Of a stretch of DNA of 64,000 nucleotides, positions 1 to 64,000 are shown piece by piece. How positions within the stretch are numbered: position 1 is the first letter of the stretch; every line of letters begins with the position of its first letter. This DNA is from an uncultured Chloroflexia bacterium. Lineage in GTDB: Bacteria; Chloroflexota; Dehalococcoidia; Dehalococcoidales; RBG-16-60-22. The stretch spans positions 407,723 to 471,722 of the forward strand of contig CAVSFE010000002.1 in assembly GCA_963727315.1 (NCBI GenBank), given 5' to 3'. A program made the translations under genes and the position numbers. Below the pieces are notes generated by a model. The model saw nothing but the letters and a program-made list of their open reading frames with translations, was not told the origin of the DNA and did no database searches.

Positions 1-1
1 G

Positions 2-322
2 GCCGTCACCGGATGGCAGAGAACGCTCCAAGAAATCCTAGAGTGCGGCGAGCGCATCGAGGTGATGCGGCACGTTTTCAATCTCCGCGAGGGAGACAAT
101 CCCATCAACCGCAAGGTACACGGGAGGATAATCGGCCAGCCGCCGCAAAAAGAAGGACCGCTGGCGGGAGTCACCGCCGACCTGGACGCCCAGGTCTACT
201 GGAATCTCGGGGCGATGGACTGGGACAGGGTGACGGCCAGGCCCAGCCGGGAAAAACTCGCAGAACTAGGGCTGGACGACGTAGCACAGGAGCTCTGGCC
301 GCCAACAGCCAAAGGGAGTTAA
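2..322 (+). CDS. aldehyde:ferredoxin oxidoreductase (AOR) family protein, C-terminal end; the 5' part lies outside the window
   Basis: Frame 2 is open from the window edge. The translation ...TGWQRTLQEILECGERIEVMRHVFNLREGDNPINRK... resembles the conserved C-terminal region of tungsten AOR-family enzymes. The stop lies 2 nt before the next gene. Confidence 0.55.
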   Translation, partial: AVTGWQRTLQEILECGERIEVMRHVFNLREGDNPINRKVHGRIIGQPPQKEGPLAGVTADLDAQVYWNLGAMDWDRVTARPSREKLAELGLDDVAQELWPPTAKGS

Positions 323-324
323 TT

Positions 325-1023
325 ATGAGCCAGAAAAATCAAATTATCGCTAACGCTATAAGCCAAGGCAGGACTCTCCTCACGGAAATCGAAGCCAAGC
401 AGGTCTTCAAAGAGGCCGGCGTGCCGGTGGTCGAAACAAGACTGGCGACGAGCCAGAAACAGGCCGGGGAAATCGGCGCCAGCATTGGCTTTCCTATTGT
501 ACTGAAGATAGCCTCACCGGACATCGTCCACAAAAGTGACGCCGGTGGGGTGAAGGTGGGGCTGAAAAATAAAAGCGAAGTGGAAAAAGCCTACAGCGAA
601 ATTATGAAAGCGGCGAAAGAGAAATTCCCTAAAGCGAAAATCGAGGGAGCGGCGGTACAGAAAATGGCGCGACCGGGGATAGAGATAATCGTCGGCACGT
701 TCAAGGATAAACAGTTCGGGCCGGTCATCATGTTCGGGCTGGGGGGGATATTCGTGGAGGTGCTCAAGGACGTATCTTTCCGCATCGTACCGATAGAGCG
801 TCGAGACGCCTCAGAGATGATTAAAGAAATCAAGGCGTATAGCCTGCTGAAGGGCTACCGGGGGACAGAGCCGGCCCACCTGCCCTCGCTGGAAAGTATT
901 TTAATGAAAGTTTCCGATTTCGTAGAGCAGACGCCGGAAATAAAGGAAATAGACCTGAACCCGGTGATAGCATATAAAGATTCGGCGATAGCGGTAGATG
1001 CCAGGATAGTGCTGGAGGGATAA
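325..1023 (+). CDS. ADP-forming acetate--CoA ligase beta-like subunit (ATP-grasp domain protein)
   Basis: The ATG at 325 gives MSQKNQIIANAISQGRTLLTEIEAKQVFKEAGVPVVET...IVLKIASPDIVHKSDAGGVKVGL, which is typical of ACD beta/ATP-grasp_5 proteins. The upstream 104 codons of the 336-aa track ORF are Arg/Pro-rich and overlap the AOR frame, so I exclude them. Confidence 0.75.
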   Translation: MSQKNQIIANAISQGRTLLTEIEAKQVFKEAGVPVVETRLATSQKQAGEIGASIGFPIVLKIASPDIVHKSDAGGVKVGLKNKSEVEKAYSEIMKAAKEKFPKAKIEGAAVQKMARPGIEIIVGTFKDKQFGPVIMFGLGGIFVEVLKDVSFRIVPIERRDASEMIKEIKAYSLLKGYRGTEPAHLPSLESILMKVSDFVEQTPEIKEIDLNPVIAYKDSAIAVDARIVLEG

Positions 1024-1040
1024 CCTCACCCCCTTAATCT

Positions 1041-1095
1041 CCCTCTCCGCTGGCGGAGAGGGGAAGAACTTTGAGAGGGGGCGAAGCCCCCTCTC
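1041..1095. terminator. two adjacent GC-rich hairpins between convergent genes (putative bidirectional terminator)
   Basis: CCCTCTCC-GCTGGC-GGAGAGGG at 1041-1063 and a perfect GAGAGGGGGC-GAA-GCCCCCTCTC at 1073-1095. They lie between the + gene ending at 1023 and the - gene ending at 1128. Confidence 0.5.
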
Positions 1096-1127
1096 GCTGC
1101 GCACTCCCTATTTCTTAAGGGTTCGGA

Positions 1128-1646
1128 TTATCCTCTGCTTTTCAAGTATGCAATTTCTTTGGGTTTATAGCCAAGTTTTAGTAAGATTTCCTCGGTGTGC
1201 TGGCCCAACAAAGGCGAAGGGCCCTGAGGCCTGCCCGGGGTCTTCTTGAGCTTGACAGGTAGGCCGAGCATTTTTATCTCGCCGCGGGTGGGGTGGTCAA
1301 CGGCAAAGATAATGTCGTTGGCGGCAAGCTGGGGATGGGCAATAACCTCATCGTAGGTAAGGCAGGGGTCGCAGCGCATCTTAGCATCGCGGAAAAGCTG
1401 CGCCCACTCGGCGCGGGTCTTCTGGCTAAAAGCCTCGTCCAAAAGCCGACCGATTTCTTCGCGGTGCTCGCGCCGGGCATCGTCGGTAGCGAAGCGGGGG
1501 TCGTCGGCCAAATTTTCCACCCCTACTATCTTACAAAAATCAGGCCACATGGGACCGGTGCCGAAGATGGTCAGGACATCCCCGTCCCTGGCGCGGAAAG
1601 GCCCGAAAGGCGGCGGCTGATAGCTCCGGCCCTCTTTATAGGGCAT
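1128..1646 (-). CDS. family III CoA-transferase (CaiB/BaiF), C-terminal fragment; same gene as 1571..2332, broken by a frameshift near 1647
   Basis: ...DDPRFATDDARREHREEIGRLLDEAF...PLLGQHTEEIL is a typical family-III C-terminus. Adding one G between GCAGG and ATGCCC joins ...FAEYLMPVAG to MPYKEGRSY. Confidence 0.8.
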   Translation of the reverse strand: MPYKEGRSYQPPPFGPFRARDGDVLTIFGTGPMWPDFCKIVGVENLADDPRFATDDARREHREEIGRLLDEAFSQKTRAEWAQLFRDAKMRCDPCLTYDEVIAHPQLAANDIIFAVDHPTRGEIKMLGLPVKLKKTPGRPQGPSPLLGQHTEEILLKLGYKPKEIAYLKSRG

Positions 1647-2332
1647 CCTGCCACCGGCATGAGATACTCGGCGAAACCGGAGAACTGCAGATAAAGCGCC
1701 GCATCCAGGTTATTCACCGTCAAAGCCTGTCCCAGGCCATGGCGCTCCCGTACGAAAAGGGCCGTCATCACGGCATAAGCCACCAGCATCCCGCCGACAT
1801 GGTCGCAGGCGGGGAAAGGAAGCATCTGAGGGACGCCACCGGGGTAGCCCATAACGCTCACGATACCGGACATCGCCTGACTCCACATATCGCCGCCGGC
1901 GCGATGAGCGACGGGACCGGTCTCTCCATAGCCATAGAAAGAGCAATAAATCACCTTCGGGTTGATTTTCGAGATTGCTTCATAGCCAATACCTAATCTC
2001 TCCGCCACGCCGGGCCGAAAGCTCTGCAAAACGACGTCGGCGTCTTTAGCCAATTTAAGGACGATTTCCAGACCCTCCGGCGACCGGATATCGATAGCGA
2101 GGTCTTTCTTGCCGCGATTAAAAGCCATCCAGTCGGCTTTGTCCGCAGCACCAGTGGTATCCGTATCCAGCACGTCATCCATGCCGGCGGGGAGCCCAAG
2201 GCGCGTGGCCTCGCCCTGTACTCTCTCCACTTTAATGACCTCGGCGCCCATATCCGCCAGCATGGCGCCGCCGAACGGGGCGGCGACGGCGATACTGAAA
2301 TCAAGGACTTTAATGCCTTCCAGAGGATACAT
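1571..2332 (-). CDS. family III CoA-transferase, N-terminal fragment (frameshifted; the last ~25 codons are out of frame)
   Basis: MYPLEGIKVLDFSIAVAAPFGGAMLADMGAEVIKVE is the canonical family-III N-terminal motif. Confidence 0.8.
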   Translation of the reverse strand: MYPLEGIKVLDFSIAVAAPFGGAMLADMGAEVIKVERVQGEATRLGLPAGMDDVLDTDTTGAADKADWMAFNRGKKDLAIDIRSPEGLEIVLKLAKDADVVLQSFRPGVAERLGIGYEAISKINPKVIYCSFYGYGETGPVAHRAGGDMWSQAMSGIVSVMGYPGGVPQMLPFPACDHVGGMLVAYAVMTALFVRERHGLGQALTVNNLDAALYLQFSGFAEYLMPVAGCPIKRAGAISRRLSGLSAPGTGMS

Positions 2333-2348
2333 ATTTTACCTCCGCCAG

Positions 2349-3257
2349 CTATTTATCAAGCTGCTCGTAAAGCTTATTGCGGGCGCGAACGGCCTTCTTG
2401 ACACCCATGTCCCGCCGCGCCTTGAAGAAATTGAACTCGTCGTCCTCGAAGTGGATATTCGTGCCCATGGTGTGCATCATAAAATGATTGGTCAGGCCGC
2501 TCGTGATACCCATAATATCGTAGATGACCTGTTTAGAAGCCTTGCCCATCGCAATGCCATCGAAGGGGAACTTCGCAAAACCCTCCGCGTACCGATTGAC
2601 CTCCTCTTCCAGCTTGTCGGCGGGGACGGCGCGGTTAATGAGGCCGATACGGGCGGCCTCCTTGCCGTCCAGCATCCGACCGGTCAGACAGAGGTCGAGG
2701 GCATTGGTCAGGCCGCAGCGCAGAATCATTATCGGGGTGATGGTAAGATTGGGCATGCCCAACCGCACCTCGACTTCCCCGAACTGGCAGTCCTCGGCCC
2801 CGACAATGAAGTCGCACAGCAGATACATGTCCATGGACGCGCCGAGCAGGTAGCCATGCGCCTGGACGATAGTCAGCTTGGGGAAAAAGAGGAGCTTCTG
2901 GGCGCACTCGTAAAAAAGCTTCCGGTCGAACTTGAGGCGGTGGCGGATAGGGGTGCGGGGGGCTTTTTCACCGGGCTTCGGCTCCTTCCAGCCGTAGACG
3001 AAGCCAACCTCATGTAAAGGGGCACCGGCGGCCAGAGCACGGCCGGCGCCTTTAATTATAAGCACCTTGAGGTCGTCGGCCTCCTCGACGACGGCCAGAG
3101 CTTTCCAGAAGTCCTTGACGCCGGTGTTCATGGTATCAGGGTCGTTCAGCGTAATGCGGGCGACATAGCCGCTCCTCTCGTAGATAACGTCTTTAAAATC
3201 CCCGGCTTTTTTAAACTTAAGCATAGAACCTACCCTCTCCTTGAGATTGTGACTCAC
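2349..3257 (-). CDS. enoyl-CoA hydratase/isomerase (crotonase) family protein
   Basis: VARITLNDPDTMN...LIIKGAGRALAAGAPLHEV is a crotonase-fold signature. An alternative start at 3224 (MLKFKK) is possible. Confidence 0.8.
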   Translation of the reverse strand: MSHNLKERVGSMLKFKKAGDFKDVIYERSGYVARITLNDPDTMNTGVKDFWKALAVVEEADDLKVLIIKGAGRALAAGAPLHEVGFVYGWKEPKPGEKAPRTPIRHRLKFDRKLFYECAQKLLFFPKLTIVQAHGYLLGASMDMYLLCDFIVGAEDCQFGEVEVRLGMPNLTITPIMILRCGLTNALDLCLTGRMLDGKEAARIGLINRAVPADKLEEEVNRYAEGFAKFPFDGIAMGKASKQVIYDIMGITSGLTNHFMMHTMGTNIHFEDDEFNFFKARRDMGVKKAVRARNKLYEQLDK

Positions 3258-3310
3258 CCTCCTTTATCCCCTTCCCTGCGGAAGGGGGGGGGAGGATATC
3301 AATTATATAT

Positions 3311-4534
3311 TTATTCAAAGACCCCTTCCTGTACCAGTTTTACGAATTCATCATCGGACATGCCGAGCATTTCCGTACAAATTTGCTCGGTGTGCTCTCC
3401 AAGCAGCGGGCTCGGCGAATAGGCTTTAGCGGGCGTTTCAGAGAGCTGGAAGCTCTGCCCCAGATGGGTGAAATCGCCCATTTCGGCGTGGGACATCGGC
3501 CAGAAGATATTGCGACGGGCGAGCTGGGGGTCGTTAAAGACATCGGCGGTATTGGACACCACGCCCGCCGGCACGCCTGCCTTTTGTAAACGCGACATGA
3601 CTTCTTCCGGCGAATAACCGATCGTCCACTCACTGACTAATTCGTTTAACGCGTCCTCGTTTTTCTTACGGTTTTCAACGGTGGCGAACCGGGGGTCGTT
3701 AGCTAACGCCGGCCGGCCGATTTCCCGGCAAAAGCTCCGCCATTCTTCATCGGTGGTCACGGCGATAGCGCACCAGCGGTCGTCGCCCTTACAGGGATAA
3801 ACGCCGTGCGGGGCGGCATGCGGGGAGGAGTTACCGATTCTCTCCGGCTCTTTACCGGTGCTTTCGTATTCCAGCAGGCCGGGAAGGATAAATGATATCG
3901 CCGCCTCGAACTGGGAGATGTCCAAAAGCTGCCCTTCCCCCGTCTTGTTCCGGTGGTCGAGGGCGGCGATTAAAGCGGCGGCAGCAAAGCGCGGGGCGAT
4001 GCAGTCCGTATAGGCGGAGACGCCGACGGGCAGGGGTTCTTTGCCGGGCCAGCCGATAAAGTTGGGCAGACCGACGATGGGCACCAGCACCATCCCGAAA
4101 GCCGGCAGGTTCTTATAAGGCCCCCAGGAGCCGTAACCGCTCTGCCGCAGCATGATGATATCCGGCTTAATCTTTTTCAGGCTATCGTAATCAAGTCCCC
4201 ACTTTTCGATAACGCCGGGGGTATAATTTTCGAAAAAGACATCGGACCAGGCGACCAGCCTGCGGACAATCTCCCGAGAGCGGGGGTGGTTCATATTCAG
4301 GGCAAAGCTCAGGATATTGGCGTTATAGTAGGTGAAATAGCCGCACCGGTTCAAGCCCGGCTTATTGTCCTTATAGGGGGCGGACGAGCGCATCGTGCAG
4401 GGACGATGGCTGGTCTCGATACGAATAACCGTGGCACCGTGGTCGGCGAAAAACTTCGTGGTGAGGGGGCCAACGACAGCCCAGGCGAAAGCCAGTATTT
4501 TGAGTCCGCTGAAGACGCCTTCACGTTTTTGCAT
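3311..4534 (-). CDS. family III CoA-transferase (CaiB/BaiF), intact
   Basis: FSGLKILAFAWAVVGPLTTKFFADHGATVIRIE at the N-terminus, DPRFATVENR and PLLGEHTEQI at the C-terminus, 407 aa. Confidence 0.85.
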   Translation of the reverse strand: MQKREGVFSGLKILAFAWAVVGPLTTKFFADHGATVIRIETSHRPCTMRSSAPYKDNKPGLNRCGYFTYYNANILSFALNMNHPRSREIVRRLVAWSDVFFENYTPGVIEKWGLDYDSLKKIKPDIIMLRQSGYGSWGPYKNLPAFGMVLVPIVGLPNFIGWPGKEPLPVGVSAYTDCIAPRFAAAALIAALDHRNKTGEGQLLDISQFEAAISFILPGLLEYESTGKEPERIGNSSPHAAPHGVYPCKGDDRWCAIAVTTDEEWRSFCREIGRPALANDPRFATVENRKKNEDALNELVSEWTIGYSPEEVMSRLQKAGVPAGVVSNTADVFNDPQLARRNIFWPMSHAEMGDFTHLGQSFQLSETPAKAYSPSPLLGEHTEQICTEMLGMSDDEFVKLVQEGVFE

Positions 4535-4536
4535 GG

Positions 4537-4926
4537 CTATATTATCCCGTCTTTTTTCAACGCCCGCAGGTCTTTTTTTGTAAGTCCTATCTCTTTATAG
4601 ACCTCAGCGTTGTGCTCACCGATTAACGGAGCGCGGCAGTGCGTGGAGAAATCCATTAATGATGAACGGATGTATTCTCTCGGGTAGGTAATGCTCGCGC
4701 CCAGCTCCGGGTGCTCAATTTGCGCCCAGTAACCGCGGACATGAAGGCACTCATCGTCGAGGAGGTCCTGCATGCGGGAAAGGGGGCCGATAGAGACACC
4801 GCGCGGCACGGCGCCTTGAAGCAGCTCCTGGCGCGTGTGGCGCAGGAAGAACTCCCCCACCGGACCGGATATTTTATCCACCACTTCCTGATCGACCGTG
4901 AACATATCAAAGCCGTCCCAGTCCAT
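4537..4926 (-). CDS. family III CoA-transferase, C-terminal fragment; same gene as 4907..5770, with a frameshift near 4951
   Basis: ...APLIGEHNAEVYKEIGL at the C-terminus. Removing one A in GAGAAGAAG-A-CTGGCT gives the continuous ...WMDEKKLATDFLLDMDWDGF... Confidence 0.8.
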   Translation of the reverse strand: MDWDGFDMFTVDQEVVDKISGPVGEFFLRHTRQELLQGAVPRGVSIGPLSRMQDLLDDECLHVRGYWAQIEHPELGASITYPREYIRSSLMDFSTHCRAPLIGEHNAEVYKEIGLTKKDLRALKKDGII

Positions 4927-5770
4927 GTCCAGAAGGAAATCGGTAGCCAGTCTTCTTCTCGTCCATCCAGGCCACCAGAGAGCTTAAAGTCTTGGCGCCG
5001 GTGCGGCCGCCGATGATATTGAAAAACACATAGCCGTCCTTACAGCGCCACACCTGCCGCTGCGCCACCTGGGTGCTCATGCCGGCGCGGAAAGCCCCGG
5101 CTCGCTTTAAAATCGTCCCGTCAAGCTCGTAGGTAGGCACGGCATTGGCCTGAAACCAGGCGGCGGACTGCTGCATCGAGACATCGACGCGCTGGCCCTG
5201 CCCGGTCTGCTCTCGATGATAATAGGCCACCATACAGCCCACGGCAGCATCAGCGCCGGCGTGCAGGTAGGCCTGGGGGACACTAATACGGACGGGGGGG
5301 CCATCGGCCTCGCCGGTCTGATAGAGAGTGCCGCTCATGCCCATGACAACGATATCCGAGCCCTTATAGTCGCGGTAGGGCCCTCCAAGGCCGAAGGGCG
5401 TAATAGAAGCCCAGATGAGCTTTTTGTATATTTTTTGGAAGTGCGAATAACCCATATCAAGTTTATCCAGATAGTCGGGGGGAAAGGACTCAAGAACGAA
5501 GTCGGCGGTAGAGACCAGTTTTTTGAAAAGCCCTCGTCCTTCGGGTTTTTCGATATCGAGGGTAATGCCTTTTTTATTAGAGTTATAGGCGAACCAGTAA
5601 ATATTTTCCTCGGGGTCGGGGGCACCGCTCCAGAACGGGCCAATAGAGCGAGAGGGGTCGCCGCCGGGCTTTTCGATTTTAATAACCTTAACACCGAGGT
5701 CGGCCAGGATTTTCCCGCAGAGAAACCCCTTGGCGTCGGTAAGGTCTAAAGCTCGCAGGTGATTAAGCAT
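4907..5770 (-). CDS. family III CoA-transferase, N-terminal fragment (frameshifted)
   Basis: MLNHLRALDLTDAKGFLCGKILADLGVKVIKIEKPGGDP is a family-III N-terminal motif. Confidence 0.8.
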   Translation of the reverse strand: MLNHLRALDLTDAKGFLCGKILADLGVKVIKIEKPGGDPSRSIGPFWSGAPDPEENIYWFAYNSNKKGITLDIEKPEGRGLFKKLVSTADFVLESFPPDYLDKLDMGYSHFQKIYKKLIWASITPFGLGGPYRDYKGSDIVVMGMSGTLYQTGEADGPPVRISVPQAYLHAGADAAVGCMVAYYHREQTGQGQRVDVSMQQSAAWFQANAVPTYELDGTILKRAGAFRAGMSTQVAQRQVWRCKDGYVFFNIIGGRTGAKTLSSLVAWMDEKKTGYRFPSGHGLGRL

Positions 5771-5781
5771 AATTTCCCTTA

Positions 5782-7131
5782 CTATATTTGTTTCAGGTAT
5801 TTCCTGGCAAGAGCTAGAGCTTTTTCCGGCTCGACCTGGGCAAGGAGTCCCACCGCATACAGAACATACTGCGTATCTAAATAAAAGCGGGGGGAGCGGG
5901 GCTTCAAAATAAAGGGATTTTCTTCGTTAAAAAGGACGCCTTCCAGGACCTGCCGCGGGCTATCCGAAAAAATAATCGGCCCGCCCGTGCCGATAACGCT
6001 CCTGACGCCGGTCAGGTCCTTGCCGTGCTGGATAAGCCGCTCGCCGGCGGGGCTATAGATAACTTCGAGCCGGCCGGCATGGCGGTCCATGGCGACCTCC
6101 ACCATGAGACGGGATAAAATCCGTTGGCAGGCGAAGTCGGTTTTACGGCGTGGCAAATTGCCCTCGCGGAAACGTTGAACTATGGCGGTAAAACCCGATG
6201 GCGTTTCCCGAGCTTGAACGAGCTCCAAAAGCCTGTCCAGGTTATACTTCAGACCGAGGTCGCCCTCAACGGTCCTTTTCTCGTAAGGCTCGGGGAGGCC
6301 GACCATGAGAATATCGGGCCGGGCGGGGGCGCCTTTAGCGATGGAATGAACGTCCGTGGTCGCCCCGCCGGGGTCGACAACGATAAGCTCCCCGAAATCA
6401 CAGGCGATGAGACTGGCCGCTTCCAAAACGGCGGCAGGAGTGGGCATAATAACGTCCTTGATAATCGCCCTGGCTTTAGCGATGCCTTTAGCCTCGATGA
6501 TGTTCTTCATAAAGAGGGCGCGGATTTCTCTATTGCAGGGGGCGACATCCAGCACGCCTATCTCCGGCATGACATTTCCGGTATAGATAACGTTTTTACG
6601 ACTATCTTTAAAGATAGTTTTTATATCGTCGTGCGCCGTTTTATTACCGGCAATAATGATATTTTTTATGGCCGGGCCGGTGCGGGAAAACAGGCGTGAG
6701 TTATGAATAATGACCTGTTCATCGCCGCCGTCCGTGCCGCCGGAGAGGAGGAGGATATCAGGGGCAAGCGACTCGATTTCTTTGACTTCCGCTTCGTTAA
6801 GCTTATAAGAATAGCTCCCCACGACCTTAGCGCCCGCCCCCAGCGCGGCGAGACTGGCGGCCTTGCTGGTAAGCTCCGGCACAAAGCCGGCGCAGACCAT
6901 GCGCAGTCCGCCGGCGGCGCTCGAACAGGCGAGGGCTTCCCTCTTTTCGAGGTCGGTGATAGGGGTTTTCGCGGAAATCTGCCTTAAAGCTTCCTCAAGT
7001 CCTACAGTGATATCGGTGTCCACGGTGGAGGGTAAACGGGCGGCGGCGACCACCTCAATGCGGGCGAGGTCGACGGCGACGACCTTGGTGAAGGTGGAAC
7101 CGAAGTCGATGAAAAGACGGATGTTGTCCAT
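5782..7131 (-). CDS. glmL: glutamate mutase accessory protein GlmL/MutL-like (ASKHA-fold putative reactivase)
   Basis: MDNIRLFIDFGSTFTKVVAVDL...ACSSAAGGLRM...LLSGGTDGGD is the typical GlmL pattern. It lies directly downstream of the S and E subunits. Confidence 0.75.
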   Translation of the reverse strand: MDNIRLFIDFGSTFTKVVAVDLARIEVVAAARLPSTVDTDITVGLEEALRQISAKTPITDLEKREALACSSAAGGLRMVCAGFVPELTSKAASLAALGAGAKVVGSYSYKLNEAEVKEIESLAPDILLLSGGTDGGDEQVIIHNSRLFSRTGPAIKNIIIAGNKTAHDDIKTIFKDSRKNVIYTGNVMPEIGVLDVAPCNREIRALFMKNIIEAKGIAKARAIIKDVIMPTPAAVLEAASLIACDFGELIVVDPGGATTDVHSIAKGAPARPDILMVGLPEPYEKRTVEGDLGLKYNLDRLLELVQARETPSGFTAIVQRFREGNLPRRKTDFACQRILSRLMVEVAMDRHAGRLEVIYSPAGERLIQHGKDLTGVRSVIGTGGPIIFSDSPRQVLEGVLFNEENPFILKPRSPRFYLDTQYVLYAVGLLAQVEPEKALALARKYLKQI

Positions 7132-7188
7132 AACTCAAAACTCAAAAGTTAAAAGTCAAAACCATAATCTAAAAGTTAAAACTTAATG

Positions 7189-7614
7189 TTACATCTTGCC
7201 TCTGGCCTGCAGGTCTTTTTTAAGGTCTGAGATGCCGACGTCGGTATCAGTCTCCGGCGGATAGACCCTATCGAAGCCCAGGGCTTTGAATTTCCTTTCA
7301 ACCTCCTGAGGGTCGGAGCGGCCGATAACCAGGTTCCCGCCGATGTACAAAAGCACATCGCCGAGTCCGGCTTCAAGCCGCTTCTCGTTAAAGTCCTTAA
7401 GGTCTAGCTCAGCCATGCCATAAAGAGAGCTCATCAGAATGGCATCGGCGCGGGTCTCCTGGGCGACGCTGATAAACTCCTCCGGCGACACCTGCATGCC
7501 CAGCTCAACGACCTTAAAGCCGGCGTCCCGCAGGGCGCGGGAGAGGACTTTGGTGCCGATGACGTGGGCGTCCATCCCAACCGTGCCGGTGATGACTGTC
7601 GGTGTTCTTTTCAT
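7189..7614 (-). CDS. glmS: methylaspartate(glutamate)-mutase S-subunit-like B12-binding protein
   Basis: 141 aa. The DxHxxG cobalamin-binding motif is present as GMDAHVIG. The Rossmann-like B12-binding domain pattern ...ILMSSLYG... is also present. Confidence 0.85.
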   Translation of the reverse strand: MKRTPTVITGTVGMDAHVIGTKVLSRALRDAGFKVVELGMQVSPEEFISVAQETRADAILMSSLYGMAELDLKDFNEKRLEAGLGDVLLYIGGNLVIGRSDPQEVERKFKALGFDRVYPPETDTDVGISDLKKDLQARGKM

Positions 7615-7638
7615 CGCGATGCTCCCATATTATGTCAA

Positions 7639-9099
7639 TTACTGATCAAACGGCGGGAGGCCGACGATTTTTCCCCGGCTGAGGCCCCAGAGGTCTTTAA
7701 CGGCGGTATGGTAGTCCGCCTTTTTGCCTTCCAGCTTCTCCCGCTCGGCGATTTTCTGGCGGTGGAAGTCCTTGATTTCTTCAGGGATGGGGAGACTGCC
7801 AAACTCAAGGTAGCGGCAGGCGCCGCGGGCATCCCTAACGCCCAGGACTTTATCCTTAACGTTGATGTTGGGGCTCCACGGGGAATCCAGCACGCCGGAA
7901 TCGACCGCCTTGATGGTGCCGTCGACGATATCGCCATCGCCGAGGTCTAAAATCCTGTCCAGGATGGCCCTGACCTCAGTCTCGGTCACCTTCTCCTCGA
8001 TATCAATATCTTTAATCTCGAAGCCGATTTTTTGCTCGCGGACGACATCGAAAATCCACTTGGCGGCGCGGTAGCTCACCTTATGCGTCTCCGTGGTGGG
8101 AACGCCGGCCCCCTCGTCAATGCTGCGGAGGTCGACGGCGTTAGCCCCGGCCAGCGCGCCGACCATCGAGACATAACTCAGATAGGCGAAAGCGCCGCCC
8201 ATATCCATGGCGACGGGGAAAAGGGGCGTCTGGGCGGGACACGCCCCGACAATCTGACAATCTTTATAGCCGAACTTATCCAGATACTCACGGATGATGC
8301 GCGGGGCAAAGCGAATCCAGGCCATGTCCTGCGCCATGTTGCCCATGCAGTGCACCAGAGGGTATAAAGCCTTCTGGCCCTGAGCCGCGGCGGTAAGCGC
8401 CTCAATGACGAGGGTAACGATATTAACGCTCAGGGGAAAAGGGGCGCTGGGAAGCCAGCCGTGGAGGTCGGTGCAGAGGATAACGCCCCTGTCAGCGTAC
8501 CAACCGACGGTGCCGCTGGTCTCCTGCCACTTCTCCACGAGCTCGCGTATGGTCATTTTCTTGGAATAACTGCCCCAGGTGACGAAGGGCAGGCAGCCTT
8601 CGAAGGTGGTCATGCCGGCGGCGATAGCAATGTCACCGCCGGCGCCGCGGGGACTGAAAGCGGCGTCCACGCTTTCGATGAGCTGGCGGGTCTGCTTCAC
8701 GCCGTGATTAATAATGGGAAAGCCGTTAAGCAGAGGCCGGCCGGTACGGTTGCTCTCCTTCAAAGCCGCCTCGACCTTCTCATACTGACCGAGCCGGGTA
8801 TAACTATCGGTGGTAACGGGAATCAGGACGACGCCAGATTCGCGAAGTCCCTGGCAGAGTTCAATCATTTTTTCCAGGATGGGGGTGCCGGCGCGGGGAA
8901 AAACGCTCATGCGGCCTTCCTCGCTGAGCTTTACCATCACCTTCCACCAGATTTTCGAGTCGGGCAGGCTTTTCTGGTAAGCCACCGCCTCATCGAAGTC
9001 CACCTCTTTGCCGGTGGGCCATTTATCCAGCTCCTCGCGCCGCTTTTTCATCAATAAATCGTCGTCGATGCGCTTGTTCATCATCCTGAGTTTCTTCAT
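7639..9099 (-). CDS. glmE: glutamate mutase epsilon (E) subunit-like protein
   Basis: From the ATG at 9099: MKKLRMMNKRIDDDLLMKKRREELDKWPTGKEVDFDEAV...FPRAG...DSYTR...LLNGFP..., collinear with clostridial GlmE as I remember it. The start sits 5 nt after the upstream stop. The longer track ORF (to 9189) overlaps the SDR. Confidence 0.8.
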   Translation of the reverse strand: MKKLRMMNKRIDDDLLMKKRREELDKWPTGKEVDFDEAVAYQKSLPDSKIWWKVMVKLSEEGRMSVFPRAGTPILEKMIELCQGLRESGVVLIPVTTDSYTRLGQYEKVEAALKESNRTGRPLLNGFPIINHGVKQTRQLIESVDAAFSPRGAGGDIAIAAGMTTFEGCLPFVTWGSYSKKMTIRELVEKWQETSGTVGWYADRGVILCTDLHGWLPSAPFPLSVNIVTLVIEALTAAAQGQKALYPLVHCMGNMAQDMAWIRFAPRIIREYLDKFGYKDCQIVGACPAQTPLFPVAMDMGGAFAYLSYVSMVGALAGANAVDLRSIDEGAGVPTTETHKVSYRAAKWIFDVVREQKIGFEIKDIDIEEKVTETEVRAILDRILDLGDGDIVDGTIKAVDSGVLDSPWSPNINVKDKVLGVRDARGACRYLEFGSLPIPEEIKDFHRQKIAEREKLEGKKADYHTAVKDLWGLSRGKIVGLPPFDQ

Positions 9100-9103
9100 C
9101 ACT

Positions 9104-9973
9104 TTACTCCTGCGGGGCGGATAAAAAAGTGGCAGCTTGAGATAAAATCGGCTGGCCGCCGGCGACGTAAATGACCTGCCCGGTAACATAGTCGGACATA
9201 CTCGAGGCTAAAAATAAAGCCGGCCCGGCGATATCATCCGGTTTTCCCATCCGCCCCAGCGGCACCTCTTTCTTGCAAAGCGCCGCGAAAAAGGCGTCCC
9301 GCTCCGGTCCCGGCGGCTGCAACGAATCCCAGAACGGCGTCTCGATAGGGCCCGGCACGATGGCATTCACGTAGATATTAAACGGCGCCAATTCGAAAGC
9401 CAGGTTCGTGGTCAGGCCTAGGACGCCGGCCTTGGCGGAATGATAGTGAAGCACGGAAACGGCCGGATGCACGGCGCCCATCGAAGAAAGGTTAATGATT
9501 TTCCCGTACCGTTGTTTTTTCATATGGGGAATAGCGGCAATACAACAGAGGAACGGGCCCTTCAAATTTACATCCAGTATTCGGTCCCAGTCCGCCTCGG
9601 TGGCGGTGGCGCTATCGCCGCCCTTGACGCCGACGCCCCCGGCGTTATTCACCAGGATATCGATTTTCCCGAACTTCTTGATGGTCCGGGACACCATGGC
9701 GTTGACCTCGGCTCTCTTAGAGATATCGGCTTTAATCGCCAGGGACTTACGACCCAGAGCTTTAATTTCGTCGGCTACCTTTTCAGCGCCCTCGATATGC
9801 AGGGCATTCACGACAACGTCGCAGCCTTCCGCGGCGAACTTCAAAGCGATAGCACGCCCCATGCCCTTGGCGCCCCCGGTAACGATAGCCACCCTGTTTT
9901 CCAGCAACACTTCCGGCCTCCTTGAGTCGATCCTTAATTTATGATGATTAACAGTTATGCCCTCAATTGACAT
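9104..9973 (-). CDS. SDR family oxidoreductase
   Basis: TGGAKGMGRA (TGxxxGxG), NNAG and YHSAK (YxxxK) are present. Confidence 0.85.
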   Translation of the reverse strand: MSIEGITVNHHKLRIDSRRPEVLLENRVAIVTGGAKGMGRAIALKFAAEGCDVVVNALHIEGAEKVADEIKALGRKSLAIKADISKRAEVNAMVSRTIKKFGKIDILVNNAGGVGVKGGDSATATEADWDRILDVNLKGPFLCCIAAIPHMKKQRYGKIINLSSMGAVHPAVSVLHYHSAKAGVLGLTTNLAFELAPFNIYVNAIVPGPIETPFWDSLQPPGPERDAFFAALCKKEVPLGRMGKPDDIAGPALFLASSMSDYVTGQVIYVAGGQPILSQAATFLSAPQE

Positions 9974-10081
9974 GCCAACGTACTATACTAGCACTATTTC
10001 GGATAAAAAATAAATAGTATAATAGTTATATTATCTAAGTATGATACCATATATTAAGGCTGAAATGGAGAGGAGCAGCAA

Positions 10082-10864
10082 ATGGCGAAAAAATTTGAAG
10101 GCAGGGTAGCGCTGGTCACAGGCGGGGCCTCGGGGATAGGTAAAGTAACGGCCCAGTTTTTCGGGCGGGAAGGGGCCAAAGTAATCGTCGCCACCGACGC
10201 CAACATCAAAGGCGGCGAGGAGACGGTGGGCCTCATAAAGAAAGCCGGCGGGGAAGCCGCTTTTGTAAAATGCGATGTCAGAAAAGCGGAAGATGTCGAA
10301 GTGATGGTAGACACCTGTATTAAAAAGTACGGGCGGCTGGACTATGCCTTCAACAACGCCGGTATCGGGCCCGACGGCCGGCGCGTGCCCGTCGTCAATA
10401 TCGTCGACTGCCCGGAAGAAATCTGGGACCGCACCGTAGACACCAATCTCAAAGGCGTTTTCCTCTGCATGAAATACGAAATGAAGCAGATGCTCATGCA
10501 AAAATACGGCGTCATCGTCAACACGGCATCGGTGGCCGGGCTGAAAGCGCTCACGGGCTTCTGCGCCTACGTCGCCAGTAAAAGCGGCATTATCGCGCTG
10601 ACCAGAGTGGCGGCCCTCGAAGGCGCCGAGGCCGGCATCCGAGTGAACACGATACTACCGGGTCCCACAGAAAGGACGCTTCTGTTCGAATACCTGACAG
10701 AGGCAGAGCCTGGCGAAAAGGAGCGCATGATGGACATGATTCCCATGAAGCGGGTGGCCACGCCGGAAGATATGGCTGAAGCGGTCATGTGGCTGTGCTC
10801 GGATGCGGCATCGTTTATCACCGGGCACGCGATGCCCATCGACGGGGGCATGACCTCGCGATGA
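10082..10864 (+). CDS. SDR family oxidoreductase
   Basis: TGGASGIGK, NNAG and YVASK are present. It is divergent from the previous SDR across an AT-rich 108-bp spacer. Confidence 0.85.
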   Translation: MAKKFEGRVALVTGGASGIGKVTAQFFGREGAKVIVATDANIKGGEETVGLIKKAGGEAAFVKCDVRKAEDVEVMVDTCIKKYGRLDYAFNNAGIGPDGRRVPVVNIVDCPEEIWDRTVDTNLKGVFLCMKYEMKQMLMQKYGVIVNTASVAGLKALTGFCAYVASKSGIIALTRVAALEGAEAGIRVNTILPGPTERTLLFEYLTEAEPGEKERMMDMIPMKRVATPEDMAEAVMWLCSDAASFITGHAMPIDGGMTSR

Positions 10865-10887
10865 AATCGAGATAAAGGCTGATAGTA

Positions 10888-11403
10888 ATGGCAGCGAAGA
10901 AAAAAACCACCATAAAATTATTACAAAAACCTTCGCCGGGGGAAATCAAAGCCGCCCTCAATAAAATCAAAGAGACGGACTTCTGGCTGTGCGTGCAGTT
11001 TGCCGACACGCTCATCAGATACCTGGAAATCACCATGAAACAGGACAGCATCGTCAGCCGTCTGCAGGGCTCGGCCCTCTACTTTTTGCTCCTCAACGGC
11101 GGCGAGTCGACGCCCACACAGCTCGCCAACACGATGCTGCGCTCCAAGCACAGCGTCACCAAGATCATCGACGGCCTAGAGAAAGAGGGGCTGGTCGTCA
11201 GGGACTTCACGAACAAGGACCGGAGGAAAACGTCCGTCAGGCTGACGTCGGCCGGGCTGGAGCACCTCAGACAGAGGTTCGCGCGGGGCAACCAGCGCGC
11301 CAGGAAGGTCATGGACAGCCTCGACGATAAAGAGCAAAAGAGGCTCGTCGAACTCACGGAAAGAATGCGCCAAAAGATGACCGCGATACTGCAACACCTT
11401 TAG
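10888..11403 (+). CDS. MarR family transcriptional regulator
   Basis: ...PTQLANTMLRSKHSVTKIIDGLEKEGLVVRDFTNKDRRKTSVRLTSAGLE... is the MarR winged-helix pattern. Confidence 0.8.
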   Translation: MAAKKKTTIKLLQKPSPGEIKAALNKIKETDFWLCVQFADTLIRYLEITMKQDSIVSRLQGSALYFLLLNGGESTPTQLANTMLRSKHSVTKIIDGLEKEGLVVRDFTNKDRRKTSVRLTSAGLEHLRQRFARGNQRARKVMDSLDDKEQKRLVELTERMRQKMTAILQHL

Positions 11404-11447
11404 CTTGACGGCCAACGCGAAAAAGGCGATAATGAGGAACGGCGCAC

Positions 11448-11524
11448 GGCGCATTCGTCTAGCGGCCTAGGACGCGTCCCTCTCAAGGACGAGATCACGG
11501 GTTCGAATCCCGTATGCGCTACCA
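11448..11524 (+). tRNA. tRNA-Glu (anticodon CUC), CCA encoded
   Basis: Manual cloverleaf: acceptor GGCGCAT/ATGCGCT, D arm GTCT..AGGAC, anticodon stem CGTCC/GGACG with loop CT-CTC-AA, T arm ACGGG-TTCGAAT-CCCGT, discriminator A plus CCA. Confidence 0.9.
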
Positions 11525-11526
11525 AT
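11508..11526 (+). repeat. direct repeat copy 1 (attL-like core) TCCCGTATGCGCTACCAAT
   Basis: It covers the last 17 nt of tRNA-Glu plus 2 nt and is identical to 33985-34003. Confidence 0.85.
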
Positions 11527-11534
11527 GTAAAAAT

Positions 11535-11581
11535 AACCCCCTGTTTTGTAGCTGTTTCAGCCGGACAGGGGGTTTCTTTTT
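11535..11581 (+). terminator. rho-independent terminator after tRNA-Glu
   Basis: AACCCCCTGT - 20-nt loop - ACAGGGGGTT, followed by TCTTTTT. Confidence 0.6.
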
Positions 11582-11586
11582 AGTGT

Positions 11587-11607
11587 TTTGCTAACCATTT
11601 GCTAACC
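11587..11607 (+). repeat. two tandem TTTGCTAACC motifs with 11-nt period, at the island left arm
   Basis: TTTGCTAACC-A-TTTGCTAACC. A near-identical pair lies at 33846-33865 in the same orientation. Confidence 0.6.
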
Positions 11608-12383
11608 AACATATTCGATTGTTTGACTTAATTGCTTGATTAACGTTATTGCCTTTTGTAAATCAACGGTAGTAGACTTAAAGCCTGATTCCTGCCATTC
11701 GTTAGATGTAAAATTCTTTAAATCAGATAGTTTATCGCTAGGTACACCCGCATATTCAGGAGTAACTGTGTAGAAAAAAGACTAATAGATAATGTTTCCT
11801 CTAAATCAAGCAGGATTGATATTTAGTCAGGGCTTAATCTTGGATGAAAGGCATCAAAAAAAACTAAAATACCATTATGAGCATTGGTAATCTGCGTAGC
11901 GAGGGACTTCCATCCTTTAGTGTCTAGGTTTCGCACACGCTGGGGAATCATCGGAGAGATAACATTTTCAGATACGATAATCATCTCTTTATGAACATCA
12001 TTTAAATTCGCAGAATTGGATATACGTTCTTGGAGAACATTAAAACTTATACCCAGTCCATTCCGAATACTGGTTATTATAGAATTCAGTAATATCTCCA
12101 GACGATTTGAAATTCTATAATCAGTTGATTTCCATTTTTGCTCCTCATGCCACTTAAGAATCCAAGCGACATAGGAGACCGTAACAACTATACCTAATAT
12201 TTCGGTTGAAAGGTTTTACTTCTATCTTAATTCCGATAATACGAGTGAAATTTTAGGATGACTTAGAGAATAACCCAAACTGGAAATACTAGTTGTGGAA
12301 ATAAAGTGTTGGCATATAAACATCCAGAACCTGATAGAACGGTATGAACTTGAGAACTTCAATCCAGATGTTCAAATATATAA

Positions 12384-14024
12384 TTACTTTTTATGTTGAA
12401 TGCTGGAAAGAGCATCATTCAGACTGACATTAAGTTCGAGCCAGTTGTTGGGGTCGATTTCATTGCTCAGGACCATCTGGTCGTGCACTTTTACGATGCC
12501 GACGTTTACCCACATTTCTTTAACGTAGTTCTGGAATTCCGTCCACATTTGTTTCGCTTTATTGAGGTCAAGTTCCTGGGTCAGGGCTTGATAGAGCTCG
12601 TCGGCTTTAGGGTCGTTCGCGGTGCCGTGCCAACCTGCGGAAGTATATATGTTGCCCGATTGGTAGATGGCGTTAGGCGCCGCAGTATATGCGAACGGTA
12701 AGATATCACCGATGGCTTTCTCTCTTTCATCGGTAAAAATTCCCGCAAATAACAAACGCGACCACACTGCGGATTCGAGAGTAACAATATTGGTCTGGAT
12801 ACCGATATCTGTCCAGTATTTTTGCAGTATTAGCGCGACATCAGGTATCCAGCCGCCCGACGTGATAGGTGTCCAGACGCCGCTGGACGTGATATAAATA
12901 TTAATTACCGGGTCGGCGAATTTATCTGGATACCCGGCTTCTGCCAGTAATGCCCTGGCTCGGGCAGGGTCGTAAGGGTCGGGGGTCCAGGACGGGTCCC
13001 ATCCCCAGCTATTTTCATCCATGAAAAAGCGGCCGCCTGGTTCGGCGAAACCTTTGAAATAGGTGTCGCAAAGCTCCTGCCGATTGATAGCGTAGGATAG
13101 TGCCTGGCGAACCCTTTTATCGGATGTAGGCCCTGTTGTTAACCAGGTGTACTGAAAACTTATGGTTAGTACGTTAGAGACAGGCGATGACTTTGATGCA
13201 TAACCTTCGGAGCTTAGCTTAGCAACCGTGTCAAAAGATAAACCTGTGACGATATCGAGATCACCTCGCCGGAGCATGGCAAAGCGGGTCGCCTCCGAGG
13301 GTATTTCATAGAATACTAATCTCTCGAAAGCGGGTGTGCGTTTCCAGTGGTGCTTCACCGCTTCGAATTCACACACATAATCCGGCGTCAAACTGATGAA
13401 TTTCCACGGTCCCGTCCCAATCGGATGAGCGCGGAAATATTCTATGCCATTTTTTTCGATGTAGTCTTTGGGCAGAATCCTTAAAAATGCGAAAAGTGTA
13501 ATGAGTTGGGGTTCGGGTGTGTTGGTGCCATATACATAGGTATAGGCGTCCGGGGTTTCATCAGAAGCAAAATTCATGCGTAAATAGTATGACCAGGGAT
13601 TGGTCGAATTTTCCGATTTAAACCGATCTAGAGAAAACTTAACATCGGCGGAAGTAAGCGGGTCACCGTTATGGAATGTGATACCCGGGTGGATTTTAAA
13701 TATCCATGTCTTGCCATCCGGGCTTAAGGAGTAATTATCAGCCAGTTCGCCAATAGCATTTCCCTGGGAGTCAAAGGTTAAGAGAGAGTCACACATGGCA
13801 TAGCCGAAGATAGACTCCATCTGGGTGGGGTCCATTGACTCAAAAACAAAATCGGCCATACCGATACGCAGTGTGCCGTACTGGGCTGCTTTAGTCGGTG
13901 CTGCCGAGGGATTATTAGAGGCAACGGGACTGGAAGCCGGTCCATTGCAACTGATAAACCATACTATTATGACTAGAAGCGAAAGGATTCCGGATATATT
14001 TTTTATCTGTTTCGTCATTTGCAT
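12384..14024 (-). CDS. ABC transporter substrate-binding lipoprotein, family 5 (peptide/nickel, DppA/OppA-like), orphan
   Basis: Signal peptide with a lipobox-like ...VWFISCNG. GTLRIGMADF...LLTFDSQGNAIGELADNYSLSPDGKTWIFKIHPGITFHNGDPLTSADVKFS is the SBP_bac_5 pattern. No permease or ATPase gene is adjacent. Confidence 0.8.
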   Translation of the reverse strand: MQMTKQIKNISGILSLLVIIVWFISCNGPASSPVASNNPSAAPTKAAQYGTLRIGMADFVFESMDPTQMESIFGYAMCDSLLTFDSQGNAIGELADNYSLSPDGKTWIFKIHPGITFHNGDPLTSADVKFSLDRFKSENSTNPWSYYLRMNFASDETPDAYTYVYGTNTPEPQLITLFAFLRILPKDYIEKNGIEYFRAHPIGTGPWKFISLTPDYVCEFEAVKHHWKRTPAFERLVFYEIPSEATRFAMLRRGDLDIVTGLSFDTVAKLSSEGYASKSSPVSNVLTISFQYTWLTTGPTSDKRVRQALSYAINRQELCDTYFKGFAEPGGRFFMDENSWGWDPSWTPDPYDPARARALLAEAGYPDKFADPVINIYITSSGVWTPITSGGWIPDVALILQKYWTDIGIQTNIVTLESAVWSRLLFAGIFTDEREKAIGDILPFAYTAAPNAIYQSGNIYTSAGWHGTANDPKADELYQALTQELDLNKAKQMWTEFQNYVKEMWVNVGIVKVHDQMVLSNEIDPNNWLELNVSLNDALSSIQHKK

Positions 14025-14192
14025 CTTCTTCGGGTTTAAACGGAGATGATTGACTGATTCTGGCTTATTTTATTCTCTTACCTTCCTCTATTCAAGCGTC
14101 TCTGGTAAAGAAAATAAAAAAGCGGGGAGCCCCGTATGGGACTCCCCGCGGTATGCTACGCCGTCTATGAGTAATAGCCTCGGGTTGCCTTT

Positions 14193-15053
14193 TTAATCAA
14201 GCCACCATATCGTGTATGAATAATTACTTGATTGATTTATTGATTCTTTCGTCAAAATATAGTCATCATTTAAGGTACCACGCAAATTAGCCAGTTCCCC
14301 GGTGCCGCTGATGATAGTGCCCCGGATTGATTCCCAGCCGGTCATGTAATCCGGCGCGTCCAGCTTACCCCACATGACTTTATAAAGAGTGAGGGTGCCT
14401 GATTTGCCGTCCACCGTTCCCGTGAAGGTATCATCCGCGATTCTCATCCAACATTCCCCTGTACCGAGGTTCATCTCGAATTTGTTGACACCTTCCACCT
14501 TGCACTCAAATGTCCCGTTTAACTCGTAGATGTCCGTCTCTATATGCGTGTAAAACATTTCGGAGAAATCAATATTTCTATCGGCCATGTTAAAACCGAT
14601 CGGTATCAAAGTACCCGATGCGCTTGTATTAGTCGTGGTGGGGGATTTTATAGCGACGAAGAGCGAGTAGGTCCAGTCGAATACTTCGTGAGCTTTTCCG
14701 CTTGTCTTGAAGAGAATCACAGAGGAGCCTTTCGCCAGTCCTTTGAAGGTCCATGTCTGCTTTGGAGTACCGCCTGGCGCAGATTCGCTTCTATAGTCGA
14801 CTTTCTCTATCAACGAGGGATTGATGATTTCGGGTGGCTCCTCCCAGGCGCGATTAGAAGCTTCATCCGAGTTGAGACTTACGGTAAAAGAGTCCCCGGG
14901 AGCTATTTGTACCTCACCAGCTTGGTGCGCCTGCTGGAGCCATGTGTCCGGGGCTGGTACCGGCACCGTTTTTGTAGTCGGTGCCGGTTTACCGCAGCCA
15001 GCCATAAGAACGCAGATTACTATGACGGTCATTATATTAAATATCTTTTTCAT
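14193..15053 (-). CDS. lipoprotein with a chagasin(I42)-like N-domain and a DUF3224-like C-domain
   Basis: Lipobox VLMAGCGK. IAPGDSFTVSLNSDEASNRAWEE...TWTFKGLAKGSSVILFK resembles the chagasin-family pattern. The C-terminal ...TFTGTVDGKSGTLTL...ISGTGELANLRGT resembles DUF3224. It is a paralog of the next gene. Confidence 0.5.
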   Translation of the reverse strand: MKKIFNIMTVIVICVLMAGCGKPAPTTKTVPVPAPDTWLQQAHQAGEVQIAPGDSFTVSLNSDEASNRAWEEPPEIINPSLIEKVDYRSESAPGGTPKQTWTFKGLAKGSSVILFKTSGKAHEVFDWTYSLFVAIKSPTTTNTSASGTLIPIGFNMADRNIDFSEMFYTHIETDIYELNGTFECKVEGVNKFEMNLGTGECWMRIADDTFTGTVDGKSGTLTLYKVMWGKLDAPDYMTGWESIRGTIISGTGELANLRGTLNDDYILTKESINQSSNYSYTIWWLD

Positions 15054-15103
15054 TTTTCCCTCCGTACCAGCCAGCTTTTTCAGGGCCTTAACACTTCCGG
15101 TCT

Positions 15104-16147
15104 TTATTTTATGAACCAGAATATGACTGTCGTAGGTGAAACGAGCTCATACGTGGGTGGGTCGGTGGCCGGCTCGACTGGGGTAGCGTGAACCTCAAAT
15201 TGCGTGGTGCCGCGCAGGTTAGCCAGTTCCCCCGTACCGCTAACAATTGTCCCGGCGTCCTCAATCCAGCTTGTTTTACTTGCTTTAAAGTTGTTTCTGG
15301 CGTCAAGTAATCCCCAGGCGAAAGCAATGCGGGTATAGCTGCCGGCTTTATCGTTCACCGTTCCGGTGAAGGTTTCCTGCGCCCTTTCCCAAAATTCACC
15401 GGTCACGAGGTTAGCTTCAAGCTTGATTACTTTGTCACTCTTTCCTTCCAGCGCCCCGTGCACGTCACTGGTAGTATGTACCATTTCGGTATAGACGTAC
15501 TCCGTCATATCCGTATTATTTTCGGTTACTTGATAACTTGTCTGTGTAAAGGTGGGCTCTAACGAAAAAGTAGTGACCGGCGAAGATGTTACCCCCACGG
15601 ATAGTGCGTATGTAAATCCCCGCATTTCATAGTTCTTGTCGGTCTTGAAATAAATAAGGCAGCCGCCTTCGCTCAGAGCCTTGAAATTCCAGGTCTGCCA
15701 TTCAGGTCTATTCGCCGAAGAGTTTTTAAAGCTAGCCAGCTCCACCACGCCCTGGTTGATAATTTCCGGTGCTTCGACCCAAAACTGGTCATTGGCTCTT
15801 TCAGTAGACAGATACACACTGAAGGTATCGCCCGGCGCCAGCCAAATTTCACCTCTTTGATGCCCGTCCTTCAGAAAAACATCCTGGGTTATCACCAGAG
15901 AATTCGGACCGGCCGTTGGCGTCGGGACTCCTGTCGAAGTGGGAGTAGAGGTGGGTGTTAGAGATGTGGTTTGAGTCGGGGTAAGCGTTGGAGTCGCAGA
16001 AGGAGTCGGAGTGGGCGTAGGAGATGCGCTTGACGTCGGCGTAGTAAGTGTAGGAGTTAATGTGGCGGTTGGCGTCGGTTTAGAGCAGCCAGCCATGAAA
16101 GTACAGATCATCAGGACTATTATTAATATGACGTATAGCTTTTTCAT
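15104..16147 (-). CDS. paralogous lipoprotein with a Thr/Pro-rich linker, a chagasin-like domain and a DUF3224-like domain
   Basis: Lipobox TFMAGCSK. A ~60-aa TP-rich linker (PTPTATLTPTLTTPTSSASPTPTPTPSATPTLTPTQTT...) follows. Then LAPGDTFSVYLSTERANDQFWVE...TWNFKALSEGGCLIYFK and ...VSGTGELANLRGT. Confidence 0.5.
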   Translation of the reverse strand: MKKLYVILIIVLMICTFMAGCSKPTPTATLTPTLTTPTSSASPTPTPTPSATPTLTPTQTTSLTPTSTPTSTGVPTPTAGPNSLVITQDVFLKDGHQRGEIWLAPGDTFSVYLSTERANDQFWVEAPEIINQGVVELASFKNSSANRPEWQTWNFKALSEGGCLIYFKTDKNYEMRGFTYALSVGVTSSPVTTFSLEPTFTQTSYQVTENNTDMTEYVYTEMVHTTSDVHGALEGKSDKVIKLEANLVTGEFWERAQETFTGTVNDKAGSYTRIAFAWGLLDARNNFKASKTSWIEDAGTIVSGTGELANLRGTTQFEVHATPVEPATDPPTYELVSPTTVIFWFIK

Positions 16148-16204
16148 TTTTCTCCTCTTAATTTTTTAAAGATTATCTTTGTCTTCAAATTCAACTTCTT
16201 GCCT

Positions 16205-16474
16205 TCATAGTGACACCTCCCTACTTCTTTTGGCATTGTTTTGCTCAGCTGAAACGTAAATCAAAGGGAGCCCCAGTTTCGAGAGTTGTGACAGCACCCC
16301 GTAAAGAGCGGCCTGGTCCCGAAGTAGACCACTCAAGATCGTGCAACCGTCCGCGGTATGGGTGATTTTAAGGCCTCCTAACCAGTCCGACCAGTTCCGG
16401 TCGATTTGCCCCTTGACACGGATTTCAACTTTTAGCATGCCTATACTCTGTTTCAATGTTACAAGCGATTTCAC
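16205..16474 (-). CDS. small conserved hypothetical protein, paralog of 21834..22121
   Basis: MLKVEIRVKGQIDRNWSDWLGGLKITHTADGCTILSGLLRDQAALYGVLSQLSKLGLPLIYV aligns with the paralog from M13. The likely true start is therefore 16438. Confidence 0.6.
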   Translation of the reverse strand: MKSLVTLKQSIGMLKVEIRVKGQIDRNWSDWLGGLKITHTADGCTILSGLLRDQAALYGVLSQLSKLGLPLIYVSAEQNNAKRSREVSL

Positions 16475-16479
16475 CCGGT

Positions 16480-16503
16480 GTAATCAATCTGGAGATTGAT
16501 TAC
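16480..16503. promoter_or_regulatory. 24-bp near-perfect palindrome, candidate operator
   Basis: GTAATCAATCT-GG-AGATTGATTAC has 11-bp perfect arms. It sits 42-65 nt upstream of the probable start (16438) of the small gene and downstream of the LuxR-type regulator. Confidence 0.5.
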
Positions 16504-16615
16504 AGGATTGATTTTAGTCACGCCAGAGTAAAGCTGAGGGTTGTAAGTTGAAAATCACAGAACAGGCCTGAGTTATTAAAAAGAAAGATGAATTACTGTG
16601 GGGATAAGCGGGCAG

Positions 16616-19246
16616 TTATATCAAACCAAGCTCTTGAGCCCGGACGATAGCCTGAACGCGGTCTTTAACATTCAGTTTCTCGAAGAGGTGGTGGACATGG
16701 GTCTTGGCGGTACTCAGGCTAATGAGCAATTTTTCCGCAATTTGTTGATTTGAATAGCCGGTGGCCAGTAGTCGCAGTACCTCTATTTCGCGTCCGCTTA
16801 GTATTTCATGGGCCGGGGAAAGTGTAATTTTTCCTTTTATCAGCTTGTGTCGTTCCTCTTCTGCCTCGATAATGGTGAGTAATTTAGCGGCGTACCCCGG
16901 TTCTATTTTCTGAGAGATGGCCTGCCGGAGTAGCTGCGCCAACGCCATGCCTTCGTCGACAAAGGCACGGATGCAGCCTTCAGGTTTGGCCATCGCGAGA
17001 GCATCGCTCAAGAATCTCAAGGCCTCGGCTGGCGTGGATGACTCCATGGCCTGGCATATGTGCACGGAGATTAGATATCCATTTAAAGCATCTCGGGCAA
17101 ACATTTCTTCGTCCGCCTGAAGTCGTTCCGCCCAGTCGTTTTTCCCTCTTCGAACATAGAGGGCACGTATAGCGATAAGGGGACCATCGGGGGGTAAAAA
17201 CACTTCATATTCTGAAAGCTTGTCAAGCCACCGAGAAACGGCGTCCGTATTCTTCTGTGCTATCGCTAACATGACATGGTAAGCCGCGTTGCGCGCTCGG
17301 TTAAACGGCGAAATACCGGGTTCGGTGGTTAATAACCGGTCGGCTTTTTCCATAGCTTGCTTCGCCCCCAGAAAATCCCCTTGGGCTAGACGTATACGTG
17401 CCATCTGGAGATAGGTTAAATCCGGAAGTCCAATATCCCCTAAGGGCCGATTCAATTCAATGGCTCTTTCCAGATGAGATGTAGCCGCTCCCAACTCGTT
17501 CCATTCATAAAGAACAAAGCTTAAAAGGATATGAGCATAGGTTGTCGAGTTTGATCGCTCATCCAGGTCTATTACCTGTCGATACATCTTGGCTGCTTGA
17601 TTGAGTTTACCTCGTACCATGGCAACCAGTCCCAGGAAAGTGAGTGGGAGAATAACGTCCTGATTATTCCCTATTTTACGGAAAGAATCGTAAGCCTCGG
17701 CTAGCAGCGGCTCGGCTTCTGCATAAAGATATCTGTTGATACAGTCCATTCCTACCATAAGGCATACGTAGCTACGCGTGGCTATATCAGCTGGCGGCAG
17801 CAGCGCTAGCGCCGTCTTGCCGTATTCCATGATAAGGTCGGTATCCCCTTTAATTAAGGCCTGGAGAGTCCGTAAAGCGGCGACACTGCCCTGAAGTCGA
17901 TTATCCTGAGTTGACTCTTCGAGATATTTTAAAGGGGCTTCGGCAGCGTTGAGCTGGCCTGTTCCCAAAAGCGACCTAATATACAGCAAATAAATGGGTA
18001 TGTTGGTGCGTAGAGTTTCCTCGGGTATTTGCTTCAACCAGTTAAGCAGTATTACCCACTCGCCCCGCCCGGTCAGACGGGGGTCATTAATGAGTCTCAT
18101 TGCCGTTTCCCAGTCTTTAGCCTCCAGTGCGTGATGGATGGCATCTTCCGAAAATTGGTGTTCCTCATGCCACTGACACGCAAGACGGTGCCATCCAGAT
18201 ACTTTTCCTAGACCGAACTCAATTTCCAGCTGGTGTCGCAGGAGTTCGGCGAAGAGATGCTCATAGCGGTACCATTGCCGCGACTCGTCCAGTGGGACGA
18301 TGAAGAGGTTGTCGTTCTCAAGCCTGAGAATCATCTCCTGGCTGTCATGGCGTCCGGTGACAAAATCACACAAGGGAGCGGTTAACCGTTCCAACACCGA
18401 AGTCTTTAAAAGAAAGTCCCGTATTTCGTGAGGCTGTTGCTTTAGCACTTCTTCCATGAGATAGTCCATGATATAACGCTGGCTACCGGTGAAGCTGGTT
18501 ATAAATCGTCTGACATCCGGCTGACGACGTAAGGAAAGCGCTGCCATTTTGAGTCCCACCGCCCAACCTTCAGTGCGCGCATTTAAAGTGTCGATATCAC
18601 TAATAGCAAGACTGGGGCTTTTCAATTCTTTAAGCAAAGTAGCCGCTTCATCGTGAGTGAAGCGCAAATCATCTGAACTTATTTCTAACATCATCCCTTT
18701 ACCACGGTAATGTACCAGGGGTAAAGGAGGGTCAATTCGAGATGCGATTATCAGGTGCGTCTTTTGAGGCATATGTTCGATTAAATAATTGATGCCGCTA
18801 TGTACTGGCATTGATCTTATAAAATGATAGTCATCTAGGACAATCGCAGACTGGAATTGAACGTTGTCCAGTTCATTGATTAATATGGTTAGCAGCGGTT
18901 CGATGGGCGTAGGTTGCGGCGAACGTAACAGAGCCAGAGGCCTTTCCCCGAAGTCAGACTGCAGGGTCTTTATGGCAGCTATTAAGTACTCCCAGAATCG
19001 GACGGGTTCGTTATCCCCTTCGTCTAGTGAAACCCAAGCGGTACATATTTTCGGCTGGCTCTGGCGTGCCCATTCGCTTAAAACCGTCGTCTTACCAAAA
19101 CCAGCGGGGGCTGAAATGAGAACGAGGTTATAAGCAAGGCCTTCTTGTAAACGTTCCAATAAGCGTGGGCGTGGTACCAGTTGTGTTCGGACTATAGGGA
19201 TATTGAGCTTAGTTTTTAATAATGACGTTTCCACATTCGCCTTCAC
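16616..19246 (-). CDS. MalT-like STAND ATPase / LuxR-family transcriptional regulator
   Basis: 876 aa. Walker A is ISAPAGFGKTT. A long TPR-like middle region follows. The C-terminal LuxR/GerE HTH is LSGREIEVLRLLATGYSNQQIAEKLLISLSTAKTHVHHLFEKLNV. Confidence 0.85.
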   Translation of the reverse strand: MKANVETSLLKTKLNIPIVRTQLVPRPRLLERLQEGLAYNLVLISAPAGFGKTTVLSEWARQSQPKICTAWVSLDEGDNEPVRFWEYLIAAIKTLQSDFGERPLALLRSPQPTPIEPLLTILINELDNVQFQSAIVLDDYHFIRSMPVHSGINYLIEHMPQKTHLIIASRIDPPLPLVHYRGKGMMLEISSDDLRFTHDEAATLLKELKSPSLAISDIDTLNARTEGWAVGLKMAALSLRRQPDVRRFITSFTGSQRYIMDYLMEEVLKQQPHEIRDFLLKTSVLERLTAPLCDFVTGRHDSQEMILRLENDNLFIVPLDESRQWYRYEHLFAELLRHQLEIEFGLGKVSGWHRLACQWHEEHQFSEDAIHHALEAKDWETAMRLINDPRLTGRGEWVILLNWLKQIPEETLRTNIPIYLLYIRSLLGTGQLNAAEAPLKYLEESTQDNRLQGSVAALRTLQALIKGDTDLIMEYGKTALALLPPADIATRSYVCLMVGMDCINRYLYAEAEPLLAEAYDSFRKIGNNQDVILPLTFLGLVAMVRGKLNQAAKMYRQVIDLDERSNSTTYAHILLSFVLYEWNELGAATSHLERAIELNRPLGDIGLPDLTYLQMARIRLAQGDFLGAKQAMEKADRLLTTEPGISPFNRARNAAYHVMLAIAQKNTDAVSRWLDKLSEYEVFLPPDGPLIAIRALYVRRGKNDWAERLQADEEMFARDALNGYLISVHICQAMESSTPAEALRFLSDALAMAKPEGCIRAFVDEGMALAQLLRQAISQKIEPGYAAKLLTIIEAEEERHKLIKGKITLSPAHEILSGREIEVLRLLATGYSNQQIAEKLLISLSTAKTHVHHLFEKLNVKDRVQAIVRAQELGLI

Positions 19247-19422
19247 CCCTAACTTATTGGGGATTACAGGCGGAGTTATTATAGCATAAATAGAATGAAA
19301 TTGAACAAAACCGAGATATGTTTAACCCTGTGTGGTTGCACAAAAGTCAGAAATGTTCAATTATAATTCGGCGTATTACACAAAACGTCAAGTTGTTCGG
19401 TACTGCTCGGTGGAGGTCGATC

Positions 19423-19617
19423 TCAGACTTTTACCTCTTTAACTCGACCAACATGACCGTCTTCTAAACGGACTTTGATACCATGGGGGTGAACAGGTGA
19501 TTTGGTCAAAATGTCTTTGACTATCCCTTCGGTTAGTTTTCCAGACTGCTGGTCTGTCTTCAATACTATTAAGACCCGCAAGCCCGGTCTTATGTTAACA
19601 CGATCTGTGCCATTCAT
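19423..19617 (-). CDS. YwbE family protein (DUF2196)
   Basis: 64 aa. ...GLRVLIVLKTDQQSGKLTEGIVKDILTKSPVHPHGIKVRLEDGHVGRV is the typical YwbE pattern. Confidence 0.7.
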   Translation of the reverse strand: MNGTDRVNIRPGLRVLIVLKTDQQSGKLTEGIVKDILTKSPVHPHGIKVRLEDGHVGRVKEVKV

Positions 19618-19935
19618 ACTGCCAACTCCATCTTTTCCATCATCGTACCATATCTAGAAGAGGAAGCCTTGTCGGTGTTAGAATGTCTTGTTTACACGCA
19701 CTACTTTTGGTCGGCGGGTCAGAGTGCTAGCCTCAGGTAACAATGCATCTTTTTGTGCAGGCAAAGATTAACCATTTCGATGAAAAGTGCAATCATACTT
19801 TTTAGCTATTTGTTTAACCTCGCCGTATCATATAAAAAGCCATTTTGTCAACCATAATTACCTTTGAATTCAGACCAGGGTATTTATTATCCCCCCATTT
19901 CAGCCTTTGGAGTGCCAATAGGTTATAATGTGCAT

Positions 19936-20940
19936 ATGGGAAAGTCACCGACTGTGGCCATTATGGGCTGCGGTCCCGGAGGAGCCTACCTATACGCATT
20001 ACTTCGGTACAAAAAGCCTGAGCTAGAAGTCACCATTTTTGACAAAACCCCTCATACTGTCTGTGGCATAAAGGGATGCGCTTGGGGAGCGAGTTGGCCC
20101 CAATTTTCCAAGCTCTCCAAGGAAGTAAATATAGACCCCGATAAGTACGTCCTCGGAAGGCATGATCATCTGCTTATCAACCAGATGAAGCTTAAGGCCG
20201 ATGGGGTTATAATAGACAAACCTTTATTAATCAAGGATCTACTCGGCGGAAAATCTCCGCTTGACCCATCAGATGCTGACTTATCTGCCTTTGAACGAAT
20301 CGTGGATGCCAGCGGTGTAAGTCGAGCTTACTTGTCATCACGGCAGGGGCTGGCTCCGGCAAATGTTATTCAGATGAGAATTACCACTACATCTATATCA
20401 TGCCCTACGGTATTTGCCGACAGAACTGGTGGTTACATATGGCTTTTCCCGCTCGGCAGAGGCGAGGCCCATGTCGGTTCTTTATCTCCACAGGGAATCG
20501 ACATCGCCACTCGAGAATTGGATCGAGTCAGGAAGATCTTAGCTGCTGGTCCAGTTCTGTGTAGTTGTTCTGCAATGATATGCCGTAAGGGGCCAGTTTA
20601 TCCATTTATCGAGGGAAAAGTCTGGGGACTGGGCGAGGCTATCGGCCTGGTGGATCCAATCGCATGTGCTGGGATAGTGCCAGCCATGACCTCAGCTAAG
20701 CTAATGAGCGAGAATTGGGACAATGATCACAGATATGAAAAACAGGTTTGGCGATGCTACTCTTATATGGTCAAAGAGGCAAAAGCGGTAGCCAAAATCG
20801 TCCGAGAAGAAAGGCTTCTTTATAGCGATTTATTACTCCCTCGTCGTGCTTTCAAGACCCTGGGCATTTACCCCAGCTTCCGTCAAATAATGAAGGTAGC
20901 ATCAACAGTTATAAAAATACAGAGCGTTAAAGACGATTAA
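19936..20940 (+). CDS. FAD/NAD(P)-binding oxidoreductase (geranylgeranyl-reductase-like family)
   Basis: The ATG at 19936 gives MGKSPTVAIMGCGPGGAYLYALL (GxGxxG). The C-terminal part has GLGEAIGLVDPIACAGIVPAM. The track ORF starts at a TTG at 19864. Confidence 0.65.
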   Translation: MGKSPTVAIMGCGPGGAYLYALLRYKKPELEVTIFDKTPHTVCGIKGCAWGASWPQFSKLSKEVNIDPDKYVLGRHDHLLINQMKLKADGVIIDKPLLIKDLLGGKSPLDPSDADLSAFERIVDASGVSRAYLSSRQGLAPANVIQMRITTTSISCPTVFADRTGGYIWLFPLGRGEAHVGSLSPQGIDIATRELDRVRKILAAGPVLCSCSAMICRKGPVYPFIEGKVWGLGEAIGLVDPIACAGIVPAMTSAKLMSENWDNDHRYEKQVWRCYSYMVKEAKAVAKIVREERLLYSDLLLPRRAFKTLGIYPSFRQIMKVASTVIKIQSVKDD

Positions 20941-21179
20941 ACCCTACAGCACGAAGCAGGCTAGGGCTCGTGGTTTAGTAAAGATCAACGGATTATTAGC
21001 TGCACAATTAGATGGATTGTGACATCTAATAATTACTATCAATAGCCGCCGTAGTTCGAGTCTAATATGATGGGTATTAGGGAGTCAGGAGATACTGCAC
21101 CCATGAATTTGTGATGTCCTAGCCCGTGATGGTGATTAATCCTGGGTGGAAAACCTCTTAAAGTCCTGCGGCGGCCAGG

Positions 21180-21689
21180 TTGTTACAGGAACTCTACGAG
21201 AGGTTTATCCAGTTTGGCGTATCCCTGTATGCGGCTCACGTACGCGTCTACCAGGCCCTGGCGGCAGATAACGAGGCAGCGGCGCTGGAGTTCCTGGCCG
21301 AAGCCCTGACCATGGCGGCGCCGGAAGGCGTTATCCGCTACTTCGTCGATGAAGGCAAACTGCTTAAACCGCTTCTTGAAAAAGCCTTGGCTCAGGAAAT
21401 TACGCCTGAATTTACCAGACAGCTGCTGGATATCATCGAAGAAGAGGAGCGGCAGAGGCAAGCCAGGAAACGAGCGGCCGCACCCCCACCGCTGCCCGGC
21501 CTCCTCAGCGAACGAGACCTCGAAGTCCTCAGGCCGCTCGCCGACGATATCCCTAACCAGCGCATCGCCGCAAAGCTAAGCGTCAGCCTGGGTACGGTCA
21601 AGACCCATGTCCATCACATCATCGATAAGCTGGAAGTGAAAGACCGCCGCCAGGCGGTCCAACGTGCCAGAGAGCTCAAGCTGCTCTAG
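21180..21689 (+). pseudogene. 3' remnant of a MalT/LuxR-type regulator (only the C-terminal ~170 aa)
   Basis: It aligns with the last ~170 aa of the 876-aa regulator (...PEGVIRYFVDEG... / ...LSERDLEVLRPLADDIPNQRIAAKLSVSLGTVKTHVHHIIDKLEV). The frame is closed by a TAA at 21159-21161, where AT-rich DNA begins. The fragment is visibly GC-rich, like the island flanks. Confidence 0.7.
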
Positions 21690-21751
21690 CTCCCTGCTCC
21701 CTCTTATCATCCCTCATACCCCTTAAAATCAATCCCGGAAATCTATCCTAA

Positions 21752-21770
21752 AATCTATCCACGATAGATT
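21752..21770. promoter_or_regulatory. palindrome AATCTATC-CAC-GATAGATT, candidate operator upstream of the small paralog
   Basis: It has 8-bp arms, with an extra direct half-site AAATCTATCC at 21739-21748. It occupies the same relative position as the 16480-16503 palindrome and shares the TAA..ATC...GAT..TTAC outline. Confidence 0.35.
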
Positions 21771-21833
21771 ACGTGCGCCTTTTTCGTTGTTAACATTAAC
21801 GCAAAGGTCGTTGCGCGCGAGGGTGAACACAAG

Positions 21834-22121
21834 ATGCGGCAAGTCGAAATCATGGTCAAGGGGCAGGTAGACCGGGACTGGTCGGACTGGTTCAGCGGCC
21901 TCGAAATCACCCACACGACCGGGGGTGAAACCATGCTGGCCGGCCACGTCCGCGACCAGGCAGAGCTTCGCGGAATTTTGTCCCGGCTTGCCGACCTGGG
22001 CCTCGAGCTGATATCGGTAAATACGTTATCAAGATCGCGCGTACCTGAGAGACCAGTAAGAGGAGGTGGTGAATATAAGACGAAAAACAGTAATTCACAA
22101 CCAAAAAACGACCAAGCCTAA
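21834..22121 (+). CDS. small conserved hypothetical protein, paralog of 16205..16474
   Basis: MRQVEIMVKGQVDRDWSDWFSGLEITHTTGGETMLAGHVRDQAELRGILSRLADLGLELISV. RBS GAGGGTGA lies upstream. Confidence 0.6.
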   Translation: MRQVEIMVKGQVDRDWSDWFSGLEITHTTGGETMLAGHVRDQAELRGILSRLADLGLELISVNTLSRSRVPERPVRGGGEYKTKNSNSQPKNDQA

Positions 22122-22146
22122 TGTTAAATTGAAAGGAGAAAGAAAA

Positions 22147-22740
22147 ATGGGCAAAAAGATTTTAATTGTAATGTCATTGTTACTCATCGTTGGGCTTCTG
22201 GCTGGTTGCGGCGGCGTAAAAAAAGCTGACCTGGATGCCGCCAACGCCCAGGTAAATACTTTGCAGAATGAGGTAAACACTATGCAGACTCAATTGAATG
22301 CTGCCAACGCTGCTAAAAGCCAGGCTGAAGCAAACGAATCTCTTGCCCGTAGTTACTATGATGCTCTGAACAAGGGGGACGCCAATGCTCTCGGTCAATA
22401 TTTAGCGCCGGACTATAAGCGATACCTCTCGGCTACAGGTACGCCGCTGGACGTTGCTGGACAGTTGAAAAGGCTGGCTGGATTAGGCGCTGTGTTCCCG
22501 GATATGCAGATCACTATTGACAATATCATTGCCGAAGGAGACTATGTTGCCATCTGCCTGACCGCTAGGGGTACACAAAAAGTAGCATTTCTAGGGATAC
22601 CTGCAACCGGGAAAAAGATTACGGTCTCTGGATTCGAGGTCGTTCGCATCGAAAATGGGAAAATTATCGAACACTGGGGGGGAACTGACACGTTCAATCT
22701 GCTGCAACAACTGGGCGCAGTAATCTCGGCAGGACAGTAA
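22147..22740 (+). CDS. lipoprotein with an N-terminal coiled-coil segment and a SnoaL-like (ester cyclase) domain
   Basis: The ATG at 22147 follows AAAGGAGAAAG. Lipobox LLAGCGG. A Q/N/A-rich heptad segment follows, then YYDALNKGDANALGQYLAPDY...GFEVVRIENGKIIEHWGGTD. Confidence 0.65.
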   Translation: MGKKILIVMSLLLIVGLLAGCGGVKKADLDAANAQVNTLQNEVNTMQTQLNAANAAKSQAEANESLARSYYDALNKGDANALGQYLAPDYKRYLSATGTPLDVAGQLKRLAGLGAVFPDMQITIDNIIAEGDYVAICLTARGTQKVAFLGIPATGKKITVSGFEVVRIENGKIIEHWGGTDTFNLLQQLGAVISAGQ

Positions 22741-22860
22741 GAGAAATCACACCTTCTTTTCGCCGATGGTCTGAGCAGAATAAAGGCACAGCGAAAAGAA
22801 GGTGCCTCCTGCCAATAGCACAAGTTCGATAAATAAATTGGATGTCGGCTTTTTGGAACT

Positions 22861-22892
22861 GGGAAGGGGGCCCCTCCGGGGGCTCCCTTCTC
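22861..22892 (+). terminator. GC-rich hairpin followed by a T/A-rich tract
   Basis: GGGAAGGGGGCCCC-TCC-GGGGGCTCCCTTCTC (one mismatch and one bulge), then TTTAAATTT. Confidence 0.35.
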
Positions 22893-23210
22893 TTTAAATT
22901 TAATAAACAGAGGGGCAAGTGGGTAATTGTTTATGGAATTGGTTACAATCACTCATTTTGTTGAGCCTGGTTGCACATTCTAGCGAGTTGTTGGGCAACA
23001 ATCCGATGGATTGTGTAATATCCTGCATTTTCAGAATTGTTAAGTCACTTTTTAGCTGATTGTCGACTAGTATACGTTGTGTTATACTACTGGTAGAGAG
23101 ACCGTCGATAAAGACTCCCCGTTTCCTTTGATGTAATACTCATGCACATAATTATACCCACTCTGAGTTGGCTATAGGCGACGTAATAAATATTCTAAGG
23201 CGTCTATTTC

Positions 23211-23522
23211 ATGAAAAGTAAAATTTGCTCGGCAATTGATTCCAAGAAAGTGATAAGCTTTTACTACAGGGGCGGTATTCGTTTCGTAGAACCATACTGT
23301 TATGGTCTTCATAAAAGTACTGGAGATGAAGTGCTTAGGTGTTATCAAGTCAAAGGTTTTAGTGAATTTGGAGAACCTTTTGGCTGGAAATTTTATCCGG
23401 TGAATGAGATTTCGAAATTGGTGATAACTGATAATAATTTTAGAGGCGACAGGAAAGATTATAACCCCGATGACACTATGATGAAGAAAATAATTTGTAG
23501 AATAGAGGGTGAAAAGCCTTAA
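23211..23522 (+). CDS. hypothetical small protein in a strongly AT-rich patch (possible WYL/SH3-like fold)
   Basis: 103 aa. ...KKVISFYYRGGIRFVEPYCYGLHKSTGDEVLRCYQVKGFSEFGEPFGWKFYPVNEISKL is loosely reminiscent of WYL-type beta-barrel repeats. No confident family assignment. Confidence 0.35.
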   Translation: MKSKICSAIDSKKVISFYYRGGIRFVEPYCYGLHKSTGDEVLRCYQVKGFSEFGEPFGWKFYPVNEISKLVITDNNFRGDRKDYNPDDTMMKKIICRIEGEKP

Positions 23523-23563
23523 AATGGCTTATCATAAGGCCTTAAATTATCAAAAACAGTTGG

Positions 23564-23956
23564 TCACTTCTTTTGCAGGTGCTTGGCCACTATCTTCAGT
23601 AAGTCATTTGGGCTGACTGGCTTATCAATATAGTCTTCGTACTCTACTTCTAAACCGCGACTACGAGGGATTCCGGTCCCCGCTCCCCTTGTTGAATAAC
23701 TGGTCAACATAAGTACCGGAATTTCAGCAAGTTTCGGGTCTTTCTTGAGCTGTTCCGCCGCCGTAAAGCCATTTTCTACCGGCATGATGACATCGAGAAG
23801 TATTAAATCAGGTCTCTCTTCTCTTGCCTTGCGTAAACCTTCGTTACCGTCAACCGCGACTATTACCTCGTAAGGTTTGCTTTCTAGCACGATCTTTGTC
23901 GACTCGACAAAATCAGCATCATCATCAATAAGCAAGATTTTGGGCTTCCTTTTCAC
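23564..23956 (-). CDS. single-domain response regulator (CheY-like receiver)
   Basis: ILLIDDD..., PDLILLDVIMP (phospho-acceptor Asp present), ...LTSY..., DYIDKP. Confidence 0.85.
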   Translation of the reverse strand: MKRKPKILLIDDDADFVESTKIVLESKPYEVIVAVDGNEGLRKAREERPDLILLDVIMPVENGFTAAEQLKKDPKLAEIPVLMLTSYSTRGAGTGIPRSRGLEVEYEDYIDKPVSPNDLLKIVAKHLQKK

Positions 23957-23997
23957 TTAAGATCGCCTCCTTAAATTATCAGATTAACTAGATAATT

Positions 23998-24396
23998 TTA
24001 GGGCTTTTTCTTCTTGATGAGTCTGCCTACCCTTTCCAACAAGACATTGGGAGACATGGGCTTCTCAATATAATCATCCACGTCCAGTTCAAGTCCGGTC
24101 TCCAGTTCATAGCGCCGCCGACTGGCTTCCTCTCTTACCGAGGTAAGAATCAGAATAGGTATATCCTTATACTTGGACCACCTCGGGTCCTGAAGTTCCT
24201 TACATACGGCGAACCCGTCCATTTTAGGCATCATCAGGTCGAGAATCATCAGGTCCGGATTCTCCGCCTTAAGAGTGGCTAACCCCTCTATCCCATCGCG
24301 CGCGGTGGACACTTGATACCCCTGGGATTCAAGAATCATGGTAACGGCGTCGAGAATATCAGGGTCGTCATCAACAACGAGTATCTTGCCAGGCAT
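23998..24396 (-). CDS. single-domain response regulator (CheY-like receiver)
   Basis: ILVVDDDPD, PDLMILDLMMP, ILILTS, DDYIEKP. Confidence 0.85.
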   Translation of the reverse strand: MPGKILVVDDDPDILDAVTMILESQGYQVSTARDGIEGLATLKAENPDLMILDLMMPKMDGFAVCKELQDPRWSKYKDIPILILTSVREEASRRRYELETGLELDVDDYIEKPMSPNVLLERVGRLIKKKKP

Positions 24397-24408
24397 TTTC
24401 GCCTCCTA

Positions 24409-25326
24409 TTATATTACAGGCCTGGGCATAAGTCCAGCCTTTGCTACCATCTCCGGGACGATATCCTCCCAGCCCACCGCCATAATATGAATGCCTTGCA
24501 CTCCGGGTATCTCTTTAAGCTGCTCGATAATTTCCAGGATTATTTTTACCCCTTCATCCTTGGCCTTCTCTGCCTTTTCCATCCTGGTGACGATTTCATC
24601 GGGTAGACTTACTCCGGAAACGTAGTCTCTCATGTAACGGGCCATACCTACCGACCTGATGGGTATGACGCCTGCTAGGATGTGCACCTGCTTGTCCAGG
24701 CCCAGGTCGCAAACCATCTGCATGAACTTGGTGAATTTGGGTACATCATAGACCGCTTGAGTCTGGACAAAGTCTAGTCCGGCTTTGACCTTCTTGGCAA
24801 GCCTTTTCACCCGGAATTCAAATGGGTCGGCGAAGGGATTGGCGGCCGCGCCAATATATATCGGGACTTCCCCGGCTATTTCCTCGCCATTAAGAAATTT
24901 CTTCTCGTCCCGCATCTTCTTCAGCATCTGAATCAGCTGAATGGAGTCGATATCAAAGACACCCTTGGCGGAAGGATGATTACCAAACTTCTGATGGTCA
25001 CCGGAAAGGCAAAGGAAATTGCCTATACCCAGGGCTACAGCGCCCAGAACATCACTCTGGAGTGCCAGCCGGTTCCGGTCTCTAACAACCATCTGCATGA
25101 CCGGTTCGACGCCCACCCCCTTCAGAAGCAGGCAGCCGGCCAGGCTGGACATACGCACAATCGCCGTCTGGTTATCGGTGATATTGACGGCATCACAACA
25201 ATTACGAAGCATCTCGCCCTTCTTCTGTATCACTGCCGCGCTGGTGCCCTTGGGGGGACCTGCCTCGGCGGTGACGGCAAATCTCCCGCTCTCCAGTATT
25301 TTCTCCAGGTTGGTTCCTGCTTTCAT
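24409..25326 (-). CDS. metF: methylenetetrahydrofolate reductase, small MetF type
   Basis: The ATG at 25326 gives MKAGTNLEKILESGRFAVTAEAGPPKG...DAVNITDNQTA...CLSGDH..., which is the MTHFR pattern. It starts 20 nt after the kinase stop. Confidence 0.8.
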   Translation of the reverse strand: MKAGTNLEKILESGRFAVTAEAGPPKGTSAAVIQKKGEMLRNCCDAVNITDNQTAIVRMSSLAGCLLLKGVGVEPVMQMVVRDRNRLALQSDVLGAVALGIGNFLCLSGDHQKFGNHPSAKGVFDIDSIQLIQMLKKMRDEKKFLNGEEIAGEVPIYIGAAANPFADPFEFRVKRLAKKVKAGLDFVQTQAVYDVPKFTKFMQMVCDLGLDKQVHILAGVIPIRSVGMARYMRDYVSGVSLPDEIVTRMEKAEKAKDEGVKIILEIIEQLKEIPGVQGIHIMAVGWEDIVPEMVAKAGLMPRPVI

Positions 25327-25346
25327 TGATTTGCCTCCTCTAAACT

Positions 25347-26780
25347 TCACACCGGTTTGGGTAGTGTGCAAGAAAATTTACATCCGGTGTTGGTTTCAGA
25401 ACAGGGACTCTCAGCCCATATCTTACCACCATGAGCCTCAACAATCCTCTTGGATATCGACAACCCCAGACCTGTCCCCTTGACTTCTACGTTGCTACCG
25501 CGGAAGAAGTCTTCAAAGAGACGCGGCATATCCTCACGGGGAATGCCAATACCGGTATCCATAACCTCAATCAGCAATTCCTTGCCTTGGTCCCGTACCC
25601 TGACGGTTACCGCACCCTCCGGTGTATATCTAATAGCATTATTCACCAGATTGGTTATCACCTGTTGCAGTCGTGGAGCCGAACCTATAATTGGGGGAAT
25701 CACTTCAGGCAACTCCACTTTCAGGTTTATGCCCTTTTCCTCGGCCAGATTACGCTGACCTTCGATGGAATCTTTTAGCACCTGTAGCAGTAAAATTTCC
25801 TTCATCTCCTGGACAATCTGGCCAGTCTCAATGCGTGGAATATCCAGCAAATCACTAATCAAGGTCAGGAGTTCGGTAATACGGTGAGAACTCCGCTCCA
25901 GCATATTCTTTTGCTTCTCAGAAATTTGCCCGGCGAAACCACCCAGCAAGACCCACAGGAAACCCTGAATGGCAGTAAGCGGCGCTTTCAGGTCATGAGC
26001 CGCAATGCCAAGAAAGCGTAAGAACTTCTCCCTTTCCTCTCTCAGTTTGTTTATTTCACTGGAGGCACGCTCCAGTTCACCGGTCTTTTCGGCAAGCAGA
26101 CGCTCACCCAGTGCCACCACCTGCCGCTGTCTCTTTCTCAGCTCCCCGGCAATAGCGGTGGTCACGTAGGTGATACAGTAAAGGAGCAATGCCAGGGTGA
26201 TGAGCCTGGCCACGATATAGCTTCCCTGCCGGTACTGCGTTGGCGAAACGAATCCCTGAAGATTGACATGAGATATCACACCAGCATATTCCAAACCCGC
26301 CATCAATGCCACAAAGGCAATGGCTACCGTGGACAACAGATATACTATCCGGTAGTTAAGGCCGATACTGGCCAGGACGATGTGAAAGACGAAGAAGAAC
26401 ATGAACGGGTTTTCTATCCCCCCGGTGAAATGCAGTATCACGGTCAGGGCAAGCATGTCAAGTAAAATGTGGGTATATGTATATTGCCGGACACGCGGAA
26501 TAACCCGCTGGGGCGGCAATTTCTTCAGTCCCCTGACCTGCTGTGTCAGTATCAGGTTATAAATAGCCATGAAGGCACAGACAATATATACTGGCAGGGT
26601 GGTAAAACCGATTTGAAACGCGTATCTGGCGACGAGGGTGACGATGATAACCCCGAGAATGGCAAACCACCTCATATTGTTAAATACCTTGAGGCGCATC
26701 ACCAGTGTTTCTTCTTCGGGGGTGTGCTCGGTCTCTTCTCCCACCGGGGCTTTATCACTTATGGTATTAATAGTAGTCAA
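25347..26780 (-). CDS. membrane sensor histidine kinase
   Basis: About 6 predicted TM helices, a coiled-coil linker, H-box FLGIAAHDLKAPL, N/G boxes NLVNNAIRYT, DTGIGI and GTGLGLS. TTG start with an AAGGA RBS. Confidence 0.85.
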   Translation of the reverse strand: MTTINTISDKAPVGEETEHTPEEETLVMRLKVFNNMRWFAILGVIIVTLVARYAFQIGFTTLPVYIVCAFMAIYNLILTQQVRGLKKLPPQRVIPRVRQYTYTHILLDMLALTVILHFTGGIENPFMFFFVFHIVLASIGLNYRIVYLLSTVAIAFVALMAGLEYAGVISHVNLQGFVSPTQYRQGSYIVARLITLALLLYCITYVTTAIAGELRKRQRQVVALGERLLAEKTGELERASSEINKLREEREKFLRFLGIAAHDLKAPLTAIQGFLWVLLGGFAGQISEKQKNMLERSSHRITELLTLISDLLDIPRIETGQIVQEMKEILLLQVLKDSIEGQRNLAEEKGINLKVELPEVIPPIIGSAPRLQQVITNLVNNAIRYTPEGAVTVRVRDQGKELLIEVMDTGIGIPREDMPRLFEDFFRGSNVEVKGTGLGLSISKRIVEAHGGKIWAESPCSETNTGCKFSCTLPKPV

Positions 26781-26785
26781 AATAC

Positions 26786-27199
26786 CTATCCTTTGCTTTT
26801 CATGGCTAAGGGTCCCCAGTTTTTTATCTGCTCAGTCATTTCATCGGTGATGGCGAGAAACCTATCGCCCTCCGATGGAGACACCCACTCCAAACGCAAC
26901 CGCCCATCTTCAATGCCCAATTGAGAAAGCACCTTTTTCAACAGGGCGATACGCCGCATGGTCATATAGTTCCCTTCGGAATAATGGCAGTCTCCGGGGG
27001 GGCAACCGAGAACCAGGATGCCGTCGGCACCAGATGTAAACGCCCTCAGAATGAAGTCGGGTTCCACCCGGCCGCTGCACATCACCCTGATAGGGCTGAT
27101 ATTGGCATTGAACTTTATAGGTGAAGCACCGCTGGCTTCGGTAATCCGGTAGGAACACCAGTTACACAGAAAGGCAACGATCTTTGGTTCAAAGCTCAT
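26786..27199 (-). CDS. MvhD-like (methyl-viologen-reducing hydrogenase delta subunit family) iron-sulfur protein, copy 2
   Basis: The ATG at 27199 gives MSFEPKIVAFLCNWCSYRITEASG...VMCSGRVEPDFILRAFTSGADGILVLGCPPGDCHY. The track ORF extends upstream into metV. Confidence 0.75.
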   Translation of the reverse strand: MSFEPKIVAFLCNWCSYRITEASGASPIKFNANISPIRVMCSGRVEPDFILRAFTSGADGILVLGCPPGDCHYSEGNYMTMRRIALLKKVLSQLGIEDGRLRLEWVSPSEGDRFLAITDEMTEQIKNWGPLAMKSKG

Positions 27200-27225
27200 A
27201 CCAATACTCCACTGGAGCGTACCGT

Positions 27226-27900
27226 TTATGTCCCCCCCGATTTCTCTTGAGAGGTTATGCGGCGGGGCCCACCAGCATGAGAGGTGCTCCAATCTCGTAG
27301 CGGCTGGATTTCATCCAGCATTTCCAATTTACCCCGCGCCGACAGGCGGTCAATTATCGCTTGCCAGGCACAAGGTATATCAGGTGATATTTCACACTTC
27401 CCTTTGGCTGACCCGCCACATGGCCCGTTCAGCAAACTCTTGGCACATCTTGTTATGGGACAGATGCCGGCCGTCTTATCGAGAATGCAGTTCCCACAGC
27501 CAGAACACCGCTCTACCCATACGCCCTCCGTCTCTGGCATCCCCATGCACACTGTATCAAGCCCGGGAAGAACCGAGATGGCAGCGAATTTCTCACTCAG
27601 CGCTTGTACTCCTACACCACAACCCAATGACAGTATGGCATCCTTTTCCTTCACCTTATCCCCTATCGCATCGAGAAATTCCCATTCGCACTGACGTTCT
27701 ACAGTATGTTCTGAGAAGACCCGGTTTTTGCCCGATATCCTGTCGGCCATGCGGAGAGATGAAGCGAGAATCCCGACCTCTTTGTCCCCGCCGCTAAAGC
27801 AAATAGCCACACATGTGCCGCAGCCAAGTACCAGAATATTCTGATAACCTTCAATCATTGCCTTGATATTCTCAAAAGGTTTTGCTTTGGCAATAATCAT
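27226..27900 (-). CDS. metV: MetV-like protein (methylene-THF reductase C-terminal-domain / Cys-rich partner of MetF)
   Basis: NILVLGCGTCVAICFSGG...LSLGCGVGVQ...ERCSGCGNCILDKTAGICPITRCAKSLLNGPCGGS...CAW matches the acetogen MetV architecture as I remember it. Confidence 0.7.
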   Translation of the reverse strand: MIIAKAKPFENIKAMIEGYQNILVLGCGTCVAICFSGGDKEVGILASSLRMADRISGKNRVFSEHTVERQCEWEFLDAIGDKVKEKDAILSLGCGVGVQALSEKFAAISVLPGLDTVCMGMPETEGVWVERCSGCGNCILDKTAGICPITRCAKSLLNGPCGGSAKGKCEISPDIPCAWQAIIDRLSARGKLEMLDEIQPLRDWSTSHAGGPRRITSQEKSGGT

Positions 27901-27901
27901 A

Positions 27902-28324
27902 TCAACCCCCCTTTATCGGGCTAGGTCCTAATTTTTTTATTCTCTCGGTCATTTCCCGGGCAACTTCGGAAAATCGTCCACCCTCCGCTGAAGACATGAA
28001 GAACATCTCCAGCCTGTCCTTGCCCAGGCCAATTTTTTCCAGAAGATTTTTAGCGCGCGCTACTCTTTTCTCAGCGCGAAGGTTTCCCTCAACGAAATGG
28101 CAGCCACCTTTGAGACATCCGGCGACAAAAACGCCGTCAGCGCCCTGCTCGAAAGCCTTCAAGATATAGAGAATATCAACCGTGCCTGAACAGGGGAGCT
28201 TAACAATCTTGATATTAGTCGGGTATTGCAGTCGCATCACCCCGGCGAGGTCGGCCGCGGCATAAGCGCAGTAGTGGCAGCTGAAAGCCACAATCTCCGG
28301 TTCAAACTGTTCGGCAGAGGTCAT
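27902..28324 (-). CDS. mvhD: MvhD-like iron-sulfur protein, copy 1
   Basis: FEPEIVAFSCHYCAYAAADLAG...KLPCSGTVDILYILKAFEQGADGVFVAGCLKGGCHF. Confidence 0.8.
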   Translation of the reverse strand: MTSAEQFEPEIVAFSCHYCAYAAADLAGVMRLQYPTNIKIVKLPCSGTVDILYILKAFEQGADGVFVAGCLKGGCHFVEGNLRAEKRVARAKNLLEKIGLGKDRLEMFFMSSAEGGRFSEVAREMTERIKKLGPSPIKGG

Positions 28325-28475
28325 TTTTCTCCTCAGGTAAATCTTAGCTAATCGGCGTCAGCAAAGCCCGGCTCTTGACGATTACCTGCTCTTTCTTATA
28401 ATTTAACAACTCTATAGCTTCTCTGAGGACACTCAGCGGCACAGATACCGCAGCCTCGACACTTGGCCACTTCTA

Positions 28476-30131
28476 TCACGGCCACGCCATCTTCGTTAAT
28501 ATAGGGTACATCATAGGGGCAGACGCGAACACAGGTAAGACAGGCTTTACACTTTTCCGCATCCACCTGACAGACAGCGCCACCGACCTCCAGCTGTTGT
28601 TTCGACAGGATAGTTGTGGCTCGCCCCGCGGCTGCCTGCGCCTGTGTATGGTCTCATCAATGAACTTCGGGGAATGGGCCGTGCCACACAGGTATATCCC
28701 CTCCGAAGCAAAGTCAACCGGCGCCAGTTTGACATGGGCCTCGTGGAAGAAACCTTCCTCAGTCAGCGGCACCTTCAGGATTTTGCTCAGTTCTTCATTA
28801 CCTTCAGCAGGGACCATGGGCGTTGCCAGGACCAGAAAATCAGGTGATAGGACAAGCTCCTCACCCAAGATCGGGTCGAAGGCTATAACTTCGAGCTTGC
28901 TATCGATGGCGTTAACCTTGGGTAATTTATCATCGGAATAGCGAATGAACACTATGCCTTTTTTGCGCGCTTCGGTGTAGAGTTCCTCTTTGAAGCCATA
29001 GGTCCGGACGTCTTTGTAGAGTATATAGATATTTGCCTGCGGACTCATTTCTTTTATCTTCAGGGCATTCTTAATGGCAACGGTACAACAAACCCGACTG
29101 CAATACTGGTAATTCTTGCCGGGAGGCCGGGCACATAGAATCATAGCTATATCTTTAGCCGATGCTATTTCTTGGGGAGACGCCACGATTTTCTCTTCAA
29201 GGTCGCTCAAAGTAAGCACCTTTTCATTCTGTCCCAGCAGGTACTCGCTACCCCGGTATTCTTTGGCTCCCGAGGCGACAATGATTACTCCGTGCTCGAC
29301 CAACCGCTGTTTCTGTCCGTTTTCACTGGCGAGGGTGGTTTTAAAATTACCGACAAAACCATCTGTCTTGACCACAACTGTATCCATAAGGACTTCAATC
29401 AGCGGATTTGCCTTGACTCGCCTTTTTAAGGACTCCAGGAAATCCTGGGGGCTCTCCCCGTTAAGAGACAGGTGAATCTTCCTTGTCCAGCCGCCCAGCT
29501 CCTTTTCCCTTTCCACCAGGTATGTCTTGAACCCCTGCTCGGCCAGATTGAGAGCGGCCGTCATACCGGCAACACCGCCGCCAATGACCAGAGCATCATG
29601 ACTGAGCCCCAGGGTCACCTTGTGCAGTGGCTCAAGCAGGGCAACACGGGCTACGGCCATCCGAATTAATTCTTTAGCTTTCTCGGTGGCCTTTTTAGGT
29701 TCACGCATATGGACCCACGAGCACTGGTCGCGGATATTAGCCATCTCAAAGAGGAAGCGGTTAAGTCCGGCTTCCTTTATGGTCTCCTGGAACAGGGGTT
29801 CATGAGTTCGAGGGGTGCAGGAGGCAACCACCACCCGATTAAGGTTATATTCCTTTATCTTTTCCTTTATCTTCTCCTGGGTATCCTGGGAGCAGGTATA
29901 GAGGTTTCTATCAACAAAGACTACATTTGGCAGTGTCGCGGCATAATCCTTTACCTCCGGGACATTGACGTAACCACCGATATTGATGCCGCAATGGCAA
30001 ACGAAGACGCCAATTCTCGGCGGCTCCTTAGAGACATCTTTTTCCGGGGGATATTCCTTCTCTACCGTCAGAGTGTGGCGTGACGAGGCAAGTAAAGCTG
30101 AAGAATTGGCGGCGGCGGCGCTGGCCTGCAT
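28476..30131 (-). CDS. HdrA-like flavoprotein, C-terminal third of a single large gene (true extent about 28396..32812, with frameshifts near 28645 and 30258)
   Basis: GVFVCHCGINIGGYV...ASCTPRTHE...ALVIGGGVAGMTAALNLAEQG... The last ~55 codons of the track ORF are out of frame. The shifted frame reads QAQAAAGRATTILSKQQLEVGGAVCQVDAEKCKACLTCVRVCPYDVPYINEDGVAVIEVAKCRGCGICAAECPQ, with a stop at 28396-28398. Confidence 0.8.
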   Translation of the reverse strand: MQASAAAANSSALLASSRHTLTVEKEYPPEKDVSKEPPRIGVFVCHCGINIGGYVNVPEVKDYAATLPNVVFVDRNLYTCSQDTQEKIKEKIKEYNLNRVVVASCTPRTHEPLFQETIKEAGLNRFLFEMANIRDQCSWVHMREPKKATEKAKELIRMAVARVALLEPLHKVTLGLSHDALVIGGGVAGMTAALNLAEQGFKTYLVEREKELGGWTRKIHLSLNGESPQDFLESLKRRVKANPLIEVLMDTVVVKTDGFVGNFKTTLASENGQKQRLVEHGVIIVASGAKEYRGSEYLLGQNEKVLTLSDLEEKIVASPQEIASAKDIAMILCARPPGKNYQYCSRVCCTVAIKNALKIKEMSPQANIYILYKDVRTYGFKEELYTEARKKGIVFIRYSDDKLPKVNAIDSKLEVIAFDPILGEELVLSPDFLVLATPMVPAEGNEELSKILKVPLTEEGFFHEAHVKLAPVDFASEGIYLCGTAHSPKFIDETIHRRRQPRGEPQLSCRNNSWRSVALSVRWMRKSVKPVLPVFASAPMMYPILTKMAWP

Positions 30132-30246
30132 TACCGTCTCAGGGATGTCCTTGGGTGCCTGAAAAACGCCGGTGACGAAGATGCCTGGACTTGATGTCTC
30201 GACCGGTGAAAATTCTCCGGTCTGGCAGAACCGGTATTTATTGAGG

Positions 30247-31470
30247 TCAATGCCCAGTCTCTCTGGCCAGTTTTACGCCTTTCGCGGATGGCTGGAATCC
30301 TACCGAAAGAACTACCAGGTCGAATTCCTCGTTCTTTAACGTTCCATCTTCTTCAGCAAACCTGAGAAGTAGATTCCCGGTGGCTTTGACCTCTTCGATA
30401 TTAAATACCCTTGACCTCACAAAGCGGACTTTATGTTCTTGTTGCGCGCGATGGTAATACTGCTCATATCCCTTCCCGAAGGTCCTCATATCCATGAAAA
30501 AGATGGTTGTGTCAATCTCCCGACCGGCATGTTCTTTAGCAATGATAGCCTGTTTGATGGCATAGGTGCAGCAAACTGATGAGCAGTAGCCGGCATTGAT
30601 ACTCTCATCCCTGGAGCCAACACATTGAATCCAGGCAATCTTTTGGATGGGTTTCCTGTCCAAAGGCCTGATTAACTCACCTTTAAAAGGCCCGGAAGCG
30701 CTCAGCATGCGCTCAAACATGATGCTGGTAACGACATTCGGATATTTGCCATAGCCATAGTTGGTCAAGGCCGAAGGCTCATATTCGTCAAGTCCAGGAG
30801 ATAGGATGATAGAGCCGACGTTAATATCTACGTATTCATCCTGCATCTCATGGTTGATGGCGTCGGCTTCGCATCTTTCCTCACACTCCCGGCACTCAAA
30901 GCAGCCCTCTATCTGCGAGGCTAAGCAGCGTCTTGCCTCTCTCCGGGCCGCGGCTATAGAATAGACCTGCTCCACCTCTTTAAAGCCTTTGATTCGTCTC
31001 TCTGGCTTCAGCTCTTTACCTTTCACCCTGTTCTTCGAAGGGAAGCGCTTTTTAAGGGCAACAATTTCATTTTTACTGAGTTCTTGCGGGGCTCGGGTAT
31101 CATCTTTGGAGGTTAAAGGCTCTCCTTTGAGATATTCATCGATGGAACGCGCCGCTTTCTTCCCGGCGGCGATAGCCTCAATAACCATGGCCGGACCGGT
31201 AACCACGTCTCCGCCGGCAAAAATACCGTTAATATTGGTAGCTAAAGTGGCTTCATTGACGGCGATTGTTCCCCGCGCGGTTACTTTCAAGCCATTTTTC
31301 CTGGCATAATCAATATCTGGAGCTTGACCCAGAGCCGGAATAACGGTATCAACATCGATGAAGAATTCAGAGCCTTCAATCGGGACAGGGCGACGACGAC
31401 CGCTGTCATCAGGCTCCCCGAGATTCATCTTAATACACTCGATCCTGGTGACCCTGCCTCCTCTCGGCAA
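30247..31470 (-). CDS. middle fragment of the same gene: end of the GltD/NfnB-like NAD(P)H module plus the HdrA core
   Basis: GRVTRIECIKMNLGEPDDSGRRRP...FAGGDVVTGPAMVIEAIAAGKKAA (GltD-like), then CFECRECEERC, CVGSRD...YCSSVCC (HdrA-like). The start and end are both created by frame changes. Confidence 0.8.
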   Translation of the reverse strand: MPRGGRVTRIECIKMNLGEPDDSGRRRPVPIEGSEFFIDVDTVIPALGQAPDIDYARKNGLKVTARGTIAVNEATLATNINGIFAGGDVVTGPAMVIEAIAAGKKAARSIDEYLKGEPLTSKDDTRAPQELSKNEIVALKKRFPSKNRVKGKELKPERRIKGFKEVEQVYSIAAARREARRCLASQIEGCFECRECEERCEADAINHEMQDEYVDINVGSIILSPGLDEYEPSALTNYGYGKYPNVVTSIMFERMLSASGPFKGELIRPLDRKPIQKIAWIQCVGSRDESINAGYCSSVCCTYAIKQAIIAKEHAGREIDTTIFFMDMRTFGKGYEQYYHRAQQEHKVRFVRSRVFNIEEVKATGNLLLRFAEEDGTLKNEEFDLVVLSVGFQPSAKGVKLARETGH

Positions 31471-32812
31471 TTACCCGGGTGGGGTTAGCCAGAAACATGA
31501 TATCGATGCCTTCTTCCTCGGCGGCCCTGACCTCCTCATCGCTGGCCGGCATCTCCGAACGGGAACGCCGGTAGATGACTTTCACTTCGGCGCCCAATCT
31601 CCTGGCCACGCGGGCGGCATCCATCGCCGCATTACCGCCGCCAATAACTGCCACCCTTTTACCGACATCGACTTTTTCTCCCGAGTTGACTTTTCGCAGA
31701 AATTCGACGGCATGGACGACGCCGGCAGAATCCTCTCCGGGGATACCCAGCCTCAGACTTTGATGGGCGCCTGAGGCAATGAAAATAGCTTGATAGTCCT
31801 GCCTGAGCTGTTCCAGCGTTATCTCTTTGCCTACTTTAACCTTCGTCTTTATGTTTACCCCTAATTTCTCGATATAGCCTATATCCCTGGCGAGTATGTC
31901 CTTGGGGAGTCTATATGCAGGTATTCCGTATCTGAGCATGCCCCCTGGCTCAGGCAAGGCCTCATAAATGGTCACCTCATAACCTTCGAGGGCCAGATCA
32001 TGCGCTGCCGCCAGACCCGCCGGACCACTCCCGATGATAGCCACCTTCTTACCATTCCTGGTTATCTGAGGGACTTCGTAGTTCTCAATATCAATTTGGT
32101 CGGTAACGAATCTTTTTAAAGCACGAGAAGCAACAGGTTCATCAAGCTGCCCGCGATTGCAGGCTTCTTCACAGGGCGCGTAGCAAACCCGACCGCAGAT
32201 GGCTGGTAGAGGATTGGTACTCCTGATCAAGGCATAGGCTTCTTTGAACATTCCCTCGGCAACCAAAGCCGCGTAACCTTGAACATTCATGTGGATGGGG
32301 CAGGCATCCTTACAAGCGGCATGACAGGGTCTTTCTTCTCTTTTATCGATGGCGTATGTCCTGGGTACTGCTTGAAGATAAGGTGTATAAATGGCTTTCC
32401 TGGTTCCCAGCCCTTCGTCAAAGGCACTCGGCATGATAATAGGGCATCCCTCGGCACATACTCCGCAGCCGGTACATTTAGCACCGTCAACGAATCTGGC
32501 CTTTTTCTTAACAGAAACAGTAAAATTCCCGGGCTTACCCCGGACACCAAGGACTTCTGAATATGTTAGAAGGTCGATGTTAAGATGTCTCCCGCACTCC
32601 ACCAGTTTGGGAGAGAGAATACACATAGAACAATCATTGGTGGGTAGAGTTTTGTCAAGCTGAGCCATCACGCCGCCAATGGCGGGGGAATCCTCTACAA
32701 GGTAGACTTTATACCCGGACTCAGCGAGGTCGAGGGCTGATTGAATCCCGCCGACACCCCCACCAACGACAAGTACCGCCCCTATTTTTTCGCTTGCCAC
32801 CGTCTTGTCCAC
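31430..32812 (-). CDS. N-terminal fragment of the same gene: HdrA N-terminus with an inserted GltD-like Fe-S/FAD/NAD(P) module
   Basis: AVLVVGGGVGGIQSALDLAESGYKVYLVE...LPTNDCSMCIL...CTGCGVCAEGCP (HdrA). Then NPLPAICGRVCYAPCEEAC, VAIIGSGPAGLAAAHDLA and VAVIGGGNAAMDAA (GltD/NfnB-like). Confidence 0.8.
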   Translation of the reverse strand: MDKTVASEKIGAVLVVGGGVGGIQSALDLAESGYKVYLVEDSPAIGGVMAQLDKTLPTNDCSMCILSPKLVECGRHLNIDLLTYSEVLGVRGKPGNFTVSVKKKARFVDGAKCTGCGVCAEGCPIIMPSAFDEGLGTRKAIYTPYLQAVPRTYAIDKREERPCHAACKDACPIHMNVQGYAALVAEGMFKEAYALIRSTNPLPAICGRVCYAPCEEACNRGQLDEPVASRALKRFVTDQIDIENYEVPQITRNGKKVAIIGSGPAGLAAAHDLALEGYEVTIYEALPEPGGMLRYGIPAYRLPKDILARDIGYIEKLGVNIKTKVKVGKEITLEQLRQDYQAIFIASGAHQSLRLGIPGEDSAGVVHAVEFLRKVNSGEKVDVGKRVAVIGGGNAAMDAARVARRLGAEVKVIYRRSRSEMPASDEEVRAAEEEGIDIMFLANPTRVIAERRQGHQDRVY

Positions 32813-32865
32813 TTTTCCCCATCCTGATTTCAGCTGGGGGCTATTCTCGATTTTTGCTGAATCTA

Positions 32866-33435
32866 TTATGCTAAAGCCGCTTCTATTGCTTGCACTATAT
32901 CCTTGTTGTCAAAAAGGCTCATGGCAATTGCCCCGGCCGGACAAGCCGCACTACACACGCCGCAGCCGCGGCACGATTCAATAACAAGGTGAACAGTATA
33001 TTTATCATCCTTTGTTTCCAGCTTAAGCGCTTCGAAGGGGCATGTTGATACACAGATACCGCAACCCGAGCATAAGTCTTCATTGATGGACAAAGGAAGA
33101 GTGTATCCTTCTTTGGTCGCCAGGTGTTTCAGGATATCCCAGACAACGGAAAACTTGACTTTCTGCGGGCAGTTTTTCTCGCATAGAAAACACTCAGAAC
33201 AATACCAGATATAAGGGCTACTTAAGACTTTATTTCGCATACCTAGGTTAAGCATCCTGACTATTTTCCTCGGGTCATGCTCGGGGTATATTTCATGAAT
33301 GGGACAGGCAGCGGTGCAGGTTCCACAGGTAAAGCAAGCAGTAGCGTCATTAATAATATCGCCAGCGGCTACCTCAAACTTAAAATTACGGTCAAGTTCC
33401 GATACTCTAACTGGCTTAGGTGCTGAAATCTCCAT
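32866..33435 (-). CDS. HdrC-like 4Fe-4S dicluster protein with an extra ferredoxin domain
   Basis: CFTCGTCTAACP...CSECFLCEKNCP (HdrC-like spacing), then CSGCGICVSTCP...CRGCGVCSAACP. Confidence 0.7.
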   Translation of the reverse strand: MEISAPKPVRVSELDRNFKFEVAAGDIINDATACFTCGTCTAACPIHEIYPEHDPRKIVRMLNLGMRNKVLSSPYIWYCSECFLCEKNCPQKVKFSVVWDILKHLATKEGYTLPLSINEDLCSGCGICVSTCPFEALKLETKDDKYTVHLVIESCRGCGVCSAACPAGAIAMSLFDNKDIVQAIEAALA

Positions 33436-33488
33436 TCAATCGCTTTCTTTCCGCATAATTGTCATCACGTCACAACTTGGTAATGAAC

Positions 33489-33517
33489 ACTTTAACTAAT
33501 TGCATTTTTCTTGTCAA
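33489..33517 (-). promoter_or_regulatory. putative sigma70-type promoter of the hdr/met operon
   Basis: On the minus strand: TTGACA - 17 nt - TAAAGT, about 50 nt upstream of the ATG at 33435. Confidence 0.4.
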
Positions 33518-33845
33518 GTTTAAACATCGGCCTTACTTTTGCGCAACTTCTCTCTTCTATTGAAGGAAATTCCATCTCTCCTACCAAGGTAAACGCTGGC
33601 CGGGGTAATAATCGTCCATTTTGTTCAACTTACAGGAACATTCGCTTGTTTTGTGTAGTGTCTGAGCCATCGCTTATTGGAGAATGGGTCCCGGCAGTTG
33701 TGGTTACACTGAAATCCACAACCATACAGTGGCTTTGTATTTGCGGATGGTATCCGTTTTTACTTTGGGTAGCTTATGCCACACGACCTACTCTATCAAC
33801 AAGGCCAGCAACTACTTATTCTTAGGGTTGATTACTTAGTAAGAA

Positions 33846-33865
33846 TTTGCTAACATTTTGCTAAC
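33846..33865 (+). repeat. two tandem TTTGCTAAC motifs with 11-nt period, at the island right arm
   Basis: TTTGCTAAC-AT-TTTGCTAAC, in the same orientation as 11587-11607 and 120 nt before the second direct repeat. Confidence 0.6.
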
Positions 33866-33984
33866 GGACTAGAAATGACTGAACAATACATAAAGGTAAT
33901 TTACGTACGAATATTTAAATTCGACAATAAAAGAAAACGACTACTCTAAACGTAAAAACACCATATGACAGAACAGATAACAAG

Positions 33985-34003
33985 TCCCGTATGCGCTACC
34001 AAT
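33985..34003 (+). repeat. direct repeat copy 2 (attR-like core) TCCCGTATGCGCTACCAAT
   Basis: Exact 19/19 match to 11508-11526. It is not part of a tRNA here. Confidence 0.85.
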
Positions 34004-34035
34004 AACCAAACCAACAATCTTAAAAGGAGATATAA

Positions 34036-34524
34036 ATGGCGAAGAAGAAGTACGCAAAATACGTGTTCTCCGGGTTCAGGGAGGAAATGAACCTACCGTT
34101 CATCGCCAAGCCGCAGGCATATTTCCGGGGGGCCAGTCAAATACCGGGGGCGGGTGTCAACATGGGGTGGCAACTGTTTATCAAGCCGATATTGCTGGAA
34201 ACGGAGCCTCATACCCATAACGCCGACGAATACCTGATTTTCCTGGGCCATGACCCCGCCGACTGGTTCAGCAGCTTTGACGCGGAGATCGATTTATTCA
34301 TCGGGGAGGAGATGGAAAAATATCTCATCGACAAGCCGACGATTGTCTATATTCCGCCCAATCTAACCCACTGCCCGCTTGACTTCCGGGTCATCAACAA
34401 GCCCGTGCTGTTCACGGCGCTGCTACAGACGCCGATATTTACCAAGACGATGAAGGGAAAGGAATATAAGTTCGACGGACCGGACGCCAAGGGCAATATC
34501 TCCGGGGAGATGTCTAAAATATAA
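34036..34524 (+). CDS. small cupin-like hypothetical protein (paralog family with 41636..42079 and 42072..42560)
   Basis: ...ETEPHTHNADEYLIFLGHDPADWFSSFDAEIDLFIGEEMEKYLIDKPTIVYIPPNLTHCPL... shares the H.H...DE....G.DP......GEIE...G.......VP.G..H.P pattern with the other two. Confidence 0.6.
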   Translation: MAKKKYAKYVFSGFREEMNLPFIAKPQAYFRGASQIPGAGVNMGWQLFIKPILLETEPHTHNADEYLIFLGHDPADWFSSFDAEIDLFIGEEMEKYLIDKPTIVYIPPNLTHCPLDFRVINKPVLFTALLQTPIFTKTMKGKEYKFDGPDAKGNISGEMSKI

Positions 34525-34562
34525 CTGGCGCGTGACCCAAGTATGCGCAGACTATCTTCATG

Positions 34563-36134
34563 CTAAGATACCTGATATTCATAGCGCGTCGAAGCGTCAA
34601 AGACGCAATAGATGTGCCGGCGCCCCTCCACGATATGGAGCACCGGCTTGAGAAGGCCTTCCCCCGTCCTGACCAGGTCGTCCAGTGAATTCAGCCGAAC
34701 AACCGTATCGCCAGGTTTAACCTCGGGCAACTCTTTTATCTCCACGATAATGTTCTTATATTTCTTCTGTACCTGCTGCGCTTCCTTTTCCCCGGCGGTG
34801 AGCTCGCCCGGGCGCCGCCAGAAGTACCACAAAAGGGCGAAGACGAACAAAACGAGGATAACGCCGGCGACGATAGGAAGCAGTATCCTGGCCCGTGAGA
34901 CAGACACCCGCAGATATTTCTCAGCCTGATGAACGACCCTGGTCGACTTGATAGATCCCTGCAAAGACTGGGTCAGGTTGCCGCTCCAGACAAGCGTGTC
35001 TCCCGCCAGATCCGCGCTAATGCTCGGCGTGAAATTGGCATCTATTGGCCCGGAATCCGTATCGGCCAAAGTATGGACCTCTGCCCTGATAGTGAGATTG
35101 CGGGCCGTTGCAGAAACCCCCGTTTCCCGCTGAATGGAATTAAATAGCTCGGAGTAGCTTTCCAGGTCGAGGGGAAAGGTGACGGTAAAGTCCCCGCTCT
35201 TATCGATCCGGGGGACAAGCTCAATAGTCTTCGACCATTTTTCCGGAGCCTGCAAAATGGCGTCTACAACCACCGTTTCATCAAGCTTCTTGACTGGCTG
35301 GCTTGATACCAGGTGGTAAGAAAAGGTCACGTCCACGGCATCGATAAGCCGGGATATGATAATGTCCCCGGGACCAGCGATTTCAGGCGCGGGAGGGGTC
35401 GGCGGTATCACGGAGGGAGGCTTCAGGACTATCGCGCCAAAAGGGGAATCAGGCTTGAGGAAAACCTCATAATCGAATGCCCCCTGCTGCTCGTAATTCA
35501 AGTCGCCGACATAACCGGGGGTAGCCTGGGCTAAATCCCCCTGCACCTCAAGAAGCGGCCCTCTCAAGCGCATCGGCAGGGTCTGGGTAAAGCTCTCGAA
35601 CACCGGCCCAGTGTCCGTGTTAACGACAGCGTAGACGCTGGCGGTGATAGTAATGGCGCTGCCCGAGGCATTGTCGCCGAAAATGACGTAACCGGCCGAA
35701 ACATTGGCAGTGATGTCCAGGGGGAAGCTAACCGTGAAATCGCCCGTTTCCGAGGTAACGGGCACGAGGACGATTTCCTGCTGCTCCGAAGCCACGGAGC
35801 TTGGCACCACCGCCCTGACCTCGACTTCCTCAGACGTTCCCGATACCGGCCCGTCAGGCACGAACCTGTAGCTGAAAGAGAGGTCGAAGCGGTCGATAGA
35901 CGCCGCGGGGTATTTCATAAGGTCGGGGGGAGGCGGCGTCTCCTGGGGCGCGGTGCCATAAAGGTACGAAGGCTTTAGAGTAACCTGATAGTCAAAAGTG
36001 CCCTGGTTATCATAATCGAGCAGCGTCACTTCCTCGGTCACGGCTTTCTCCGCAGGCAGGCCGTAGACCTGGTAAATACCAACCAGCGAAGCGACCAGCA
36101 AGATAAAAGTGACGATGATAAGGGCTATTTTCAT
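34563..36134 (-). CDS. bitopic membrane protein with an internally duplicated extracytoplasmic domain (DUF5305-like), linked to SipW/TasA
   Basis: An N-terminal TM, two ~190-aa repeats (each ...YDNQGTFDYQVTLKP.../...YEQQGAFDYEVFLKP..., ...GDFTVSFPLD.../...GDFTVTFPLD...), a C-terminal TM (ILLPIVAGVILVLFVFALLWYFW) and a ~90-aa cytoplasmic tail. Confidence 0.55.
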   Translation of the reverse strand: MKIALIIVTFILLVASLVGIYQVYGLPAEKAVTEEVTLLDYDNQGTFDYQVTLKPSYLYGTAPQETPPPPDLMKYPAASIDRFDLSFSYRFVPDGPVSGTSEEVEVRAVVPSSVASEQQEIVLVPVTSETGDFTVSFPLDITANVSAGYVIFGDNASGSAITITASVYAVVNTDTGPVFESFTQTLPMRLRGPLLEVQGDLAQATPGYVGDLNYEQQGAFDYEVFLKPDSPFGAIVLKPPSVIPPTPPAPEIAGPGDIIISRLIDAVDVTFSYHLVSSQPVKKLDETVVVDAILQAPEKWSKTIELVPRIDKSGDFTVTFPLDLESYSELFNSIQRETGVSATARNLTIRAEVHTLADTDSGPIDANFTPSISADLAGDTLVWSGNLTQSLQGSIKSTRVVHQAEKYLRVSVSRARILLPIVAGVILVLFVFALLWYFWRRPGELTAGEKEAQQVQKKYKNIIVEIKELPEVKPGDTVVRLNSLDDLVRTGEGLLKPVLHIVEGRRHIYCVFDASTRYEYQVS

Positions 36135-36168
36135 GTCAATAAGGCTGTTCTCTAGATTTTTCCCGCGA

Positions 36169-36846
36169 CTATCCCGCCGTAAGGGTGTAAATCATGCTGA
36201 GCACGAAGGTATCGCCCTGGAATTCGTTGCCGGCATTCTCATGGAACTTAACGCTCATTTCAAAGTCGGCTTTATCATCGGGGCAGGACGGAAGATTTTT
36301 CAGAGGCCTTTGCTTGAGGTCAGCGAAGGTTATCCTCCCATCCCGATCAACATCCTGAATCTGCCAGTCCTTGCTGGTCAGTACAGAGCTATATCCTTTC
36401 CCCGTTGTCCTGGTAGCTTTGCCGGTCAGACAGTTGATCTGCCATACCTCATTTTTACAGGTATATTCGTAGATGCACCTGGTAATGACCATATATTTCG
36501 CCATCCTGTCCGGCTGGGCAGGCGCCCAGGAGTTATACTGGCAGGTTATCCCCAACTCCCCTTTATCGACCTTGCGAGGGAACTGAGCGGATAAGCCGAC
36601 AAAGCAGCCGTTAAAGGCAAACTCGTCGCCCGGCGCCATGTTGCTGGCGGTCCACGTCGCATGGACGCCGTCCCTCCAGGTCTCATTCTGGTCACATATC
36701 TTCAGGTCGAGCGGCTGCACCTGTCCGGGGTGATAGGGAGGACAATAAGGGGGCACATAACAGGCATAGGCCGCGCCGATGGAACCGCTGGCGAAAACAA
36801 CGGCCATCGCGACCAGAAGAACGATTTTTAACTTAGCACGCGGCAT
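36169..36846 (-). CDS. secreted TasA/camelysin-like protein, variant with a Cys/Pro-rich N-terminus and an EF-hand loop
   Basis: Signal peptide, then YACYVPPYCPPYHPG. TasA-like motifs are MAPGDEFAFNGCF and the C-terminal NEFQGDTFVLSMIYTLTAG. DVDRDGRITFAD fits DxDxDGxIxxxD. Confidence 0.55.
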   Translation of the reverse strand: MPRAKLKIVLLVAMAVVFASGSIGAAYACYVPPYCPPYHPGQVQPLDLKICDQNETWRDGVHATWTASNMAPGDEFAFNGCFVGLSAQFPRKVDKGELGITCQYNSWAPAQPDRMAKYMVITRCIYEYTCKNEVWQINCLTGKATRTTGKGYSSVLTSKDWQIQDVDRDGRITFADLKQRPLKNLPSCPDDKADFEMSVKFHENAGNEFQGDTFVLSMIYTLTAG

Positions 36847-36913
36847 TAAATTCCCCTGACCGTTTATATTATAATGCGCATTACCATAAAAGCAATCAGA
36901 CCGACTTCCTATC

Positions 36914-37525
36914 CTATCTTATAAAAGCCTTCCTTTGCTTCATTAATCTTTCGCGTCGCCGCTTGAGAGCTTCCTGTCGACGCTTTTCTTCCGGATGGAG
37001 CGCTTCGCGCAGGGCATCTTTGAGAGTCAAGGCGATGAAAGCCAGACCGAGCGGCAGAACCACCAGCACCGCCACCGGCAGCCCTCTCCCCAGGACGTTG
37101 ACCCGCTGCCGGCCAAACTCGGCGAGCCGGGCCAGATTACCGATATAGGGCAGGTATAATACCTCTTTCCCGGCGACGGCCCCAGCCGGGACGGGGTTGA
37201 GGTCGGGCTCTTCGTTGGCGTCACCCTGGGTCCGGAAGACGCGGCCGGCACCGGTCTCCTGTACGTCGATAACGCGGTGGCAGATGGGCGTATTGATGCC
37301 CGGAAGCTTGAAGGAGATGACGTCTCCAATTTTGACCTGCTGGACGTCCACAGGCTTAATAACGACCAGGCCCCCGACCGCCAGCGCCGGCTCCATGCTG
37401 CCGGAGAGCACGGCATCGAACTCCCAGCCGTACTGCGCCGCGATCAAGACGAAGGAGACAACCAGGAGCACCAGCGCCAGCGCCGCCCAGACGAGCCATG
37501 CTAGCAGTTTACTTATTATTTTCAC
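36914..37525 (-). CDS. sipW: signal peptidase I, SipW/archaeal-ER type (S26B)
   Basis: N-terminal TM, SGSMEP (catalytic Ser), ...ICHRVI... (His), GDAN and a C-terminal TM. Confidence 0.8.
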   Translation of the reverse strand: MKIISKLLAWLVWAALALVLLVVSFVLIAAQYGWEFDAVLSGSMEPALAVGGLVVIKPVDVQQVKIGDVISFKLPGINTPICHRVIDVQETGAGRVFRTQGDANEEPDLNPVPAGAVAGKEVLYLPYIGNLARLAEFGRQRVNVLGRGLPVAVLVVLPLGLAFIALTLKDALREALHPEEKRRQEALKRRRERLMKQRKAFIR

Positions 37526-37659
37526 TCCTATGCTGTTGATTATTTATAATAACACTTTGTTTTGTTGAGGGGGCGCCCCGCGCGGTGGGGCGCCCCGTTA
37601 TTTTTAACAGGCTGAGATAAGCTCAGCTTCAGGCTTGGTTAGACTTTATCTGACGCTGT

Positions 37660-38466
37660 TTACGGGCCTAGAGTTGCATCAAGCAAGGATTCGACCAGTT
37701 GATCGTCAGGATAAGCATCTCTCGCAGAACCGATAAAATCAACCTCGAACGTAGCCGTATCGCCCTGATAAGCATTGGTTACCGCTGTTGATAGCTGAAA
37801 CGTGAATTTGAAGCATGCAATAGAACCGGCGGGTAAAGCCGGGTTGGGGAAGTAGGCTGGGTCATTCAACAACAAGAGGGATGTAACATGGTCACCGCTG
37901 CCGTAATTCCTGGCATACCACAAGTCCCAAAGAGAAATCTCGCCGTCCAGAGCGAAGCCCGCTGGTGACGCTGAGTTCCAAGATGTGGATCCATTCCAAT
38001 AAGCCAGAAAAGCGTTGGCGGTGCTTGTGTCGAATACAGTGTGTTGATACCAAATGCCTCCGTTATTGCTTTCATCAACGGATTTGAGTATGAGATATTT
38101 CGAGATGTCGTTAATAGTGTCACCAGGATCTACAGCTGCTTCCGCGTCGGTATAAGCTCCGCCGCCTTCGACAAGGTTGCAGAAACGAGCCCATATCCAT
38201 CTGATGTCCATGGTGCCTACATTCTTAAGATACACCACGCCGGTTGTAAACTCTTGGCCCGGGGCAAGGTTGGCGGGCGAGTTGAAACTTGCACTAACAC
38301 CATTGTTAGTATAACCTTCGTCGTTGTCGGCTATTTGCAGGTCTAGCGTTCCGGCCCCCATGACGTTGCCCGTGCTCTTCTCCACATCCGTAAAGTAGGC
38401 GAAGGCGCCGCCCACTATACCCAGGCAGAGCACACATGCCATTAACGTGAAAAGTAGTTTCTTCAT
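37660..38466 (-). CDS. TasA/camelysin family secreted protein (SipW-type signal peptide)
   Basis: MKKLLFTLMACVLCLGIVGGAFAYFTDVEKSTGNVMGAGTLDL is the classic AxA-YFTD SipW-dependent N-terminus. LAPGQEF...YLKNVG and C-terminal NAYQGDTATFEVDF are also present. Confidence 0.8.
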   Translation of the reverse strand: MKKLLFTLMACVLCLGIVGGAFAYFTDVEKSTGNVMGAGTLDLQIADNDEGYTNNGVSASFNSPANLAPGQEFTTGVVYLKNVGTMDIRWIWARFCNLVEGGGAYTDAEAAVDPGDTINDISKYLILKSVDESNNGGIWYQHTVFDTSTANAFLAYWNGSTSWNSASPAGFALDGEISLWDLWYARNYGSGDHVTSLLLLNDPAYFPNPALPAGSIACFKFTFQLSTAVTNAYQGDTATFEVDFIGSARDAYPDDQLVESLLDATLGP

Positions 38467-38620
38467 TTTTCCTTTTTCTCCTTTGTTTGTTTTTTATTTT
38501 TATAGTTTTACCGGTCTTTCCCGTTTGCCACCGGGTCTTTTCCCCGGCGCCATTTGCTCCCGTGGCTGAACTCACTTCAGCCCACCCATCGATTTCTCGA
38601 TACAACCACCTCCTTTTTTA

Positions 38621-39280
38621 TTAAGTCGACTGGTCGCCCCCGGAAAAGCCATAGCCCACGCCCCTCACGCCGAATATCTTAAAGCCGGACAGCTTGCGGC
38701 GCAGGCGCCGTACATAGTAATGGAGATTGTCCAGGCTGATGTCTTTCCCTCCCCACACCTCAGTAATAAGCTGCGGGTAGTCAACGAGCCTGCCCTCGTT
38801 GGAGAGCAGACAGTTACCGAGACGGCACTCGATAGGGCTGAGGCCTTCCGTGCCGGCCTCCGGGCGGATATGGCTCTCGACCCCAACCCCGGTGCCCCCG
38901 GGAGGGTCGTCATCGCCCCGGTGTTTAAGCAGGGAATTCACCCTGGCCACCACCTCCCGACCGCTCGGCGGACTAATGATGCAGGCATCCACCCCGAGCT
39001 CAAGCATCTCCACCACCTCCTCGCGGCGGCCGATGGCAATCAGAGGCAAATAGCTCGCCTGGCGCAGGCGCAGACAGGCATCCTCCCCGTTCACCGACGG
39101 CAGGTCGGTGCTGGCAATGACCACGTCGGGATGCAGGCCGTATATCTTTTTCAAGCCGTCAGCAGCGTCGGCCGCTTCGACCACCTCATAACCCGCCTCC
39201 CGCAAAGCCTCGACGGCCTCAACCGAAGACGCCCTGTCCTTCTCCACAATGAGAACCACGGCTTTTTTCATGGCAAACAC
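38621..39280 (-). CDS. OmpR/PhoB-type regulator with a degenerate receiver domain
   Basis: C-terminal winged helix: LSPIECRLGNCLL...YYVRRLRRKL...RGVGYGF. The receiver positions read EKD (not DD), VVIASTDLP (Ser where the phospho-acceptor Asp aligns) and ISPP (no KPF Lys). Confidence 0.7.
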   Translation of the reverse strand: MFAMKKAVVLIVEKDRASSVEAVEALREAGYEVVEAADAADGLKKIYGLHPDVVIASTDLPSVNGEDACLRLRQASYLPLIAIGRREEVVEMLELGVDACIISPPSGREVVARVNSLLKHRGDDDPPGGTGVGVESHIRPEAGTEGLSPIECRLGNCLLSNEGRLVDYPQLITEVWGGKDISLDNLHYYVRRLRRKLSGFKIFGVRGVGYGFSGGDQST

Positions 39281-39466
39281 CCGAAAATCAACCCAACTCT
39301 ATCACGCCAACGTGGATATTCGGGTGCTCAAAGTGCCTGATAAAGTGGAAATTGGTGCCATTTCGGTGGCAAATCGGTACAAAAATGACGAAAAGGAACA
39401 AACGGTGATAAAAGGAAAAATCAGAAATGAAGTCGAGAAACGGCTATATCAGGTAAGCCGATAGAT

Positions 39467-40159
39467 TCAGACTTCCGGCCTGACGAACCGATAGCCTACT
39501 CCCCGTTCGCTGAGGAGCATGCGGGGATTCTCCGGGTCCGGCTCGAGCTTGGAACGGAGACGGTAAATATATTTCTTGACAAAGGTATGGTCGTCAGTAT
39601 ACTCCGAGCCCCAGACCCTTTCCAGCAGCAGGCTGTGGGGTAAGACCCGCCCCTCATTCTGGGCCAGTTCCGTCAGCAGGCTGTACTCGTGGGGGGTAAG
39701 CCGGACAGGCCGGCCGGCCAGCGAGACATGGCGCGTGCTGAAATTAATAGTCAGCTCACCGGCGGAAAACATATGTTCGTGCTTGTAGCCGAGCCCGTGA
39801 GCGCGGCGCAACAACGCGGTCACCCTGGCGACCAGCTCGATGGGACTGAACGGCCTGTGGATATAGTCGTCGGCCCCCGCCTCCAATACCATCGCCCGGT
39901 CAATATCGCTTTCTCCCGCAATCAGGACGAGCAGAGGGACATCAAAGAACCGGCGAATCTCGCCGATAACGCCGGTGATATTTATTTCCGGCAAAGACGA
40001 CGAAATCAAGATAAGGTCCGGCAGCTCGGCCTCAATCACCTTCACCGACTGGACCCAACGGGACGAAGACACGGTAACGACCTCCGGGTACCGCACCGCC
40101 AGACAGAAAGCGATGTTATTGACGGCCTGCTGGTCGTCCTCAATGATGAGGACTTTCAT
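39467..40159 (-). CDS. OmpR/PhoB-type regulator with a degenerate receiver domain
   Basis: Winged helix: LTPHEYSLLTELAQNEG...YIYRLRSKLE...RGVGYRF. The receiver reads LILISSSLP (Ser at the acceptor position), VLIAG (no Thr/Ser) and IHRPF (Arg for Lys). Confidence 0.75.
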   Translation of the reverse strand: MKVLIIEDDQQAVNNIAFCLAVRYPEVVTVSSSRWVQSVKVIEAELPDLILISSSLPEINITGVIGEIRRFFDVPLLVLIAGESDIDRAMVLEAGADDYIHRPFSPIELVARVTALLRRAHGLGYKHEHMFSAGELTINFSTRHVSLAGRPVRLTPHEYSLLTELAQNEGRVLPHSLLLERVWGSEYTDDHTFVKKYIYRLRSKLEPDPENPRMLLSERGVGYRFVRPEV

Positions 40160-40545
40160 GCCCTTACCTCTATCTATTAGTTAAGTCGGGGGGGGATTTA
40201 CCTAAAAGTACATAAAATGAACCTACAGGTACAAAGAGGGGAAAAAGACTTTTATAATACATACGCCGTCATAATAATTTGGCTAAATAGTTAATGTCAA
40301 GTAATTTTTTTAACTTTTCCTCCCAATCTAGTACTTTATGCCTAGTACCGATGGCCATGGCCACACCAATTCTTACAGGATTTTGCCAATTGACATATTT
40401 TTTTCCGATAATATATAATAATGTGTAAAGTTGCCAATTTATGAAGGATTTTTCCTACATACAAATTAAAATACTTATTATATAATTACAAATATTAGTG
40501 ATTTTTTAACATATCGCGGTCGTCGTTCATGATACTATTATACTT

Positions 40546-40920
40546 ATGACCAATAAAGATTCAGCCTTTGTATCCTTCTTAAAGGAAGTCATGCGGCGGC
40601 ACCAGCGCAAGCCCAGTCAGCTGGCGGCCGAACTGGGCATCAGCCATGCCACGGTAAGCCGCTGGCTTTCGGGCAGGGACATACCGAACACCCGTTCCTG
40701 CCAGAGACTGGCCGACTACAGCGGGGTACCGGTCCAGAAGGTCCTGGCGATTGTCGGCCACATTCCCAGAGTAGCCGAGAAACCGGCCGCAGAGTGGCCC
40801 GAGTTCCGAGAGTATGCTCTCAACAAATATCCAGCCGAGCTGGATGAAGACCTGATTACCATGATTGAGGACTTAATCGAACGGCGCAGAGCGAAAAAAT
40901 ATGGAGAGAAAGACTCCTAG
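40546..40920 (+). CDS. XRE-family helix-turn-helix protein
   Basis: KPSQLAAELGISHATVSRWLSGRDIPN is an HTH_3-type motif. Confidence 0.75.
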   Translation: MTNKDSAFVSFLKEVMRRHQRKPSQLAAELGISHATVSRWLSGRDIPNTRSCQRLADYSGVPVQKVLAIVGHIPRVAEKPAAEWPEFREYALNKYPAELDEDLITMIEDLIERRRAKKYGEKDS

Positions 40921-41608
40921 TTGGGAATCTGAACTCTGGTCATATCTTAGTTGCGGAGACGGCACCAACTGCCCGATGTACTCATCCTGCCAGCTCAGGG
41001 GAGGCAACGTCAGGTGTTTCAGCGAAAACCTGGGATATTACAGGCTGGTGAATGAGTTCATTGACGAAGACGGGTTCGAGCTTAGCAATCCGTCAGGTGA
41101 AAAATTCGTATTCTCCACGTGCCCCGGCAGCGGGAGGATTTTCCAACTCGTCAGAAGACTAGCTCAAAGATATATTAACGAGGCGGGGATTAATCAACCG
41201 CCCGTTCCAACCAGCCTCATCACTCGTTCCAACGGCAATATCCCCATCGAAGTACGGAAGGTGCCGCTGAAGGCTTACCGCGGCGCCGTCTGGCGGCTGA
41301 GCAACTGCTGGGTGGTCCAGCTTAACAGCAACGACCCAACAGCCCGACAGAGGTTCACGCTATACCACGAGATTTTCCATATCCTGGCGCACAGCAAAGC
41401 GACTCCCGTGTTCAAAAAGGCAGGCTGCGACCTGGAAGGCTCTTTCAACGAGATGTTGGCCGACCATTTCGCCGCCGCCTGTCTTTTACCCGATAAACTG
41501 CTGAAGAAAATGTGGACCAGGATAAAAGACGTAAACAGGATGGCAACGGTCTTCGACGTTCCCCGGCCGGTAGTGTGGCTATCGCTCAAGATCCTGGGCC
41601 TGACTTAA
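40901..41608 (+). CDS. ImmA/IrrE-family metallopeptidase
   Basis: HEXXH is present as FTLYHEIFHILAH. It overlaps the XRE gene by 20 nt, which is the typical XRE-ImmA pairing. Confidence 0.7.
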   Translation: MERKTPSWESELWSYLSCGDGTNCPMYSSCQLRGGNVRCFSENLGYYRLVNEFIDEDGFELSNPSGEKFVFSTCPGSGRIFQLVRRLAQRYINEAGINQPPVPTSLITRSNGNIPIEVRKVPLKAYRGAVWRLSNCWVVQLNSNDPTARQRFTLYHEIFHILAHSKATPVFKKAGCDLEGSFNEMLADHFAAACLLPDKLLKKMWTRIKDVNRMATVFDVPRPVVWLSLKILGLT

Positions 41609-41635
41609 TATTCCTATCATTAACTTAATATAGCC

Positions 41636-42079
41636 TTATTGATATTTCTTGCCCATGCCAGCGGTAAAGTGGAACATCGGCTTATCGATGCGCCTGATGT
41701 TTATCGGCCCGTGCTCGACGCCGGCGGGGACGAAGGCGATAAAGCTCTTATCGATGAAGTTCTGCTTGCCGTCGATCCATATTTCTATTTCGCCGTTGAG
41801 GTTGTAAGGGTCTTCAGGGTCGGAGCCGACCCAGGCGATGGTCTCATCGTAATCATGGCGATGCGCCCCGACGGTGCGGTTCTTGAGCCCTCCCGTTTTC
41901 TCCGGCCAATCACCGGGGAAGAACCATGCGGTCTCCATATAGAACGCCCCTTTTTTCACGTCGCTGTCCAGGGAAAGCAGTCGCCGCGCCTCGTTATCCG
42001 CGAACACGGGCGTCCAGGGTGAGTCGCCGACGACGTCCCGCAACTCCGTCACGAAGTATTTTTTGTCCCATTTAGCCAT
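41636..42079 (-). CDS. small cupin-like hypothetical protein
   Basis: The ATG at 42079 (MAKWDKKYF...) follows GGAGCAGGAAAC. HRHDYDETIAWVGSDPEDPYNLNGEIEIWIDG...VPAGVEHGP. The track ORF start (42145) overlaps the upstream paralog. Confidence 0.6.
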   Translation of the reverse strand: MAKWDKKYFVTELRDVVGDSPWTPVFADNEARRLLSLDSDVKKGAFYMETAWFFPGDWPEKTGGLKNRTVGAHRHDYDETIAWVGSDPEDPYNLNGEIEIWIDGKQNFIDKSFIAFVPAGVEHGPINIRRIDKPMFHFTAGMGKKYQ

Positions 42080-42560
42080 GTTTCCTGCTCCTTTCCTTTC
42101 TCTTCCGGTGCCCGCCGGGGTCGGCCTGCGCCAAAGAGCCGGCACCCACCATTATCGTGAACTCCAGGTGAGGCCGACTGTACTTTTTCCAGACCAGCGG
42201 CCCGTGCTTAACGCCCTTGGGCACGTACACTGCCGAGGTCTTATTGATGATGAGCGGCTGCCCGTCCACCATGAACTCGATTTCCCCGCCCAGCTCCTCC
42301 TGGTTCTCGGGGTCGGTGCCAAGATGGATAACGATTTCGTCGTAGTCGTGCACGTGCTCGTGGATATGGGGGTTGGGGTCGGGCATGCCGAACACCCAGC
42401 CTGTTTCGATATAAAAATTGCTGCCCGGTACTAGGTTATTGCTCATCAGGGTCATGGCCGGCCGCCGCCCCTTCACATCTTCTACAGGCACGACCTCATA
42501 GGCGGGTCGGTTTACAAAGTGTTTTTTCGCATCGTATTTTTTTATGGCTTTCTTCGGCAT
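42072..42560 (-). CDS. small cupin-like hypothetical protein (tandem paralog)
   Basis: HIHEHVHDYDEIVIHLGTDPENQEELGGEIEFMVDG...VPKGVKHGP. Confidence 0.6.
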   Translation of the reverse strand: MPKKAIKKYDAKKHFVNRPAYEVVPVEDVKGRRPAMTLMSNNLVPGSNFYIETGWVFGMPDPNPHIHEHVHDYDEIVIHLGTDPENQEELGGEIEFMVDGQPLIINKTSAVYVPKGVKHGPLVWKKYSRPHLEFTIMVGAGSLAQADPGGHRKRKERSRKHG

Positions 42561-42572
42561 AAGACTCCTCCT

Positions 42573-43004
42573 CTAAATATTGCGGGCGGTCTCCATCCCA
42601 TGGCTGATGGCATCGGCAATCAGGAGCGGCTCTTTACAATCGCCGATAGCGAAGAGTTCAGGCACCTTGCCCTTCAGGCCTTCGAACAACGTCGGGTCGG
42701 GAAGCAAAGGAAGGGCGGGGATAATGGTATCGGCGGGAATGGTCTGCTTTTTACCGTCTTTATCAATTATCGTCAGCCCTTTATCAGTTATTGCCACATA
42801 CTCTTTAACGCCGGCGATGAGGGTCACGCCTTTTTTCCGGAACCAGTCGAAAAGATAAGCCTGGATAACGTCGACCATCCCCTGCCCGAGGGTCGGGGAC
42901 TTCTCCACGATAGTGACCCGCCGGCCACGCTTGACGAGGAACTCGCCGAGCTCACAACCGTGCAGGCTGCCCCCGATAATGATGACTCTTTTGCCAATTG
43001 GCAA
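42573..43004 (-). CDS. FadH-like (2,4-dienoyl-CoA reductase / OYE-fused) flavoenzyme, C-terminal fragment; same gene as 43016..44659, with a frameshift near 43080
   Basis: GKRVIIIGGSLHGCELGEFL...AIGDC... is the second nucleotide-binding domain. The shifted frame upstream reads LSIVRLKFYLRFIGPKTLRWLTRFYLPIGKRV and joins directly. Confidence 0.75.
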   Translation of the reverse strand: MPIGKRVIIIGGSLHGCELGEFLVKRGRRVTIVEKSPTLGQGMVDVIQAYLFDWFRKKGVTLIAGVKEYVAITDKGLTIIDKDGKKQTIPADTIIPALPLLPDPTLFEGLKGKVPELFAIGDCKEPLLIADAISHGMETARNI

Positions 43005-43015
43005 ATAAAATCTGG

Positions 43016-44659
43016 TCAGCCACCGCAGGGTTTTCGGGCCGATAAAACGCAGATAAAATTTGAGCCTGACGATGGAGAGTCGGCGCTGCTGACGACATTA
43101 GCCCGGTTTATCCCGGGGATATCGGGAACTGCAGGCTTACCACCACCGGCGATAATAACCGCATCCGGCCTGATTTTCCCGATAACTTCCGGAGTTATAG
43201 ATTTGCCGAGGACTATTTTTACACCGAGCTTCTTAAGCTGGCGCTTAAAATATTTAATCATGGCAGGCAGGTCTTCAAGCTCGGTGCCTTTTACCAAGGC
43301 GGCGATGGGCAGCAGCCCGCCGAGCTTAGTTAGCCGGTCATATAGCGTCACGTCATGGCCGCGCAAGGCAGCTACCCTGGCCGCCTCAAGACCGGCCGGA
43401 CCCGCCCCGACCACCACCACCTTTTTCTTTTTCTCCGCTTTTTCAACGATATTGTAGTCTTTACCCATAAAGGCGTTAATGCGGCACCGCCGGCTCCCCA
43501 GGCAGTTCTCGCAGGCGGTGCAGGGCGCGATGTCATCCAGCCTCCCGGCGATTATTTTAGCGGGCAGGTCGGGGTCGGCCTGAAGGCGCCGCGTCATGGC
43601 GATAAAATCGGCTTTGCCCTCACGAAGGACTTTCTCGCCCAACCGCGGGTCGAGCTTGCCGACCACCATGACGGGGATAGTCACCTCCCGTTTTATCCCC
43701 GCCGCCAGATTAACGTTCCAGGCGGCACCGCGCCCAAGGGCGTTGTATTCTTTCGGAAAGCTCTTCAACGGTATAACCGGCTCCGGATAAAAAAGGAGGT
43801 CGGGGAGATAAGCGCCGACGTGATATCCGAGCCAGTGGCTCCTCACGTGGATGGCATCGGCGCCGGCGGCCTGCAGCAAACGGGCGGTGTTTTTAGCATC
43901 CTCGACCGTCAAGCACTGCTCATCGGCGATACCGACGATACGCCCGATTTCAACGCCATTAATGCAGACGGAGACGGGAAAGTCCCCGCCAAGGCGGTTC
44001 TTGATTTCCCGCACAATAGAGGTCACGAAACGCGCCCGGTTTTCCACCGACCCGCCGTAGATGTCCTGCCGGCGGTTCCAGAAAGGCGACAGGAAGTTGT
44101 GCAGCAGGTGGCTGCTGGCGGCATTAACGTCCACGCCGTCGAAGCCGGCCTTCCGGGCCCGCACCGCGGCGCCGGCGAACTTATCAATAATTGCCTCGAT
44201 TTCCGGAATCGTAAGCACGTGGGGCATTTCGTTATGAAAATCGTTTTCCGATTTCATCGTGACCGGCGAGGCGGCGATGGGCTGACCTTCGAAAAAGGGC
44301 GTGATGCCCAGCAACGCCCTCTGCCAGGGGCCGTCGTGGTTCATCTGCATAAACGTGGGGCAGCCGTACCTATGGATGACCTCGACCAGCTCGCTGAGAC
44401 CTTTGATGAACCTGTCGTCGTCGATACGGTAGCGCTGCTGCCAGCGCGCGCCCAGAGGGTAGTCGATGGTGGGCGACTCGACAATCAGGAGCCCGACGCC
44501 GCCCCGCGCCAGCGACTCGTAGTAAGCCAAGATAGCGGCGTTCATACGGGTCTCGTCCTGATGCCACATGAAAGTCCCGGCACCGGTCTTGACGATGCGA
44601 TTCCTGGTCTTTACCGACCCGATGCGGCCGGGCTCTAAAAGCTTATCGAATTTGCCCAT
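43016..44659 (-). CDS. FadH-like NADH:flavin oxidoreductase (OYE TIM barrel + Fe-S + FAD/NAD domains), N-terminal fragment
   Basis: The OYE-like N-terminus is ...IVKTGAGTFMWH..., ...HDGPW... The Cys cluster is CTACENCLGSRRC. VVVVGAGPAGLEAARVAALRGH is also present. The last ~25 codons are out of frame. Confidence 0.75.
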   Translation of the reverse strand: MGKFDKLLEPGRIGSVKTRNRIVKTGAGTFMWHQDETRMNAAILAYYESLARGGVGLLIVESPTIDYPLGARWQQRYRIDDDRFIKGLSELVEVIHRYGCPTFMQMNHDGPWQRALLGITPFFEGQPIAASPVTMKSENDFHNEMPHVLTIPEIEAIIDKFAGAAVRARKAGFDGVDVNAASSHLLHNFLSPFWNRRQDIYGGSVENRARFVTSIVREIKNRLGGDFPVSVCINGVEIGRIVGIADEQCLTVEDAKNTARLLQAAGADAIHVRSHWLGYHVGAYLPDLLFYPEPVIPLKSFPKEYNALGRGAAWNVNLAAGIKREVTIPVMVVGKLDPRLGEKVLREGKADFIAMTRRLQADPDLPAKIIAGRLDDIAPCTACENCLGSRRCRINAFMGKDYNIVEKAEKKKKVVVVGAGPAGLEAARVAALRGHDVTLYDRLTKLGGLLPIAALVKGTELEDLPAMIKYFKRQLKKLGVKIVLGKSITPEVIGKIRPDAVIIAGGGKPAVPDIPGINRANVVSSADSPSSGSNFICVLSARKPCGG

Positions 44660-44691
44660 ATCGCGCTTTCCTCTGATAGTCTAACGGTGAT

Positions 44692-45084
44692 TCACTTTTC
44701 CAGCATCTCTTTGAGCGGCGCCCAGTAATAGTCCCGCCAGCCCTGCGAAACGTCACCGGCAAACTCCTCCGGGACGCCCGTCTGGAGAAAGGTGAGCTGC
44801 GTGCCGCCGGCGGCCGCCTTCAACGCGAAGGTGACTTTAGAAGAAATACCTTCCGGCCAATCGCTGGCGCGCCAGGTCTGCAGGATTTTTTTATCCGGTA
44901 CCAACTCCAGATTAACACCCTCCGCATATTCATCGAAGGCGCTAAATTTGCCCCCGACCTCCCGGCTGATGACGGCTTTATCACCCGTGAGTGTTGAATG
45001 CTTTTTAGAGTCCATTAAAGCCTCATAGACATCATGCGGGGTGGCTTTAATCGTTACCGATTGCCTGATCGTTCTGGTTTTCAT
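44692..45084 (-). CDS. SRPBCC / AHSA1 (Aha1-like) domain protein
   Basis: 130 aa. IRQSVTIKATPHDVYEALMDSKKHSTLTG...GGKFSAFD...LTFLQTGVP. Confidence 0.7.
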   Translation of the reverse strand: MKTRTIRQSVTIKATPHDVYEALMDSKKHSTLTGDKAVISREVGGKFSAFDEYAEGVNLELVPDKKILQTWRASDWPEGISSKVTFALKAAAGGTQLTFLQTGVPEEFAGDVSQGWRDYYWAPLKEMLEK

Positions 45085-45170
45085 GTTTCATCTCCGCTCG
45101 GATTCTAATTATTCCAAGCTATATAGTAACATTTTTCTCTTATTTCCCAAAATATTCGGCCGCGATGAAT

Positions 45171-46406
45171 TTAGAATATCAGCAGGAACAGCCAGTAGAC
45201 CGCCACGTTCAAAATCGTCAGGGGCACGCCGATTTTCACGAACTCCAGGAAGGTCAGGGTGGCGCCTCTCTTCTCGGCGTTCTGTATAATAATGATATTG
45301 CTGGCCGCGCCGAGGATGGTCAGGTTGCCGGCGATGGTACTCCCCGCCGCCAGCGCCATCATGCCCGTGGTCATGGCGCCGGCCTGCAACAGCACCGGCA
45401 AATAGAGCGCCACCAGCGGGACATTGGAGAGCAACTGGCTCAGGAGAACGCTCACGCCCAGAATCATCGCCGGCGAACTCAGATTTACATTGGTGGATGC
45501 AATAGCCTGCTGGAAATAGCCGGAGTCCCAGACGCTCTGCATCAGGACGAACATCGACGCAAAGAAAATCAGGGTAAACCAGTCGAGGCGCTTCAATATG
45601 CCCGGCCGCCGCGGAATAAAAAGGAAAATCGGCAGCGCCGCCGCCAGGCCGATATAGGTCAACTTGAAATCGATGCCCGGCGCAACCGCCACCAGCAATA
45701 TCTTTACCAGCACCAGAACGACCAGAATTACCAGAGAAATCCTGGCCAGTCCCGCCAGCCGGGCGTCTTTCAGAGGCTCTACCGACGGCACCGAAGGCTT
45801 ATCATGAAAATGCTTGCGGTAGAACAACCTCAACAGCCCGTAAGCTATGCCCAGATTGATAAGGGTCGGCAGCATGAGGTATTTAAAGAAAGTAACGAAA
45901 GGGTTGGCGACGTTGCCGTGGATGGCTATCAGCAGATTCTGCGGGTTGCCGATGGGGCTCATCACGCTGCCAATGGTCACGGCAAAAGCCAGGGAAAGCA
46001 AGAGGATTTTGGGCTGCGTATTGGCCTGGCTGGCCAGGGCCAGGACAACGGGCGTCCCGATGATAGCCAGCGTATCGTTCAGGAGCAGCGCCGACAGCAG
46101 TCCCATGCCAAAAAGTATCAGGAGTACCAGAGAATTCAGAGTCCGCGCCTTTCCAAAAAACCGGCAAGCAAGGTGGCCGAGATAGCCGCTGTCTTCCATC
46201 GCCTGTCCGATGGTGAAAACGCAGAACAGGAAAAGCATGACGTCGGCGTTGATAGCTTTTAAGGCGTTAAGCGGAGATATCTGTGCGGTGACCAGAACGA
46301 CCAGCGCCCCCAGCAACATTATCTGCCATATCTGGAGCCTGATATTGCCGACCTTGCGGACGGCGATAAGGACAAAGACGACAGCCAGGGTAATGAGCGA
46401 AATCAT
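45171..46406 (-). CDS. ArsB/NhaD (CitMHS/SLC13-like) family permease
   Basis: 411 aa, polytopic. ...IGSVMSPIGNPQNLLIA... is the typical anion-permease re-entrant motif. Confidence 0.7.
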   Translation of the reverse strand: MISLITLAVVFVLIAVRKVGNIRLQIWQIMLLGALVVLVTAQISPLNALKAINADVMLFLFCVFTIGQAMEDSGYLGHLACRFFGKARTLNSLVLLILFGMGLLSALLLNDTLAIIGTPVVLALASQANTQPKILLLSLAFAVTIGSVMSPIGNPQNLLIAIHGNVANPFVTFFKYLMLPTLINLGIAYGLLRLFYRKHFHDKPSVPSVEPLKDARLAGLARISLVILVVLVLVKILLVAVAPGIDFKLTYIGLAAALPIFLFIPRRPGILKRLDWFTLIFFASMFVLMQSVWDSGYFQQAIASTNVNLSSPAMILGVSVLLSQLLSNVPLVALYLPVLLQAGAMTTGMMALAAGSTIAGNLTILGAASNIIIIQNAEKRGATLTFLEFVKIGVPLTILNVAVYWLFLLIF

Positions 46407-46431
46407 ATAAGGCTGTAACTAAAAAGATCTT

Positions 46432-47055
46432 TTAACCCGGAACACTGATAATGCCGATAAGATTTAATCCCCGAATAACCATGCTGACGGCGATAGCGGC
46501 CAGCAGCAGGCTGAAGACGCGGGAGGTCGCCCGGATGCCGCCCTCCCCCATAAAAGCGGCAATCCTCTGGCTCAAGAGGAAGAAAATCCAGGTAATCACC
46601 ATATTCACCGCAAAAGAAACCAGGACGATGTAAATCTTATACTGGAGCGACAGGAGAAGCAGGGTGGTGATGGTGGCGGGGCCGACCGTCAGCGGCGTCC
46701 CGATAGGGACCACCGCTACCATCTCCTCTTTAATCATGGTGACCATATGGCCGGTGGTCATGTACGAAATCGAAAGCACCAGCAGGATAATCCCGCCGGC
46801 GATGGCGAAAGACCCGACGGAAATATTCATGACATCCAAGATAAACCGCCCGAAGAAAAGGAAGACCAAACCGACGATAGTGGCGGTAATGACGGCAAGG
46901 TGGACCATCCGGAGCCGCTCCGGTCTCGTCTTATTTTCGCCCATGGTGATGACAAAGGGCAGGTTGCCAAAGGCATCGATAACGATGAACAGGGGCACGA
47001 AGGTCATCACGAAATCTTGCCAGGACACCTTAAAGCATCCCTCCCGGGCAGACAA
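46432..47055 (-). CDS. MarC family (UPF0056) membrane protein
   Basis: ...FVPLFIVIDAFGNLPFVI..., about 6 TM helices, ~200 aa. Confidence 0.7.
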   Translation of the reverse strand: MSAREGCFKVSWQDFVMTFVPLFIVIDAFGNLPFVITMGENKTRPERLRMVHLAVITATIVGLVFLFFGRFILDVMNISVGSFAIAGGIILLVLSISYMTTGHMVTMIKEEMVAVVPIGTPLTVGPATITTLLLLSLQYKIYIVLVSFAVNMVITWIFFLLSQRIAAFMGEGGIRATSRVFSLLLAAIAVSMVIRGLNLIGIISVPG

Positions 47056-47069
47056 TCGGACTATCTATA

Positions 47070-47543
47070 TTATAGCTTTTTTCTAAGGACAAGTTTATCG
47101 TCGCCGGGCGTGTAAAAATCGGGGATGCAGGCCACGGTCTCGTAGCCGCGGCGCTCGTAGAATTGGCGGGTATTTTCGTAGAGCGGCGTCGAGGACGTCT
47201 CGATAATAGCCAGTCTGCCCCCGGCCTTCTTAATCGCCGTTTCCGCCGCTTCCGAAAGCATTTTCCCGATACCATGCCCGCGCTTCGCCCGGTCGACCGC
47301 CACCCAGTAGATATCCCAGGTGCCCACGGTGCAGGGCGTCTCGCCGTAGCAAATATACCCCGCGATTTTGCCGTCTTCCTCGGCGATAAGGGTGAAATAA
47401 CCGGCCCGGGGGTCGTTAAGATAGCTGTCAATGACCTCCTCCGCCACCACTACCTCGAAAGATTTAAATTCGGGCGTATTGCGGAGTATTCGTATCAGCG
47501 CCGATTTGTCCCCGGCGACCATGGGGCGGATCCTGACGGTCAT
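47070..47543 (-). CDS. GNAT family N-acetyltransferase
   Basis: MTVRIRPMVAGD...WVAVDRAKRGHGIGKMLSEAAE (R/Q-x-x-G-x-G/A acetyl-CoA motif). Confidence 0.8.
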   Translation of the reverse strand: MTVRIRPMVAGDKSALIRILRNTPEFKSFEVVVAEEVIDSYLNDPRAGYFTLIAEEDGKIAGYICYGETPCTVGTWDIYWVAVDRAKRGHGIGKMLSEAAETAIKKAGGRLAIIETSSTPLYENTRQFYERRGYETVACIPDFYTPGDDKLVLRKKL

Positions 47544-48543
47544 AGTCTTTTTTCTCCAGAGCCAGTTTCACAATTTTATCAACAAACTGCGTATAATTCA
47601 TGCCGACCGCCAGGGCCTGCCGGGCCGCGCCGGTGCCCGGCGAGATATCCGGGTTAGGGTTGACTTCCATGACGTTGAGCTTCCCCGCTTCGTCCAGGCG
47701 CATATCCACCCGCGCGTACCCGCGGCAACCCAACAACTTATAAGCCGCCAGGGCCGTCCCGGCAACATAGTCCCGCTCCTCAGGTTCTATCTCCGCCGGG
47801 CAAACGACCTTGGTCCCTTTAAAATAAACGCTGTCCTCCTCCCACTTGGCCTCGAAGCTCAGGATGCGGGGCACCCCCGGCGACAGCGAATAGACAATCT
47901 CGGAAACGGGCAACACGACACACTCCGAGTTGCCCATGACCGTGGCGTTAAACTCGCGCCCACCGACGAAACGCTCGACCAAGGCGGCGCTGCCGTAACA
48001 TTCCGCGATGACTTTGACCTGCCTCGCCAGCGACGGAAAATCGTTGACCACGCTGTCCGCGGTGATACCGTGGCTGGCGTCCTCGGCGCGGGGCTTGACG
48101 ATACAGGGATAATCGAGGTGGAACGTGGACAGCGTCTCCGGGTTGAGCAACTGAAAGTCCGCCGTGGGAATGCCGGCGGCCTGAAGCAGCACCTTGACCT
48201 TGGCTTTATCCAGGGCCAGCCGGAGCACCGCGGCCTCGCAGCCGGTGAAAGGCAGCCCCAGCTCCGCCAGTGTTTCCGGCACCAGGGCTTCCGTCTCCGG
48301 CTCGCCGCAAAAACCCTCGAAAAGATTGAAGACCAACAGTACTTCCAGCGATGCCAGCTTCTGACGGGCCGTCTTAAAGGGCGGCACCAGCGGCAGGAGG
48401 ACTACCTCATGTCCCAACTCGACTATCGAGGCGCGCACCGCTTCCACCGCTTCAAGGACGCCGATAACCGCCTTCTGTTCATGGGTACGGTCATAGCGCG
48501 ACGGGTTCGGCTCGTTATAGACGACGGCTACACGCGCACACAT
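47464..48543 (-). CDS. D-Ala-D-Ala-ligase-like ATP-grasp enzyme (the 3' tail is probably out of frame)
   Basis: VAVVYNEP...CIVKPRAEDASHGI...VMEVNPNPDISPG. The last ~27 codons overlap the GNAT gene by 80 nt. One extra A in the A6 run (T6 at 47548-47553 on +) would end the protein at ...LALEKKRL with a TGA overlapping the GNAT ATG. Confidence 0.75.
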   Translation of the reverse strand: MCARVAVVYNEPNPSRYDRTHEQKAVIGVLEAVEAVRASIVELGHEVVLLPLVPPFKTARQKLASLEVLLVFNLFEGFCGEPETEALVPETLAELGLPFTGCEAAVLRLALDKAKVKVLLQAAGIPTADFQLLNPETLSTFHLDYPCIVKPRAEDASHGITADSVVNDFPSLARQVKVIAECYGSAALVERFVGGREFNATVMGNSECVVLPVSEIVYSLSPGVPRILSFEAKWEEDSVYFKGTKVVCPAEIEPEERDYVAGTALAAYKLLGCRGYARVDMRLDEAGKLNVMEVNPNPDISPGTGAARQALAVGMNYTQFVDKIVKLALEKKDYDRQDPPHGRRGQIGADTNTPQYARI

Positions 48544-49529
48544 TGCGGGTACCTCTCTGTAGCGGCATCAAGCACACTACCGATTAGTGCCTCATATTTC
48601 CAACCCAGCATCAGCGCCATAATAACGAGGTCGCTGTAGCTCCCGAGTCCGGGGAGGGGGTTGATTTCGATAAAGTACGGTGTGCCGTCACGGCTGACAC
48701 GGAAGTCGATGCGGGAGAAGTCGCGGCAGCCGAGCGTTTTAAAGGCGGCAACGGAGAAACGCTGCATTTTATCAAGCGTTTCTTCGGGCAGCCGGGCGGG
48801 ACACTCATAGTCCACAAGATTGACGTAGTCGCGCTTCACTTCCAGCGAATAGACGAAATGCGCGACGGGCTTTTTGGGCACGACGCGCATCATGCCCACT
48901 ATCTGCGGCGGCGAGTTGCCGACCATGCCCACAGTCACCTCATCGCCGTCGATAAACTCCTCCACCATGACCGGCTGGCGATAGCTGTCCAGAATTCTCC
49001 GGACTTCCGCTTCCGCCCGGGGGACGTTATGCGCCAGTGAGGTCAGGCGGATGCCCTTACTCGAGCCTTCGGAGGCCGGCTTAATGATGACGGGGAATTT
49101 TATCTTTTCCCAGGGCGCCCGGCGCAGCTCCTCCCCGCCGCCAATCACCAGCCAGCCGGGGGTGCTGATACCCTCCGCCGCCACCAGCTTTTTCGTCAGC
49201 GGTTTATCGAGGCACACCGCCAGGCAAAGCGGGTCGGAGCCGGTATAGGGAATATCCAGCATCTCCAGGACGGCCGGCACCTGGGCTTCGCGACTGCGGT
49301 ATGTCCCGCGGCCTTCGGCGACGTTAAAAACGATATCAACGCTCTCGCGGCGGATGTTATCGAGGAAGCGCGTACCGCCGCCCAGCCTGATGACCTCGTG
49401 CCCCCTCGATTCGAGGGCCGCCGATATCATCGCCACCGTTTCCGGAGAATCGTATTCTTCCAGCGCGTCCTCGACGGAGAGATGCCCTTCTACGGCCTCT
49501 TTAAGGTCATACGATAACCCGATCCGCAT
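48528..49529 (-). CDS. D-Ala-D-Ala-ligase-like ATP-grasp enzyme
   Basis: MRIGLSYDLK...VIIKPASEGSSKGI...FIEINPLPGL. Confidence 0.8.
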   Translation of the reverse strand: MRIGLSYDLKEAVEGHLSVEDALEEYDSPETVAMISAALESRGHEVIRLGGGTRFLDNIRRESVDIVFNVAEGRGTYRSREAQVPAVLEMLDIPYTGSDPLCLAVCLDKPLTKKLVAAEGISTPGWLVIGGGEELRRAPWEKIKFPVIIKPASEGSSKGIRLTSLAHNVPRAEAEVRRILDSYRQPVMVEEFIDGDEVTVGMVGNSPPQIVGMMRVVPKKPVAHFVYSLEVKRDYVNLVDYECPARLPEETLDKMQRFSVAAFKTLGCRDFSRIDFRVSRDGTPYFIEINPLPGLGSYSDLVIMALMLGWKYEALIGSVLDAATERYPQCVRV

Positions 49530-50757
49530 CTACTTCTCCTTCGACTTTCACCGGCAGGTCGGCGTCCGCCAACAGACTATCGACGATGCCACTCACCGGC
49601 GCCCCGACAGCATCGGGGTGAGTCGGCGAATTCGGATTACGATAACGGAAGACCTTGCCTTCATAGTTTTTCAATAACAACTCGTCCCTGGTCATTGACA
49701 GCACGTAGTTAGGCTGCAGAGGCACCTTGCCGCCGCCGTTGACCAGGTCCACGACGAAACTGGGCACGGCCAGGCCACTGGTATGCCCGCGCATCCCTTC
49801 GATGATTTTAATGCCAACCTCAACCGGGGTGCGCAGATGCTCCGTCCCCTGCACCTCGTCGCACTGGAAGAGGTAGTAGGGACGTACTTTAATTTTAAGC
49901 AGTCCCTGGCAGAGCTTCAGCTGGGTCGAAACGCTATCGTTGATGCCCCTCAACAAAACAGTCTGGTTATTGACCGGCACGCCGGCGCGCAGCAGGCGGT
50001 CGCAGGCGGCCGCCGACTCCGGCGTTATCTCGCGGGGGTGGTTGAAGTGGGTGTTCAACCATATCGGGCCGTGCCTCGACAGCATGTCGCAGAGCTCGGC
50101 GTCAATACGCTGCGGCAGCACCACGGGGAAGCGGGTACCGATACGGATGATTTCGATATGCTTGATTTCCCGTATTTTAGAGATAATCATCTCCAGGTGG
50201 CCCGTCGAAAGCGTCAGCGGGTCGCCGCCGGAGATGATGACATCCCTGACTTTCGTATTGCGGCGCAGGTAGTCCAGCATGGCTTCTATCTCGTTCCAGG
50301 GACGCACCCAGCCGCCATGCCGCCATTCCCTCTTGCGCGTGCAGTGACGGCAGAGCATGGGACAGATATCGGTAAGCACCATCAATACGCGGTCGGGATA
50401 GCGGTGCACCAGGCCGGGAACCACCGAGTCCTCTTTTTCCGCCAACGGGTCTTCCAGACCGATATCGCTCATGGAAATCTCAAGAATAGAAGGGACCGCC
50501 TGTTTCCTCACCGGGTCATTGGGGTCGTGCGGGGTTAACGAGCGACAGGTAGTAAGGAGTGATGGCAAGGGGATAACGCTGGCAAACCAGAGCGATTTGC
50601 TCTTTTTCCTCGATGGATAGCGGGACCAGCCGGCTGAGCTGGTCAACCGAGGTGATGCGGTTACGGAAGTGCCACTTCCAGTCATTCCAGGAACTATCGG
50701 GAACGTTCCCGAACAGTCTATATCTACCGGCAAGGCTTTTACCGGGGGGCTCGTCAT
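49507..50757 (-). CDS. KamA-family radical-SAM 2,3-aminomutase, main fragment; same gene as 50516..50902, with a frameshift near 50530
   Basis: HDPNDPVRKQAVP...GLVHRYPDRVLMVLTDICPMLCRHCTRK (CxxxCxxC)...ISGGDPL. The first ~75 codons of the track ORF are out of frame. Confidence 0.8.
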   Translation of the reverse strand: MTSPPVKALPVDIDCSGTFPIVPGMTGSGTSVTASPRLTSSAGWSRYPSRKKSKSLWFASVIPLPSLLTTCRSLTPHDPNDPVRKQAVPSILEISMSDIGLEDPLAEKEDSVVPGLVHRYPDRVLMVLTDICPMLCRHCTRKREWRHGGWVRPWNEIEAMLDYLRRNTKVRDVIISGGDPLTLSTGHLEMIISKIREIKHIEIIRIGTRFPVVLPQRIDAELCDMLSRHGPIWLNTHFNHPREITPESAAACDRLLRAGVPVNNQTVLLRGINDSVSTQLKLCQGLLKIKVRPYYLFQCDEVQGTEHLRTPVEVGIKIIEGMRGHTSGLAVPSFVVDLVNGGGKVPLQPNYVLSMTRDELLLKNYEGKVFRYRNPNSPTHPDAVGAPVSGIVDSLLADADLPVKVEGEVDADRVIV

Positions 50758-50902
50758 CGATTTTTTTGGTGATCAGGGTTCTACTGGGAGGTTCTTCAAC
50801 TTCGCTTCGAGATAAGGTTTCCGTTGTCATTCTGGTAGTACCGGGGGTGGTGCGGGTTTTACTGGCCACCGATGACGTTTTCACTTTTCTTTTTTTTAAC
50901 AC
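50516..50902 (-). CDS. KamA-family aminomutase, N-terminal fragment
   Basis: ...SSWNDWKWHFRNRITSVDQLSRLVPLSIEEKEQIALVCQRYPLAITPYYLSLVNP is the typical KamA N-terminus. Removing the G at 50530 gives ...LVNPHDPNDPVRKQ... Confidence 0.75.
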   Translation of the reverse strand: MLKKRKVKTSSVASKTRTTPGTTRMTTETLSRSEVEEPPSRTLITKKIDDEPPGKSLAGRYRLFGNVPDSSWNDWKWHFRNRITSVDQLSRLVPLSIEEKEQIALVCQRYPLAITPYYLSLVNPARPQ

Positions 50903-50952
50903 TCCTTCTTAACTAAATTTGTTTTATCTGTAACGCTTTTTTCGCTAATTTC

Positions 50953-50981
50953 TTGTGCTAACTTGACATTCCTGTTATAAT
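50953..50981 (+). promoter_or_regulatory. putative promoter (TTGTGC - 17 nt - TATAAT)
   Basis: A perfect -10 hexamer at 50976-50981, in the divergent region between the kamA-like operon and the wHTH gene. Confidence 0.4.
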
Positions 50982-50985
50982 ATAT

Positions 50986-51001
50986 AGGAATTTTAATTCC
51001 T
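50986..51001. promoter_or_regulatory. 16-bp palindrome AGGAATT-TT-AATTCCT, candidate operator
   Basis: Perfect 7-bp arms, beginning 5 nt after the -10 hexamer. Confidence 0.35.
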
Positions 51002-51108
51002 AAATTTAATTATACAACTCCCTATAAAATTGTCAATAGATTTTTTAGATTATAACCGAAAAGATAAAAAATATTTTTAGGGAACATTGAGCGAAAGGAG
51101 GCGAGAGT

Positions 51109-51417
51109 ATGCCGGGATGGAAATTCCTGACCAATCATGCCATGGTACTCTGCCTCATCGCCCAGCATCCGCGCATCACCGCCCGTGAAATCGCTTCGAC
51201 GATAGGCATCACGGAAAAGGCCACGCGTAACATCATCAACGACCTCGAAGCGGACGGCTACGTCACGAAAAAGAGGGAAGGCCGGCGGATCAAATACAGC
51301 TTCGACCCCGACATGCCGCTGCGCAGCGAGACCCAGCAGGACAAGGCCATCGGCGACCTCCTGGAGACCCTCGGCTGGAAACGAAAAAGCCGGGCGAGGA
51401 AAGCCATCGCCGTTTAG
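51109..51417 (+). CDS. small winged-helix DNA-binding protein (MarR/ArsR-like)
   Basis: ...HPRITAREIASTIGITEKATRNIINDLEADGYVTKKREGRRIKY. RBS AAGGAGG. Confidence 0.65.
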   Translation: MPGWKFLTNHAMVLCLIAQHPRITAREIASTIGITEKATRNIINDLEADGYVTKKREGRRIKYSFDPDMPLRSETQQDKAIGDLLETLGWKRKSRARKAIAV

Positions 51418-51734
51418 GTTATCCCCCCTTCAGCCGAAAAGCCCCGGCCCTACCCCGACTATTTACAACCCCGACCCATCAGATACAATGAACATCTAGG
51501 TAAAGATATCCCTCATTTTGGAAAAACTCCGCTGTACAACGATAAAAGACTTGACAACTTTGTAATAGTATTATAAAGTTGACTAAATCCGCGCAAAGAA
51601 ACATCTTAAAAACGCCATCTCGACCGTACCATTAAGAATATAAAATATCAACAAAGCGGGAGGTGATATATAAGTAAAAGATATGGATAAAAAGGGAAAA
51701 GGGTATCCCAGAAAAACAGGAGGTTTATACAGGT

Positions 51735-53042
51735 ATGTGGAAAAGGTCCATTAAATATGCTTTACCATTGATAATTTGTCTCGTATTTTTAATTGCCTTT
51801 ATACCGGGCTGCAAAGAGGAGGCAACGACGACTCCTCCAGTTACCAGCCCCACCGTAACGGCGTCACCGTCTCCGACACCGCCAACGGCAAATGAAATCG
51901 TCATCGGGGCTTCGCGGGACATCACCGGGCCGATGGCCGGTTTCCAGGACTTTGGCTTTGCCGCCGTCTATAAGATGTGGGCGGCCGAAGTCAACGCCGC
52001 CGGCGGCATCAACGTGGCCGGGAAGAAACTCCCGGTCAGGATAATAGAGTACGATGACGGCTCCGACACAGCGAGAGTCGCCAGTAATATCGAGAAGCTG
52101 TGCACGCAGGACCATGTCAACTTCCTCTTCGGGCCTACCGGCACGACCCCGCTTTTCGCCGCGGCGCCTATCGCCAATAAATACAAGACGTTAATAATAT
52201 GCGGCGAAGGCGGCGCCACCACCCTCACGCCGAAGCTGCCCGGCCTGCCTTACGTCTTCTCCGTGTTGAACTACTCCGACCACTTCCAGCTACCCGTCTT
52301 CGCGCAAATCATGAAGGACGCGGGGGCCAAGACGGCATATATCTGCTGGCTGGAAAACCTGCACGGCGCCGAGTACAACCTTGTCGCCCAAACCGAGTTC
52401 CTTGCAAATGGCATCCAGATCGTGGGCGAGTCGAGCATACCGATTGATATCGCCGACATGGAGCCGATAATTAAACAAGCCCAGGCTTTGAATCCCGATA
52501 TCTTCTTCATGGACGCCTATCCGAACAATAATATCCTTTTCATGCAGACGGCCTTAGCGCTTAACTATAGCCCGAAAGCCATCCTGATCGGCCCGGGTTG
52601 CAACTTCGGGTTCTTCCCGCTCACGTTTGGCGCTGCTCTGGAGGATGTCTTCGGCGAGGGCGCCTGGAACCGGAAGAGCTCCGCCGCGGCTAACGCATTT
52701 GCGGACAAAATACTCGCCGTGGTAGGTTTACCGAATATGGACTGGTGGGGATCCATAGACTACTATGCTTCGCTACAGTTCTTCCAGCAGGCGATTGAGA
52801 AAGCCGCTTCCCTCGATAACGACAAGGTCCTGAAAGTGATGGAAACCGCACATTTTAACACTGTTCTGGGAGACTTTTATTGGGACTGCGCCGGCGGCGG
52901 CACAGGCGGTGGCCTGCTACCTCAGGCGGTCTACGCCGGACAAATCGGGCAGTGGCAGAACGGTATGTTTGAGGTCGTCGACCCCGGCGCCAAACGCACC
53001 GCAGCACCGATCTATCCCAAGCCGGCATGGCCAGCACCCTAG
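51735..53042 (+). CDS. ABC transporter substrate-binding lipoprotein, LivK/Peripla_BP_6 type
   Basis: Lipobox AFIPGCKE, a Thr/Pro linker, then ...IVIGASRDITGPMAG...KLPVRIIEYDDGSD... Confidence 0.8.
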   Translation: MWKRSIKYALPLIICLVFLIAFIPGCKEEATTTPPVTSPTVTASPSPTPPTANEIVIGASRDITGPMAGFQDFGFAAVYKMWAAEVNAAGGINVAGKKLPVRIIEYDDGSDTARVASNIEKLCTQDHVNFLFGPTGTTPLFAAAPIANKYKTLIICGEGGATTLTPKLPGLPYVFSVLNYSDHFQLPVFAQIMKDAGAKTAYICWLENLHGAEYNLVAQTEFLANGIQIVGESSIPIDIADMEPIIKQAQALNPDIFFMDAYPNNNILFMQTALALNYSPKAILIGPGCNFGFFPLTFGAALEDVFGEGAWNRKSSAAANAFADKILAVVGLPNMDWWGSIDYYASLQFFQQAIEKAASLDNDKVLKVMETAHFNTVLGDFYWDCAGGGTGGGLLPQAVYAGQIGQWQNGMFEVVDPGAKRTAAPIYPKPAWPAP

Positions 53043-53219
53043 TGTATAAACGCATAACGGTAAACAGGTTAAAATAAACAATAGCAGGCTGTCTGGGGGT
53101 CATACGGCGGGGGTTTATCCCCCGCCGGTATCCTCTGAAAAAGATACCTTGCGCGGCCTTCAGCCAGCCTGCTGGTGTAAAATGGTCAATATACGACCCG
53201 TACTCGGGAAGCTAACTTA

Positions 53220-54089
53220 ATGGAGCAATTTCTTAATATATTCCTTGGCGGCTTGTTTATCGGCGGCATCTATTCGCTGGTATCCGTAGGGCTCACCCTG
53301 CAATATGGCGTCGCCAGGGTGCTGAATATCGCCCACGGCGAATTTTTGATGTTCGGGGCTTTCATTACCTTCACGCTGCAGCAACACGGCGTTGACCCAC
53401 TGGTTACCATTCTCATAGTTGGCCCGGTGATGTTTATCGTAGGATTTATCCTGTACCGTACAGTGTTTACGACTATCAGGATAAAATCTCCCAACCCCGG
53501 AGTTTTTGAAAGTAATGGGCTGCTGGCCGCCTTCGGACTCTATTTTATCGTGCAAAATATCGCGATTATCGTGCCGGCCTGGGGCACGAGACCACATAGT
53601 TACGCATATCTATCGAGCGGAGTAAATATCGACGGGACACAATTTACCCTAAATCGGATTGTCGCCGCGGCATTTGCCGTGGCGGTTGGTATAATATTTT
53701 ACCTGTTTTTAGAGCGCACCCGCACCGGCAAGGCTATCAGGGCAGCAGCCCAAGACGCCACCACTGCCGGGTTGATGGGGGTCAATATTAACTACACACT
53801 GGCATTGTGTTTCGGCTTCGGCGCCGCCATGTCGGGCATCGCCGGCGCGCTTATCAGCATCTGTTATCCGATAAACACAGTCATGGGCCTGGGATATACC
53901 GTCATCTCCATCGTCGTCGTTACACTGGGCGGGCTGGGAAGTATCCCGGGCAGCTTTATCGGGGGCTTTATCCTGGGTATCATCGGCACGTGGGTTACAT
54001 ATCTGCAGCCGGCATTGACCATAGCTTCTTATTATGTAATATTTATAATTTTACTGCTGCTGCGGCCGAAGGGACTCCTGGGGAAGTAG
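53220..54089 (+). CDS. livH: branched-chain amino acid ABC transporter permease (LivH-like)
   Basis: 289 aa, polytopic. ...VLNIAHGEFLMFGAF... is the typical LivH motif. Confidence 0.8.
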   Translation: MEQFLNIFLGGLFIGGIYSLVSVGLTLQYGVARVLNIAHGEFLMFGAFITFTLQQHGVDPLVTILIVGPVMFIVGFILYRTVFTTIRIKSPNPGVFESNGLLAAFGLYFIVQNIAIIVPAWGTRPHSYAYLSSGVNIDGTQFTLNRIVAAAFAVAVGIIFYLFLERTRTGKAIRAAAQDATTAGLMGVNINYTLALCFGFGAAMSGIAGALISICYPINTVMGLGYTVISIVVVTLGGLGSIPGSFIGGFILGIIGTWVTYLQPALTIASYYVIFIILLLLRPKGLLGK

Positions 54090-54092
54090 AGA

Positions 54093-55055
54093 ATGGACTT
54101 TAGCAAGATAAACTGGAAACAGGCGGCCAATAAAGCGGGAATACCGCTAGTAATCCTAGTCATACTGGGTTTCCTGCCTTTATACGGCTGGGCGTATGGC
54201 GTTACGCTATTCTCATACTTTCTTTTATATATTATCCTGACCATCAGCTGGGTCATTTTCTCCGGCACCACCGGCTATATCTCGCTGGCGTCAGCCGCGT
54301 TTTACGGCATCGGTATATACGCGGCGGCGTTATTAGGAGGGAAAATACCGTTAATCTTCGTGGTCTTTATCGCAGGCATCGCCAGTTTCGTCATCGCTTT
54401 CCTCGTCGGGGCAATAACACTGAGACTCAAGGGCATCTATTTCGCCATGTTTACCTTCGGCCTGGTACTGCTCGTGAAGGAGATAATTTTATTCTGGGAA
54501 ACCGCTGTCAATCACACCGTCGGCAGGTTCGTCATACTGGAAAGCAACAATGCCATTTACTATTATTTCCTGGGCATCGCCGCCGTCACGATGGTTATGG
54601 CCTACCTGATAAGAAAGTCGAAATACGGGCTGGCGTTGCAAAGTATCGGGGAGAATGAAGAAGCGGCCGCGCATGCCGGCATCAATGTGACCATGGTCAA
54701 GATTATCATCTACGCCATAAGCGCGATATTTATGGGTGCGGCGGGGGTCATCATGGCGACAAAACTGACTTATGTCGACCCGGATGTCGCCTTTAACCCC
54801 ATGATGTCTTTCAACCCGGTGCTGATGGCTATTTTCGGCGGGATGGGGAATTTTTATGGGCCGGTTATCGGCGCAGTAATGTTCAGCTATATCCAGGAAC
54901 TATTACAGACGGGCGTCTGGAGCAAATACTATAGGCTCATTTTTGGCGCCATCCTGGTAGCTACAATACTATATCTGCCCAGCGGGCTGATGGGGCTAAT
55001 TCAGAATCTATGGAATCGAATTACGGGAGCGAGACGTGCACTTACTCGAGGGTGA
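54093..55055 (+). CDS. livM: branched-chain amino acid ABC transporter permease (LivM-like)
   Basis: 320 aa, polytopic. ...GYISLASAAFYGIGIY... Confidence 0.8.
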   Translation: MDFSKINWKQAANKAGIPLVILVILGFLPLYGWAYGVTLFSYFLLYIILTISWVIFSGTTGYISLASAAFYGIGIYAAALLGGKIPLIFVVFIAGIASFVIAFLVGAITLRLKGIYFAMFTFGLVLLVKEIILFWETAVNHTVGRFVILESNNAIYYYFLGIAAVTMVMAYLIRKSKYGLALQSIGENEEAAAHAGINVTMVKIIIYAISAIFMGAAGVIMATKLTYVDPDVAFNPMMSFNPVLMAIFGGMGNFYGPVIGAVMFSYIQELLQTGVWSKYYRLIFGAILVATILYLPSGLMGLIQNLWNRITGARRALTRG

Positions 55056-55773
55056 AAACGTCACCAAAAATTTTGGCGGCCTGGCGGCCGTATCAGCCGT
55101 GGACTTCTTCGTCGACGAGGGAGAGATAGTCGGCCTTATCGGTCCTAACGGCGCCGGTAAGACAACGCTATTCAATTTAATATCCGCGGCGCTCAACCCC
55201 AAACCGGGAGAAATAAGATTCAAAGGCAAAAAAATCAACGGCCTGAACCCGTACCAGATCTGCCGGCTGGGTATCGCCAGGACTTTCCAGACCGTAAAAA
55301 TATTCAGCAGTATGTCCGTGATTGATAACGTGCGGATAGGCTCGCTTTTCGGGGCGCAAAAGAGGCTTTCAGCCAAGGAGGCTAACAACGCAGCCATCGA
55401 GTCGCTGGAATTCGTAGGGCTAGCGGACGCGGCGCAGGCGCCCGCCCGGGACCTGACGCTGTCGTCGCAGAAACGTCTCGAAGTCGCCAGGGCCCTCGCC
55501 ACCAAACCCGCCCTTTTACTGCTCGATGAAATCATGGCCGGGCTCAATCAGACCGAACTTAACCAGGCCATGGAGCTGGTAAAAAAAATACAGGGCAAAG
55601 GCATTACCGTTATCATGATTGAGCATGTTATGAAGGCAATCATGAATATCTGCAGCCGGATTATCGTGTTACATCACGGCCAGAAAATCGCCGAGGGGAC
55701 CCCTCAAGAGGTGGCCAACAGTAAAACAGTCATCGAGGTATATCTGGGAGTGCAATCCAATGCTGGAAGTTAA
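55036..55773 (+). CDS. livG: ABC transporter ATP-binding protein (LivG-like)
   Basis: GTG start. Walker A GPNGAGKTT, signature LSSQKRLEVARAL, Walker B LLLLDE. Confidence 0.85.
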   Translation: MHLLEGENVTKNFGGLAAVSAVDFFVDEGEIVGLIGPNGAGKTTLFNLISAALNPKPGEIRFKGKKINGLNPYQICRLGIARTFQTVKIFSSMSVIDNVRIGSLFGAQKRLSAKEANNAAIESLEFVGLADAAQAPARDLTLSSQKRLEVARALATKPALLLLDEIMAGLNQTELNQAMELVKKIQGKGITVIMIEHVMKAIMNICSRIIVLHHGQKIAEGTPQEVANSKTVIEVYLGVQSNAGS

Positions 55774-56464
55774 GAACGTAAACGTTTTTTATGGCCAGAT
55801 ACAGGTACTCTGGGACGTCAGCCTGAAGGTTGACAAGGGAGAGATTGTGGCCATCATCGGCGCCAACGGGGCCGGCAAATCGACCCTAGTCAATGCTATC
55901 ACCGGTCTTTTACGCATCACATCCGGCGAAATCATCTTCCTGGACAAAAGAATCGACCGGTTGCCGCCGTACGCTATCACGGAACTCGGCATCTCTCATA
56001 TACCGGAGGGGAGAAAGCTATTCACAGAAATGAGCGTCAGCGAGAACCTCGAGATGGGCGCATATTCGAGAATAGCCTGGAAAAACAAACAAAAAACGAT
56101 CGAGGAAGTCTATCAGCTATTCCCCAGTTTAAAAGAAAGAAGACATCAACTGGCCCGCACGTTGAGCGGCGGAGAGCAGCAAATGGTGGCGATGGGGCGC
56201 GGCCTCATGTCCCGGCCCAAACTGTGCATCATCGATGAGCCCTCCAACGGACTGGCCCCGCTAGTGGTGATGGAGGTCTTCCAGATAATCAAGAGGCTCC
56301 GCGAGAGCGGGATAACGATTTTGCTCATCGAACAAAACGTAAAACAAACCCTGGAGACATCCGATAGGGCTTACGTGCTGGAAAACGGCCGGGTGGTAAT
56401 CGAAGGCCCCTGCGCGATGTGTCTAGAGCACGAACATATCAGAAAAGCTTACATGGGGCTGTAA
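55760..56464 (+). CDS. livF: ABC transporter ATP-binding protein (LivF-like)
   Basis: Walker A GANGAGKST, signature LSGGEQQMVAMGRGL, Walker B LCIIDEPS. Confidence 0.85.
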   Translation: MLEVKNVNVFYGQIQVLWDVSLKVDKGEIVAIIGANGAGKSTLVNAITGLLRITSGEIIFLDKRIDRLPPYAITELGISHIPEGRKLFTEMSVSENLEMGAYSRIAWKNKQKTIEEVYQLFPSLKERRHQLARTLSGGEQQMVAMGRGLMSRPKLCIIDEPSNGLAPLVVMEVFQIIKRLRESGITILLIEQNVKQTLETSDRAYVLENGRVVIEGPCAMCLEHEHIRKAYMGL

Positions 56465-56604
56465 GATAAGCGCAAAACTCAAAGCTGTGGTTTTAGTTTT
56501 AAGTTTTGACTTCCAGGCTTAATTCTTTTTAATTAATTTTACCCTTTAATCCCTATGTTATATAATGATACCTGCGAATCAACTATAAATCACAGGAGGT
56601 AATA

Positions 56605-57369
56605 ATGGACTTAGGTTTAAAAGGCAAGGTAGCCCTGGTCACCGGGGCCGGCAGCCAGATAGGCTTTGGGAAGCAGATAGCGCTACTGCTGGCAAAAGAG
56701 GGATGCGACGCCGTGGCTGTTACGGACATCGTCGATGATGTGAAACTCACGGCGGAAGAAATAAAGAAACTCGGCAAGAAATCTATTGCCGTTAAAGCAG
56801 ACATCACCAATCCGTCCGATGTTAGTGCATTGATAAAGAAGGTCATTGATGAATATAAAAAAATAGACATACTGTGCAATGTTGCCGGAGGCATTGCCAG
56901 CCGGGTGCCCTACGACAAAGCAAAACCGGAGGACTGGGACAAGGATATCCGGCTCAATCTCTACAGTATCATGCTCACCTGCCAGGGTGTGCTCCCTGAT
57001 ATGAAGGAAAAGAAAAGCGGCTCCATCGTTAATATCGGCTCGGGGAGCACGCGGATGTACGGCCACGGCGCGGGCAACGCATATGCCATCGCCAAAGCCG
57101 GAGTGGATAACTTTACGAAACAGCTTGCCTTTAACGAAGCCAAGAACGGCATCCGCTGCAACTGCGTCGCCCCCGGCCCCGCCCCGACTAATTTCATACC
57201 GGGCCCGGACAAAAAAGCGATAATAGACATGTTGGCCAAGACGATCCCCATGGGCCGAGGCGCCACCCAGGCCGATATCGCTAATGCCGCGGTATTCTTC
57301 GCCTCCGACCTGTCCAGCTATATTACCGGCCAGGTGCTGCATGTTTCCGGCGGCTCGGTATTGGACTAA
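56605..57369 (+). CDS. SDR family oxidoreductase (tandem paralog 1)
   Basis: VTGAGSQIGFGK and YAIAK. Confidence 0.85.
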   Translation: MDLGLKGKVALVTGAGSQIGFGKQIALLLAKEGCDAVAVTDIVDDVKLTAEEIKKLGKKSIAVKADITNPSDVSALIKKVIDEYKKIDILCNVAGGIASRVPYDKAKPEDWDKDIRLNLYSIMLTCQGVLPDMKEKKSGSIVNIGSGSTRMYGHGAGNAYAIAKAGVDNFTKQLAFNEAKNGIRCNCVAPGPAPTNFIPGPDKKAIIDMLAKTIPMGRGATQADIANAAVFFASDLSSYITGQVLHVSGGSVLD

Positions 57370-57401
57370 CAAATTTTTTACTAATATTACTGGAGGTTGA
57401 G

Positions 57402-58199
57402 ATGGACCTCGGATTTAAAGGCAAAATAGCCCTGGTAACCGGCGCCGGCAGCCAGATAGGCTTCGGCAGGGAGATATCGCTCCTCCTCGCCAAAGAAGGG
57501 TGTGAAGCCATCGTCGTCACCGATATTGATATGGAAGGCGTCCAAAAAACGGCGGACGCGGTGAAGAAACTCAGCCGAAAATCCACAGCCATCCGGGCGG
57601 ATATCACGAAAAAACCCGAAGTAGATGCCATGGTCGAGAAGGCGATTAACGAGTACAAAAAAATCGATATCCTCTGCAACGTGGCCGGCGCCATCCTTCA
57701 CAAGGACTATGTGCCACTGGACGAGCAGAAATATGAAACCTGGTCCAGGCAGATGGACATCAACCTTTTCGGCACCATGTACGTCACGCGGGCGGTTCTT
57801 CCCCACATGAGAAAGCAGAAGCACGGCGTTATCGTGAATATAGGTTCCGGCAGCACCCACCAGTACTCTTTCGGCGTGGCTGTTTACGCTATATCAAAAT
57901 ACGCTATCGACCTGTTCACCAAGCAGCTGGCCTACCAGGAAGGGAAGAACGGCATACGTTGCAACTGTATCGCCCCCGGACCGGCGCCAACTAACTTCGG
58001 GGCCGTTCTCAGGGAAGGCATGCCCCCACCCCCTCCGGAACAGTACACAAAAATGCGGGAAGCCATGCTGGCCGGCTTCCCTCTCGGTAGGTTGGGCACA
58101 CCAACGGATATCGCGAATATCACCGTTATCATGGCATCGGACATGACCAACTACATCACCGGGCAGGTAATAAATGTCTCGGGCGGCAACGTGATGTAA
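57402..58199 (+). CDS. SDR family oxidoreductase (tandem paralog 2)
   Basis: VTGAGSQIGFGR and YAISK. It has the same N-terminus as the previous gene. Confidence 0.85.
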   Translation: MDLGFKGKIALVTGAGSQIGFGREISLLLAKEGCEAIVVTDIDMEGVQKTADAVKKLSRKSTAIRADITKKPEVDAMVEKAINEYKKIDILCNVAGAILHKDYVPLDEQKYETWSRQMDINLFGTMYVTRAVLPHMRKQKHGVIVNIGSGSTHQYSFGVAVYAISKYAIDLFTKQLAYQEGKNGIRCNCIAPGPAPTNFGAVLREGMPPPPPEQYTKMREAMLAGFPLGRLGTPTDIANITVIMASDMTNYITGQVINVSGGNVM

Positions 58200-58250
58200 A
58201 AAGCAGGTCATAGTACTTAAATCATAGAGAGAGTTACAGCGAAAACCGAC

Positions 58251-58280
58251 TTGACAATTTTTCGGGGTTGTGGATAAAAT
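58251..58280 (+). promoter_or_regulatory. strong sigma70-like promoter (TTGACA - 18 nt - TAAAAT)
   Basis: The -35 hexamer is perfect and the -10 is 5/6. No protein gene follows before the terminator at 58509. Confidence 0.5.
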
Positions 58281-58287
58281 CTAATGA

Positions 58288-58542
58288 AGCTCGCGGCACA
58301 ACCTGAATAAGCTTCGGGGAGGTGTACAGTGAAGCTTCATGAGCTATTTGGAGTATGGCAGGTGGACTTATGACGCCCTGCCTTGAGTGGGGCGGATAGG
58401 AAGCGGCCTCGTCTCGTAGAAAAACTGGAAGCCGGTCCGACTGAGTCGGACGCCCAGAATGGTGGTGATCACCGAAAGTGAGTCGGGTCCGTACACGTTA
58501 AAGTGTGAGTGGAGGTCGTTTGAAAAAGCGACCTCCACTTTT
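58288..58542 (+). ncRNA. candidate structured small RNA or leader of unknown class (~250 nt)
   Basis: It is bounded by the promoter above and a strong terminator. Several local hairpins are present (AAGCTTC...GAAGCTT, GGCAGG...CCTGCC, GTCCGAC-TGA-GTCGGAC). The only long ORF over it (58459..58701) runs through the terminator and looks spurious. Confidence 0.35.
58509..58542 (+). terminator. rho-independent terminator
   Basis: GTGGAGGTCGTTT-GAAA-AAGCGACCTCCAC is a 13-bp stem with a GAAA tetraloop, followed by TTTT. Confidence 0.75.
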
Positions 58543-58549
58543 CATAGGC

Positions 58550-58579
58550 TTGACAGCCTGCGGGGCGCAAACCTAGAAT
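58550..58579 (+). promoter_or_regulatory. putative promoter of rpe (TTGACA - 18 nt - TAGAAT)
   Basis: Consensus-like hexamers about 45 nt upstream of the rpe start. Confidence 0.4.
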
Positions 58580-58621
58580 ATCGGCAACAGAAGCCCCCGA
58601 TGGATCCTTCAAGGAGGCGCC

Positions 58622-59275
58622 ATGAGCCACCCAATCCGGATAGTGCCGGCGATTCTCACCGACGACCCCGAGGCACTGGCAAAACTGGTCCGCCAGGCTG
58701 AGACCTTTACCGACTATGTCCAGTTCGACGTCATGGATGGGGATTTTGTCCCTTCGCGGAGCGTTTCCTGCCAGCAGATAGCCGGACTGAAAACCAGATT
58801 AAAATGGGAGGCGCATCTAATGGTACGGCACCCGGAGGACTGCCTGGAAGACTTCCGGAAAGCCGGCGCCCGGAAAATAGTCTTCCACTACGAAGCCACG
58901 CCCGACCCGTTGAAAATCATCCGAAAAATCAAGAAACTCGGCATGAAGGCGGGACTGGCGGTCAACCCCGAAACGCCCGTGGCGGCCATAAAACCGCTGG
59001 TAAAGGATTCAGATAGCGTGCTTTTCCTTTCGGTCGACCCCGGTTTTTACGGCGCCAAGTTCATCCCGGAAGTCCTGGATAAAATAACCGCCTTCCGTAA
59101 ACTCTACCCGGAGAAGGACACCGGAATTGACGGCGGGGTCAAGGAAAGCAACATCGGGCAAATCGCCCGCACGGGCGTCGGCGTAATATACGTCGGCAGC
59201 GCTATCTTCTTACAGCCGGACCCCGCCGCGAGCTACCGCCGCCTCAAAAAGCTGGCCGAACCCGGCCCGACTTAA
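58622..59275 (+). CDS. rpe: ribulose-phosphate 3-epimerase family protein
   Basis: IVPAILT...VQFDVMDGDFVP...HLMV...GLAVNP...VDPGF...GIDGGV. RBS AAGGAGG. Confidence 0.8.
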   Translation: MSHPIRIVPAILTDDPEALAKLVRQAETFTDYVQFDVMDGDFVPSRSVSCQQIAGLKTRLKWEAHLMVRHPEDCLEDFRKAGARKIVFHYEATPDPLKIIRKIKKLGMKAGLAVNPETPVAAIKPLVKDSDSVLFLSVDPGFYGAKFIPEVLDKITAFRKLYPEKDTGIDGGVKESNIGQIARTGVGVIYVGSAIFLQPDPAASYRRLKKLAEPGPT

Positions 59276-59285
59276 AAAGTCCCGG

Positions 59286-59606
59286 TTACTGCCCTTTGCC
59301 CTCTTCGGAGCCCCATTTCAGCATTAATTCCTTAAGCCTCTGCCCCAGCTGCGGGCTGGTGCGCAGGCGCTGGATAAAAACGGGGCACCCTTCCAGTAGA
59401 GAGTTCTGCGCCGCCGTCGCCATACTCGACAGGAGGTTCTGCATGCCGCTATCGATCTGCTGGGGGACATTCGTGCCGGGGGTCGCCTGCTCCATCTGGC
59501 GGCGGATATCCTCGGCGGTAAACTTCATCGGTATGACGCAGGCCTTATACCAGGGACATTCCTTGCACTGGACTATCCCGTAGGCTTCGTTCAAAACATC
59601 GTCCAT
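59286..59606 (-). CDS. hypothetical Cys-containing small protein
   Basis: 106 aa. CKECPWYKAC...GCP. Coding-like composition, no family recognised. Confidence 0.45.
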   Translation of the reverse strand: MDDVLNEAYGIVQCKECPWYKACVIPMKFTAEDIRRQMEQATPGTNVPQQIDSGMQNLLSSMATAAQNSLLEGCPVFIQRLRTSPQLGQRLKELMLKWGSEEGKGQ

Positions 59607-59793
59607 AGGTTCCCTCGCTCGTGAGAAAGTCGCTATTCTTGCAGCCTTATTATACCATCTTTCCCGACGAAATTACGGCCTATAGACAAAACAGGCTCGA
59701 CGTCTTATAATCCAGATATACCAATTCAGCCGGCGTTCAACAGGCAGCCAAGGGCACCAGAGGCAAGGTAAAATTTATGAGGAGGAGGGAATT

Positions 59794-60081
59794 ATGGCGC
59801 TTTACATCATGATGACCAACCTCACCGACGAAGGCAGGAAAACGGTAAAAGCCAACCCCATGAGAATTAAAGAAGTCAACAAAGAAGTCGAGGCGATGGG
59901 CGTGAAGATACTAGCCCAGTATGTCACCCTGGGACAGTACGACTTTATTAATATCCTCGAAGCCCCGAATAACGAGACGATAGCCAAGGTGGCGACGGAA
60001 CTGGGTTCCCGCGGTACCCTGCAGACCAATACTCTCGCTGCTTTGACACTGGATAATTATATCAACACGCTTAAAAAGTGA
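59794..60081 (+). CDS. GYD domain protein
   Basis: MALYIMMTNLTDEGRKTVKANP...LGQYDFINILEAPNNETIAKV is the GYD family pattern. Confidence 0.75.
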   Translation: MALYIMMTNLTDEGRKTVKANPMRIKEVNKEVEAMGVKILAQYVTLGQYDFINILEAPNNETIAKVATELGSRGTLQTNTLAALTLDNYINTLKK

Positions 60082-60153
60082 AATCGAATTTCTTGAAGTC
60101 CCTGGTGCCCTTATTCTGCCGCCGGTCCGCCTGTCCACACAAATCAAGGGAGG

Positions 60154-61308
60154 ATGACGATTAAACCCCTCAGCTTCACCCAAATTTCTCTTTACCAGTC
60201 ATGCCCCTTATGCTATAAACTGCAATATATCGACGGCCTCAAAGCAAAAGAAAAATCGTATTTCAGCTTCGGGACCACCATGCACGACTGCGTCGAGCAC
60301 TTTTTCAGGGTCAATACGCCGCCGCCACCATCGCTCGCCGAGCTGCTAAACTATTACGGGCAGAACTGGCTTTCCCAGGGATATGAATCGCCCGAGGAAG
60401 AGGCCAGGTATAAGAAATACGGAAGGGACATCCTGACGCGGTTCTGGGAAATCCACAGCGCCGATTTCCGCCTGCCGGTAGCCCTGGAACGCAATTTCAA
60501 CATCGACATCGAGGGCGTCAAGCTCCGGGGATTTATAGACAGGGTGGACAAGCTGGAAAGCGGCGGGCTGTCCGTCATCGACTACAAGACCAACAAAGAG
60601 CTCTTTACCGCCGATTACCTGGCGGACGACCTCCAGCTGACGATATACCAGATGGCGGCCGAGCAGACCTGGGGACTGCCCGTGGAAAGACTGACGCTCT
60701 ACCACCTGAGGTCGAACACCCCCTGCCATTGCCCGCCGCGGGGTCGGGCACAGCTCGAGCAAGCGCGCCAGCTGATTCTCGAAGTGGCCGACGGCATCAA
60801 CCGGGGCAATTTCCCGGCGGCGGAAGGGCAATTCTGCCCCTGCGATTTCCCCGAGCACTGCCCGTACTATCGGCACCAGTATTTGACTGCCGCCCCCGAG
60901 CCACCCCGCCAGGAAATCATGCCCGGCATCGCCGCTATCGATGCGGCCGAGCGCTACGCCGCCCTGCAGGCGCAGATTAAAGAACTGCAGACGCAGCTCG
61001 AGGAAACCAGGCAAACGATTATCGAGTACTGCCAGAAGGAAGGCCTGAACCGCGTCTTCGGCAACACGTGCGAGGTCACCTACAAACTCACGGAAAGGAC
61101 GGGGTTCAGCGAGGAGGAGGTCAGGGCCCTGCTGGAACCGGAAGGGCTCTGGGCAAAGGTGCTCGGGTTCGACCCGGCGCTCCTCAAGCAGCTCCTCTCC
61201 GACGAAACAGTCCCGCGGGGCATCCGGGATAAACTCGAAACGCTAAAGCGTATCACCTCCGCCTATCCCCAGCTATGGGTAAAAAGACAATCCGGCGAAG
61301 AGGAATAG
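60154..61308 (+). CDS. PD-(D/E)XK nuclease family protein (RecB/AddB-nuclease-like, Cys-cluster type)
   Basis: SFTQISLYQSCPLCYKLQYI..., GFIDRVDKL...SVIDYKT (D...D/ExK), QLTIYQ and C-terminal CPCDFPEHCPYY. Confidence 0.7.
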   Translation: MTIKPLSFTQISLYQSCPLCYKLQYIDGLKAKEKSYFSFGTTMHDCVEHFFRVNTPPPPSLAELLNYYGQNWLSQGYESPEEEARYKKYGRDILTRFWEIHSADFRLPVALERNFNIDIEGVKLRGFIDRVDKLESGGLSVIDYKTNKELFTADYLADDLQLTIYQMAAEQTWGLPVERLTLYHLRSNTPCHCPPRGRAQLEQARQLILEVADGINRGNFPAAEGQFCPCDFPEHCPYYRHQYLTAAPEPPRQEIMPGIAAIDAAERYAALQAQIKELQTQLEETRQTIIEYCQKEGLNRVFGNTCEVTYKLTERTGFSEEEVRALLEPEGLWAKVLGFDPALLKQLLSDETVPRGIRDKLETLKRITSAYPQLWVKRQSGEEE

Positions 61309-61309
61309 C

Positions 61310-61915
61310 TTGTCCAGGATACTGTTGGTAAGACACGGCGTCACCGATTTACATACGGGCGACCGATTCTTGGGCAGGACCGATGTCCCCTTGGGCGATA
61401 CCGGCAAAAAACAGGCGGAGCAACTGCGGGACCGCCTGGCCGCGGAAAAGATGGACGCCATATACACCAGCACGTTGAGTCGCGCCCGCGCTACCGCCGA
61501 AATCATCGCCGCCGGGCGTCGAGTAAAGGTAACCCCCTGCGAAGAGCTCTGCGAATGCGACTTCGGCGACGTTGAAGGGCTGACCTTCGAGGAGATAAAA
61601 CAGAAATATCCGGAGCTTGCGGAGGAACTCATCCAGCGTAAAACGGGGGCGTTCCCCGGCGGCGAAACCCTCGAACAGCTTAACGAACGCGTACAGACCT
61701 TTCTGAAACGACTGGGAAGGCATAAACTTAAGGACACGATACTCATCGTAGCTCACGGGGGGCCACTACGCCTGATAATCTGCAACCTGCTGGGACTGGG
61801 GATGGAGCACTGGGTGCAATTCATGTTATACCACGCTTCGCTTAGCATCGTGAAGATCTATCCCGGGACAGCTATTTTGGACCTGCTTAACGATACTTCA
61901 CACCTTAAGGAATAA
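61310..61915 (+). CDS. histidine phosphatase family protein (PGM/CobC-like)
   Basis: TTG start. ILLVRHGVTD (RHG), ...IVAHGGPLR. Confidence 0.75.
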   Translation: MSRILLVRHGVTDLHTGDRFLGRTDVPLGDTGKKQAEQLRDRLAAEKMDAIYTSTLSRARATAEIIAAGRRVKVTPCEELCECDFGDVEGLTFEEIKQKYPELAEELIQRKTGAFPGGETLEQLNERVQTFLKRLGRHKLKDTILIVAHGGPLRLIICNLLGLGMEHWVQFMLYHASLSIVKIYPGTAILDLLNDTSHLKE

Positions 61916-61918
61916 AAT

Positions 61919-62170
61919 ATGACAAAGATAATCGCTAAAGTAGTATCGCAAAAAGGCAGCTGCCAGGCCGGCCATAAGGTCGGCGACGAATTTGTCATCG
62001 GCCAGACGACGCCCGAGGGCATGTGCTCATGGGCATTCGCCGCGGTGTTCCCCTACGCCGAAGCGCTCGAGTTCGGCGGGGCTTTCCCCTGGGAAAGCGG
62101 CCCGCATAAAGCCCGCGTGGCCTGCTCCGATCCGGACAATCCGGTGATATTCGAGCTGAGAAAAGAATAA
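61919..62170 (+). CDS. TIGR04076 family small protein
   Basis: 83 aa. ...GSCQAGHKVGDEFVIGQTTPEGMCSWAF...GGAFPWE...VACSDPDNPVIFEL. Confidence 0.6.
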   Translation: MTKIIAKVVSQKGSCQAGHKVGDEFVIGQTTPEGMCSWAFAAVFPYAEALEFGGAFPWESGPHKARVACSDPDNPVIFELRKE

Positions 62171-62229
62171 ACTCACCGCCTCATAAACGCCCTGTTTCAG
62201 CCCTCCCTGCCCTGTGCTATACTTGAGAC

Positions 62230-64000
62230 GTGGACAGCCCCGGTAAGGCCAAAGCGCAGATAGAAAAACTCAGGGCAGAAATCAACCGCCACAACTACCT
62301 CTATTACGTCCAGGACAGCCCGGAAATCAGCGACGCCGAATACGACGGCATGATGCGGCAGCTCAAGGGGCTGGAGGAAAAATATCCCCGGTTCCTCACT
62401 CAGGACTCCCCCACACAACGCGTCGGTGCGGCACCTATCGAAGCCTTCGGCGTGGTCAACCACCCGCGCCCCATGCTCTCGCTGGGCAACGTCTTTTCCG
62501 ATGAAGAGCTGATGACCTGGTACAACCGGACAGCGCGACTCGCCGGAAACACGCCTTTCGACTTCGTCGGCGAGCACAAAATAGACGGCCTGGCCGTCGC
62601 CCTCACCTACATCGACCGGCAGTTCGTCACCGGAGCTACCCGCGGCGACGGCTACCGGGGCGAAAACATCACGCAAAACCTCAGGACAATACGCAGCATA
62701 CCCCTCTCCGTGCCCAGAGACGCCCCCGGCCGCTTCGAGGTGCGGGGGGAAGTCTACCTGCCCCGGACGGGCTTCCACAAGCTCAACCAGGAGCGCGCCG
62801 CCGAAGGGCTGCCCCTCTTCGCCAACCCGCGCAACGCAGCCGCAGGGTCGGTGCGGCAGCTCGATTCCCGCATCACCGACCGCCGCCCGCTCGACATCTT
62901 TATCTACATGCTCGGCTACGCCGAGGGAAAAGCAACACCGCCGACCCACTGGGAAACGATGGCCTGGCTGAAATCGCTCGGGTTCAAGATAAACCCAAAT
63001 AATCGACTCTTGAAAAACATCGAAGAAGTCAAACGATATTACCGCACCTGGGAAGAACAGCGGGAGGGGCTTACCTACGAAGCCGACGGCATCGTGGCCA
63101 AGATAAACCAGCTCAACCTGCATGAAGAGCTCGGCGATATCGGGCACGAGCCGCGCTGGGCCATCGCCTACAAGTTCCCCGCCGTCCAGGGCACCACCAA
63201 GCTGAAAAGCATCGATATCAGCGTGGGGCGGACGGGCACCCTCAACCCTTACGCCGTCCTGGAGCCGGTGGCGGTGGGGGGAGTCACGATAAAAAGCGCC
63301 GCCCTCCACAACGAGGACGACATCCGCCGTAAAGACATCCGCGAGGGCGACACGGTCATCATACAGAGGGCGGGCGAGGTCATCCCGGAAATCCTCGGGC
63401 CGGTGGCCGGCAAACGCACCGGCAAGGAAAAGCCGTTCAACCTGCTGGAAAAGCTCCCGAAAAACGCGAAAGGACAGCCAATCTGCCCAGCCTGTCTGCA
63501 GCCCAGCGTCATCAGACCCGAGGGCGAGGTCATGTACTACTGCGCCAACGCCGCCTGCCCGGCCCAGGCGCAGCAGCGCATCGAGCATTGGGCTTCTAAA
63601 GGGGCGATGGACATCCGCGGCATCGGCGAGAACATCAGTGCCACGCTCTACAGGGAGGGGCTGGTCAAAGACGCCGCCGACCTTTACTACCTCAGGAAAG
63701 AGCAACTAGCGGAACTGGAGAAAATGGGCGAAAAAAGCGCGGCGAACATCATGAAGTCCATTGAAAACAGCAAAGAGCGCCCGCTGGCCAGGGTGATTTA
63801 CGCCCTGGGCATCCGGCACATCGGGGAGGAAATGGCGGGGGTGCTCGCCAGCAACTTCCCAAGTATCGATAGACTGGCCGGTGCCACAAAAGAGGAGTTG
63901 ATGCAGATAAGCGCCATCGGCCCGAAGATTGCCCACAGCGTTACTGCGTTTTTCAGTCAGAAAGTCAACCTGGACGTTATACAACGGCTTAAAGAAGCCG
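62230..64000 (+). CDS. ligA: NAD-dependent DNA ligase LigA, 3'-incomplete (runs off the window); absent from the ORF track
   Basis: Frame 1 is open from the GTG at 62230 to the window end. ...INRHNYLYYVQDSPEISDAEYD..., adenylation motif EHKIDGLA, Zn finger CPACLQPS...YYCANAACPAQ, HhH region ...IRHIGEEMAG... The 502-aa minus-strand ORF over the same DNA is its antisense shadow. Confidence 0.9.
   Translation, partial: MDSPGKAKAQIEKLRAEINRHNYLYYVQDSPEISDAEYDGMMRQLKGLEEKYPRFLTQDSPTQRVGAAPIEAFGVVNHPRPMLSLGNVFSDEELMTWYNRTARLAGNTPFDFVGEHKIDGLAVALTYIDRQFVTGATRGDGYRGENITQNLRTIRSIPLSVPRDAPGRFEVRGEVYLPRTGFHKLNQERAAEGLPLFANPRNAAAGSVRQLDSRITDRRPLDIFIYMLGYAEGKATPPTHWETMAWLKSLGFKINPNNRLLKNIEEVKRYYRTWEEQREGLTYEADGIVAKINQLNLHEELGDIGHEPRWAIAYKFPAVQGTTKLKSIDISVGRTGTLNPYAVLEPVAVGGVTIKSAALHNEDDIRRKDIREGDTVIIQRAGEVIPEILGPVAGKRTGKEKPFNLLEKLPKNAKGQPICPACLQPSVIRPEGEVMYYCANAACPAQAQQRIEHWASKGAMDIRGIGENISATLYREGLVKDAADLYYLRKEQLAELEKMGEKSAANIMKSIENSKERPLARVIYALGIRHIGEEMAGVLASNFPSIDRLAGATKEELMQISAIGPKIAHSVTAFFSQKVNLDVIQRLKEA

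Follow-up and report, generated by a model that had tools for sequence, protein, structure and literature searches.

Frame breaks in five conserved genes

The window, i.e., the whole 64,000-nucleotide stretch of DNA that was analysed, carries on its minus strand five conserved genes whose reading frames are interrupted by small indels, as well as an ATP-grasp gene whose 3' end had been listed as a further break. Frame analysis with homolog-guided placement identified 10 indel loci (11 bases) in these five genes: seven +1, one +2 and two -1. Placement relied on 3 to ~25 relatives per site, at 77-92% nucleotide identity.

1108..2332, minus strand: family III CoA-transferase, split by two indels (Pfam CoA_transf_3 1-213 / 212-366)
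4537..5770, minus strand: second family III CoA-transferase, one indel (Pfam CoA_transf_3 4-248 / 279-366)
32812->28339, minus strand: HdrA/GltD-like fusion (NAD(P)-binding polyferredoxin), 1488 aa, four indels; a clean ORF after four single-base edits
42573..44659, minus strand: old-yellow-enzyme/2,4-dienoyl-CoA-reductase-like gene, two insertions (Pfam Oxidored_FMN and Pyr_redox_2 1-122 / 143-287)
47464..47553, minus strand: natural 3' end of the ATP-grasp gene, overlapping the GNAT gene start and including the A6 run at 47548-47553; no frame break
49507..50902, minus strand: KamA-family radical SAM aminomutase, one indel (Pfam Radical_SAM and LAM_C)

The indels, all on the minus strand, are listed below; in the +1 insertions the two bracketed bases form the doublet.

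1151: -1 deletion in an Ala codon, third position (ATTGC-ATA), against six relatives
1660..1661: +2 insertion, window GAGTATCTC[AT]GCCGG, against eight relatives
4950: +1 insertion, AAG[A][C]TGGCT; six relatives agree, their codon being ATG or CTG
28425: +1 insertion, CCT[C][A]GAGAAG; L001 has CCTCGAGAAG, L158 CGA, L002 and L003 AGA
28647: -1 deletion, window ACCATA-CACAG; relatives have ATA GCT or ATC GCT
30266: +1 insertion, CTGGC[C][A]GAGAGA; GCA in L002, L003 and L153, GCC in L158
31462: +1 insertion, GCCGA[G][A]GGAGG; relatives have GAG
43069: +1 insertion, CATCG[T][C]AGG; CGT or CGC in ~25 relatives
43080: +1 insertion, GCCGA[C][T]CTC; GAC or GAT in ~25 relatives
50528: +1 insertion, CCCGC[A][C]GACCCC; four relatives, with GCC, TCC or AAC at the variable codon

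The initial annotation had reported frame breaks in eight conserved genes. Frame switches do occur at or near seven of its eight coordinates, but the genes number five, since 28645, 30258 and 31462 all fall within the single 1488-aa HdrA/GltD-fusion gene. Its list overlooked 1151 (-1) and 28425 (+1), and four sites were misplaced or mistyped (1647, 30258, 43080 and 50530). Pfam coordinates run on across the breaks (CoA_transf_3, Pyr_redox_2). A census of the ~39 kb of the window having relatives at at least 78% identity revealed no other non-multiple-of-three coding indel with at least two supporting relatives, and no break was common to any relative examined (3 to ~25 per site, short-read assemblies included).

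At the first CoA-transferase, the supposed loss of one G at 1647 is actually a +2 insertion at 1661 (CTC-AT-GCC; EYL/AGG in homologs, eight relatives). Homologs at 1660..1661 read EYL/(A/S/T)GG, the codon being GCC, TCC or ACC and the junctions FAEYLAGGRMPYKEG. The 1151 deletion swaps the conserved C-terminus ...KEIAxLEKQ(G/R)II(K/R)TxKK for YLKSRG*, and the alternative frame past this site encodes ILEKQRIIRTLKK*, in agreement with homolog C-termini. The repaired protein (407 aa, against 408-412 aa in homologs) is 89.5% identical to P0152. In the second CoA-transferase, the extra A reported at 4951 proved to be a +1 insertion, placed at 4950 by six relatives and constituting the sole gap in 2127 nt against L009 (92.5% identity). 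Its repaired product (410 aa) aligns gap-free from residue 1 to residue 410 with many homologs of equal length, the best at 92.4%.

The HdrA-like gene, downstream of which lie MvhD/FlpD, MetV-like and FlpD genes, has eleven homologs of exactly 1488 aa that align ungapped at 88-92% identity, and its coding gaps relative to L002, L003, L153 and L158 are these four indels and no others. The extra A at 31462 was upheld against the relatives' GAG, and Pyr_redox_2 extends across this break (1-214 / 224-291). Likewise, the nucleotide reported missing from the HdrA tail at 28645 corresponds to the -1 deletion listed here at 28647, downstream of which the frame encodes the conserved QAQAAAGRATTIL. The extra A assigned to 30258 is a real extra base whose better position is 30266, where the window has GCCA and relatives have GCA or GCC.

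In the reductase-like gene, what had been described as one missing nucleotide at 43080 is a pair of +1 insertions separated by 11 nt and reading GAC[T]CTCCATCGT[C]AGG, as judged from ~25 relatives; L155, considered as a check of 43069, ends 22 nt before that site. The repaired product is 694 aa, compared with 696 aa in the L004 ortholog. Finally, the KamA-like gene does contain one extra base, although it reads GC[A][C] at 50528 and not as an extra G at 50530. Taken from the start that corresponds to the one in P0121, its repaired product is 453 aa long and aligns without gaps to P0121 (453 aa, 95.7% identity).

A natural gene end and other rejected candidates

The A6 run at 47548-47553 had also been taken for a break. 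Here, the 359-aa ATP-grasp ORF ends in '...YARI*' and naturally overlaps the GNAT gene, with Dala_Dala_lig_C (1-203/204) and the GNAT domain each complete in Pfam. Both the ORF and its C-terminus are kept without a gap in L004 and L005; L005 has the same A6, and L004 has GAGGAAAG, no run, and the same ATP-grasp end. The exact ATP-grasp product also has a 359-aa cluster mate from JGI/ENA.

Three overlapping ORF pairs (9104/7639, 27226/26786 and 42072/41636) were considered as hidden frameshifts and rejected, each ORF holding a complete Pfam domain. The minus-strand ORF at 62197-63705, which seems to contain an in-frame stop, is a spurious one running antisense to an intact plus-strand ligA. Read-through of a selenocysteine codon or an in-frame stop was likewise discarded for the HdrA-like gene, as the lesions there are frame changes and the repaired ORF is without internal stop.

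Consensus errors as the probable source of the breaks

Minimal edits yield proteins without internal stops whose lengths equal or approach those of their orthologs (1488 and 1488, 410 and 410, 407 and 408-412, 694 and 696, 453 and 453 aa). The initial annotation had proposed estimating dN/dS of the fragments against orthologs; for the five fragments of the HdrA-like gene, the values all fall within 0.03-0.09, with no sign of relaxed constraint downstream of the breaks. Private substitutions at otherwise invariant sites number 8 in the window, compared with 22-30 in comparably divergent relatives.

An independent, near-identical sequence covers one of the ten sites (28425). L001, a Logan short-read contig (ERR10755944), is 99.76% identical to the window over 1268 nt; two SNPs, of which that in the MvhD gene is silent, and exactly one indel separate the two sequences. 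L001 is without the extra base at 28425 and carries an intact CxxCxxCxxxCP(R)EAI ferredoxin motif through to the normal stop, its tail reading CRGCGICAAECPREAIELLNYKKEQVIVKSRALLTPIS* where the window reads ...CPQRSYRVVKL*. No near-identical contig turned up for the other nine sites, and searching for homologs with the junction segments gave no hit above 95% identity. In a collection of 15 billion proteins, the truncated products (253, 287, 547 and 129 aa) were found only on one 1,559,876-bp contig. Cluster look-ups placed neighbouring proteins only on the source contig, and exact look-up of the neighbouring small proteins (232-aa ATP-grasp_5, 102-aa MarR) gave no match.

Therefore, we consider the frame breaks to be consensus errors of the assembly and not mutations of the organism (probability roughly 0.9), and the five enzymes are almost certainly not inactivated. 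The organism itself most likely encodes all five at full length, i.e., an HdrA-like protein of 1488 aa, CoA-transferases of 407 and 410 aa, a dienoyl-CoA-reductase-like enzyme of 694 aa and a KamA-like enzyme of 453 aa. On the earlier question of assembly indels or genuine decay, where the initial annotation leaned towards very recent events or sequencing artefact, the evidence favours the artefact; the details offered in that annotation are only partly right. Its corollary, that a number of central enzymes would lose activity together, is not supported.

How the errors may have arisen

The 1.56-Mb source contig, from a Dehalococcoidales-like metagenome-assembled genome, is of a size that would imply long-read assembly. 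Ten small indels would have been written into its consensus, splitting five otherwise intact, strongly conserved genes. If the breaks are artefacts, we lean slightly towards errors at positions where co-assembled strains differ. A polisher would there keep both alleles side by side, producing an insertion, or neither, producing a deletion. Such a process would account for the doublets C/A, A/C, G/A, C/T and T/C, located at codon third positions or at first positions where the change is synonymous, as well as for the lack of homopolymer context: none of the ten indels lies in a run of at least three, and only 30266 (GCC) can be read as C -> CC. Both doublet bases occur as alternative alleles among relatives at 6/8 insertion loci, alleles among species-level relatives being only a proxy for within-sample polymorphism. 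In simulation, 48% of random non-homopolymer insertions also gave a synonymous doublet, such that six or more of eight is non-significant (P = 0.12), and the signature of both alleles being kept is suggestive rather than proven.

A tentative alternative, to which we assign a clearly lower probability, is that haplotypes played no part, and that random low-coverage errors, or basecalling errors tied to sequence context or methylation motifs in purine-rich GAGA-like tracts, survived polishing. The (A/G)AG+A context noticed previously at three insertions stems in part from arbitrary indel placement; a modest enrichment persists after re-placement, GAGA/AGAG being no more than 2 nt away at three of ten sites where the background is 5.5% (binomial P ~0.015), and most sites are left unexplained by it. 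This enrichment, the non-significant doublet test and the documented occurrence of indels in Nanopore-only consensus sequences (PMC9262707) favour errors unrelated to haplotypes. However, 7/10 sites are without GAGA-like context and no motif common to all ten was seen, while the doublet bases are alleles in relatives at six of the eight insertion loci and at both private breaks of L143, a relative described below.

Genuine inactivation and recoding

It is very improbable that the breaks record genuine and very recent pseudogenisation, in which the HdrA-like/MetFV module, two CoA-transferases, the reductase and the aminomutase were lost and L001 represents an intact sister strain. The deposited sequence does contain the breaks, the two SNPs that separate L001 from the window mean that they are not strictly the same clone, and statistics of purifying selection are blind to events only generations old. 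Yet the breaks are clustered: the HdrA-like gene has four of them and one CoA-transferase has two, and the pair in the reductase is only 11 nt apart. Pseudogenisation would require the HdrA-like gene to have been hit four times independently, and the reductase twice within 11 nt, without other decay. Moreover, marks of decay (nonsense mutations, excess missense, raised dN/dS) were not found beside the ten indels, none of which sits in a slippage-prone run, the 28425 break is directly contradicted by a 99.8%-identical assembly, the fragments are confined to one contig, and a sibling long-read genome has private breaks of the same form. It is likewise very improbable that at least some breaks are genuine, a Dehalococcoidales population having very recently inactivated its NAD(P)H-linked HdrA-like/MvhD/MetFV module, the CoA-transferases, the dienoyl-CoA-reductase-like enzyme and the KamA-like aminomutase; if true, the window would capture a free-living anaerobe in the midst of a burst of metabolic gene loss.

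Selenocysteine occurs in HdrA-family proteins of some anaerobes, and this, with the A6 run at one listed site, is what speaks for recoding (programmed ribosomal frameshifting, transcriptional slippage, or stop or selenocysteine read-through) restoring the proteins in vivo, a reading of negligible probability given that the lesions shift the frame and are not in-frame TGA codons, that in orthologs one unshifted frame encodes the same residues, that no slippery heptamer or long run occurs at any true break, and that the A6 site is no break at all.

Implications

Metabolic reconstruction of this genome should treat the five enzymes as intact, and there is no biology to pursue in the breaks. The deposited record meanwhile feeds truncated singleton proteins into public protein collections. 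At ~1 frame-breaking indel per 4 kb of comparable sequence, several hundred genes could be split in the 1.56-Mb genome. If the variable-codon pattern holds genome-wide, strain microdiversity, and not homopolymers, would rank among the main causes of the errors left in such MAGs, and the signature of two alleles side by side could be used for error detection and correction.

Comparison with known systems

Programmed frameshift genes, such as prfB (+1), dnaX (-1) and the IS3 transposases, are conserved in orthologs and use slippery motifs. The window resembles them in that two overlapping ORFs together encode one protein, but its orthologs are all single-frame and no slippery motif is present at the sites. 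Pseudogenes of reductive decay, e.g., those of Mycobacterium leprae and recently host-restricted symbionts, show nonsense and missense mutations, deletions and relaxed dN/dS, reproducible across samples. Several conserved metabolic genes are likewise interrupted by frameshifts here; in contrast, dN/dS is 0.03-0.09 in the HdrA-like fragments, no internal stops persist after repair, and the sole testable lesion is absent from the 99.8%-identical contig.

A further likeness is to consensus indels of long-read (Nanopore) assemblies, the object of the IDEEL test and of frameshift-correcting polishers, whose fragmentation of gene calls is well documented (PMC9262707). In both, conserved genes are broken by single-base indels into neighbouring ORFs that differ in frame; the two parts join without residue loss, and short-read assemblies lack the errors. 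The Microflora Danica (MFD) catalogue is Nanopore-only, assembled with Flye and one Medaka round without short-read polishing (PMC12313526). The relative L143/L004 belongs to it (MFD04408.bin.1.159), and the relatives named 'contig_N' are Nanopore-only MFD MAGs. This sibling Nanopore-only MAG has private breaks of the same kind, namely TGT[C][A]TG at a codon that is ATG or CTG in relatives, and AG+CGC at an Arg codon that is AGG or CGC in relatives. While documented Nanopore indels are mainly errors of homopolymer length, the ten in the window lie in no run of at least three, and most look like a variable codon position at which two alleles were kept together, a pattern pointing to strain microdiversity and away from homopolymer miscalling.

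Frame-breaking indels in the window

We consider it highly probable (about 0.9) that the frame breaks in the window are assembly artefacts. The initial annotation, made from the sequence alone, had listed eight; three-frame views and ORF translations show a frame switch at or near seven of these coordinates, but not at the eighth (47548-47553). Frame breaks do exist, but their true tally is ten indel loci in five genes, one listed site being spurious and two having been missed. Every affected gene is encoded on the minus strand, and the halves are family-like, as had been claimed: in Pfam scans of stop-to-stop fragments, family profiles run on across the breaks.

1108-2332, minus strand, CoA-transferase: CoA_transf_3 1-213, then 212-366
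4537-5770, minus strand, CoA-transferase: CoA_transf_3 4-248, then 279-366
28339-32812, minus strand, HdrA/GltD-like gene: at site 31462, Pyr_redox_2 1-214, then 224-291
42573-44659, minus strand, reductase: Oxidored_FMN domain, then Pyr_redox_2 1-122 and 143-287
49507-50902, minus strand, KamA-like gene

The three Hdr sites had been taken for separate genes; all fall in one gene, 32812->28339, which four single-base edits turn into a clean 1488-aa ORF. Its best database matches are exactly 1488 aa long (98-100% coverage, 88-92% identity), and one of them comes from a MAG named Dehalococcoidales bacterium, which places the organism as a Dehalococcoidales-like member of the Chloroflexota.

Orthologous DNA of relatives (L-handles) at 77-92% identity was compared. 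The Hdr locus is covered over its full length by L002/L003 and L158, and in its upstream part, as far as window 29314, by L153; L004/L005/L010 serve for the KamA-to-reductase region, L006-L009 for the CoA-transferases, 80 JGI loci for the reductase, and 62 GTDB loci for the surroundings of the glutamate mutase genes. The census took from pairwise alignments every gap of length not a multiple of three, across about 39 kb with relatives at ≥78% identity (1-11, 23.5-33.5 and 41.6-59.6 kb). Within this span, frame-breaking coding gaps backed by at least two relatives occur only at the ten positions tabulated; other relative-backed coding gaps are all multiples of three, and leftover single-base differences are intergenic.

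Table. Indels in the window against relatives: position; change; relatives in support; homolog-guided placement of insertions (bracketed bases are alternatives, one surplus)
1151; -1; 6
1661; +2; 8; CT C/A·T/G CC, or equivalently alleles A, T, G before CC
4950; +1; 6; [A/C]TG
28425; +1; 4 (L001, L002, L003, L158); [C/A]GA
28647; -1; 3 (L002, L003, L158)
30266; +1; 4 (L002, L003, L153, L158); GC[C/A]
31462; +1; 4 (L002, L003, L153, L158); GA[G/A]
43069; +1; about 25; CG[T/C]
43080; +1; about 25; GA[C/T]
50528; +1; 4; GC[A/C]

Four of the listed breaks proved real but differently built or placed. Near 1647, the G reported missing is actually a 2-nt insertion at 1661 (window CTC-AT-GCC, homologs FAEYL(A/S)GG(R/G)MPYKEG). 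The extra A assigned to 30258 is one surplus base placed at 30266 (GC[C][A]), and the extra G at 50530 is likewise one surplus base, GC[A][C] at 50528. At 43080, where one nucleotide had been thought missing, there are two insertions 11 nt apart, and removing the surplus bases at 43080 and 43069 yields ADLHRRLKFYLRF, which agrees exactly with the consensus of the homologs. Position 1151 is the second break of its CoA-transferase, with YLKSRG* in place of the conserved C-terminus ...KEIAxLEKQxIIxTxKK.

The A6 run at 47548-47553, by contrast with its earlier reading as a frame break, leaves both genes whole: the Dala_Dala_lig_C match of the 359-aa ATP-grasp ORF is complete, as is the GNAT domain of the next ORF. 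The relatives L004 and L005 have the same 359-aa ORF, ending '...YARI*' and overlapping the GNAT gene, and neither alignment shows a gap here; the run is kept in L005, while L004 reads GAGGAAAG, without it.

Single-base intergenic differences, each common to two or three relatives, lie at 51062 (four T's in the window, three in 3/3 relatives), 50936, 25331, 24409 and 1064; they may be further non-coding consensus errors, or real. In the regions without close relatives (12-23, 34-41.6 and 60-64 kb), the indel check consisted of Pfam domain completeness, in which nothing abnormal was seen. No relative at ≥78% identity covers 12000-23000 or 34000-41600, and GC content falls to 43-49% in 12-24 kb. 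These two stretches look like strain-specific islands, their genes including an SBP_bac_5 protein, two DUF3224-like proteins, an 876-aa MalT/LuxR-type regulator, DUF5305, signal-peptidase-like and camelysin-like proteins and an HTH/M78-peptidase pair.

Neighbouring loci

The cluster at 46432-50902 (minus strand) comprises a KamA-like radical SAM aminomutase, two D-Ala-D-Ala-ligase-like ATP-grasp genes, a GNAT acetyltransferase and MarC, and is kept in L004 and L005; between its second ATP-grasp gene and the GNAT gene there is an overlap of 59-80 nt. A KamA/ATP-grasp fusion protein of 786 aa is known elsewhere (database protein P0204). In L002/L003, genes for the small and large subunits of a NiFe hydrogenase lie between the second FlpD gene and the histidine kinase gene (L002 16027-18440); these subunit genes are missing at window 26780-26790, so that the window's Hdr-like/MvhD/MetV/MetF cluster stands without an adjacent hydrogenase. 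The 516-aa ORF of the glutamate (methylaspartate) mutase E chain probably starts too far upstream (9100-9189): most relatives align from residue ~30 only, the Pfam match does not begin until residue ~75, and the extra stretch runs 86 nt into the upstream SDR gene. Three long antisense ORFs were also found.

62197-63984, minus strand, opposite ligA, without Pfam match; the plus strand here holds a complete NAD-dependent DNA ligase (ligA), running off the window end
43355-44638, plus strand, opposite the reductase
47431-48639, plus strand, opposite an ATP-grasp gene

Artefact or decay

Independent reads reproducing the breaks would have pointed to real pseudogenes. The one direct comparison, at site 28425, used L001, a 1268-nt Logan contig (run ERR10755944) retrieved through an exact match to the 140-aa MvhD/FlpD protein encoded next to the break. 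L001 aligns to window 28537-27269 with 99.76% identity; the two differ by two substitutions and a single indel, and that indel is the 28425 break itself, which was absent from the earlier list (window CCTCAGAGAAG, L001 CCTCGAGAAG). The L001 translation, ...CRGCGICAAECPREAIELLNYKKEQVIVKSRALLTPIS*, has an intact ferredoxin motif and C-terminus, whereas the window gives ...AECPQRSYRVVKL*. The break is thus not reproduced, which favours an artefact.

The same reading is favoured by the state of the genes. Eight of the ten indel loci fall in multiply struck genes (4, 2 and 2), which nevertheless repair to stop-free proteins of ortholog length; the five repaired proteins measure 1488, 410, 407, 694 and 453 aa, and none contains an internal stop. 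Twelve sequences of 1488 aa align without gaps, and at positions where all the others agree the repaired protein has 8 private changes, against 22-30 in similarly divergent relatives; 2 of the 8 stem from a misplaced repair at 30266 and not from the window. Likewise, dN/dS against L002 is 0.094, 0.091, 0.075, 0.034 and 0.090 in five successive fragments of the HdrA/GltD-like gene, and no nonsense mutation accompanies the ten indels. Finally, in a 15-billion-protein collection the truncated products (253, 287, 547 and 129 aa) are confined to a single contig of 1,559,876 bp, present in NCBI and ENA, unlike intact MvhD, which also occurs in Logan.

That the organism itself carries the frameshifts is very unlikely, as genuine decay would have had to shift the frame of one gene four times and of another twice within 11 nt with nothing else altered, and neither reproducibility nor accompanying decay was found. 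Programmed frameshifting fails as well, with neither conservation in orthologs nor a slippery motif.

Possible origin of the indels

No homopolymer run of 3 or more coincides with any of the ten indels, which sets them apart from the classic Nanopore error. Under homolog-guided placement, each insertion can be read as a pair of alternative bases at a single codon position, both retained side by side. Both bases of the doublet occur as relatives' alleles at 6/8 insertion loci, although a synonymous doublet is expected from 48% of random non-homopolymer insertions in simulation (P = 0.12 for at least 6 of 8). At 28425, the near-identical L001 has C where the more distant relatives carry A. The two deletions, too, lie at or beside variable positions.

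Breaks of the same form occur in L143/L004, a Microflora Danica MAG (CAVUAO010000002.1, contig_13210), as private frame-breaking insertions at codons with alternative alleles elsewhere: TGT[C][A]TG, aligned to window ~8417, in the glutamate mutase E ortholog (ATG or CTG in other relatives), and +2, AG+CGC, aligned to window ~4804, in the CoA-transferase ortholog (Arg codons AGG, CGC or CGG in other relatives). Short-read relatives show no such private breaks at these two positions. The Microflora Danica catalogue rests on Nanopore data alone, processed with Flye and a single round of Medaka; microdiversity is named by the authors as a limiting factor (PMC12313526). The allele doublets, together with these private breaks, support a putative consensus error that would merge haplotypes. 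An error tied to sequence context, as a contributing or alternative cause, also has some support: the shared (A/G)AG+A context noted earlier recurs in that GAGA/AGAG adjoins 3/10 sites against a 5.5% background (P ~0.015, our own calculation), but the other 7/10 lack it.

The biological interest of the frame breaks is low. Their practical weight is that the deposited record feeds truncated proteins into public databases, and reconstructions of this organism's metabolism should rest on the repaired genes. Fragmentation of gene calls by Nanopore consensus indels is a well-documented problem (PMC9262707), and the window's breaks belong to this class; they resemble the documented cases in their fragmented gene calls and differ in that homopolymers are not involved.

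Follow-up and report, generated by a model that had tools for sequence, protein, structure and literature searches.

The window examined here, a stretch of 64,000 nucleotides, carries between positions 1128 and 9973 a string of minus-strand genes in the order SDR1, GlmE-like (E), GlmS-like (S), GlmL-like (L), CT1, CT2, crotonase (ECHc) and CT3 (Table 1). The genes were called by Pfam and NCBIfam profile searches, and all those named in a first-pass annotation of the raw sequence were recovered in place and on that strand. The tight co-directional spacing described there corresponds to gaps of 2-86 nt (4 nt separate the end of SDR1 from the start of E), so that the string from SDR1 to CT3 can be regarded as one operon. 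The E-S-L order is likewise real and non-canonical, as had been remarked: clostridial glutamate mutase loci follow the order S-L-E, and the arrangement S-L-E-mal was confirmed in E. coli O157. The start of the E gene had been correctly placed at 9099, since all E homologues are 486 aa long, which rules out the longer ORF starting at 9189.

Table 1. Features at the mutase locus and its borders (positions in the window).
Feature	Position	Strand	Evidence and remarks
AFOR (aldehyde:ferredoxin oxidoreductase), 3' end, ~100 aa, cut by the window edge	2..304	+	tblastn with L001/L004 AFORs, 74-76% identity
ATP-grasp_5 protein, ADP-forming acyl-CoA synthetase beta part	301..1023	+	Pfam PF13549, 293 bits
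CT3, family-III CoA-transferase, SUGCT-like	1128..2332	-	Pfam; broken: ORFs 1571-2332 and 1128-1646
ECHc, crotonase-family enoyl-CoA hydratase/isomerase, 291 aa	2349..3224	-	Pfam ECH_1, 82 bits
CT2, family-III CoA-transferase, intact, without catalytic Asp	3311..4534	-	PDB 9fn0_B, 269 bits
CT1, family-III CoA-transferase	4537..5770	-	Pfam; broken: ORFs 4907-5770 and 4537-4926
L, GlmL/MutL-type accessory protein (reactivating chaperone)	5782..7131	-	Pfam MutL, 499 bits
S subunit, small cobalamin-binding protein	7189..7614	-	NCBIfam NF002612, 187 bits
E subunit, GlmE family, non-canonical clade, 486 aa	7639..9099	-	Pfam PF06368 (Met_asp_mut_E), 391 bits
SDR1, short-chain dehydrogenase	9104..9910	-	Pfam; ORF reaches 9973
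Divergent AT-rich promoter/operator region (putative)	9911..10081		Inverted repeats
SDR2, short-chain dehydrogenase	10082..10864	+	Pfam; synteny
MarR-family regulator	10888..11403	+	Pfam MarR_2

Conservation of the operon and its frame breaks

The E-S-L, CT1-CT2 and CT3 genes are invariant throughout the Dehalococcoidales loci (designated here by L numbers), and the whole operon is kept in roughly 40 genomes of this order; a literature search found no paper on it. SDR2 and the MarR gene, transcribed divergently from the operon, are members of the conserved unit. SDR2, matched best in the PDB by a generic SDR (7djs), is kept beside SDR1 in loci of the window type, and the MarR gene, present in 12 loci and 51% identical to its same-position counterpart in L001, likely regulates the divergent unit. 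Between both units lie inverted repeats (TACTATACTA / TAGTATAATA) that would mark the putative promoter/operator and are retained in part by the closest orthologous loci. On the opposite side, the ATP-grasp_5 gene is convergent with the operon and shares 69-80% identity with the same-position gene in L001, L004, L017 and L052, while in other loci the alpha subunit of the acyl-CoA synthetase (TIGR02717) adjoins the beta subunit. AFOR occurs in 27 related loci. In 23 related loci the operon also contains MmgE/PrpD-family genes, with none within the window itself; the Dehalococcoidales homologues are closest, if weakly (118 bits), to cis-aconitate decarboxylase and IDS epimerase, and the family includes a methylsuccinate isomerase (PMC12290011). 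SnoaL/cupin-like genes are also present among the operon neighbours.

Three family-III CoA-transferases, two of them frame-broken, had been reported, and this description holds: CT2 is intact and both Asp-bearing transferases, CT1 and CT3, are broken. Relative to intact orthologues, CT1 carries a +1 nt insertion at about 4940 (tblastn and DNA alignment) and CT3 a +2 nt insertion at about 1655. It could be argued that the operon is decaying and no longer works in this genome, CT1 and CT3 being pseudogenes, given that neither indel falls within a long homopolymer, that the orthologues of other genomes are intact and that the sole intact transferase, CT2, is devoid of the catalytic Asp. We consider decay unlikely, however, as at least two genes that have nothing to do with the operon are likewise broken within the 64 kb (an OYE-type reductase at 42576-44713 and an HdrA/GltD-like gene at 30247-32812), similar breaks are found in other long-read MAGs of the clade (E, for instance, is broken in L052), and the remaining operon genes are all intact, with 78-89% identity to their orthologues. 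The breaks in unrelated genes and in other MAGs are better explained by indels in the assembly than by decay of this one locus, and the problem is probably assembly-wide and not specific to the operon.

A separate clade of E subunits

The references for glutamate mutase were the Clostridium cochlearium enzyme (PDB 1CCW/1I9C/6H9E) and E. coli O157 ECs_0762-0764. Like GlmES and its GlmL/MutL protein, the window system has three components: E with a TIM-barrel fold, a small B12 subunit of the His-on type, and a chaperone of the L type. The DxHxxG motif previously noticed in S reads DAHVIG; this subunit passes the NF002612 cut-off (110 bits) and shares 44% identity with E. coli GlmS, and L passes that of NF040745 (523 against 475 bits). 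E matches PDB 6h9e_B along its full length (E=6e-88, about 35% identity), but its 347.6 bits for the TIGR01503 equivalog (NCBIfam) fall under the cut-off of 390.1. An HMM of canonical GlmE gives window E 308 bits, against about 600 for the held-out C. cochlearium and E. coli proteins, whereas the sister-clade HMM gives it 696 bits, against 450 and 399, respectively. The closest representatives of 50%-identity clusters share 49% identity with window E, and all others at most 39%. In a neighbour-joining tree, the Dehalococcoidales clade and the wider clade that adds Actinomycetota and Bacillota homologues both reach a bootstrap of 100%, the canonical glutamate mutases 92%, and the grouping of the window clade with the canonical one 0%. 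E is a member of a separate, uncharacterised clade of the GlmE family, outside the canonical glutamate mutases; in the nearest sister family, E and S are fused and a MutL-type gene adjoins them.

Across the E sequences of the clade, R66, T94, R100, N123, R149, Y181 and E330 are invariant with the single exception of the outlier L057, which has Asp at position 66. R66, R100, R149, Y181 and E330 are common to GlmES and window E, which keeps the three-arginine claw and Tyr181 that clamp two carboxylates, together with the glutamate responsible for holding the ribose of the adenosyl group; for this reason, a free C5-type dicarboxylate is the most likely substrate. The canonical pocket residues H150, Y177, N178, P180 and M294 are all changed in window E (among them H150G, Y177/N178 to T/W and P180S, alongside Q147S), and alignment to canonical GlmE shows that 6 aa are missing after residue 154. 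The equivalent of Glu171 sits in a loop that is variable among orthologues (Glu in 20 related loci, Gly in 11, Asn in 3 and Pro in the remainder), and it is Asn, Pro or Gly in L014, L017, L020 and L039 despite an SDR1/CT/ECH context like that of the window. On account of this variation and of the changed pocket residues, the enzyme seems not to be specific for amino acids, although the Glu at 171 and the full claw of the window's own E would still allow glutamate. Loop type and upstream redox gene vary together, Glu loops occurring with SDR1 and the crotonase and Gly-rich loops with enoate-reductase-like genes and PrpD, a link confounded by phylogeny because the loop groups are subclades.

The first-pass annotation had also found no methylaspartate ammonia-lyase (MAL) in the window, and a Pfam scan of all window ORFs of at least 280 aa agrees with it. 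Nor does any of the 59 related loci have MAL within 10 kb of its homologue, and tblastn with the E. coli O157 protein against the six frames of the window and these 59 loci returned nothing better than E=2.3. Unlike glutamate mutase loci, the window has neither a mal gene nor mesaconase and citramalate lyase nearby (PMC4682846), and neither the operon nor the window encodes an exit enzyme such as a lyase or thiolase. The suggestion that the mutase acts on a different (di)carboxylate is now favoured by the clade, the equivalog cut-off, the pocket residues and the variation at Glu171: there is no tight clustering with GlmE, the substrate residues are not all conserved and no MAL lies nearby. To judge from these comparisons, a role other than that of glutamate mutase is most likely for the operon's enzyme.

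Resemblance to the benzylsuccinate module

Assigned by best PDB match, and hence dependent on which structures have been solved (SmtAB, for example, has none), the CT1 orthologue pairs with chain A of BbsEF (9fn0_A, 199 bits), CT2 with chain B, the CT3 orthologue with succinate-hydroxymethylglutarate CoA-transferase (SUGCT; 9br6, 234 bits) and SDR1 with BbsD (7pcs_B, 213 bits), followed by a (3R)-hydroxyacyl-CoA dehydrogenase (194 bits). The catalytic Asp is conserved in the CT1 orthologue and present in CT3, which shares 77-89% identity with the intact 408-aa L001 orthologue; in CT2, alignment of the three transferases places Gly at this position, as in 9fn0 chain B, and CT2 is predicted to be the non-catalytic partner of CT1. 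In NCBIfam, the top match of all three is succinate-glutarate CoA-transferase, and all remain far under the cut-off of the succinyl-CoA:mesaconate transferase equivalog (best 196 of 700 bits). The TGxxxGxG and YxxxK motifs of SDR1 are intact. ECHc, 89% identical to its L001 orthologue, has Asp instead of the first catalytic Glu and retains the second; it reaches no NCBIfam equivalog cut-off, and its best PDB match, a 3-hydroxypropionyl-CoA dehydratase, scores just 86 bits.

Together, the CT pair, the crotonase and SDR1 resemble the benzylsuccinate beta-oxidation module of anaerobic toluene degraders (BbsEF/BbsH/BbsCD), which also joins an Asp-bearing and an Asp-less subunit in a heteromeric transferase and includes a crotonase, with protein identities that are moderate at most. 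The substrate class implied by this likeness would be a 2-substituted succinate (PMC10818641). The window differs in having no BbsG acyl-CoA dehydrogenase, BbsAB thiolase or benzylsuccinate synthase, and in its third, SUGCT-like transferase and embedded B12 mutase, the latter being absent from Bbs clusters.

Candidate substrates and pathway

The reading that we favour, with about an even chance of being right, is that the locus encodes an AdoCbl mutase, most likely not glutamate mutase, that would take a free C5 dicarboxylate as its substrate, with CoA-transferases on either side of it, and supply a hydratase/dehydrogenase module. The constant pairing with CoA-transferases, and never with an ammonia-lyase, makes it probable that a different five-carbon diacid is rearranged in an undescribed pathway. 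In the scheme we infer, from the substrate and direction to every catalytic step, E and S would form the carbon-skeleton mutase, with L as reactivase, and interconvert the linear (glutarate-type) and branched (3-methyl-succinate-type) skeletons of the dicarboxylate. The mutase would need free acids while the surrounding chemistry uses thioesters, which would explain why two CoA-transferases are always present: the BbsEF-like heteromer (CT1 catalytic, CT2 Asp-less) may serve the 2-substituted-succinate side and CT3 the glutarate-type side, with succinyl-CoA as the likely CoA donor. The branched acyl-CoA would then undergo hydration or dehydration by the crotonase and 3-hydroxyacyl-CoA oxidation by SDR1, a scheme in which an acyl-CoA dehydrogenase, encoded nowhere in the operon, would be unnecessary. 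For the window version, with its Glu loop, SDR and crotonase, 2-hydroxyglutarate might be interconverted with 3-methylmalate and lead to beta-methylmalyl-CoA and, reversibly, mesaconyl-CoA; this substrate pair is favoured, albeit unproven. Glutamate mutase itself reportedly converts 2-hydroxyglutarate slowly into 3-methylmalate (Roymoulik et al. 2000).

Two known systems come close to this scheme. In the methylaspartate cycle of Haloarcula and the clostridial methylaspartate pathway, a Glm-type mutase is also followed by a family-III transferase on C5 dicarboxylates, and mesaconyl-CoA or beta-methylmalyl-CoA are plausible intermediates here as there. The window differs in the absence of MAL, in the low mesaconate transferase scores, in that a window scan found no methylmalyl-CoA/citramalyl-CoA lyase, and in its hydratase, which is of crotonase and not of MaoC type (PMC5592240). 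The itaconate/methylsuccinate cluster of Pseudomonas and Cupriavidus (PMC12290011), dedicated to branched C5-dicarboxylate metabolism, combines a family-III transferase with MmgE/PrpD, as the related loci do; the window lacks its MaoC-type hydratase, acyl-CoA dehydrogenase and citramalyl-CoA lyase, and has a B12 mutase.

A genuine but divergent glutamate mutase, whose product CT1/CT2 would turn into 3-methylaspartyl-CoA for the crotonase to eliminate ammonia and yield mesaconyl-CoA, seems distinctly unlikely. Such a scheme, which would make the methylaspartate route CoA-dependent, corresponds to the first option of the first-pass annotation; a variant methylaspartate/mesaconate route is the less likely reading, in view of the transferase scores and the missing lyase. 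It would account for the absence of MAL, and is consistent with S and L passing glutamate-mutase cut-offs, with R66, R100, R149, Y181 and Glu at 171 in window E, and with family-III transferases accepting charged amines such as carnitine (CaiB). It is at odds with the position of E outside the canonical clade and under the equivalog cut-off, with the unconserved pocket residues, with the loss of Glu171 in loci of matching context, and with the lack of a glutamate transporter, aminotransferase or lyase in every related locus; moreover, we know of no crotonase-type beta-aminoacyl-CoA ammonia-lyase.

Less probable again is an exchange of 2-methyleneglutarate with 3-methylitaconate, after which CoA transfer would lead directly to the crotonase and BbsD-like SDR, the two acids, both alpha,beta-unsaturated from the start, being handled like phenylitaconyl-CoA in Bbs, or reduced by enoate reductases in other variants. 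The model is 2-methyleneglutarate mutase (Mgm) of Eubacterium barkeri, a B12 mutase on a free C5 dicarboxylate without amino group, in whose polypeptide the B12 domain follows the E-like part and which is accompanied by a MutL-type protein. This reported architecture would match the E-then-S order of the window and the E-S fusions, with adjoining MutL-type gene, of the sister family. Glu171 is dispensable within the clade, no variant has an acyl-CoA dehydrogenase, yet hydratase/SDR or enoate-reductase genes are there, and PrpD-family enzymes, acting via enolates, could shift double bonds. To our knowledge, however, 2-methyleneglutarate occurs solely in nicotinate fermentation, the genes of which are absent from the related loci. 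Least probable of all would be a glutarate/methylsuccinate pair linking glutaryl-CoA (CT3) with methylsuccinyl-CoA (CT1/CT2), aided where needed by a PrpD-family methylsuccinate epimerase. Migration of a carboxymethyl group without a radical-stabilising substituent is, as far as we know, unprecedented for this enzyme class, and the window type has a Glu loop without the reductase, or the acyl-CoA dehydrogenase that the oxidative direction would require. In favour of this pair stand the SUGCT-like CT3 and the succinate-glutarate top match of all the transferases, the acceptance of methylsuccinate by BbsEF, the existence of a PrpD-family methylsuccinate isomerase, and the Gly-rich loop variants, which adjoin enoate reductases that would yield saturated acids.

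Organization and conservation of the operon

Scans against Pfam and NCBIfam located on the minus strand the genes that the first-pass annotation had listed for this operon, including its two frame-broken CoA-transferases, CT1 and CT3. Intergenic gaps of 2-86 nt argue for a single operon of about 8.8 kb, and the length of 486 aa common to all homologues of the GlmE-like protein E supports its start at 9099.

Features of the operon and its flanks (window coordinates)
Feature	Position	Strand	Placement	Basis
AFOR (aldehyde:ferredoxin oxidoreductase), last 100 codons	2-304		flank opposite SDR2/MarR	
ADP-forming acyl-CoA synthetase, beta subunit	301-1023		flank opposite SDR2/MarR	
CT3, third CoA-transferase, two pieces	1571-2332 + 1128-1646	-	operon	Pfam/NCBIfam scan
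ECH, crotonase	2349-3224	-	operon	Pfam/NCBIfam scan
CT2, family-III CoA-transferase, intact	3311-4534	-	operon	Pfam/NCBIfam scan
CT1, family-III CoA-transferase, two pieces	4907-5770 + 4537-4926	-	operon	Pfam/NCBIfam scan
L, MutL/GlmL protein	5782-7131	-	operon	Pfam/NCBIfam scan
S, small B12-binding protein, motif DAHVIG	7189-7614	-	operon	Pfam/NCBIfam scan
E, Met_asp_mut_E	7639-9099	-	operon	Pfam/NCBIfam scan
SDR1, short-chain dehydrogenase	9104-9910	-	operon	Pfam/NCBIfam scan
SDR2, short-chain dehydrogenase	10082-10864		divergent to operon	
MarR gene	10888-11403		divergent to operon	

The spacer between the divergent units (9911-10081, 171 bp) is AT-rich and contains inverted repeats. Short conserved AT-rich motifs occur in the SDR2/SDR1 spacers of the window and of related loci L001-L039, with TAGTATATAATAGCACGAAAGGG found in one subgroup of loci and ATAGTTAGATAATATA...ATAGTGCTAGTATA in the subgroup containing the window; both are candidates for promoter elements or for operator sites of MarR. 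Scans for sigma-70 promoters and terminators gave no excess over the shuffled expectation. The G+C content is 55-57% over the operon (window 1-10000) versus 43-51% in the following 14 kb (10000-24000), a stretch that carries genes for a peptide-binding protein, DUF3224/chagasin-like proteins and regulators.

More than 100 relatives of E (90%-identity clusters, 74-92% identity) were collected, and every one of them derives from a Dehalococcoidales or Chloroflexota metagenome. Screening of species-representative genomes yielded 53 loci, and the operon is conserved in roughly 40 species-level Dehalococcoidales genomes. ORFs were called and clustered and the gene order was mapped in all loci, with the result that E-S-L, CT1-CT2 and CT3 are invariant across those of Dehalococcoidales. 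Loci of the window type carry MarR, in some cases SnoaL, and SDR2 on one strand, and SDR1-E-S-L-CT1-CT2-ECH-(PrpD)-CT3 on the opposite strand. A second operon type has an OYE-type Fe-S flavoenzyme and small cupin/NTF2-like proteins in the place of SDR1, together with two MmgE/PrpD genes, while a third has an upstream flavoprotein resembling fumarate reductase or vinylphenol reductase with an Fe-S/GltD-like partner. AFOR genes are present in 27 of the related loci and PrpD-family genes in 23. NCBIfam provides no specific name for the PrpD-like, family-I CoA-transferase or small flanking proteins of these loci, and a literature search on Dehalococcoidia/Chloroflexi mutase or benzylsuccinate topics found no paper on the operon. 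More distant E homologues (50-54% identical; 37% in L057) occur in Actinomycetota/Thermoleophilia MAGs (L044, L046-L051, L057), where the neighbours are SDR1-like, AFOR, PrpD-family, IclR and oxoprolinase/caprolactamase-like genes and a Liv-type ABC transporter; no S, L or CoA-transferase gene lies within 10 kb of E in these MAGs.

The orthologues of CT1 and CT3 elsewhere are single ORFs of 408-418 aa, relative to which the window sequence has an insertion of +1 nt near 4940 in CT1 and one of +2 nt near 1655 in CT3. Other genes of the window are split as well, namely an OYE/Fe-S flavoenzyme gene (42576-44713, minus strand), 79-81% identical to the operon-adjacent one in L052 and broken near 43070, and an HdrA/GltD-like pyridine-nucleotide-disulfide oxidoreductase gene (30247-32812, minus strand), broken near 31450; MalT-like fragments are found at 19864-21689. 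E itself is broken in L052, a MAG of this clade assembled from long reads. Given at least two unrelated split genes in the window and the broken E of L052, the breaks in CT1 and CT3 are probably indel errors of an assembly-wide kind, and the idea that they are a feature specific to this locus was discarded. If they were real, the window operon would be left without any Asp-bearing transferase. The MalT-like fragments belong to a region (16616-21689) in which an 876-aa MalT/LuxR-type regulator precedes what appear to be pieces of another, a 358-aa ORF without Pfam match and a 169-aa ORF that retains nothing but the final TPR_MalT segment and GerE.

Relationship of E to glutamate mutase

E matches PF06368 with 391 bits (cut-off 26.6) and aligns with 6h9e_B over residues 2-482 (E=6e-88), that is, with homology along the full length of the TIM barrel. 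On the glutamate mutase equivalog TIGR01503 it scores 347.6 bits, under the cut-off of 390.1. As in the glutamate mutase system, a B12-binding subunit with a His-on DxHxxG motif (here DAHVIG) and a GlmL-type accessory protein are present, and both pass their equivalogs (S, NF002612, 187 bits versus a cut-off of 110; L, NF040745, 523 versus 475). The gene order E-S-L departs from the glmS-glmL-glmE-mal order of the canonical E. coli O157:H7 cluster, in which methylaspartate ammonia-lyase (MAL) adjoins the mutase. With the MAL of that cluster as query, a six-frame tblastn found no MAL in the window or in the 59 related loci (best E=2.3), nor did Pfam detect MAL, HpcH/CitE-lyase, thiolase or acyl-CoA-dehydrogenase domains in ORFs of at least 280 aa across the whole 64 kb. 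The early suspicion that the lyase is absent from the window is thus borne out by both searches. Canonical Glm genes are associated with MAL, mesaconase and citramalate lyase (PMC4682846).

Window E is about 35% identical to C. cochlearium GlmE and 32% identical to that of E. coli. When E was searched against 1.84 billion sequences, each representing one 50%-identity cluster, the nearest (P0121 and P0122) were only 49% identical and every other one reached at most 39%. Neighbour-joining trees with 100 bootstraps recovered a Dehalococcoidales clade (100%), a canonical glutamate mutase clade (92%) and a wider clade that unites the Dehalococcoidales sequences with those of Actinomycetota, Desulfotomaculum and clostridial E-S fusions (100%). 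The grouping of window and canonical clade received 0%, so that the phylogeny called for by the first-pass annotation places E outside the canonical GlmE clade, with no tight clustering with bona fide enzymes. Profile scores point the same way: an HMM of the canonical clade gives window E 308 bits versus about 600 for the held-out C. cochlearium and E. coli enzymes, less than it gives some families entirely devoid of the carboxylate-binding arginines R66, R100 and R149 (glutamate mutase numbering; the arginine claw). With an HMM of the sister lineages, none of whose sequences is closer than 58%, the scores are 696 bits for window E and 450 and 399 bits for the two true enzymes. Judged by its sequence, window E does not belong to the canonical glutamate mutases.

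The active site was compared in an alignment of 118 full-length PF06368 family members. The canonical signature (R66, R100, R149, H150, E171, Y177, N178, P180, Y181, M294) is found in C. cochlearium GlmE and 26 representatives. The window clade is characterised instead by S147, P148, G150, T/W at 177-178, S180, an altered position 294 and a 6-residue deletion; in window E itself the pocket changes are H150G, Y177T, N178W, P180S and the replacement of M294, with Glu kept at 171. R66, R100, R149 and Y181 are retained in window E and in 121 Dehalococcoidales sequences, and R66, T94, R100, N123, R149, Y181 and E330 are invariant in the wider clade, the sole exception being the 37%-identical L057 homologue with Asp at 66. 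The roles of the claw arginines and Y181 were reportedly defined by Reitzer et al. in 1999. The invariance of the seven residues implies that the clade is still able to bind two carboxylates as well as the adenosyl ribose.

Glu171 is said to be the partner of the substrate amino group in glutamate mutase, a role attributed to work by Madhavapeddi and Marsh in 2001. Its equivalent lies within a hypervariable loop (residues 168-181). A loop Glu occurs in 20 loci, with SDR1 as the upstream gene in all 19 where this gene is identifiable and with a crotonase downstream where the contig is long enough. A Gly-rich loop occurs in nine Dehalococcoidales loci, together with enoate-reductase-type genes and PrpD; Asn is found in three loci, Pro with an inserted Met-Glu in two SDR1-type loci, Gly in one SDR1-type locus, and Pro in the Actinomycetota and clostridial relatives. 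Since orthologues that share the operon context of the window can have N, P or G here, the clade does not conserve Glu as a catalytic residue, and Glu171 was rejected as proof of amino-acid specificity. From these sequence patterns, the loop resembles a specificity determinant whose type changes together with the adjacent redox enzyme, an association that phylogeny confounds.

Companion enzymes and a putative C5-dicarboxylate pathway

The closest solved structures to CT1 and CT2 are the two chains of benzylsuccinate CoA-transferase, 9fn0_A (199 bits) and 9fn0_B (269 bits), respectively. At the catalytic Asp position, CT1 and chain A have Asp, and CT2 and chain B have Gly. As in BbsEF of benzylsuccinate beta-oxidation (Bbs), the two paralogous subunits are encoded side by side and only one of them has the catalytic Asp, and this correspondence indicates that CT1/CT2 is very probably a BbsEF-like heteromer of one catalytic and one structural subunit, with CoA-transfer activity as a prediction. 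Among solved structures, SDR1 comes closest to BbsD (213 bits), with a (3R)-hydroxyacyl-CoA dehydrogenase in second place, and CT3 to succinate-hydroxymethylglutarate CoA-transferase. The crotonase has Asp and Glu at its catalytic acid positions and no close characterised relative among NCBIfam and PDB matches. For the PrpD-family genes of related loci, the nearest matches are cis-aconitate decarboxylase and IDS epimerase, and in itaconate clusters one MmgE/PrpD-family member is an (S)-(R)-methylsuccinate isomerase (PMC12290011). Taken together, the relatives of the CoA-transferases, SDR1 and PrpD point to a predicted branched C5-dicarboxylate chemistry.

The resemblance to known routes is partial. 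Besides BbsEF, BbsH and BbsCD, the Bbs pathway requires the acyl-CoA dehydrogenase BbsG and the thiolase BbsAB (PMC10818641). A domain of either kind is absent from the operon, from the rest of the window and from those related loci that were annotated. In comparison with the methylaspartate cycle, the hydratase is of the ECH_1 type in Pfam and not MaoC-type, as had been noticed from the sequence, the window ORFs contain no HpcH/CitE-type lyase, and the best score on NF041294, the equivalog of succinyl-CoA:mesaconate CoA-transferase (Mct), is 195.7 versus a cut-off of 700.

In the mechanism we propose, the Glm-type AdoCbl mutase would act on a C5 dicarboxylate in its free form and interconvert the glutarate-type and 3-methyl-succinate-type skeletons. 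CT3 would shuttle CoA on the linear side and CT1/CT2 on the branched side, with succinyl-CoA as the probable CoA donor, and the crotonase and SDR1 would then process the branched acyl-CoA. Because no operon variant has an acyl-CoA dehydrogenase, the intermediate should already bear a hydroxyl or a double bond. The sequence favoured for the window type would be 2-hydroxyglutarate to 3-methylmalate and back, a reaction known as a slow side-reaction of glutamate mutase, followed by conversion to beta-methylmalyl-CoA and its interconversion with mesaconyl-CoA.

This scheme has to be weighed against a true glutamate mutase coupled to CoA-dependent deamination, with which the retained claw, the Glu at 171 and the equivalog matches of S and L are compatible, and against which stand the phylogenetic position of E, its altered pocket and the variation of the loop among orthologues. 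Glutamate mutase and 2-methyleneglutarate mutase are, to our knowledge, the only Glm-type B12 mutase reactions described, and a reaction resembling the latter is another alternative. Interconversion of glutarate and methylsuccinate is a third one and would suit the Gly-loop variants better. On balance, we put at about an even chance the reading that E is a dedicated, undescribed AdoCbl dicarboxylate mutase (possibly for 2-hydroxyglutarate/3-methylmalate, or glutarate/methylsuccinate in Gly-loop variants) at the core of a new CoA-transferase-bracketed pathway between linear and branched C5 dicarboxylates in uncultured Dehalococcoidales, and one of many clades with other substrates mis-annotated as 'methylaspartate mutase'. 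The clade and the operon context are new for a known enzyme type, and a new substrate is predicted. If true, B12 enzymology would gain a further radical rearrangement through this third specificity, and abundant uncultured Chloroflexota of subsurface and peat a route for C5-dicarboxylate carbon; as intact orthologues exist, the hypothesis is open to direct test by expression.

The wider superfamily and other genes of the window

The PF06368 'methylaspartate mutase E' superfamily comprises 763 50%-identity clusters. About a quarter of the aligned full-length representatives have the canonical glutamate-mutase pocket, and many are without one or more claw arginines. Databases annotate all named superfamily members as 'methylaspartate mutase epsilon subunit', and the source names of ten representative clusters all read 'methylaspartate mutase'. 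Since the label covers members in which the claw or pocket is missing, these genes are no safe basis for assigning glutamate fermentation or a methylaspartate cycle in metabolic reconstructions.

Among the sister families of E, the closest consists of fused E-S proteins of about 640 aa in which Pro takes the Glu171 position; it is found in Sporobacter termitidis and other Clostridia (related loci L005:3471-13481 and L006:3656-14198). Its conserved gene string includes a glycyl-radical enzyme with its activase, a MutL gene and two alcohol dehydrogenases of the Fe type, and represents another uncharacterised B12 mutase context. It was rejected as a guide to the substrate of E, given that its setting, with the glycyl-radical enzyme and the two alcohol dehydrogenases, differs.

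Elsewhere in the window, the minus strand at 24409-33435 encodes methylene-THF reductase (MTHFR, MetF), a C-terminal-domain partner, two MvhD/FlpD-like proteins, HdrA-like flavoproteins and a poly-ferredoxin, a set suggestive of a Wood-Ljungdahl-type module for electron-bifurcating methylene-THF reduction. At 47464-50757, also on the minus strand, two ATP-grasp genes resembling D-Ala-D-Ala ligase come after a radical SAM gene that resembles lysine-2,3-aminomutase, possibly a module for beta-amino-acid ligation.

Follow-up and report, generated by a model that had tools for sequence, protein, structure and literature searches.

A lower-GC block bounded by a tRNA-Glu(CUC) repeat in a Dehalococcoidales chromosome, probably an integrase-less CIME-like island

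In the window (the whole 64-kb stretch of DNA analysed here, to which all coordinates refer), a 22.5-kb block of lower GC content is bounded by an exact 19-nt direct repeat of the 3' end of a tRNA-Glu(CUC) gene. The explanation that we favour, with a probability of roughly 0.7, is that the segment 11527-34003 entered a Dehalococcoidales chromosome by recombination between an attP site and the 3' end of tRNA-Glu(CUC), and that it now persists as an integrase-less island resembling the cis-mobilizable elements (CIMEs). Such an integration would have been catalysed by a heterobivalent tyrosine integrase of the lambda/Tn916 type, with a second copy of the 17-19-nt core, a restored tRNA 3' end and a new terminator hairpin as its products. 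Because 0.8 kb of gene-free, AT-rich DNA now occupies the position of the integrase gene, we infer the current mobility status to be that of a non-autonomous element; the island would move only if a cognate integrase acted on it in trans or came with a second element integrating next to it.

Repeat, junctions and composition

The two copies of TCCCGTATGCGCTACCAAT lie on the + strand at 11508-11526 and 33985-34003; there are exactly two even when two mismatches are allowed, and no 19-mer match arose in 100 shuffles. The left copy lies inside an intact tRNA gene, which has a promoter-like site at 11405-11433. The features of the block ends and of the adjoining segment are as follows.

11448-11524, + strand: tRNA-Glu(CUC), the integration target (ARAGORN; Rfam RF00005, 61 bits)
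11508-11526, + strand: attL core, the left recombination junction; the final 17 nt of the tRNA and then AT
11529-11585, + strand: hairpin and U-tract, element-borne tRNA terminator (inverted repeat 11529-11544 / 11565-11580)
11587-11608, + strand: left-arm pair, presumed arm-type integrase sites (TTTGCTAACCA twice, 11-nt period)
11609-12383: AT-rich DNA lacking any intact gene (all ORFs below 80 aa)
33603-33984, + strand: conserved non-coding right arm (85-89% identical in L004-L010 and L020)
33985-34003, + strand: attR core, the right recombination junction, where the tRNA 3' end recurs exactly
34004-41634: segment of host-like composition outside the repeat-bounded block (GC3 0.69)
34036-34524, + strand: cupin-like gene
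40546-41608: HTH_3 and Peptidase_M78 pair

The composition of the block is unlike that of the host chromosome. In 2-kb windows its GC content is 0.43-0.52, whereas that of the DNA adjoining it on either side is 0.54-0.58. Genes of the block have a mean GC3 of 0.54, those of each flank 0.70, and tetranucleotide usage departs about twice as far from the flank profile over 10.5-34.5 kb only. The compositional break falls at the repeat positions. Thus, the sliding-window values of GC, GC3 and tetranucleotide usage bear out the original prediction, in which a non-random tRNA-Glu repeat was proposed to bound a lower-GC block.

Comparison with related genomes places the junctions at the same positions. 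In four relatives (L015, L016, L017 and L019), homology to the window ends exactly at 11526 and resumes at about 41640; on the right side, homology begins at 34010 in L002/L003 and at 34034 in L001. Therefore, both repeat copies represent recombination junctions, as expected from the predicted integration at the tRNA 3' end, and the relatives are polymorphic for presence or absence with junctions at the repeat. In L004-L010 the 17-mer of the tRNA 3' end likewise lies upstream of the cupin gene, and the second core copy together with an arm precedes this gene in at least eight independent metagenome contigs. An uninterrupted site consisting of tRNA-Glu, AATAACCAAACC and the cupin gene, the form that had been predicted, was not found among the relatives compared, which carry other DNA there.

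The segment to the right of the block is itself variable. Besides the cupin-like gene and the HTH_3/Peptidase_M78 pair, 34004-41634 encodes a DUF5305 protein, an S26 signal peptidase, a Peptidase_M73 protein and two OmpR-type regulators (Pfam). It is present in L001 and L002 and missing from L015, L016 and L019, in comparison with which the variable region is 11527-41634; in L004-L010 the missing part is 34520-41642. The description of the cupin as the next host-like gene therefore holds for composition, including that of the following 7 kb, but the gene is absent from some relatives.

Cargo and the search for an integrase

The genes of the block, assigned by Pfam, are listed below.

12384-14024, - strand: orphan SBP_bac_5 solute-binding protein
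14193-15053, - strand: first DUF3224 protein
15104-16147, - strand: second DUF3224 protein
16616-19246, - strand: MalT/LuxR-type regulator
19864-20940, + strand: FAD-oxidoreductase-like protein with a GCGPGG motif (seen in the translation)
21180-21689, + strand: truncated MalT/LuxR C-terminus
22066-22740, + strand: SnoaL-like protein
23564-23956, - strand: response regulator
23998-24396, - strand: response regulator
24409-25371, - strand: MetF methylene-THF reductase
25347-26780, - strand: histidine kinase
26786-27292, - strand: MvhD/FlpD
27226-27900, - strand: MetV
27902-28324, - strand: second MvhD/FlpD
28476-30131, 30247-31470 and 31430-32812, - strand: HdrA/GltD-like flavoprotein in three ORFs
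32866-33435, - strand: 4Fe-4S protein

As had been proposed, the cargo is metabolic and regulatory, comprising a redox module of the MetF/MetV/MvhD/HdrA type, a two-component system, LuxR/MalT regulators and assorted enzymes. Truncations or frameshifts affect several of these genes; for example, the 551-aa HdrA/GltD-like piece belongs to a 90%-identity cluster that is represented by one 1488-aa protein. GC3 in the genes between 12384 and 23956 is 0.45-0.54, except for 0.68 in the truncated regulator at 21180-21689. Phage structural, replication or packaging genes were not detected in the block by Pfam. The PHROG search, which covered four of the five island ORFs of at least 80 aa that had no Pfam match, returned one weak match of unknown function and none for these four ORFs. 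A prophage or phage satellite was rejected on the absence of phage-gene Pfam families and on the absence of both arm patterns from IMG/VR.

The predicted lack of an integrase was confirmed in the window by four methods: neither PF00589 nor PF00239 matched any ORF or the six-frame translations of the arms, an HMM of the family integrases (described below) found nothing, tblastn with these integrases gave only E values above 0.03, and PHROGs revealed no integrase or remnant. No ORF spans the junction of the circularised element. The window likewise contains no resolvase or serine-recombinase domain (Pfam), no surviving decayed gene for integration or transfer and, within its 64 kb, no accreted element with an integrase. 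The stretch 11609-12383 corresponds to the position of the integrase gene in intact relatives, and its six-frame translations gave no Pfam match; the 130-codon stop-free fragment that it contains on the - strand (about 11830-12219) has no PHROG, Pfam or other family match. The integrase is taken to have been lost rather than never carried, although with no remnant detectable the two histories look alike in the window.

The same tRNA gene carries different cargo in related genomes (5.5 kb, 2.4 kb and about 1.8 kb), with similar ends and in each case without an integrase. In L015 the cargo is 5.5 kb long (ACAD, PadR, FeoAB and DtxR), the core occurs a second time, and the right arm is homologous. 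The 2.4-kb element of L022 encodes one FAD enzyme and has a hairpin, two copies of AGCTAAC on the left, and two copies of AGCTAAC plus GGACT on the right. In L069, an aligned stretch of 161 nt (tRNA and left arm) is 86% identical to the window and its flank is unrelated; a T-type left arm is here combined with an A-type right arm, and no attR core can be recognised. In all, the integrase is missing and arms are kept in four elements that occupy tRNA-Glu(CUC) in different hosts and are complete or nearly so (the block of the window, L015, L022/L023 and L069), and also in L043, which uses a tRNA-Leu gene.

Arms of the block and the family of motif-bearing elements

Immediately beyond the point where the homology of relatives ends (11526), the hairpin 11529-11580 and its U-tract form a stable fold (-24.4 kcal/mol, z = -4.4), which agrees with the proposal that the inserted DNA supplied the terminator of the tRNA. 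Its loop motif TTTTGTAGCTG is common to the sister elements L022 and L023, and in L069 its position is taken by the variant TATTGTAGCTA. The motif TTTGCTAAC occurs four times in the window, at 11587, 11598, 33846 and 33857, compared with 0.41 occurrences expected; all four copies are on the + strand and form two pairs with 11-nt spacing, one inside each end of the block. The left pair starts 62 nt past the tRNA end and 60 nt past the attL core, and the homology between the left arms of L069 and the window ends at 11608. The motif variants of the two arms agree within the window (TTTGCTAAC in both) and within L022 (AGCTAAC in both).

The right arm is arranged as two copies of TTTGCTAAC (33846-33865), GGACT (to 33870), a box, AACGTAAAAAC (33949-33959), and the core, with 114 nt between the motif and the attR core. 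It has no Pfam or Rfam match. The GAACGTAA box is present in many Dehalococcoidia right arms, and the right arms of L015 and L022 align with that of the window. Despite the 85-89% identity of the arm among L004-L010 and L020, the adjoining cargo differs by genome (4Fe-4S/Hdr, MmgE-PrpD or nitroreductase in the comparison of the window, L004 and L020), and homology breaks off at 33603 in L004 and at 33638 in L020, within 35 nt of each other.

A search for the right-arm motif in 185,579 genomes identified 53 loci, including 28 in Chloroflexota and 17 in Actinomycetota. At 12 of these loci the motif is preceded, at 38-73 nt, by a full tRNA gene, and a tyrosine integrase gene usually follows; at 22 a 3' fragment of a tRNA (T-arm and acceptor) lies 113-150 nt downstream, compared with a background of 0.13 per locus. 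Tyrosine integrases directly follow the motif in either orientation. One of them contains Arm-DNA-bind_4, SAM-like and catalytic domains, and the family is approximately 36% identical to Bacillus phage integrases. The complete layout of tRNA, hairpin, two GCTAAC copies and integrase was found in L080, L027, L049 and L053, and some integrase-bearing elements with homologous arms carry relaxase-like genes (L041 and L046). From its fixed distances to tRNA ends or fragments and its association with integrases, the motif marks the att arms of a widespread family of tyrosine-integrase elements, so that the original view of the TTTGCTAAC pairs as putative arm-type sites is strengthened by their spacing in dozens of genomes and by the arm-binding domain of the integrase adjoining intact cases. 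The GCTAAC pairs are predicted, on sequence grounds, to be bound by the N-terminal arm-binding domain of the integrase. Published descriptions of the (T/A)GCTAAC arm motif with its 11-nt period were not found, in literature searches that were not made for the motif itself. For one Dehalococcoidia integrase fragment, none of the closest relatives exceeds 158 aa, and the two inspected are cut by IS elements.

Origin of the block and comparison with known systems

That no site-specific event took place, the repeat having arisen by chance, through misassembly or by local duplication in a variable chromosomal region, is highly improbable. The several frameshifted genes in the window do suggest an error-prone assembly, but none of the 100 shuffles produced a match, the second copy and its arm recur with the same downstream gene in independent metagenome contigs, the junctions of relatives coincide with the repeat, and the architecture recurs in dozens of genomes; together these effectively refute such an origin. 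A more serious alternative, though still a rather unlikely one, is that the right arm and core are an ancient scar and that the DNA between the tRNA and this scar was replaced by repeated integrations followed by deletions, so that the 22.5 kb would not be one element and nothing would have been mobile for a long time. The block may indeed be a mosaic, since its right arm has diverged from L004/L020 to about the same extent (85-89%) as the adjacent cupin gene, next to cargo that differs in each, which is consistent with an arm inherited vertically. The mixed arm types of L069, the internal unevenness of the block (GC sub-blocks, the host-like truncated regulator at 21180-21689 and the orphan binding protein) and the frequency of decay, exemplified by the short and IS-cut integrase fragments, point in the same direction. 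On the other hand, the GC3 and tetranucleotide deviations are fairly uniform across the whole block, the same motif variant occupies both arms, and the closely spaced breakpoints of L004 and L020 indicate a defined arm boundary instead of random deletions.

It is also conceivable, but in our judgement unlikely, that the block is an active non-autonomous cassette. In that case an integrase whose gene is located elsewhere in the genome, or carried by a helper element, would excise and insert arms and cargo at tRNA-Glu(CUC), and members of a sub-family with exchangeable cargo would normally have no integrase of their own. This would account for the shared lack of an integrase with retained arms in the block, L015, L022/L023, L069 and L043, for the single gene between the two arms of L022, for the matching arm variants within the window and within L022, as expected for one attP, and for the alignment of the L069 left arm but not of its flanking DNA. 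However, no helper integrase was identified in the 64 kb over which the source genome was read, no circular junction was seen, nor any empty site among the relatives compared, the divergence of the right arm keeps pace with that of the adjoining chromosomal gene, the two arms of L069 are of different variants and its attR core is unrecognisable, and cargo genes are truncated or frameshifted. The earlier description of the element as looking immobilised may be too strong, since both arms seem intact and an integrase is lacking in several sister elements as well; mobilisation in trans could still occur within the favoured reading of a single integration followed by decay. The integrase is missing from all four complete tRNA-Glu sister elements, which would be unexpected for a one-off decay and counts against this reading.

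Among described systems, the block is best read as a CIME-like island, that is, a decayed or dependent mobile island of a known kind. CIMEs were defined for ICE and IME sites of Streptococcus (PMC5704250). Like them, the block has an attL and an attR that stem from the 3' end of its target, with exact cores and arms carrying the family motif, shows only metabolic and regulatory families among its ORFs of at least 80 aa (Pfam, PHROG) and no integration or transfer genes, and occupies a site used by other elements. It differs in having no conjugation or integration remnant that links it to an ICE or IME and no accreted helper in the window, and in belonging to the phylum Chloroflexota. Some ssrA islands of Dehalococcoides, from the same class, are also without an integration module and were suggested by the authors to be possible CIMEs (McMurdie et al. 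2011, PMC3146451); the ssrA islands share with the block a position downstream of a small stable-RNA gene, a direct repeat of about 20 nt from its 3' end and variable cargo, which differs between strains. The block, in contrast, targets tRNA-Glu(CUC) and not ssrA, has cargo other than rdhA, and would have depended on a tyrosine integrase with arm sites and not on a serine recombinase of the DsiB/CcrB type. Membership in the ssrA islands was rejected on its target and on the lack of any resolvase/serine-recombinase domain (DsiB/DsiA module).

The integrases of lambda, Tn916 and ICEBs1 are heterobivalent tyrosine integrases with arm-type sites. The block resembles their systems in the core overlap within a tRNA 3' end, in the short same-orientation repeats of both arms and in the Arm-DNA-bind_4 domain of its family, and differs in carrying no integrase, excisionase, phage or conjugation genes. 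A likeness of architecture exists to the tycheposon islands of Prochlorococcus, which are tRNA-proximal, with partial tRNA repeats, degenerate remnants and metabolic cargo, and in which successive integrations push older elements inward (bioRxiv 10.1101/2020.12.28.424599); what defines tycheposons is a tyrosine recombinase and replication genes of their own, none of which is in the block, and the phylum is unrelated. More speculatively, and with little probability in our estimate, the block, L015, L022, L069 and L043 might constitute an undescribed class of minimal integrase-less cargo cassettes shuttled in trans in Chloroflexota. Members would be characterised by a hairpin and paired GCTAAC on the left and by paired GCTAAC-GGACT and the GAACGTAA box on the right, and would range from one gene to 22 kb. 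If real, this class would be the tRNA-based counterpart, in site-specific recombination, to integron cassettes or MITE-like hitchhikers.

Ends of the block and their junctions in relatives

The original prediction of an integrated island at the tRNA is supported overall, and the evidence supports the view that the 22.5-kb block (11527-34003) arose when an element of the heterobivalent tyrosine-integrase type integrated site-specifically into the 3' end of tRNA-Glu(CUC). The features that define its ends are as follows.

Ends of the block (window coordinates)
11448-11524, tRNA-Glu(CUC), identified by ARAGORN and Rfam
11508-11526, first exact copy of the 19-mer core TCCCGTATGCGCTACCAAT (attL)
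11529-11580, hairpin just past the tRNA, followed by a U-tract
11587/11598, + strand, TTTGCTAAC pair with an 11-nt period, left arm
33846/33857, + strand, TTTGCTAAC pair with an 11-nt period, right arm
33985-34003, second exact copy of the 19-mer core (attR)

No further copy of the 19-mer occurs in the window even when two mismatches are allowed, and none of 100 dinucleotide-preserving shuffles contained a match. Given the extent of the tRNA gene, the first core copy represents its final 17 nt, including the encoded CCA, plus two bases. GC content in 2-kb windows is 0.43-0.52 between the core copies versus 0.54-0.58 in the flanks next to them, the genes of the island have a mean GC3 of 0.54 compared with 0.70 in either flank, and the tetranucleotide distance from the flank profile rises twofold over 10.5-34.5 kb and only there. 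The four TTTGCTAAC copies compare with 0.41 expected in 64 kb. The hairpin, whose loop is too long for the simple terminator scan that missed it, was confirmed by folding (-24.4 kcal/mol, z -4.4); Rfam searches for structured RNA in the arms matched the tRNA alone. All features initially described from the sequence, namely the repeat, the drop in GC and GC3, the tandem motif pairs and the tRNA terminator, are present. The predicted empty site (attB) would read ...GGTTCGAATCCCGTATGCGCTACCAAT directly followed by AACCAAACCAACAATCTTAAAAGG, and the junction of the predicted excised circle (attP) would read ...GACAGAACAGATAACAAG TCCCGTATGCGCTACCAAT GTAAAAATAACCCCCTG.

The junctions were examined in related contigs that encode a close homologue of either the MarR gene, which lies left of the tRNA, or the cupin-like gene on the far side of the second repeat. 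In four contigs (L015, L016, L017 and L019), the match to the left side of the window runs as far as 11526, precisely the final base of the repeat, and picks up again at ~41640. On the right, the alignment starts just beyond the second core copy, at 34010 in L002 and L003 and at 34034 in L001. These breaks at the core copies indicate that both are recombination junctions. The second core copy is also carried by L004-L010 and L020. In these contigs it stands together with ~400 nt of preceding non-coding DNA (window 33603-34003, 85-89% identity) before the same cupin gene, and thus the second copy is not the assembly artefact that had been considered as a possible flaw of the original prediction. 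Beyond this right arm the genes differ, such as MmgE/PrpD in L004 and a nitroreductase in L020. The exact empty site that had been predicted was not found among the relatives examined; in L016 and L019, the tRNA is separated from the distal cupin/OYE cluster by a gene of 488 aa.

The DNA to the right of the block is also variable, and 34004-41634 is missing in several relatives despite its host-like composition. A 7.1-kb segment of host-like composition (34520-41642) encodes DUF5305, an S26 signal peptidase, Peptidase_M73 (camelysin/TasA-like) and two OmpR-type regulators, with an HTH_3 and Peptidase_M78 (ImmR/ImmA-like) pair at its right end. This segment is present in L001 and L002 and missing in L004-L010, L015, L016 and L019, and is a second indel alongside the island. 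No flanking repeat was seen around it, and inspection of the boundary at 41.6 kb for a degenerate third copy of the core revealed none. Three cupin-like genes (34036-34524, 41636-42145 and 42072-42560) lie around an OYE-type reductase; the one beside attR (+ strand) shares just 26% identity with one of the distal pair and is therefore an old paralogue rather than a recent duplicate. In L002, the stretch before the cupin gene (1221-1260) has no right arm, yet it carries ACGGTACGGCCTACCA at the core position, possibly a decayed core copy (11/15 matches to CCGTATGCGCTACCA).

Sister elements and the arm motif

Several elements of similar organization were identified. Between the same tRNA-Glu and a second core copy, L015 (8555-14080) carries 5.5 kb encoding an acyl-CoA dehydrogenase, PadR, FeoAB and a DtxR-like protein, and its right arm aligns with that of the window (two AGCTAA(C) units, GGACT, an ATTTACG box, then the core). 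A metagenome scan for the right-arm motif followed by 85-115 nt and the core yielded L020-L023, including a 2.4-kb element at tRNA-Glu(CUC) in a different host (L022, 6081-8490), in which the core and a hairpin sharing the TTTTGTAGCTG loop precede two AGCTAAC units and a single FAD-enzyme gene (FAD_binding_2), followed by two AGCTAAC units with GGACT, ~100 nt and the core. The right arms of L015 and L022 are homologous. In another Dehalococcoidales MAG (L069), the tRNA and left arm align to the window over 161 nt (86% identical) up to the close of the second GCTAAC unit, and the flanks are unalignable. A GC-rich Chloroflexota MAG (L043) has a 3.8-kb hydrolase/CoA-transferase island at tRNA-Leu(CAA), which ends at a duplicated ~60 nt of the 3' part of the tRNA (the script flagged the first 30 nt as a repeat), with the same right-arm motif before it. 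None of the L015, L022, L069 and L043 elements encodes an integrase.

By scanning WGCTAACNNNNWGCTAACGGACT in 185,579 genomes, one per species, 53 loci were found versus ~17 by chance (our own rough estimate), 28 of them in Chloroflexota and 17 in Actinomycetota; the pattern was not found in IMG/VR. The majority of the loci show one of two arrangements. At 12 loci, the motif lies 38-73 nt beyond the end of a complete tRNA (Leu, Pro, Val or Phe); in most of these it is directly followed by a tyrosine integrase gene, which is oriented away from the tRNA in Acidimicrobiia but faces it in L027, L038, L049 and L053. At 22 loci, the motif is followed after 113-150 nt by a T-arm and acceptor fragment with a terminal CCA (background 0.13 per locus), and others, such as L042 and L074, have shorter cores resembling that of the window. 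The position of the motif is fixed relative to the core and not to the integrase gene, which argues for the GCTAAC pairs as putative att-arm sites rather than an int promoter or operator. One motif-linked integrase has Arm-DNA-bind_4, SAM-like and catalytic domains and is ~36% identical to Bacillus phage integrases. A window-like left end in L080 consists of tRNA-Thr, a terminator hairpin, two GCTAAC units and then an integrase fragment. In L078, the repeat pair bordering a related integrase has another sequence (TGTCCATTA, twice), the pattern that co-variation of arm sites with the integrase would produce.

A pair of (T/A)GCTAAC repeats whose distance from the 3' end of a tRNA is fixed provides a signature that flags element ends in Chloroflexota and Actinomycetota MAGs even when the integrase is gone, and that helps to delimit islands in fragmentary metagenome assemblies.

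All 93 closest database relatives (P0238-P0330) of a C-terminal integrase fragment from Dehalococcoidia (L027) are at most 158 aa, and both of those examined on long contigs are cut short by IS elements (rve; DDE_Tnp_1). Integrase decay next to tRNAs seems frequent in this lineage. These relatives did not lead to a full-length Dehalococcoidales parent element with tRNA-Glu as its target. Two full motif copies lie 87 nt apart within a longer tandem repeat in a Bacteriovoracaceae MAG (L058, 5440-5549), and three GCTAAC units stand in succession in Neomoorella stamsii (L064, 5392-5425), with no tRNA beside either in the stretch examined.

Absence of an integrase and origin of the block

The block today is without its own recombinase. 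No recombinase domain was found among the island ORFs by Pfam, six-frame translations of both arms gave no Pfam match at E <= 5, an HMM built from the family integrases found nothing in the window, and tblastn with the same integrases returned noise (all E > 0.03). These results argue against a hidden or decayed integrase and bear out its absence as first noted from the sequence. The 0.8 kb at 11609-12383, the position of int in intact relatives, holds only a 130-codon fragment without a family match. A 358-aa ORF (19864-20940) was rejected as a recombinase by its GCGPGG dinucleotide-binding motif. An SSV-type split integrase, with attP within int, was excluded by circularising the block in silico, since the sole stop-free frame across the joined ends has 46 codons and no integrase character. 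A phage origin was likewise rejected, with no meaningful PHROG matches and the arm patterns absent from IMG/VR.

The block is of an ordinary kind, a tRNA-bounded genomic island lacking an integrase, and the same status, that of a cis-mobilizable element (CIME), has been proposed for the integrase-less ssrA islands of Dehalococcoides (McMurdie et al., PMC3146451). Tycheposon islands, too, hold arrays of tRNA-bounded remnants (bioRxiv 10.1101/2020.12.28.424599). What is added here is a comparative case for tRNA-Glu as a hotspot in Dehalococcoidales, together with an arm-site signature that is portable and common to elements of Chloroflexota and Actinomycetota.

The 22.5 kb may be a single element or a mosaic. 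Divergence of the right arm matches that of the chromosomal gene next to it, the cargo adjoining the arm varies among relatives and the arm variants of L069 are mismatched, which suggests that DNA has turned over between the tRNA and an old scar and hence a mosaic; on the other hand, both arms of the window have the TTTGCTAAC variant, and the compositional signal does not vary across the block. It is also conceivable, if rather unlikely, that the integrase is absent by design and that such elements are mobilised in trans, in line with the finding that every complete tRNA-Glu element seen is without an integrase. If integrase-less copies did move in this way, they would form a cargo-exchange system of wider interest.

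Cargo of the island

The genes flanking the island have homologues in MAGs of Dehalococcoidales and other Chloroflexota. The cargo, which includes no phage-like, conjugative or recombinational genes, comprises the following.

Island cargo (assigned by Pfam unless stated)
Orphan SBP_bac_5 binding protein
Two DUF3224 proteins
MalT/LuxR regulator and a truncated second copy
SnoaL-like protein
19864-20940, FAD-oxidoreductase-like protein of 358 aa (GCGPGG motif, no Pfam match)
Histidine kinase and two receiver proteins
MetF/MetV/MvhD(x2)/4Fe-4S cluster with an HdrA/GltD-like flavoprotein

The window offers a view of the gain and swapping of metabolic modules by uncultured Dehalococcoidales at one tRNA-Glu hotspot, the module here being a redox cluster of the MetFV/HdrA/MvhD type that brings two-component regulation of its own.

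Several genes in the window are split by frameshifts, including the HdrA/GltD-like flavoprotein (28476-32812; three ORFs versus a single unbroken protein of 1488 aa in relatives), an OYE-family reductase (42573-44659; 696 aa in L019) and two CoA-transferases (1128-2332 and 4537-5770). Because several genes are affected and L015, from a different ENA assembly, is equally fragmented, long-read indel errors are suggested rather than true pseudogenes. The truncated C-terminal MalT/LuxR fragment (21180-21689, 169 aa) has a host-like GC3 of 0.68 versus 0.54 for its neighbours, which hints at a mosaic origin or a captured host fragment.
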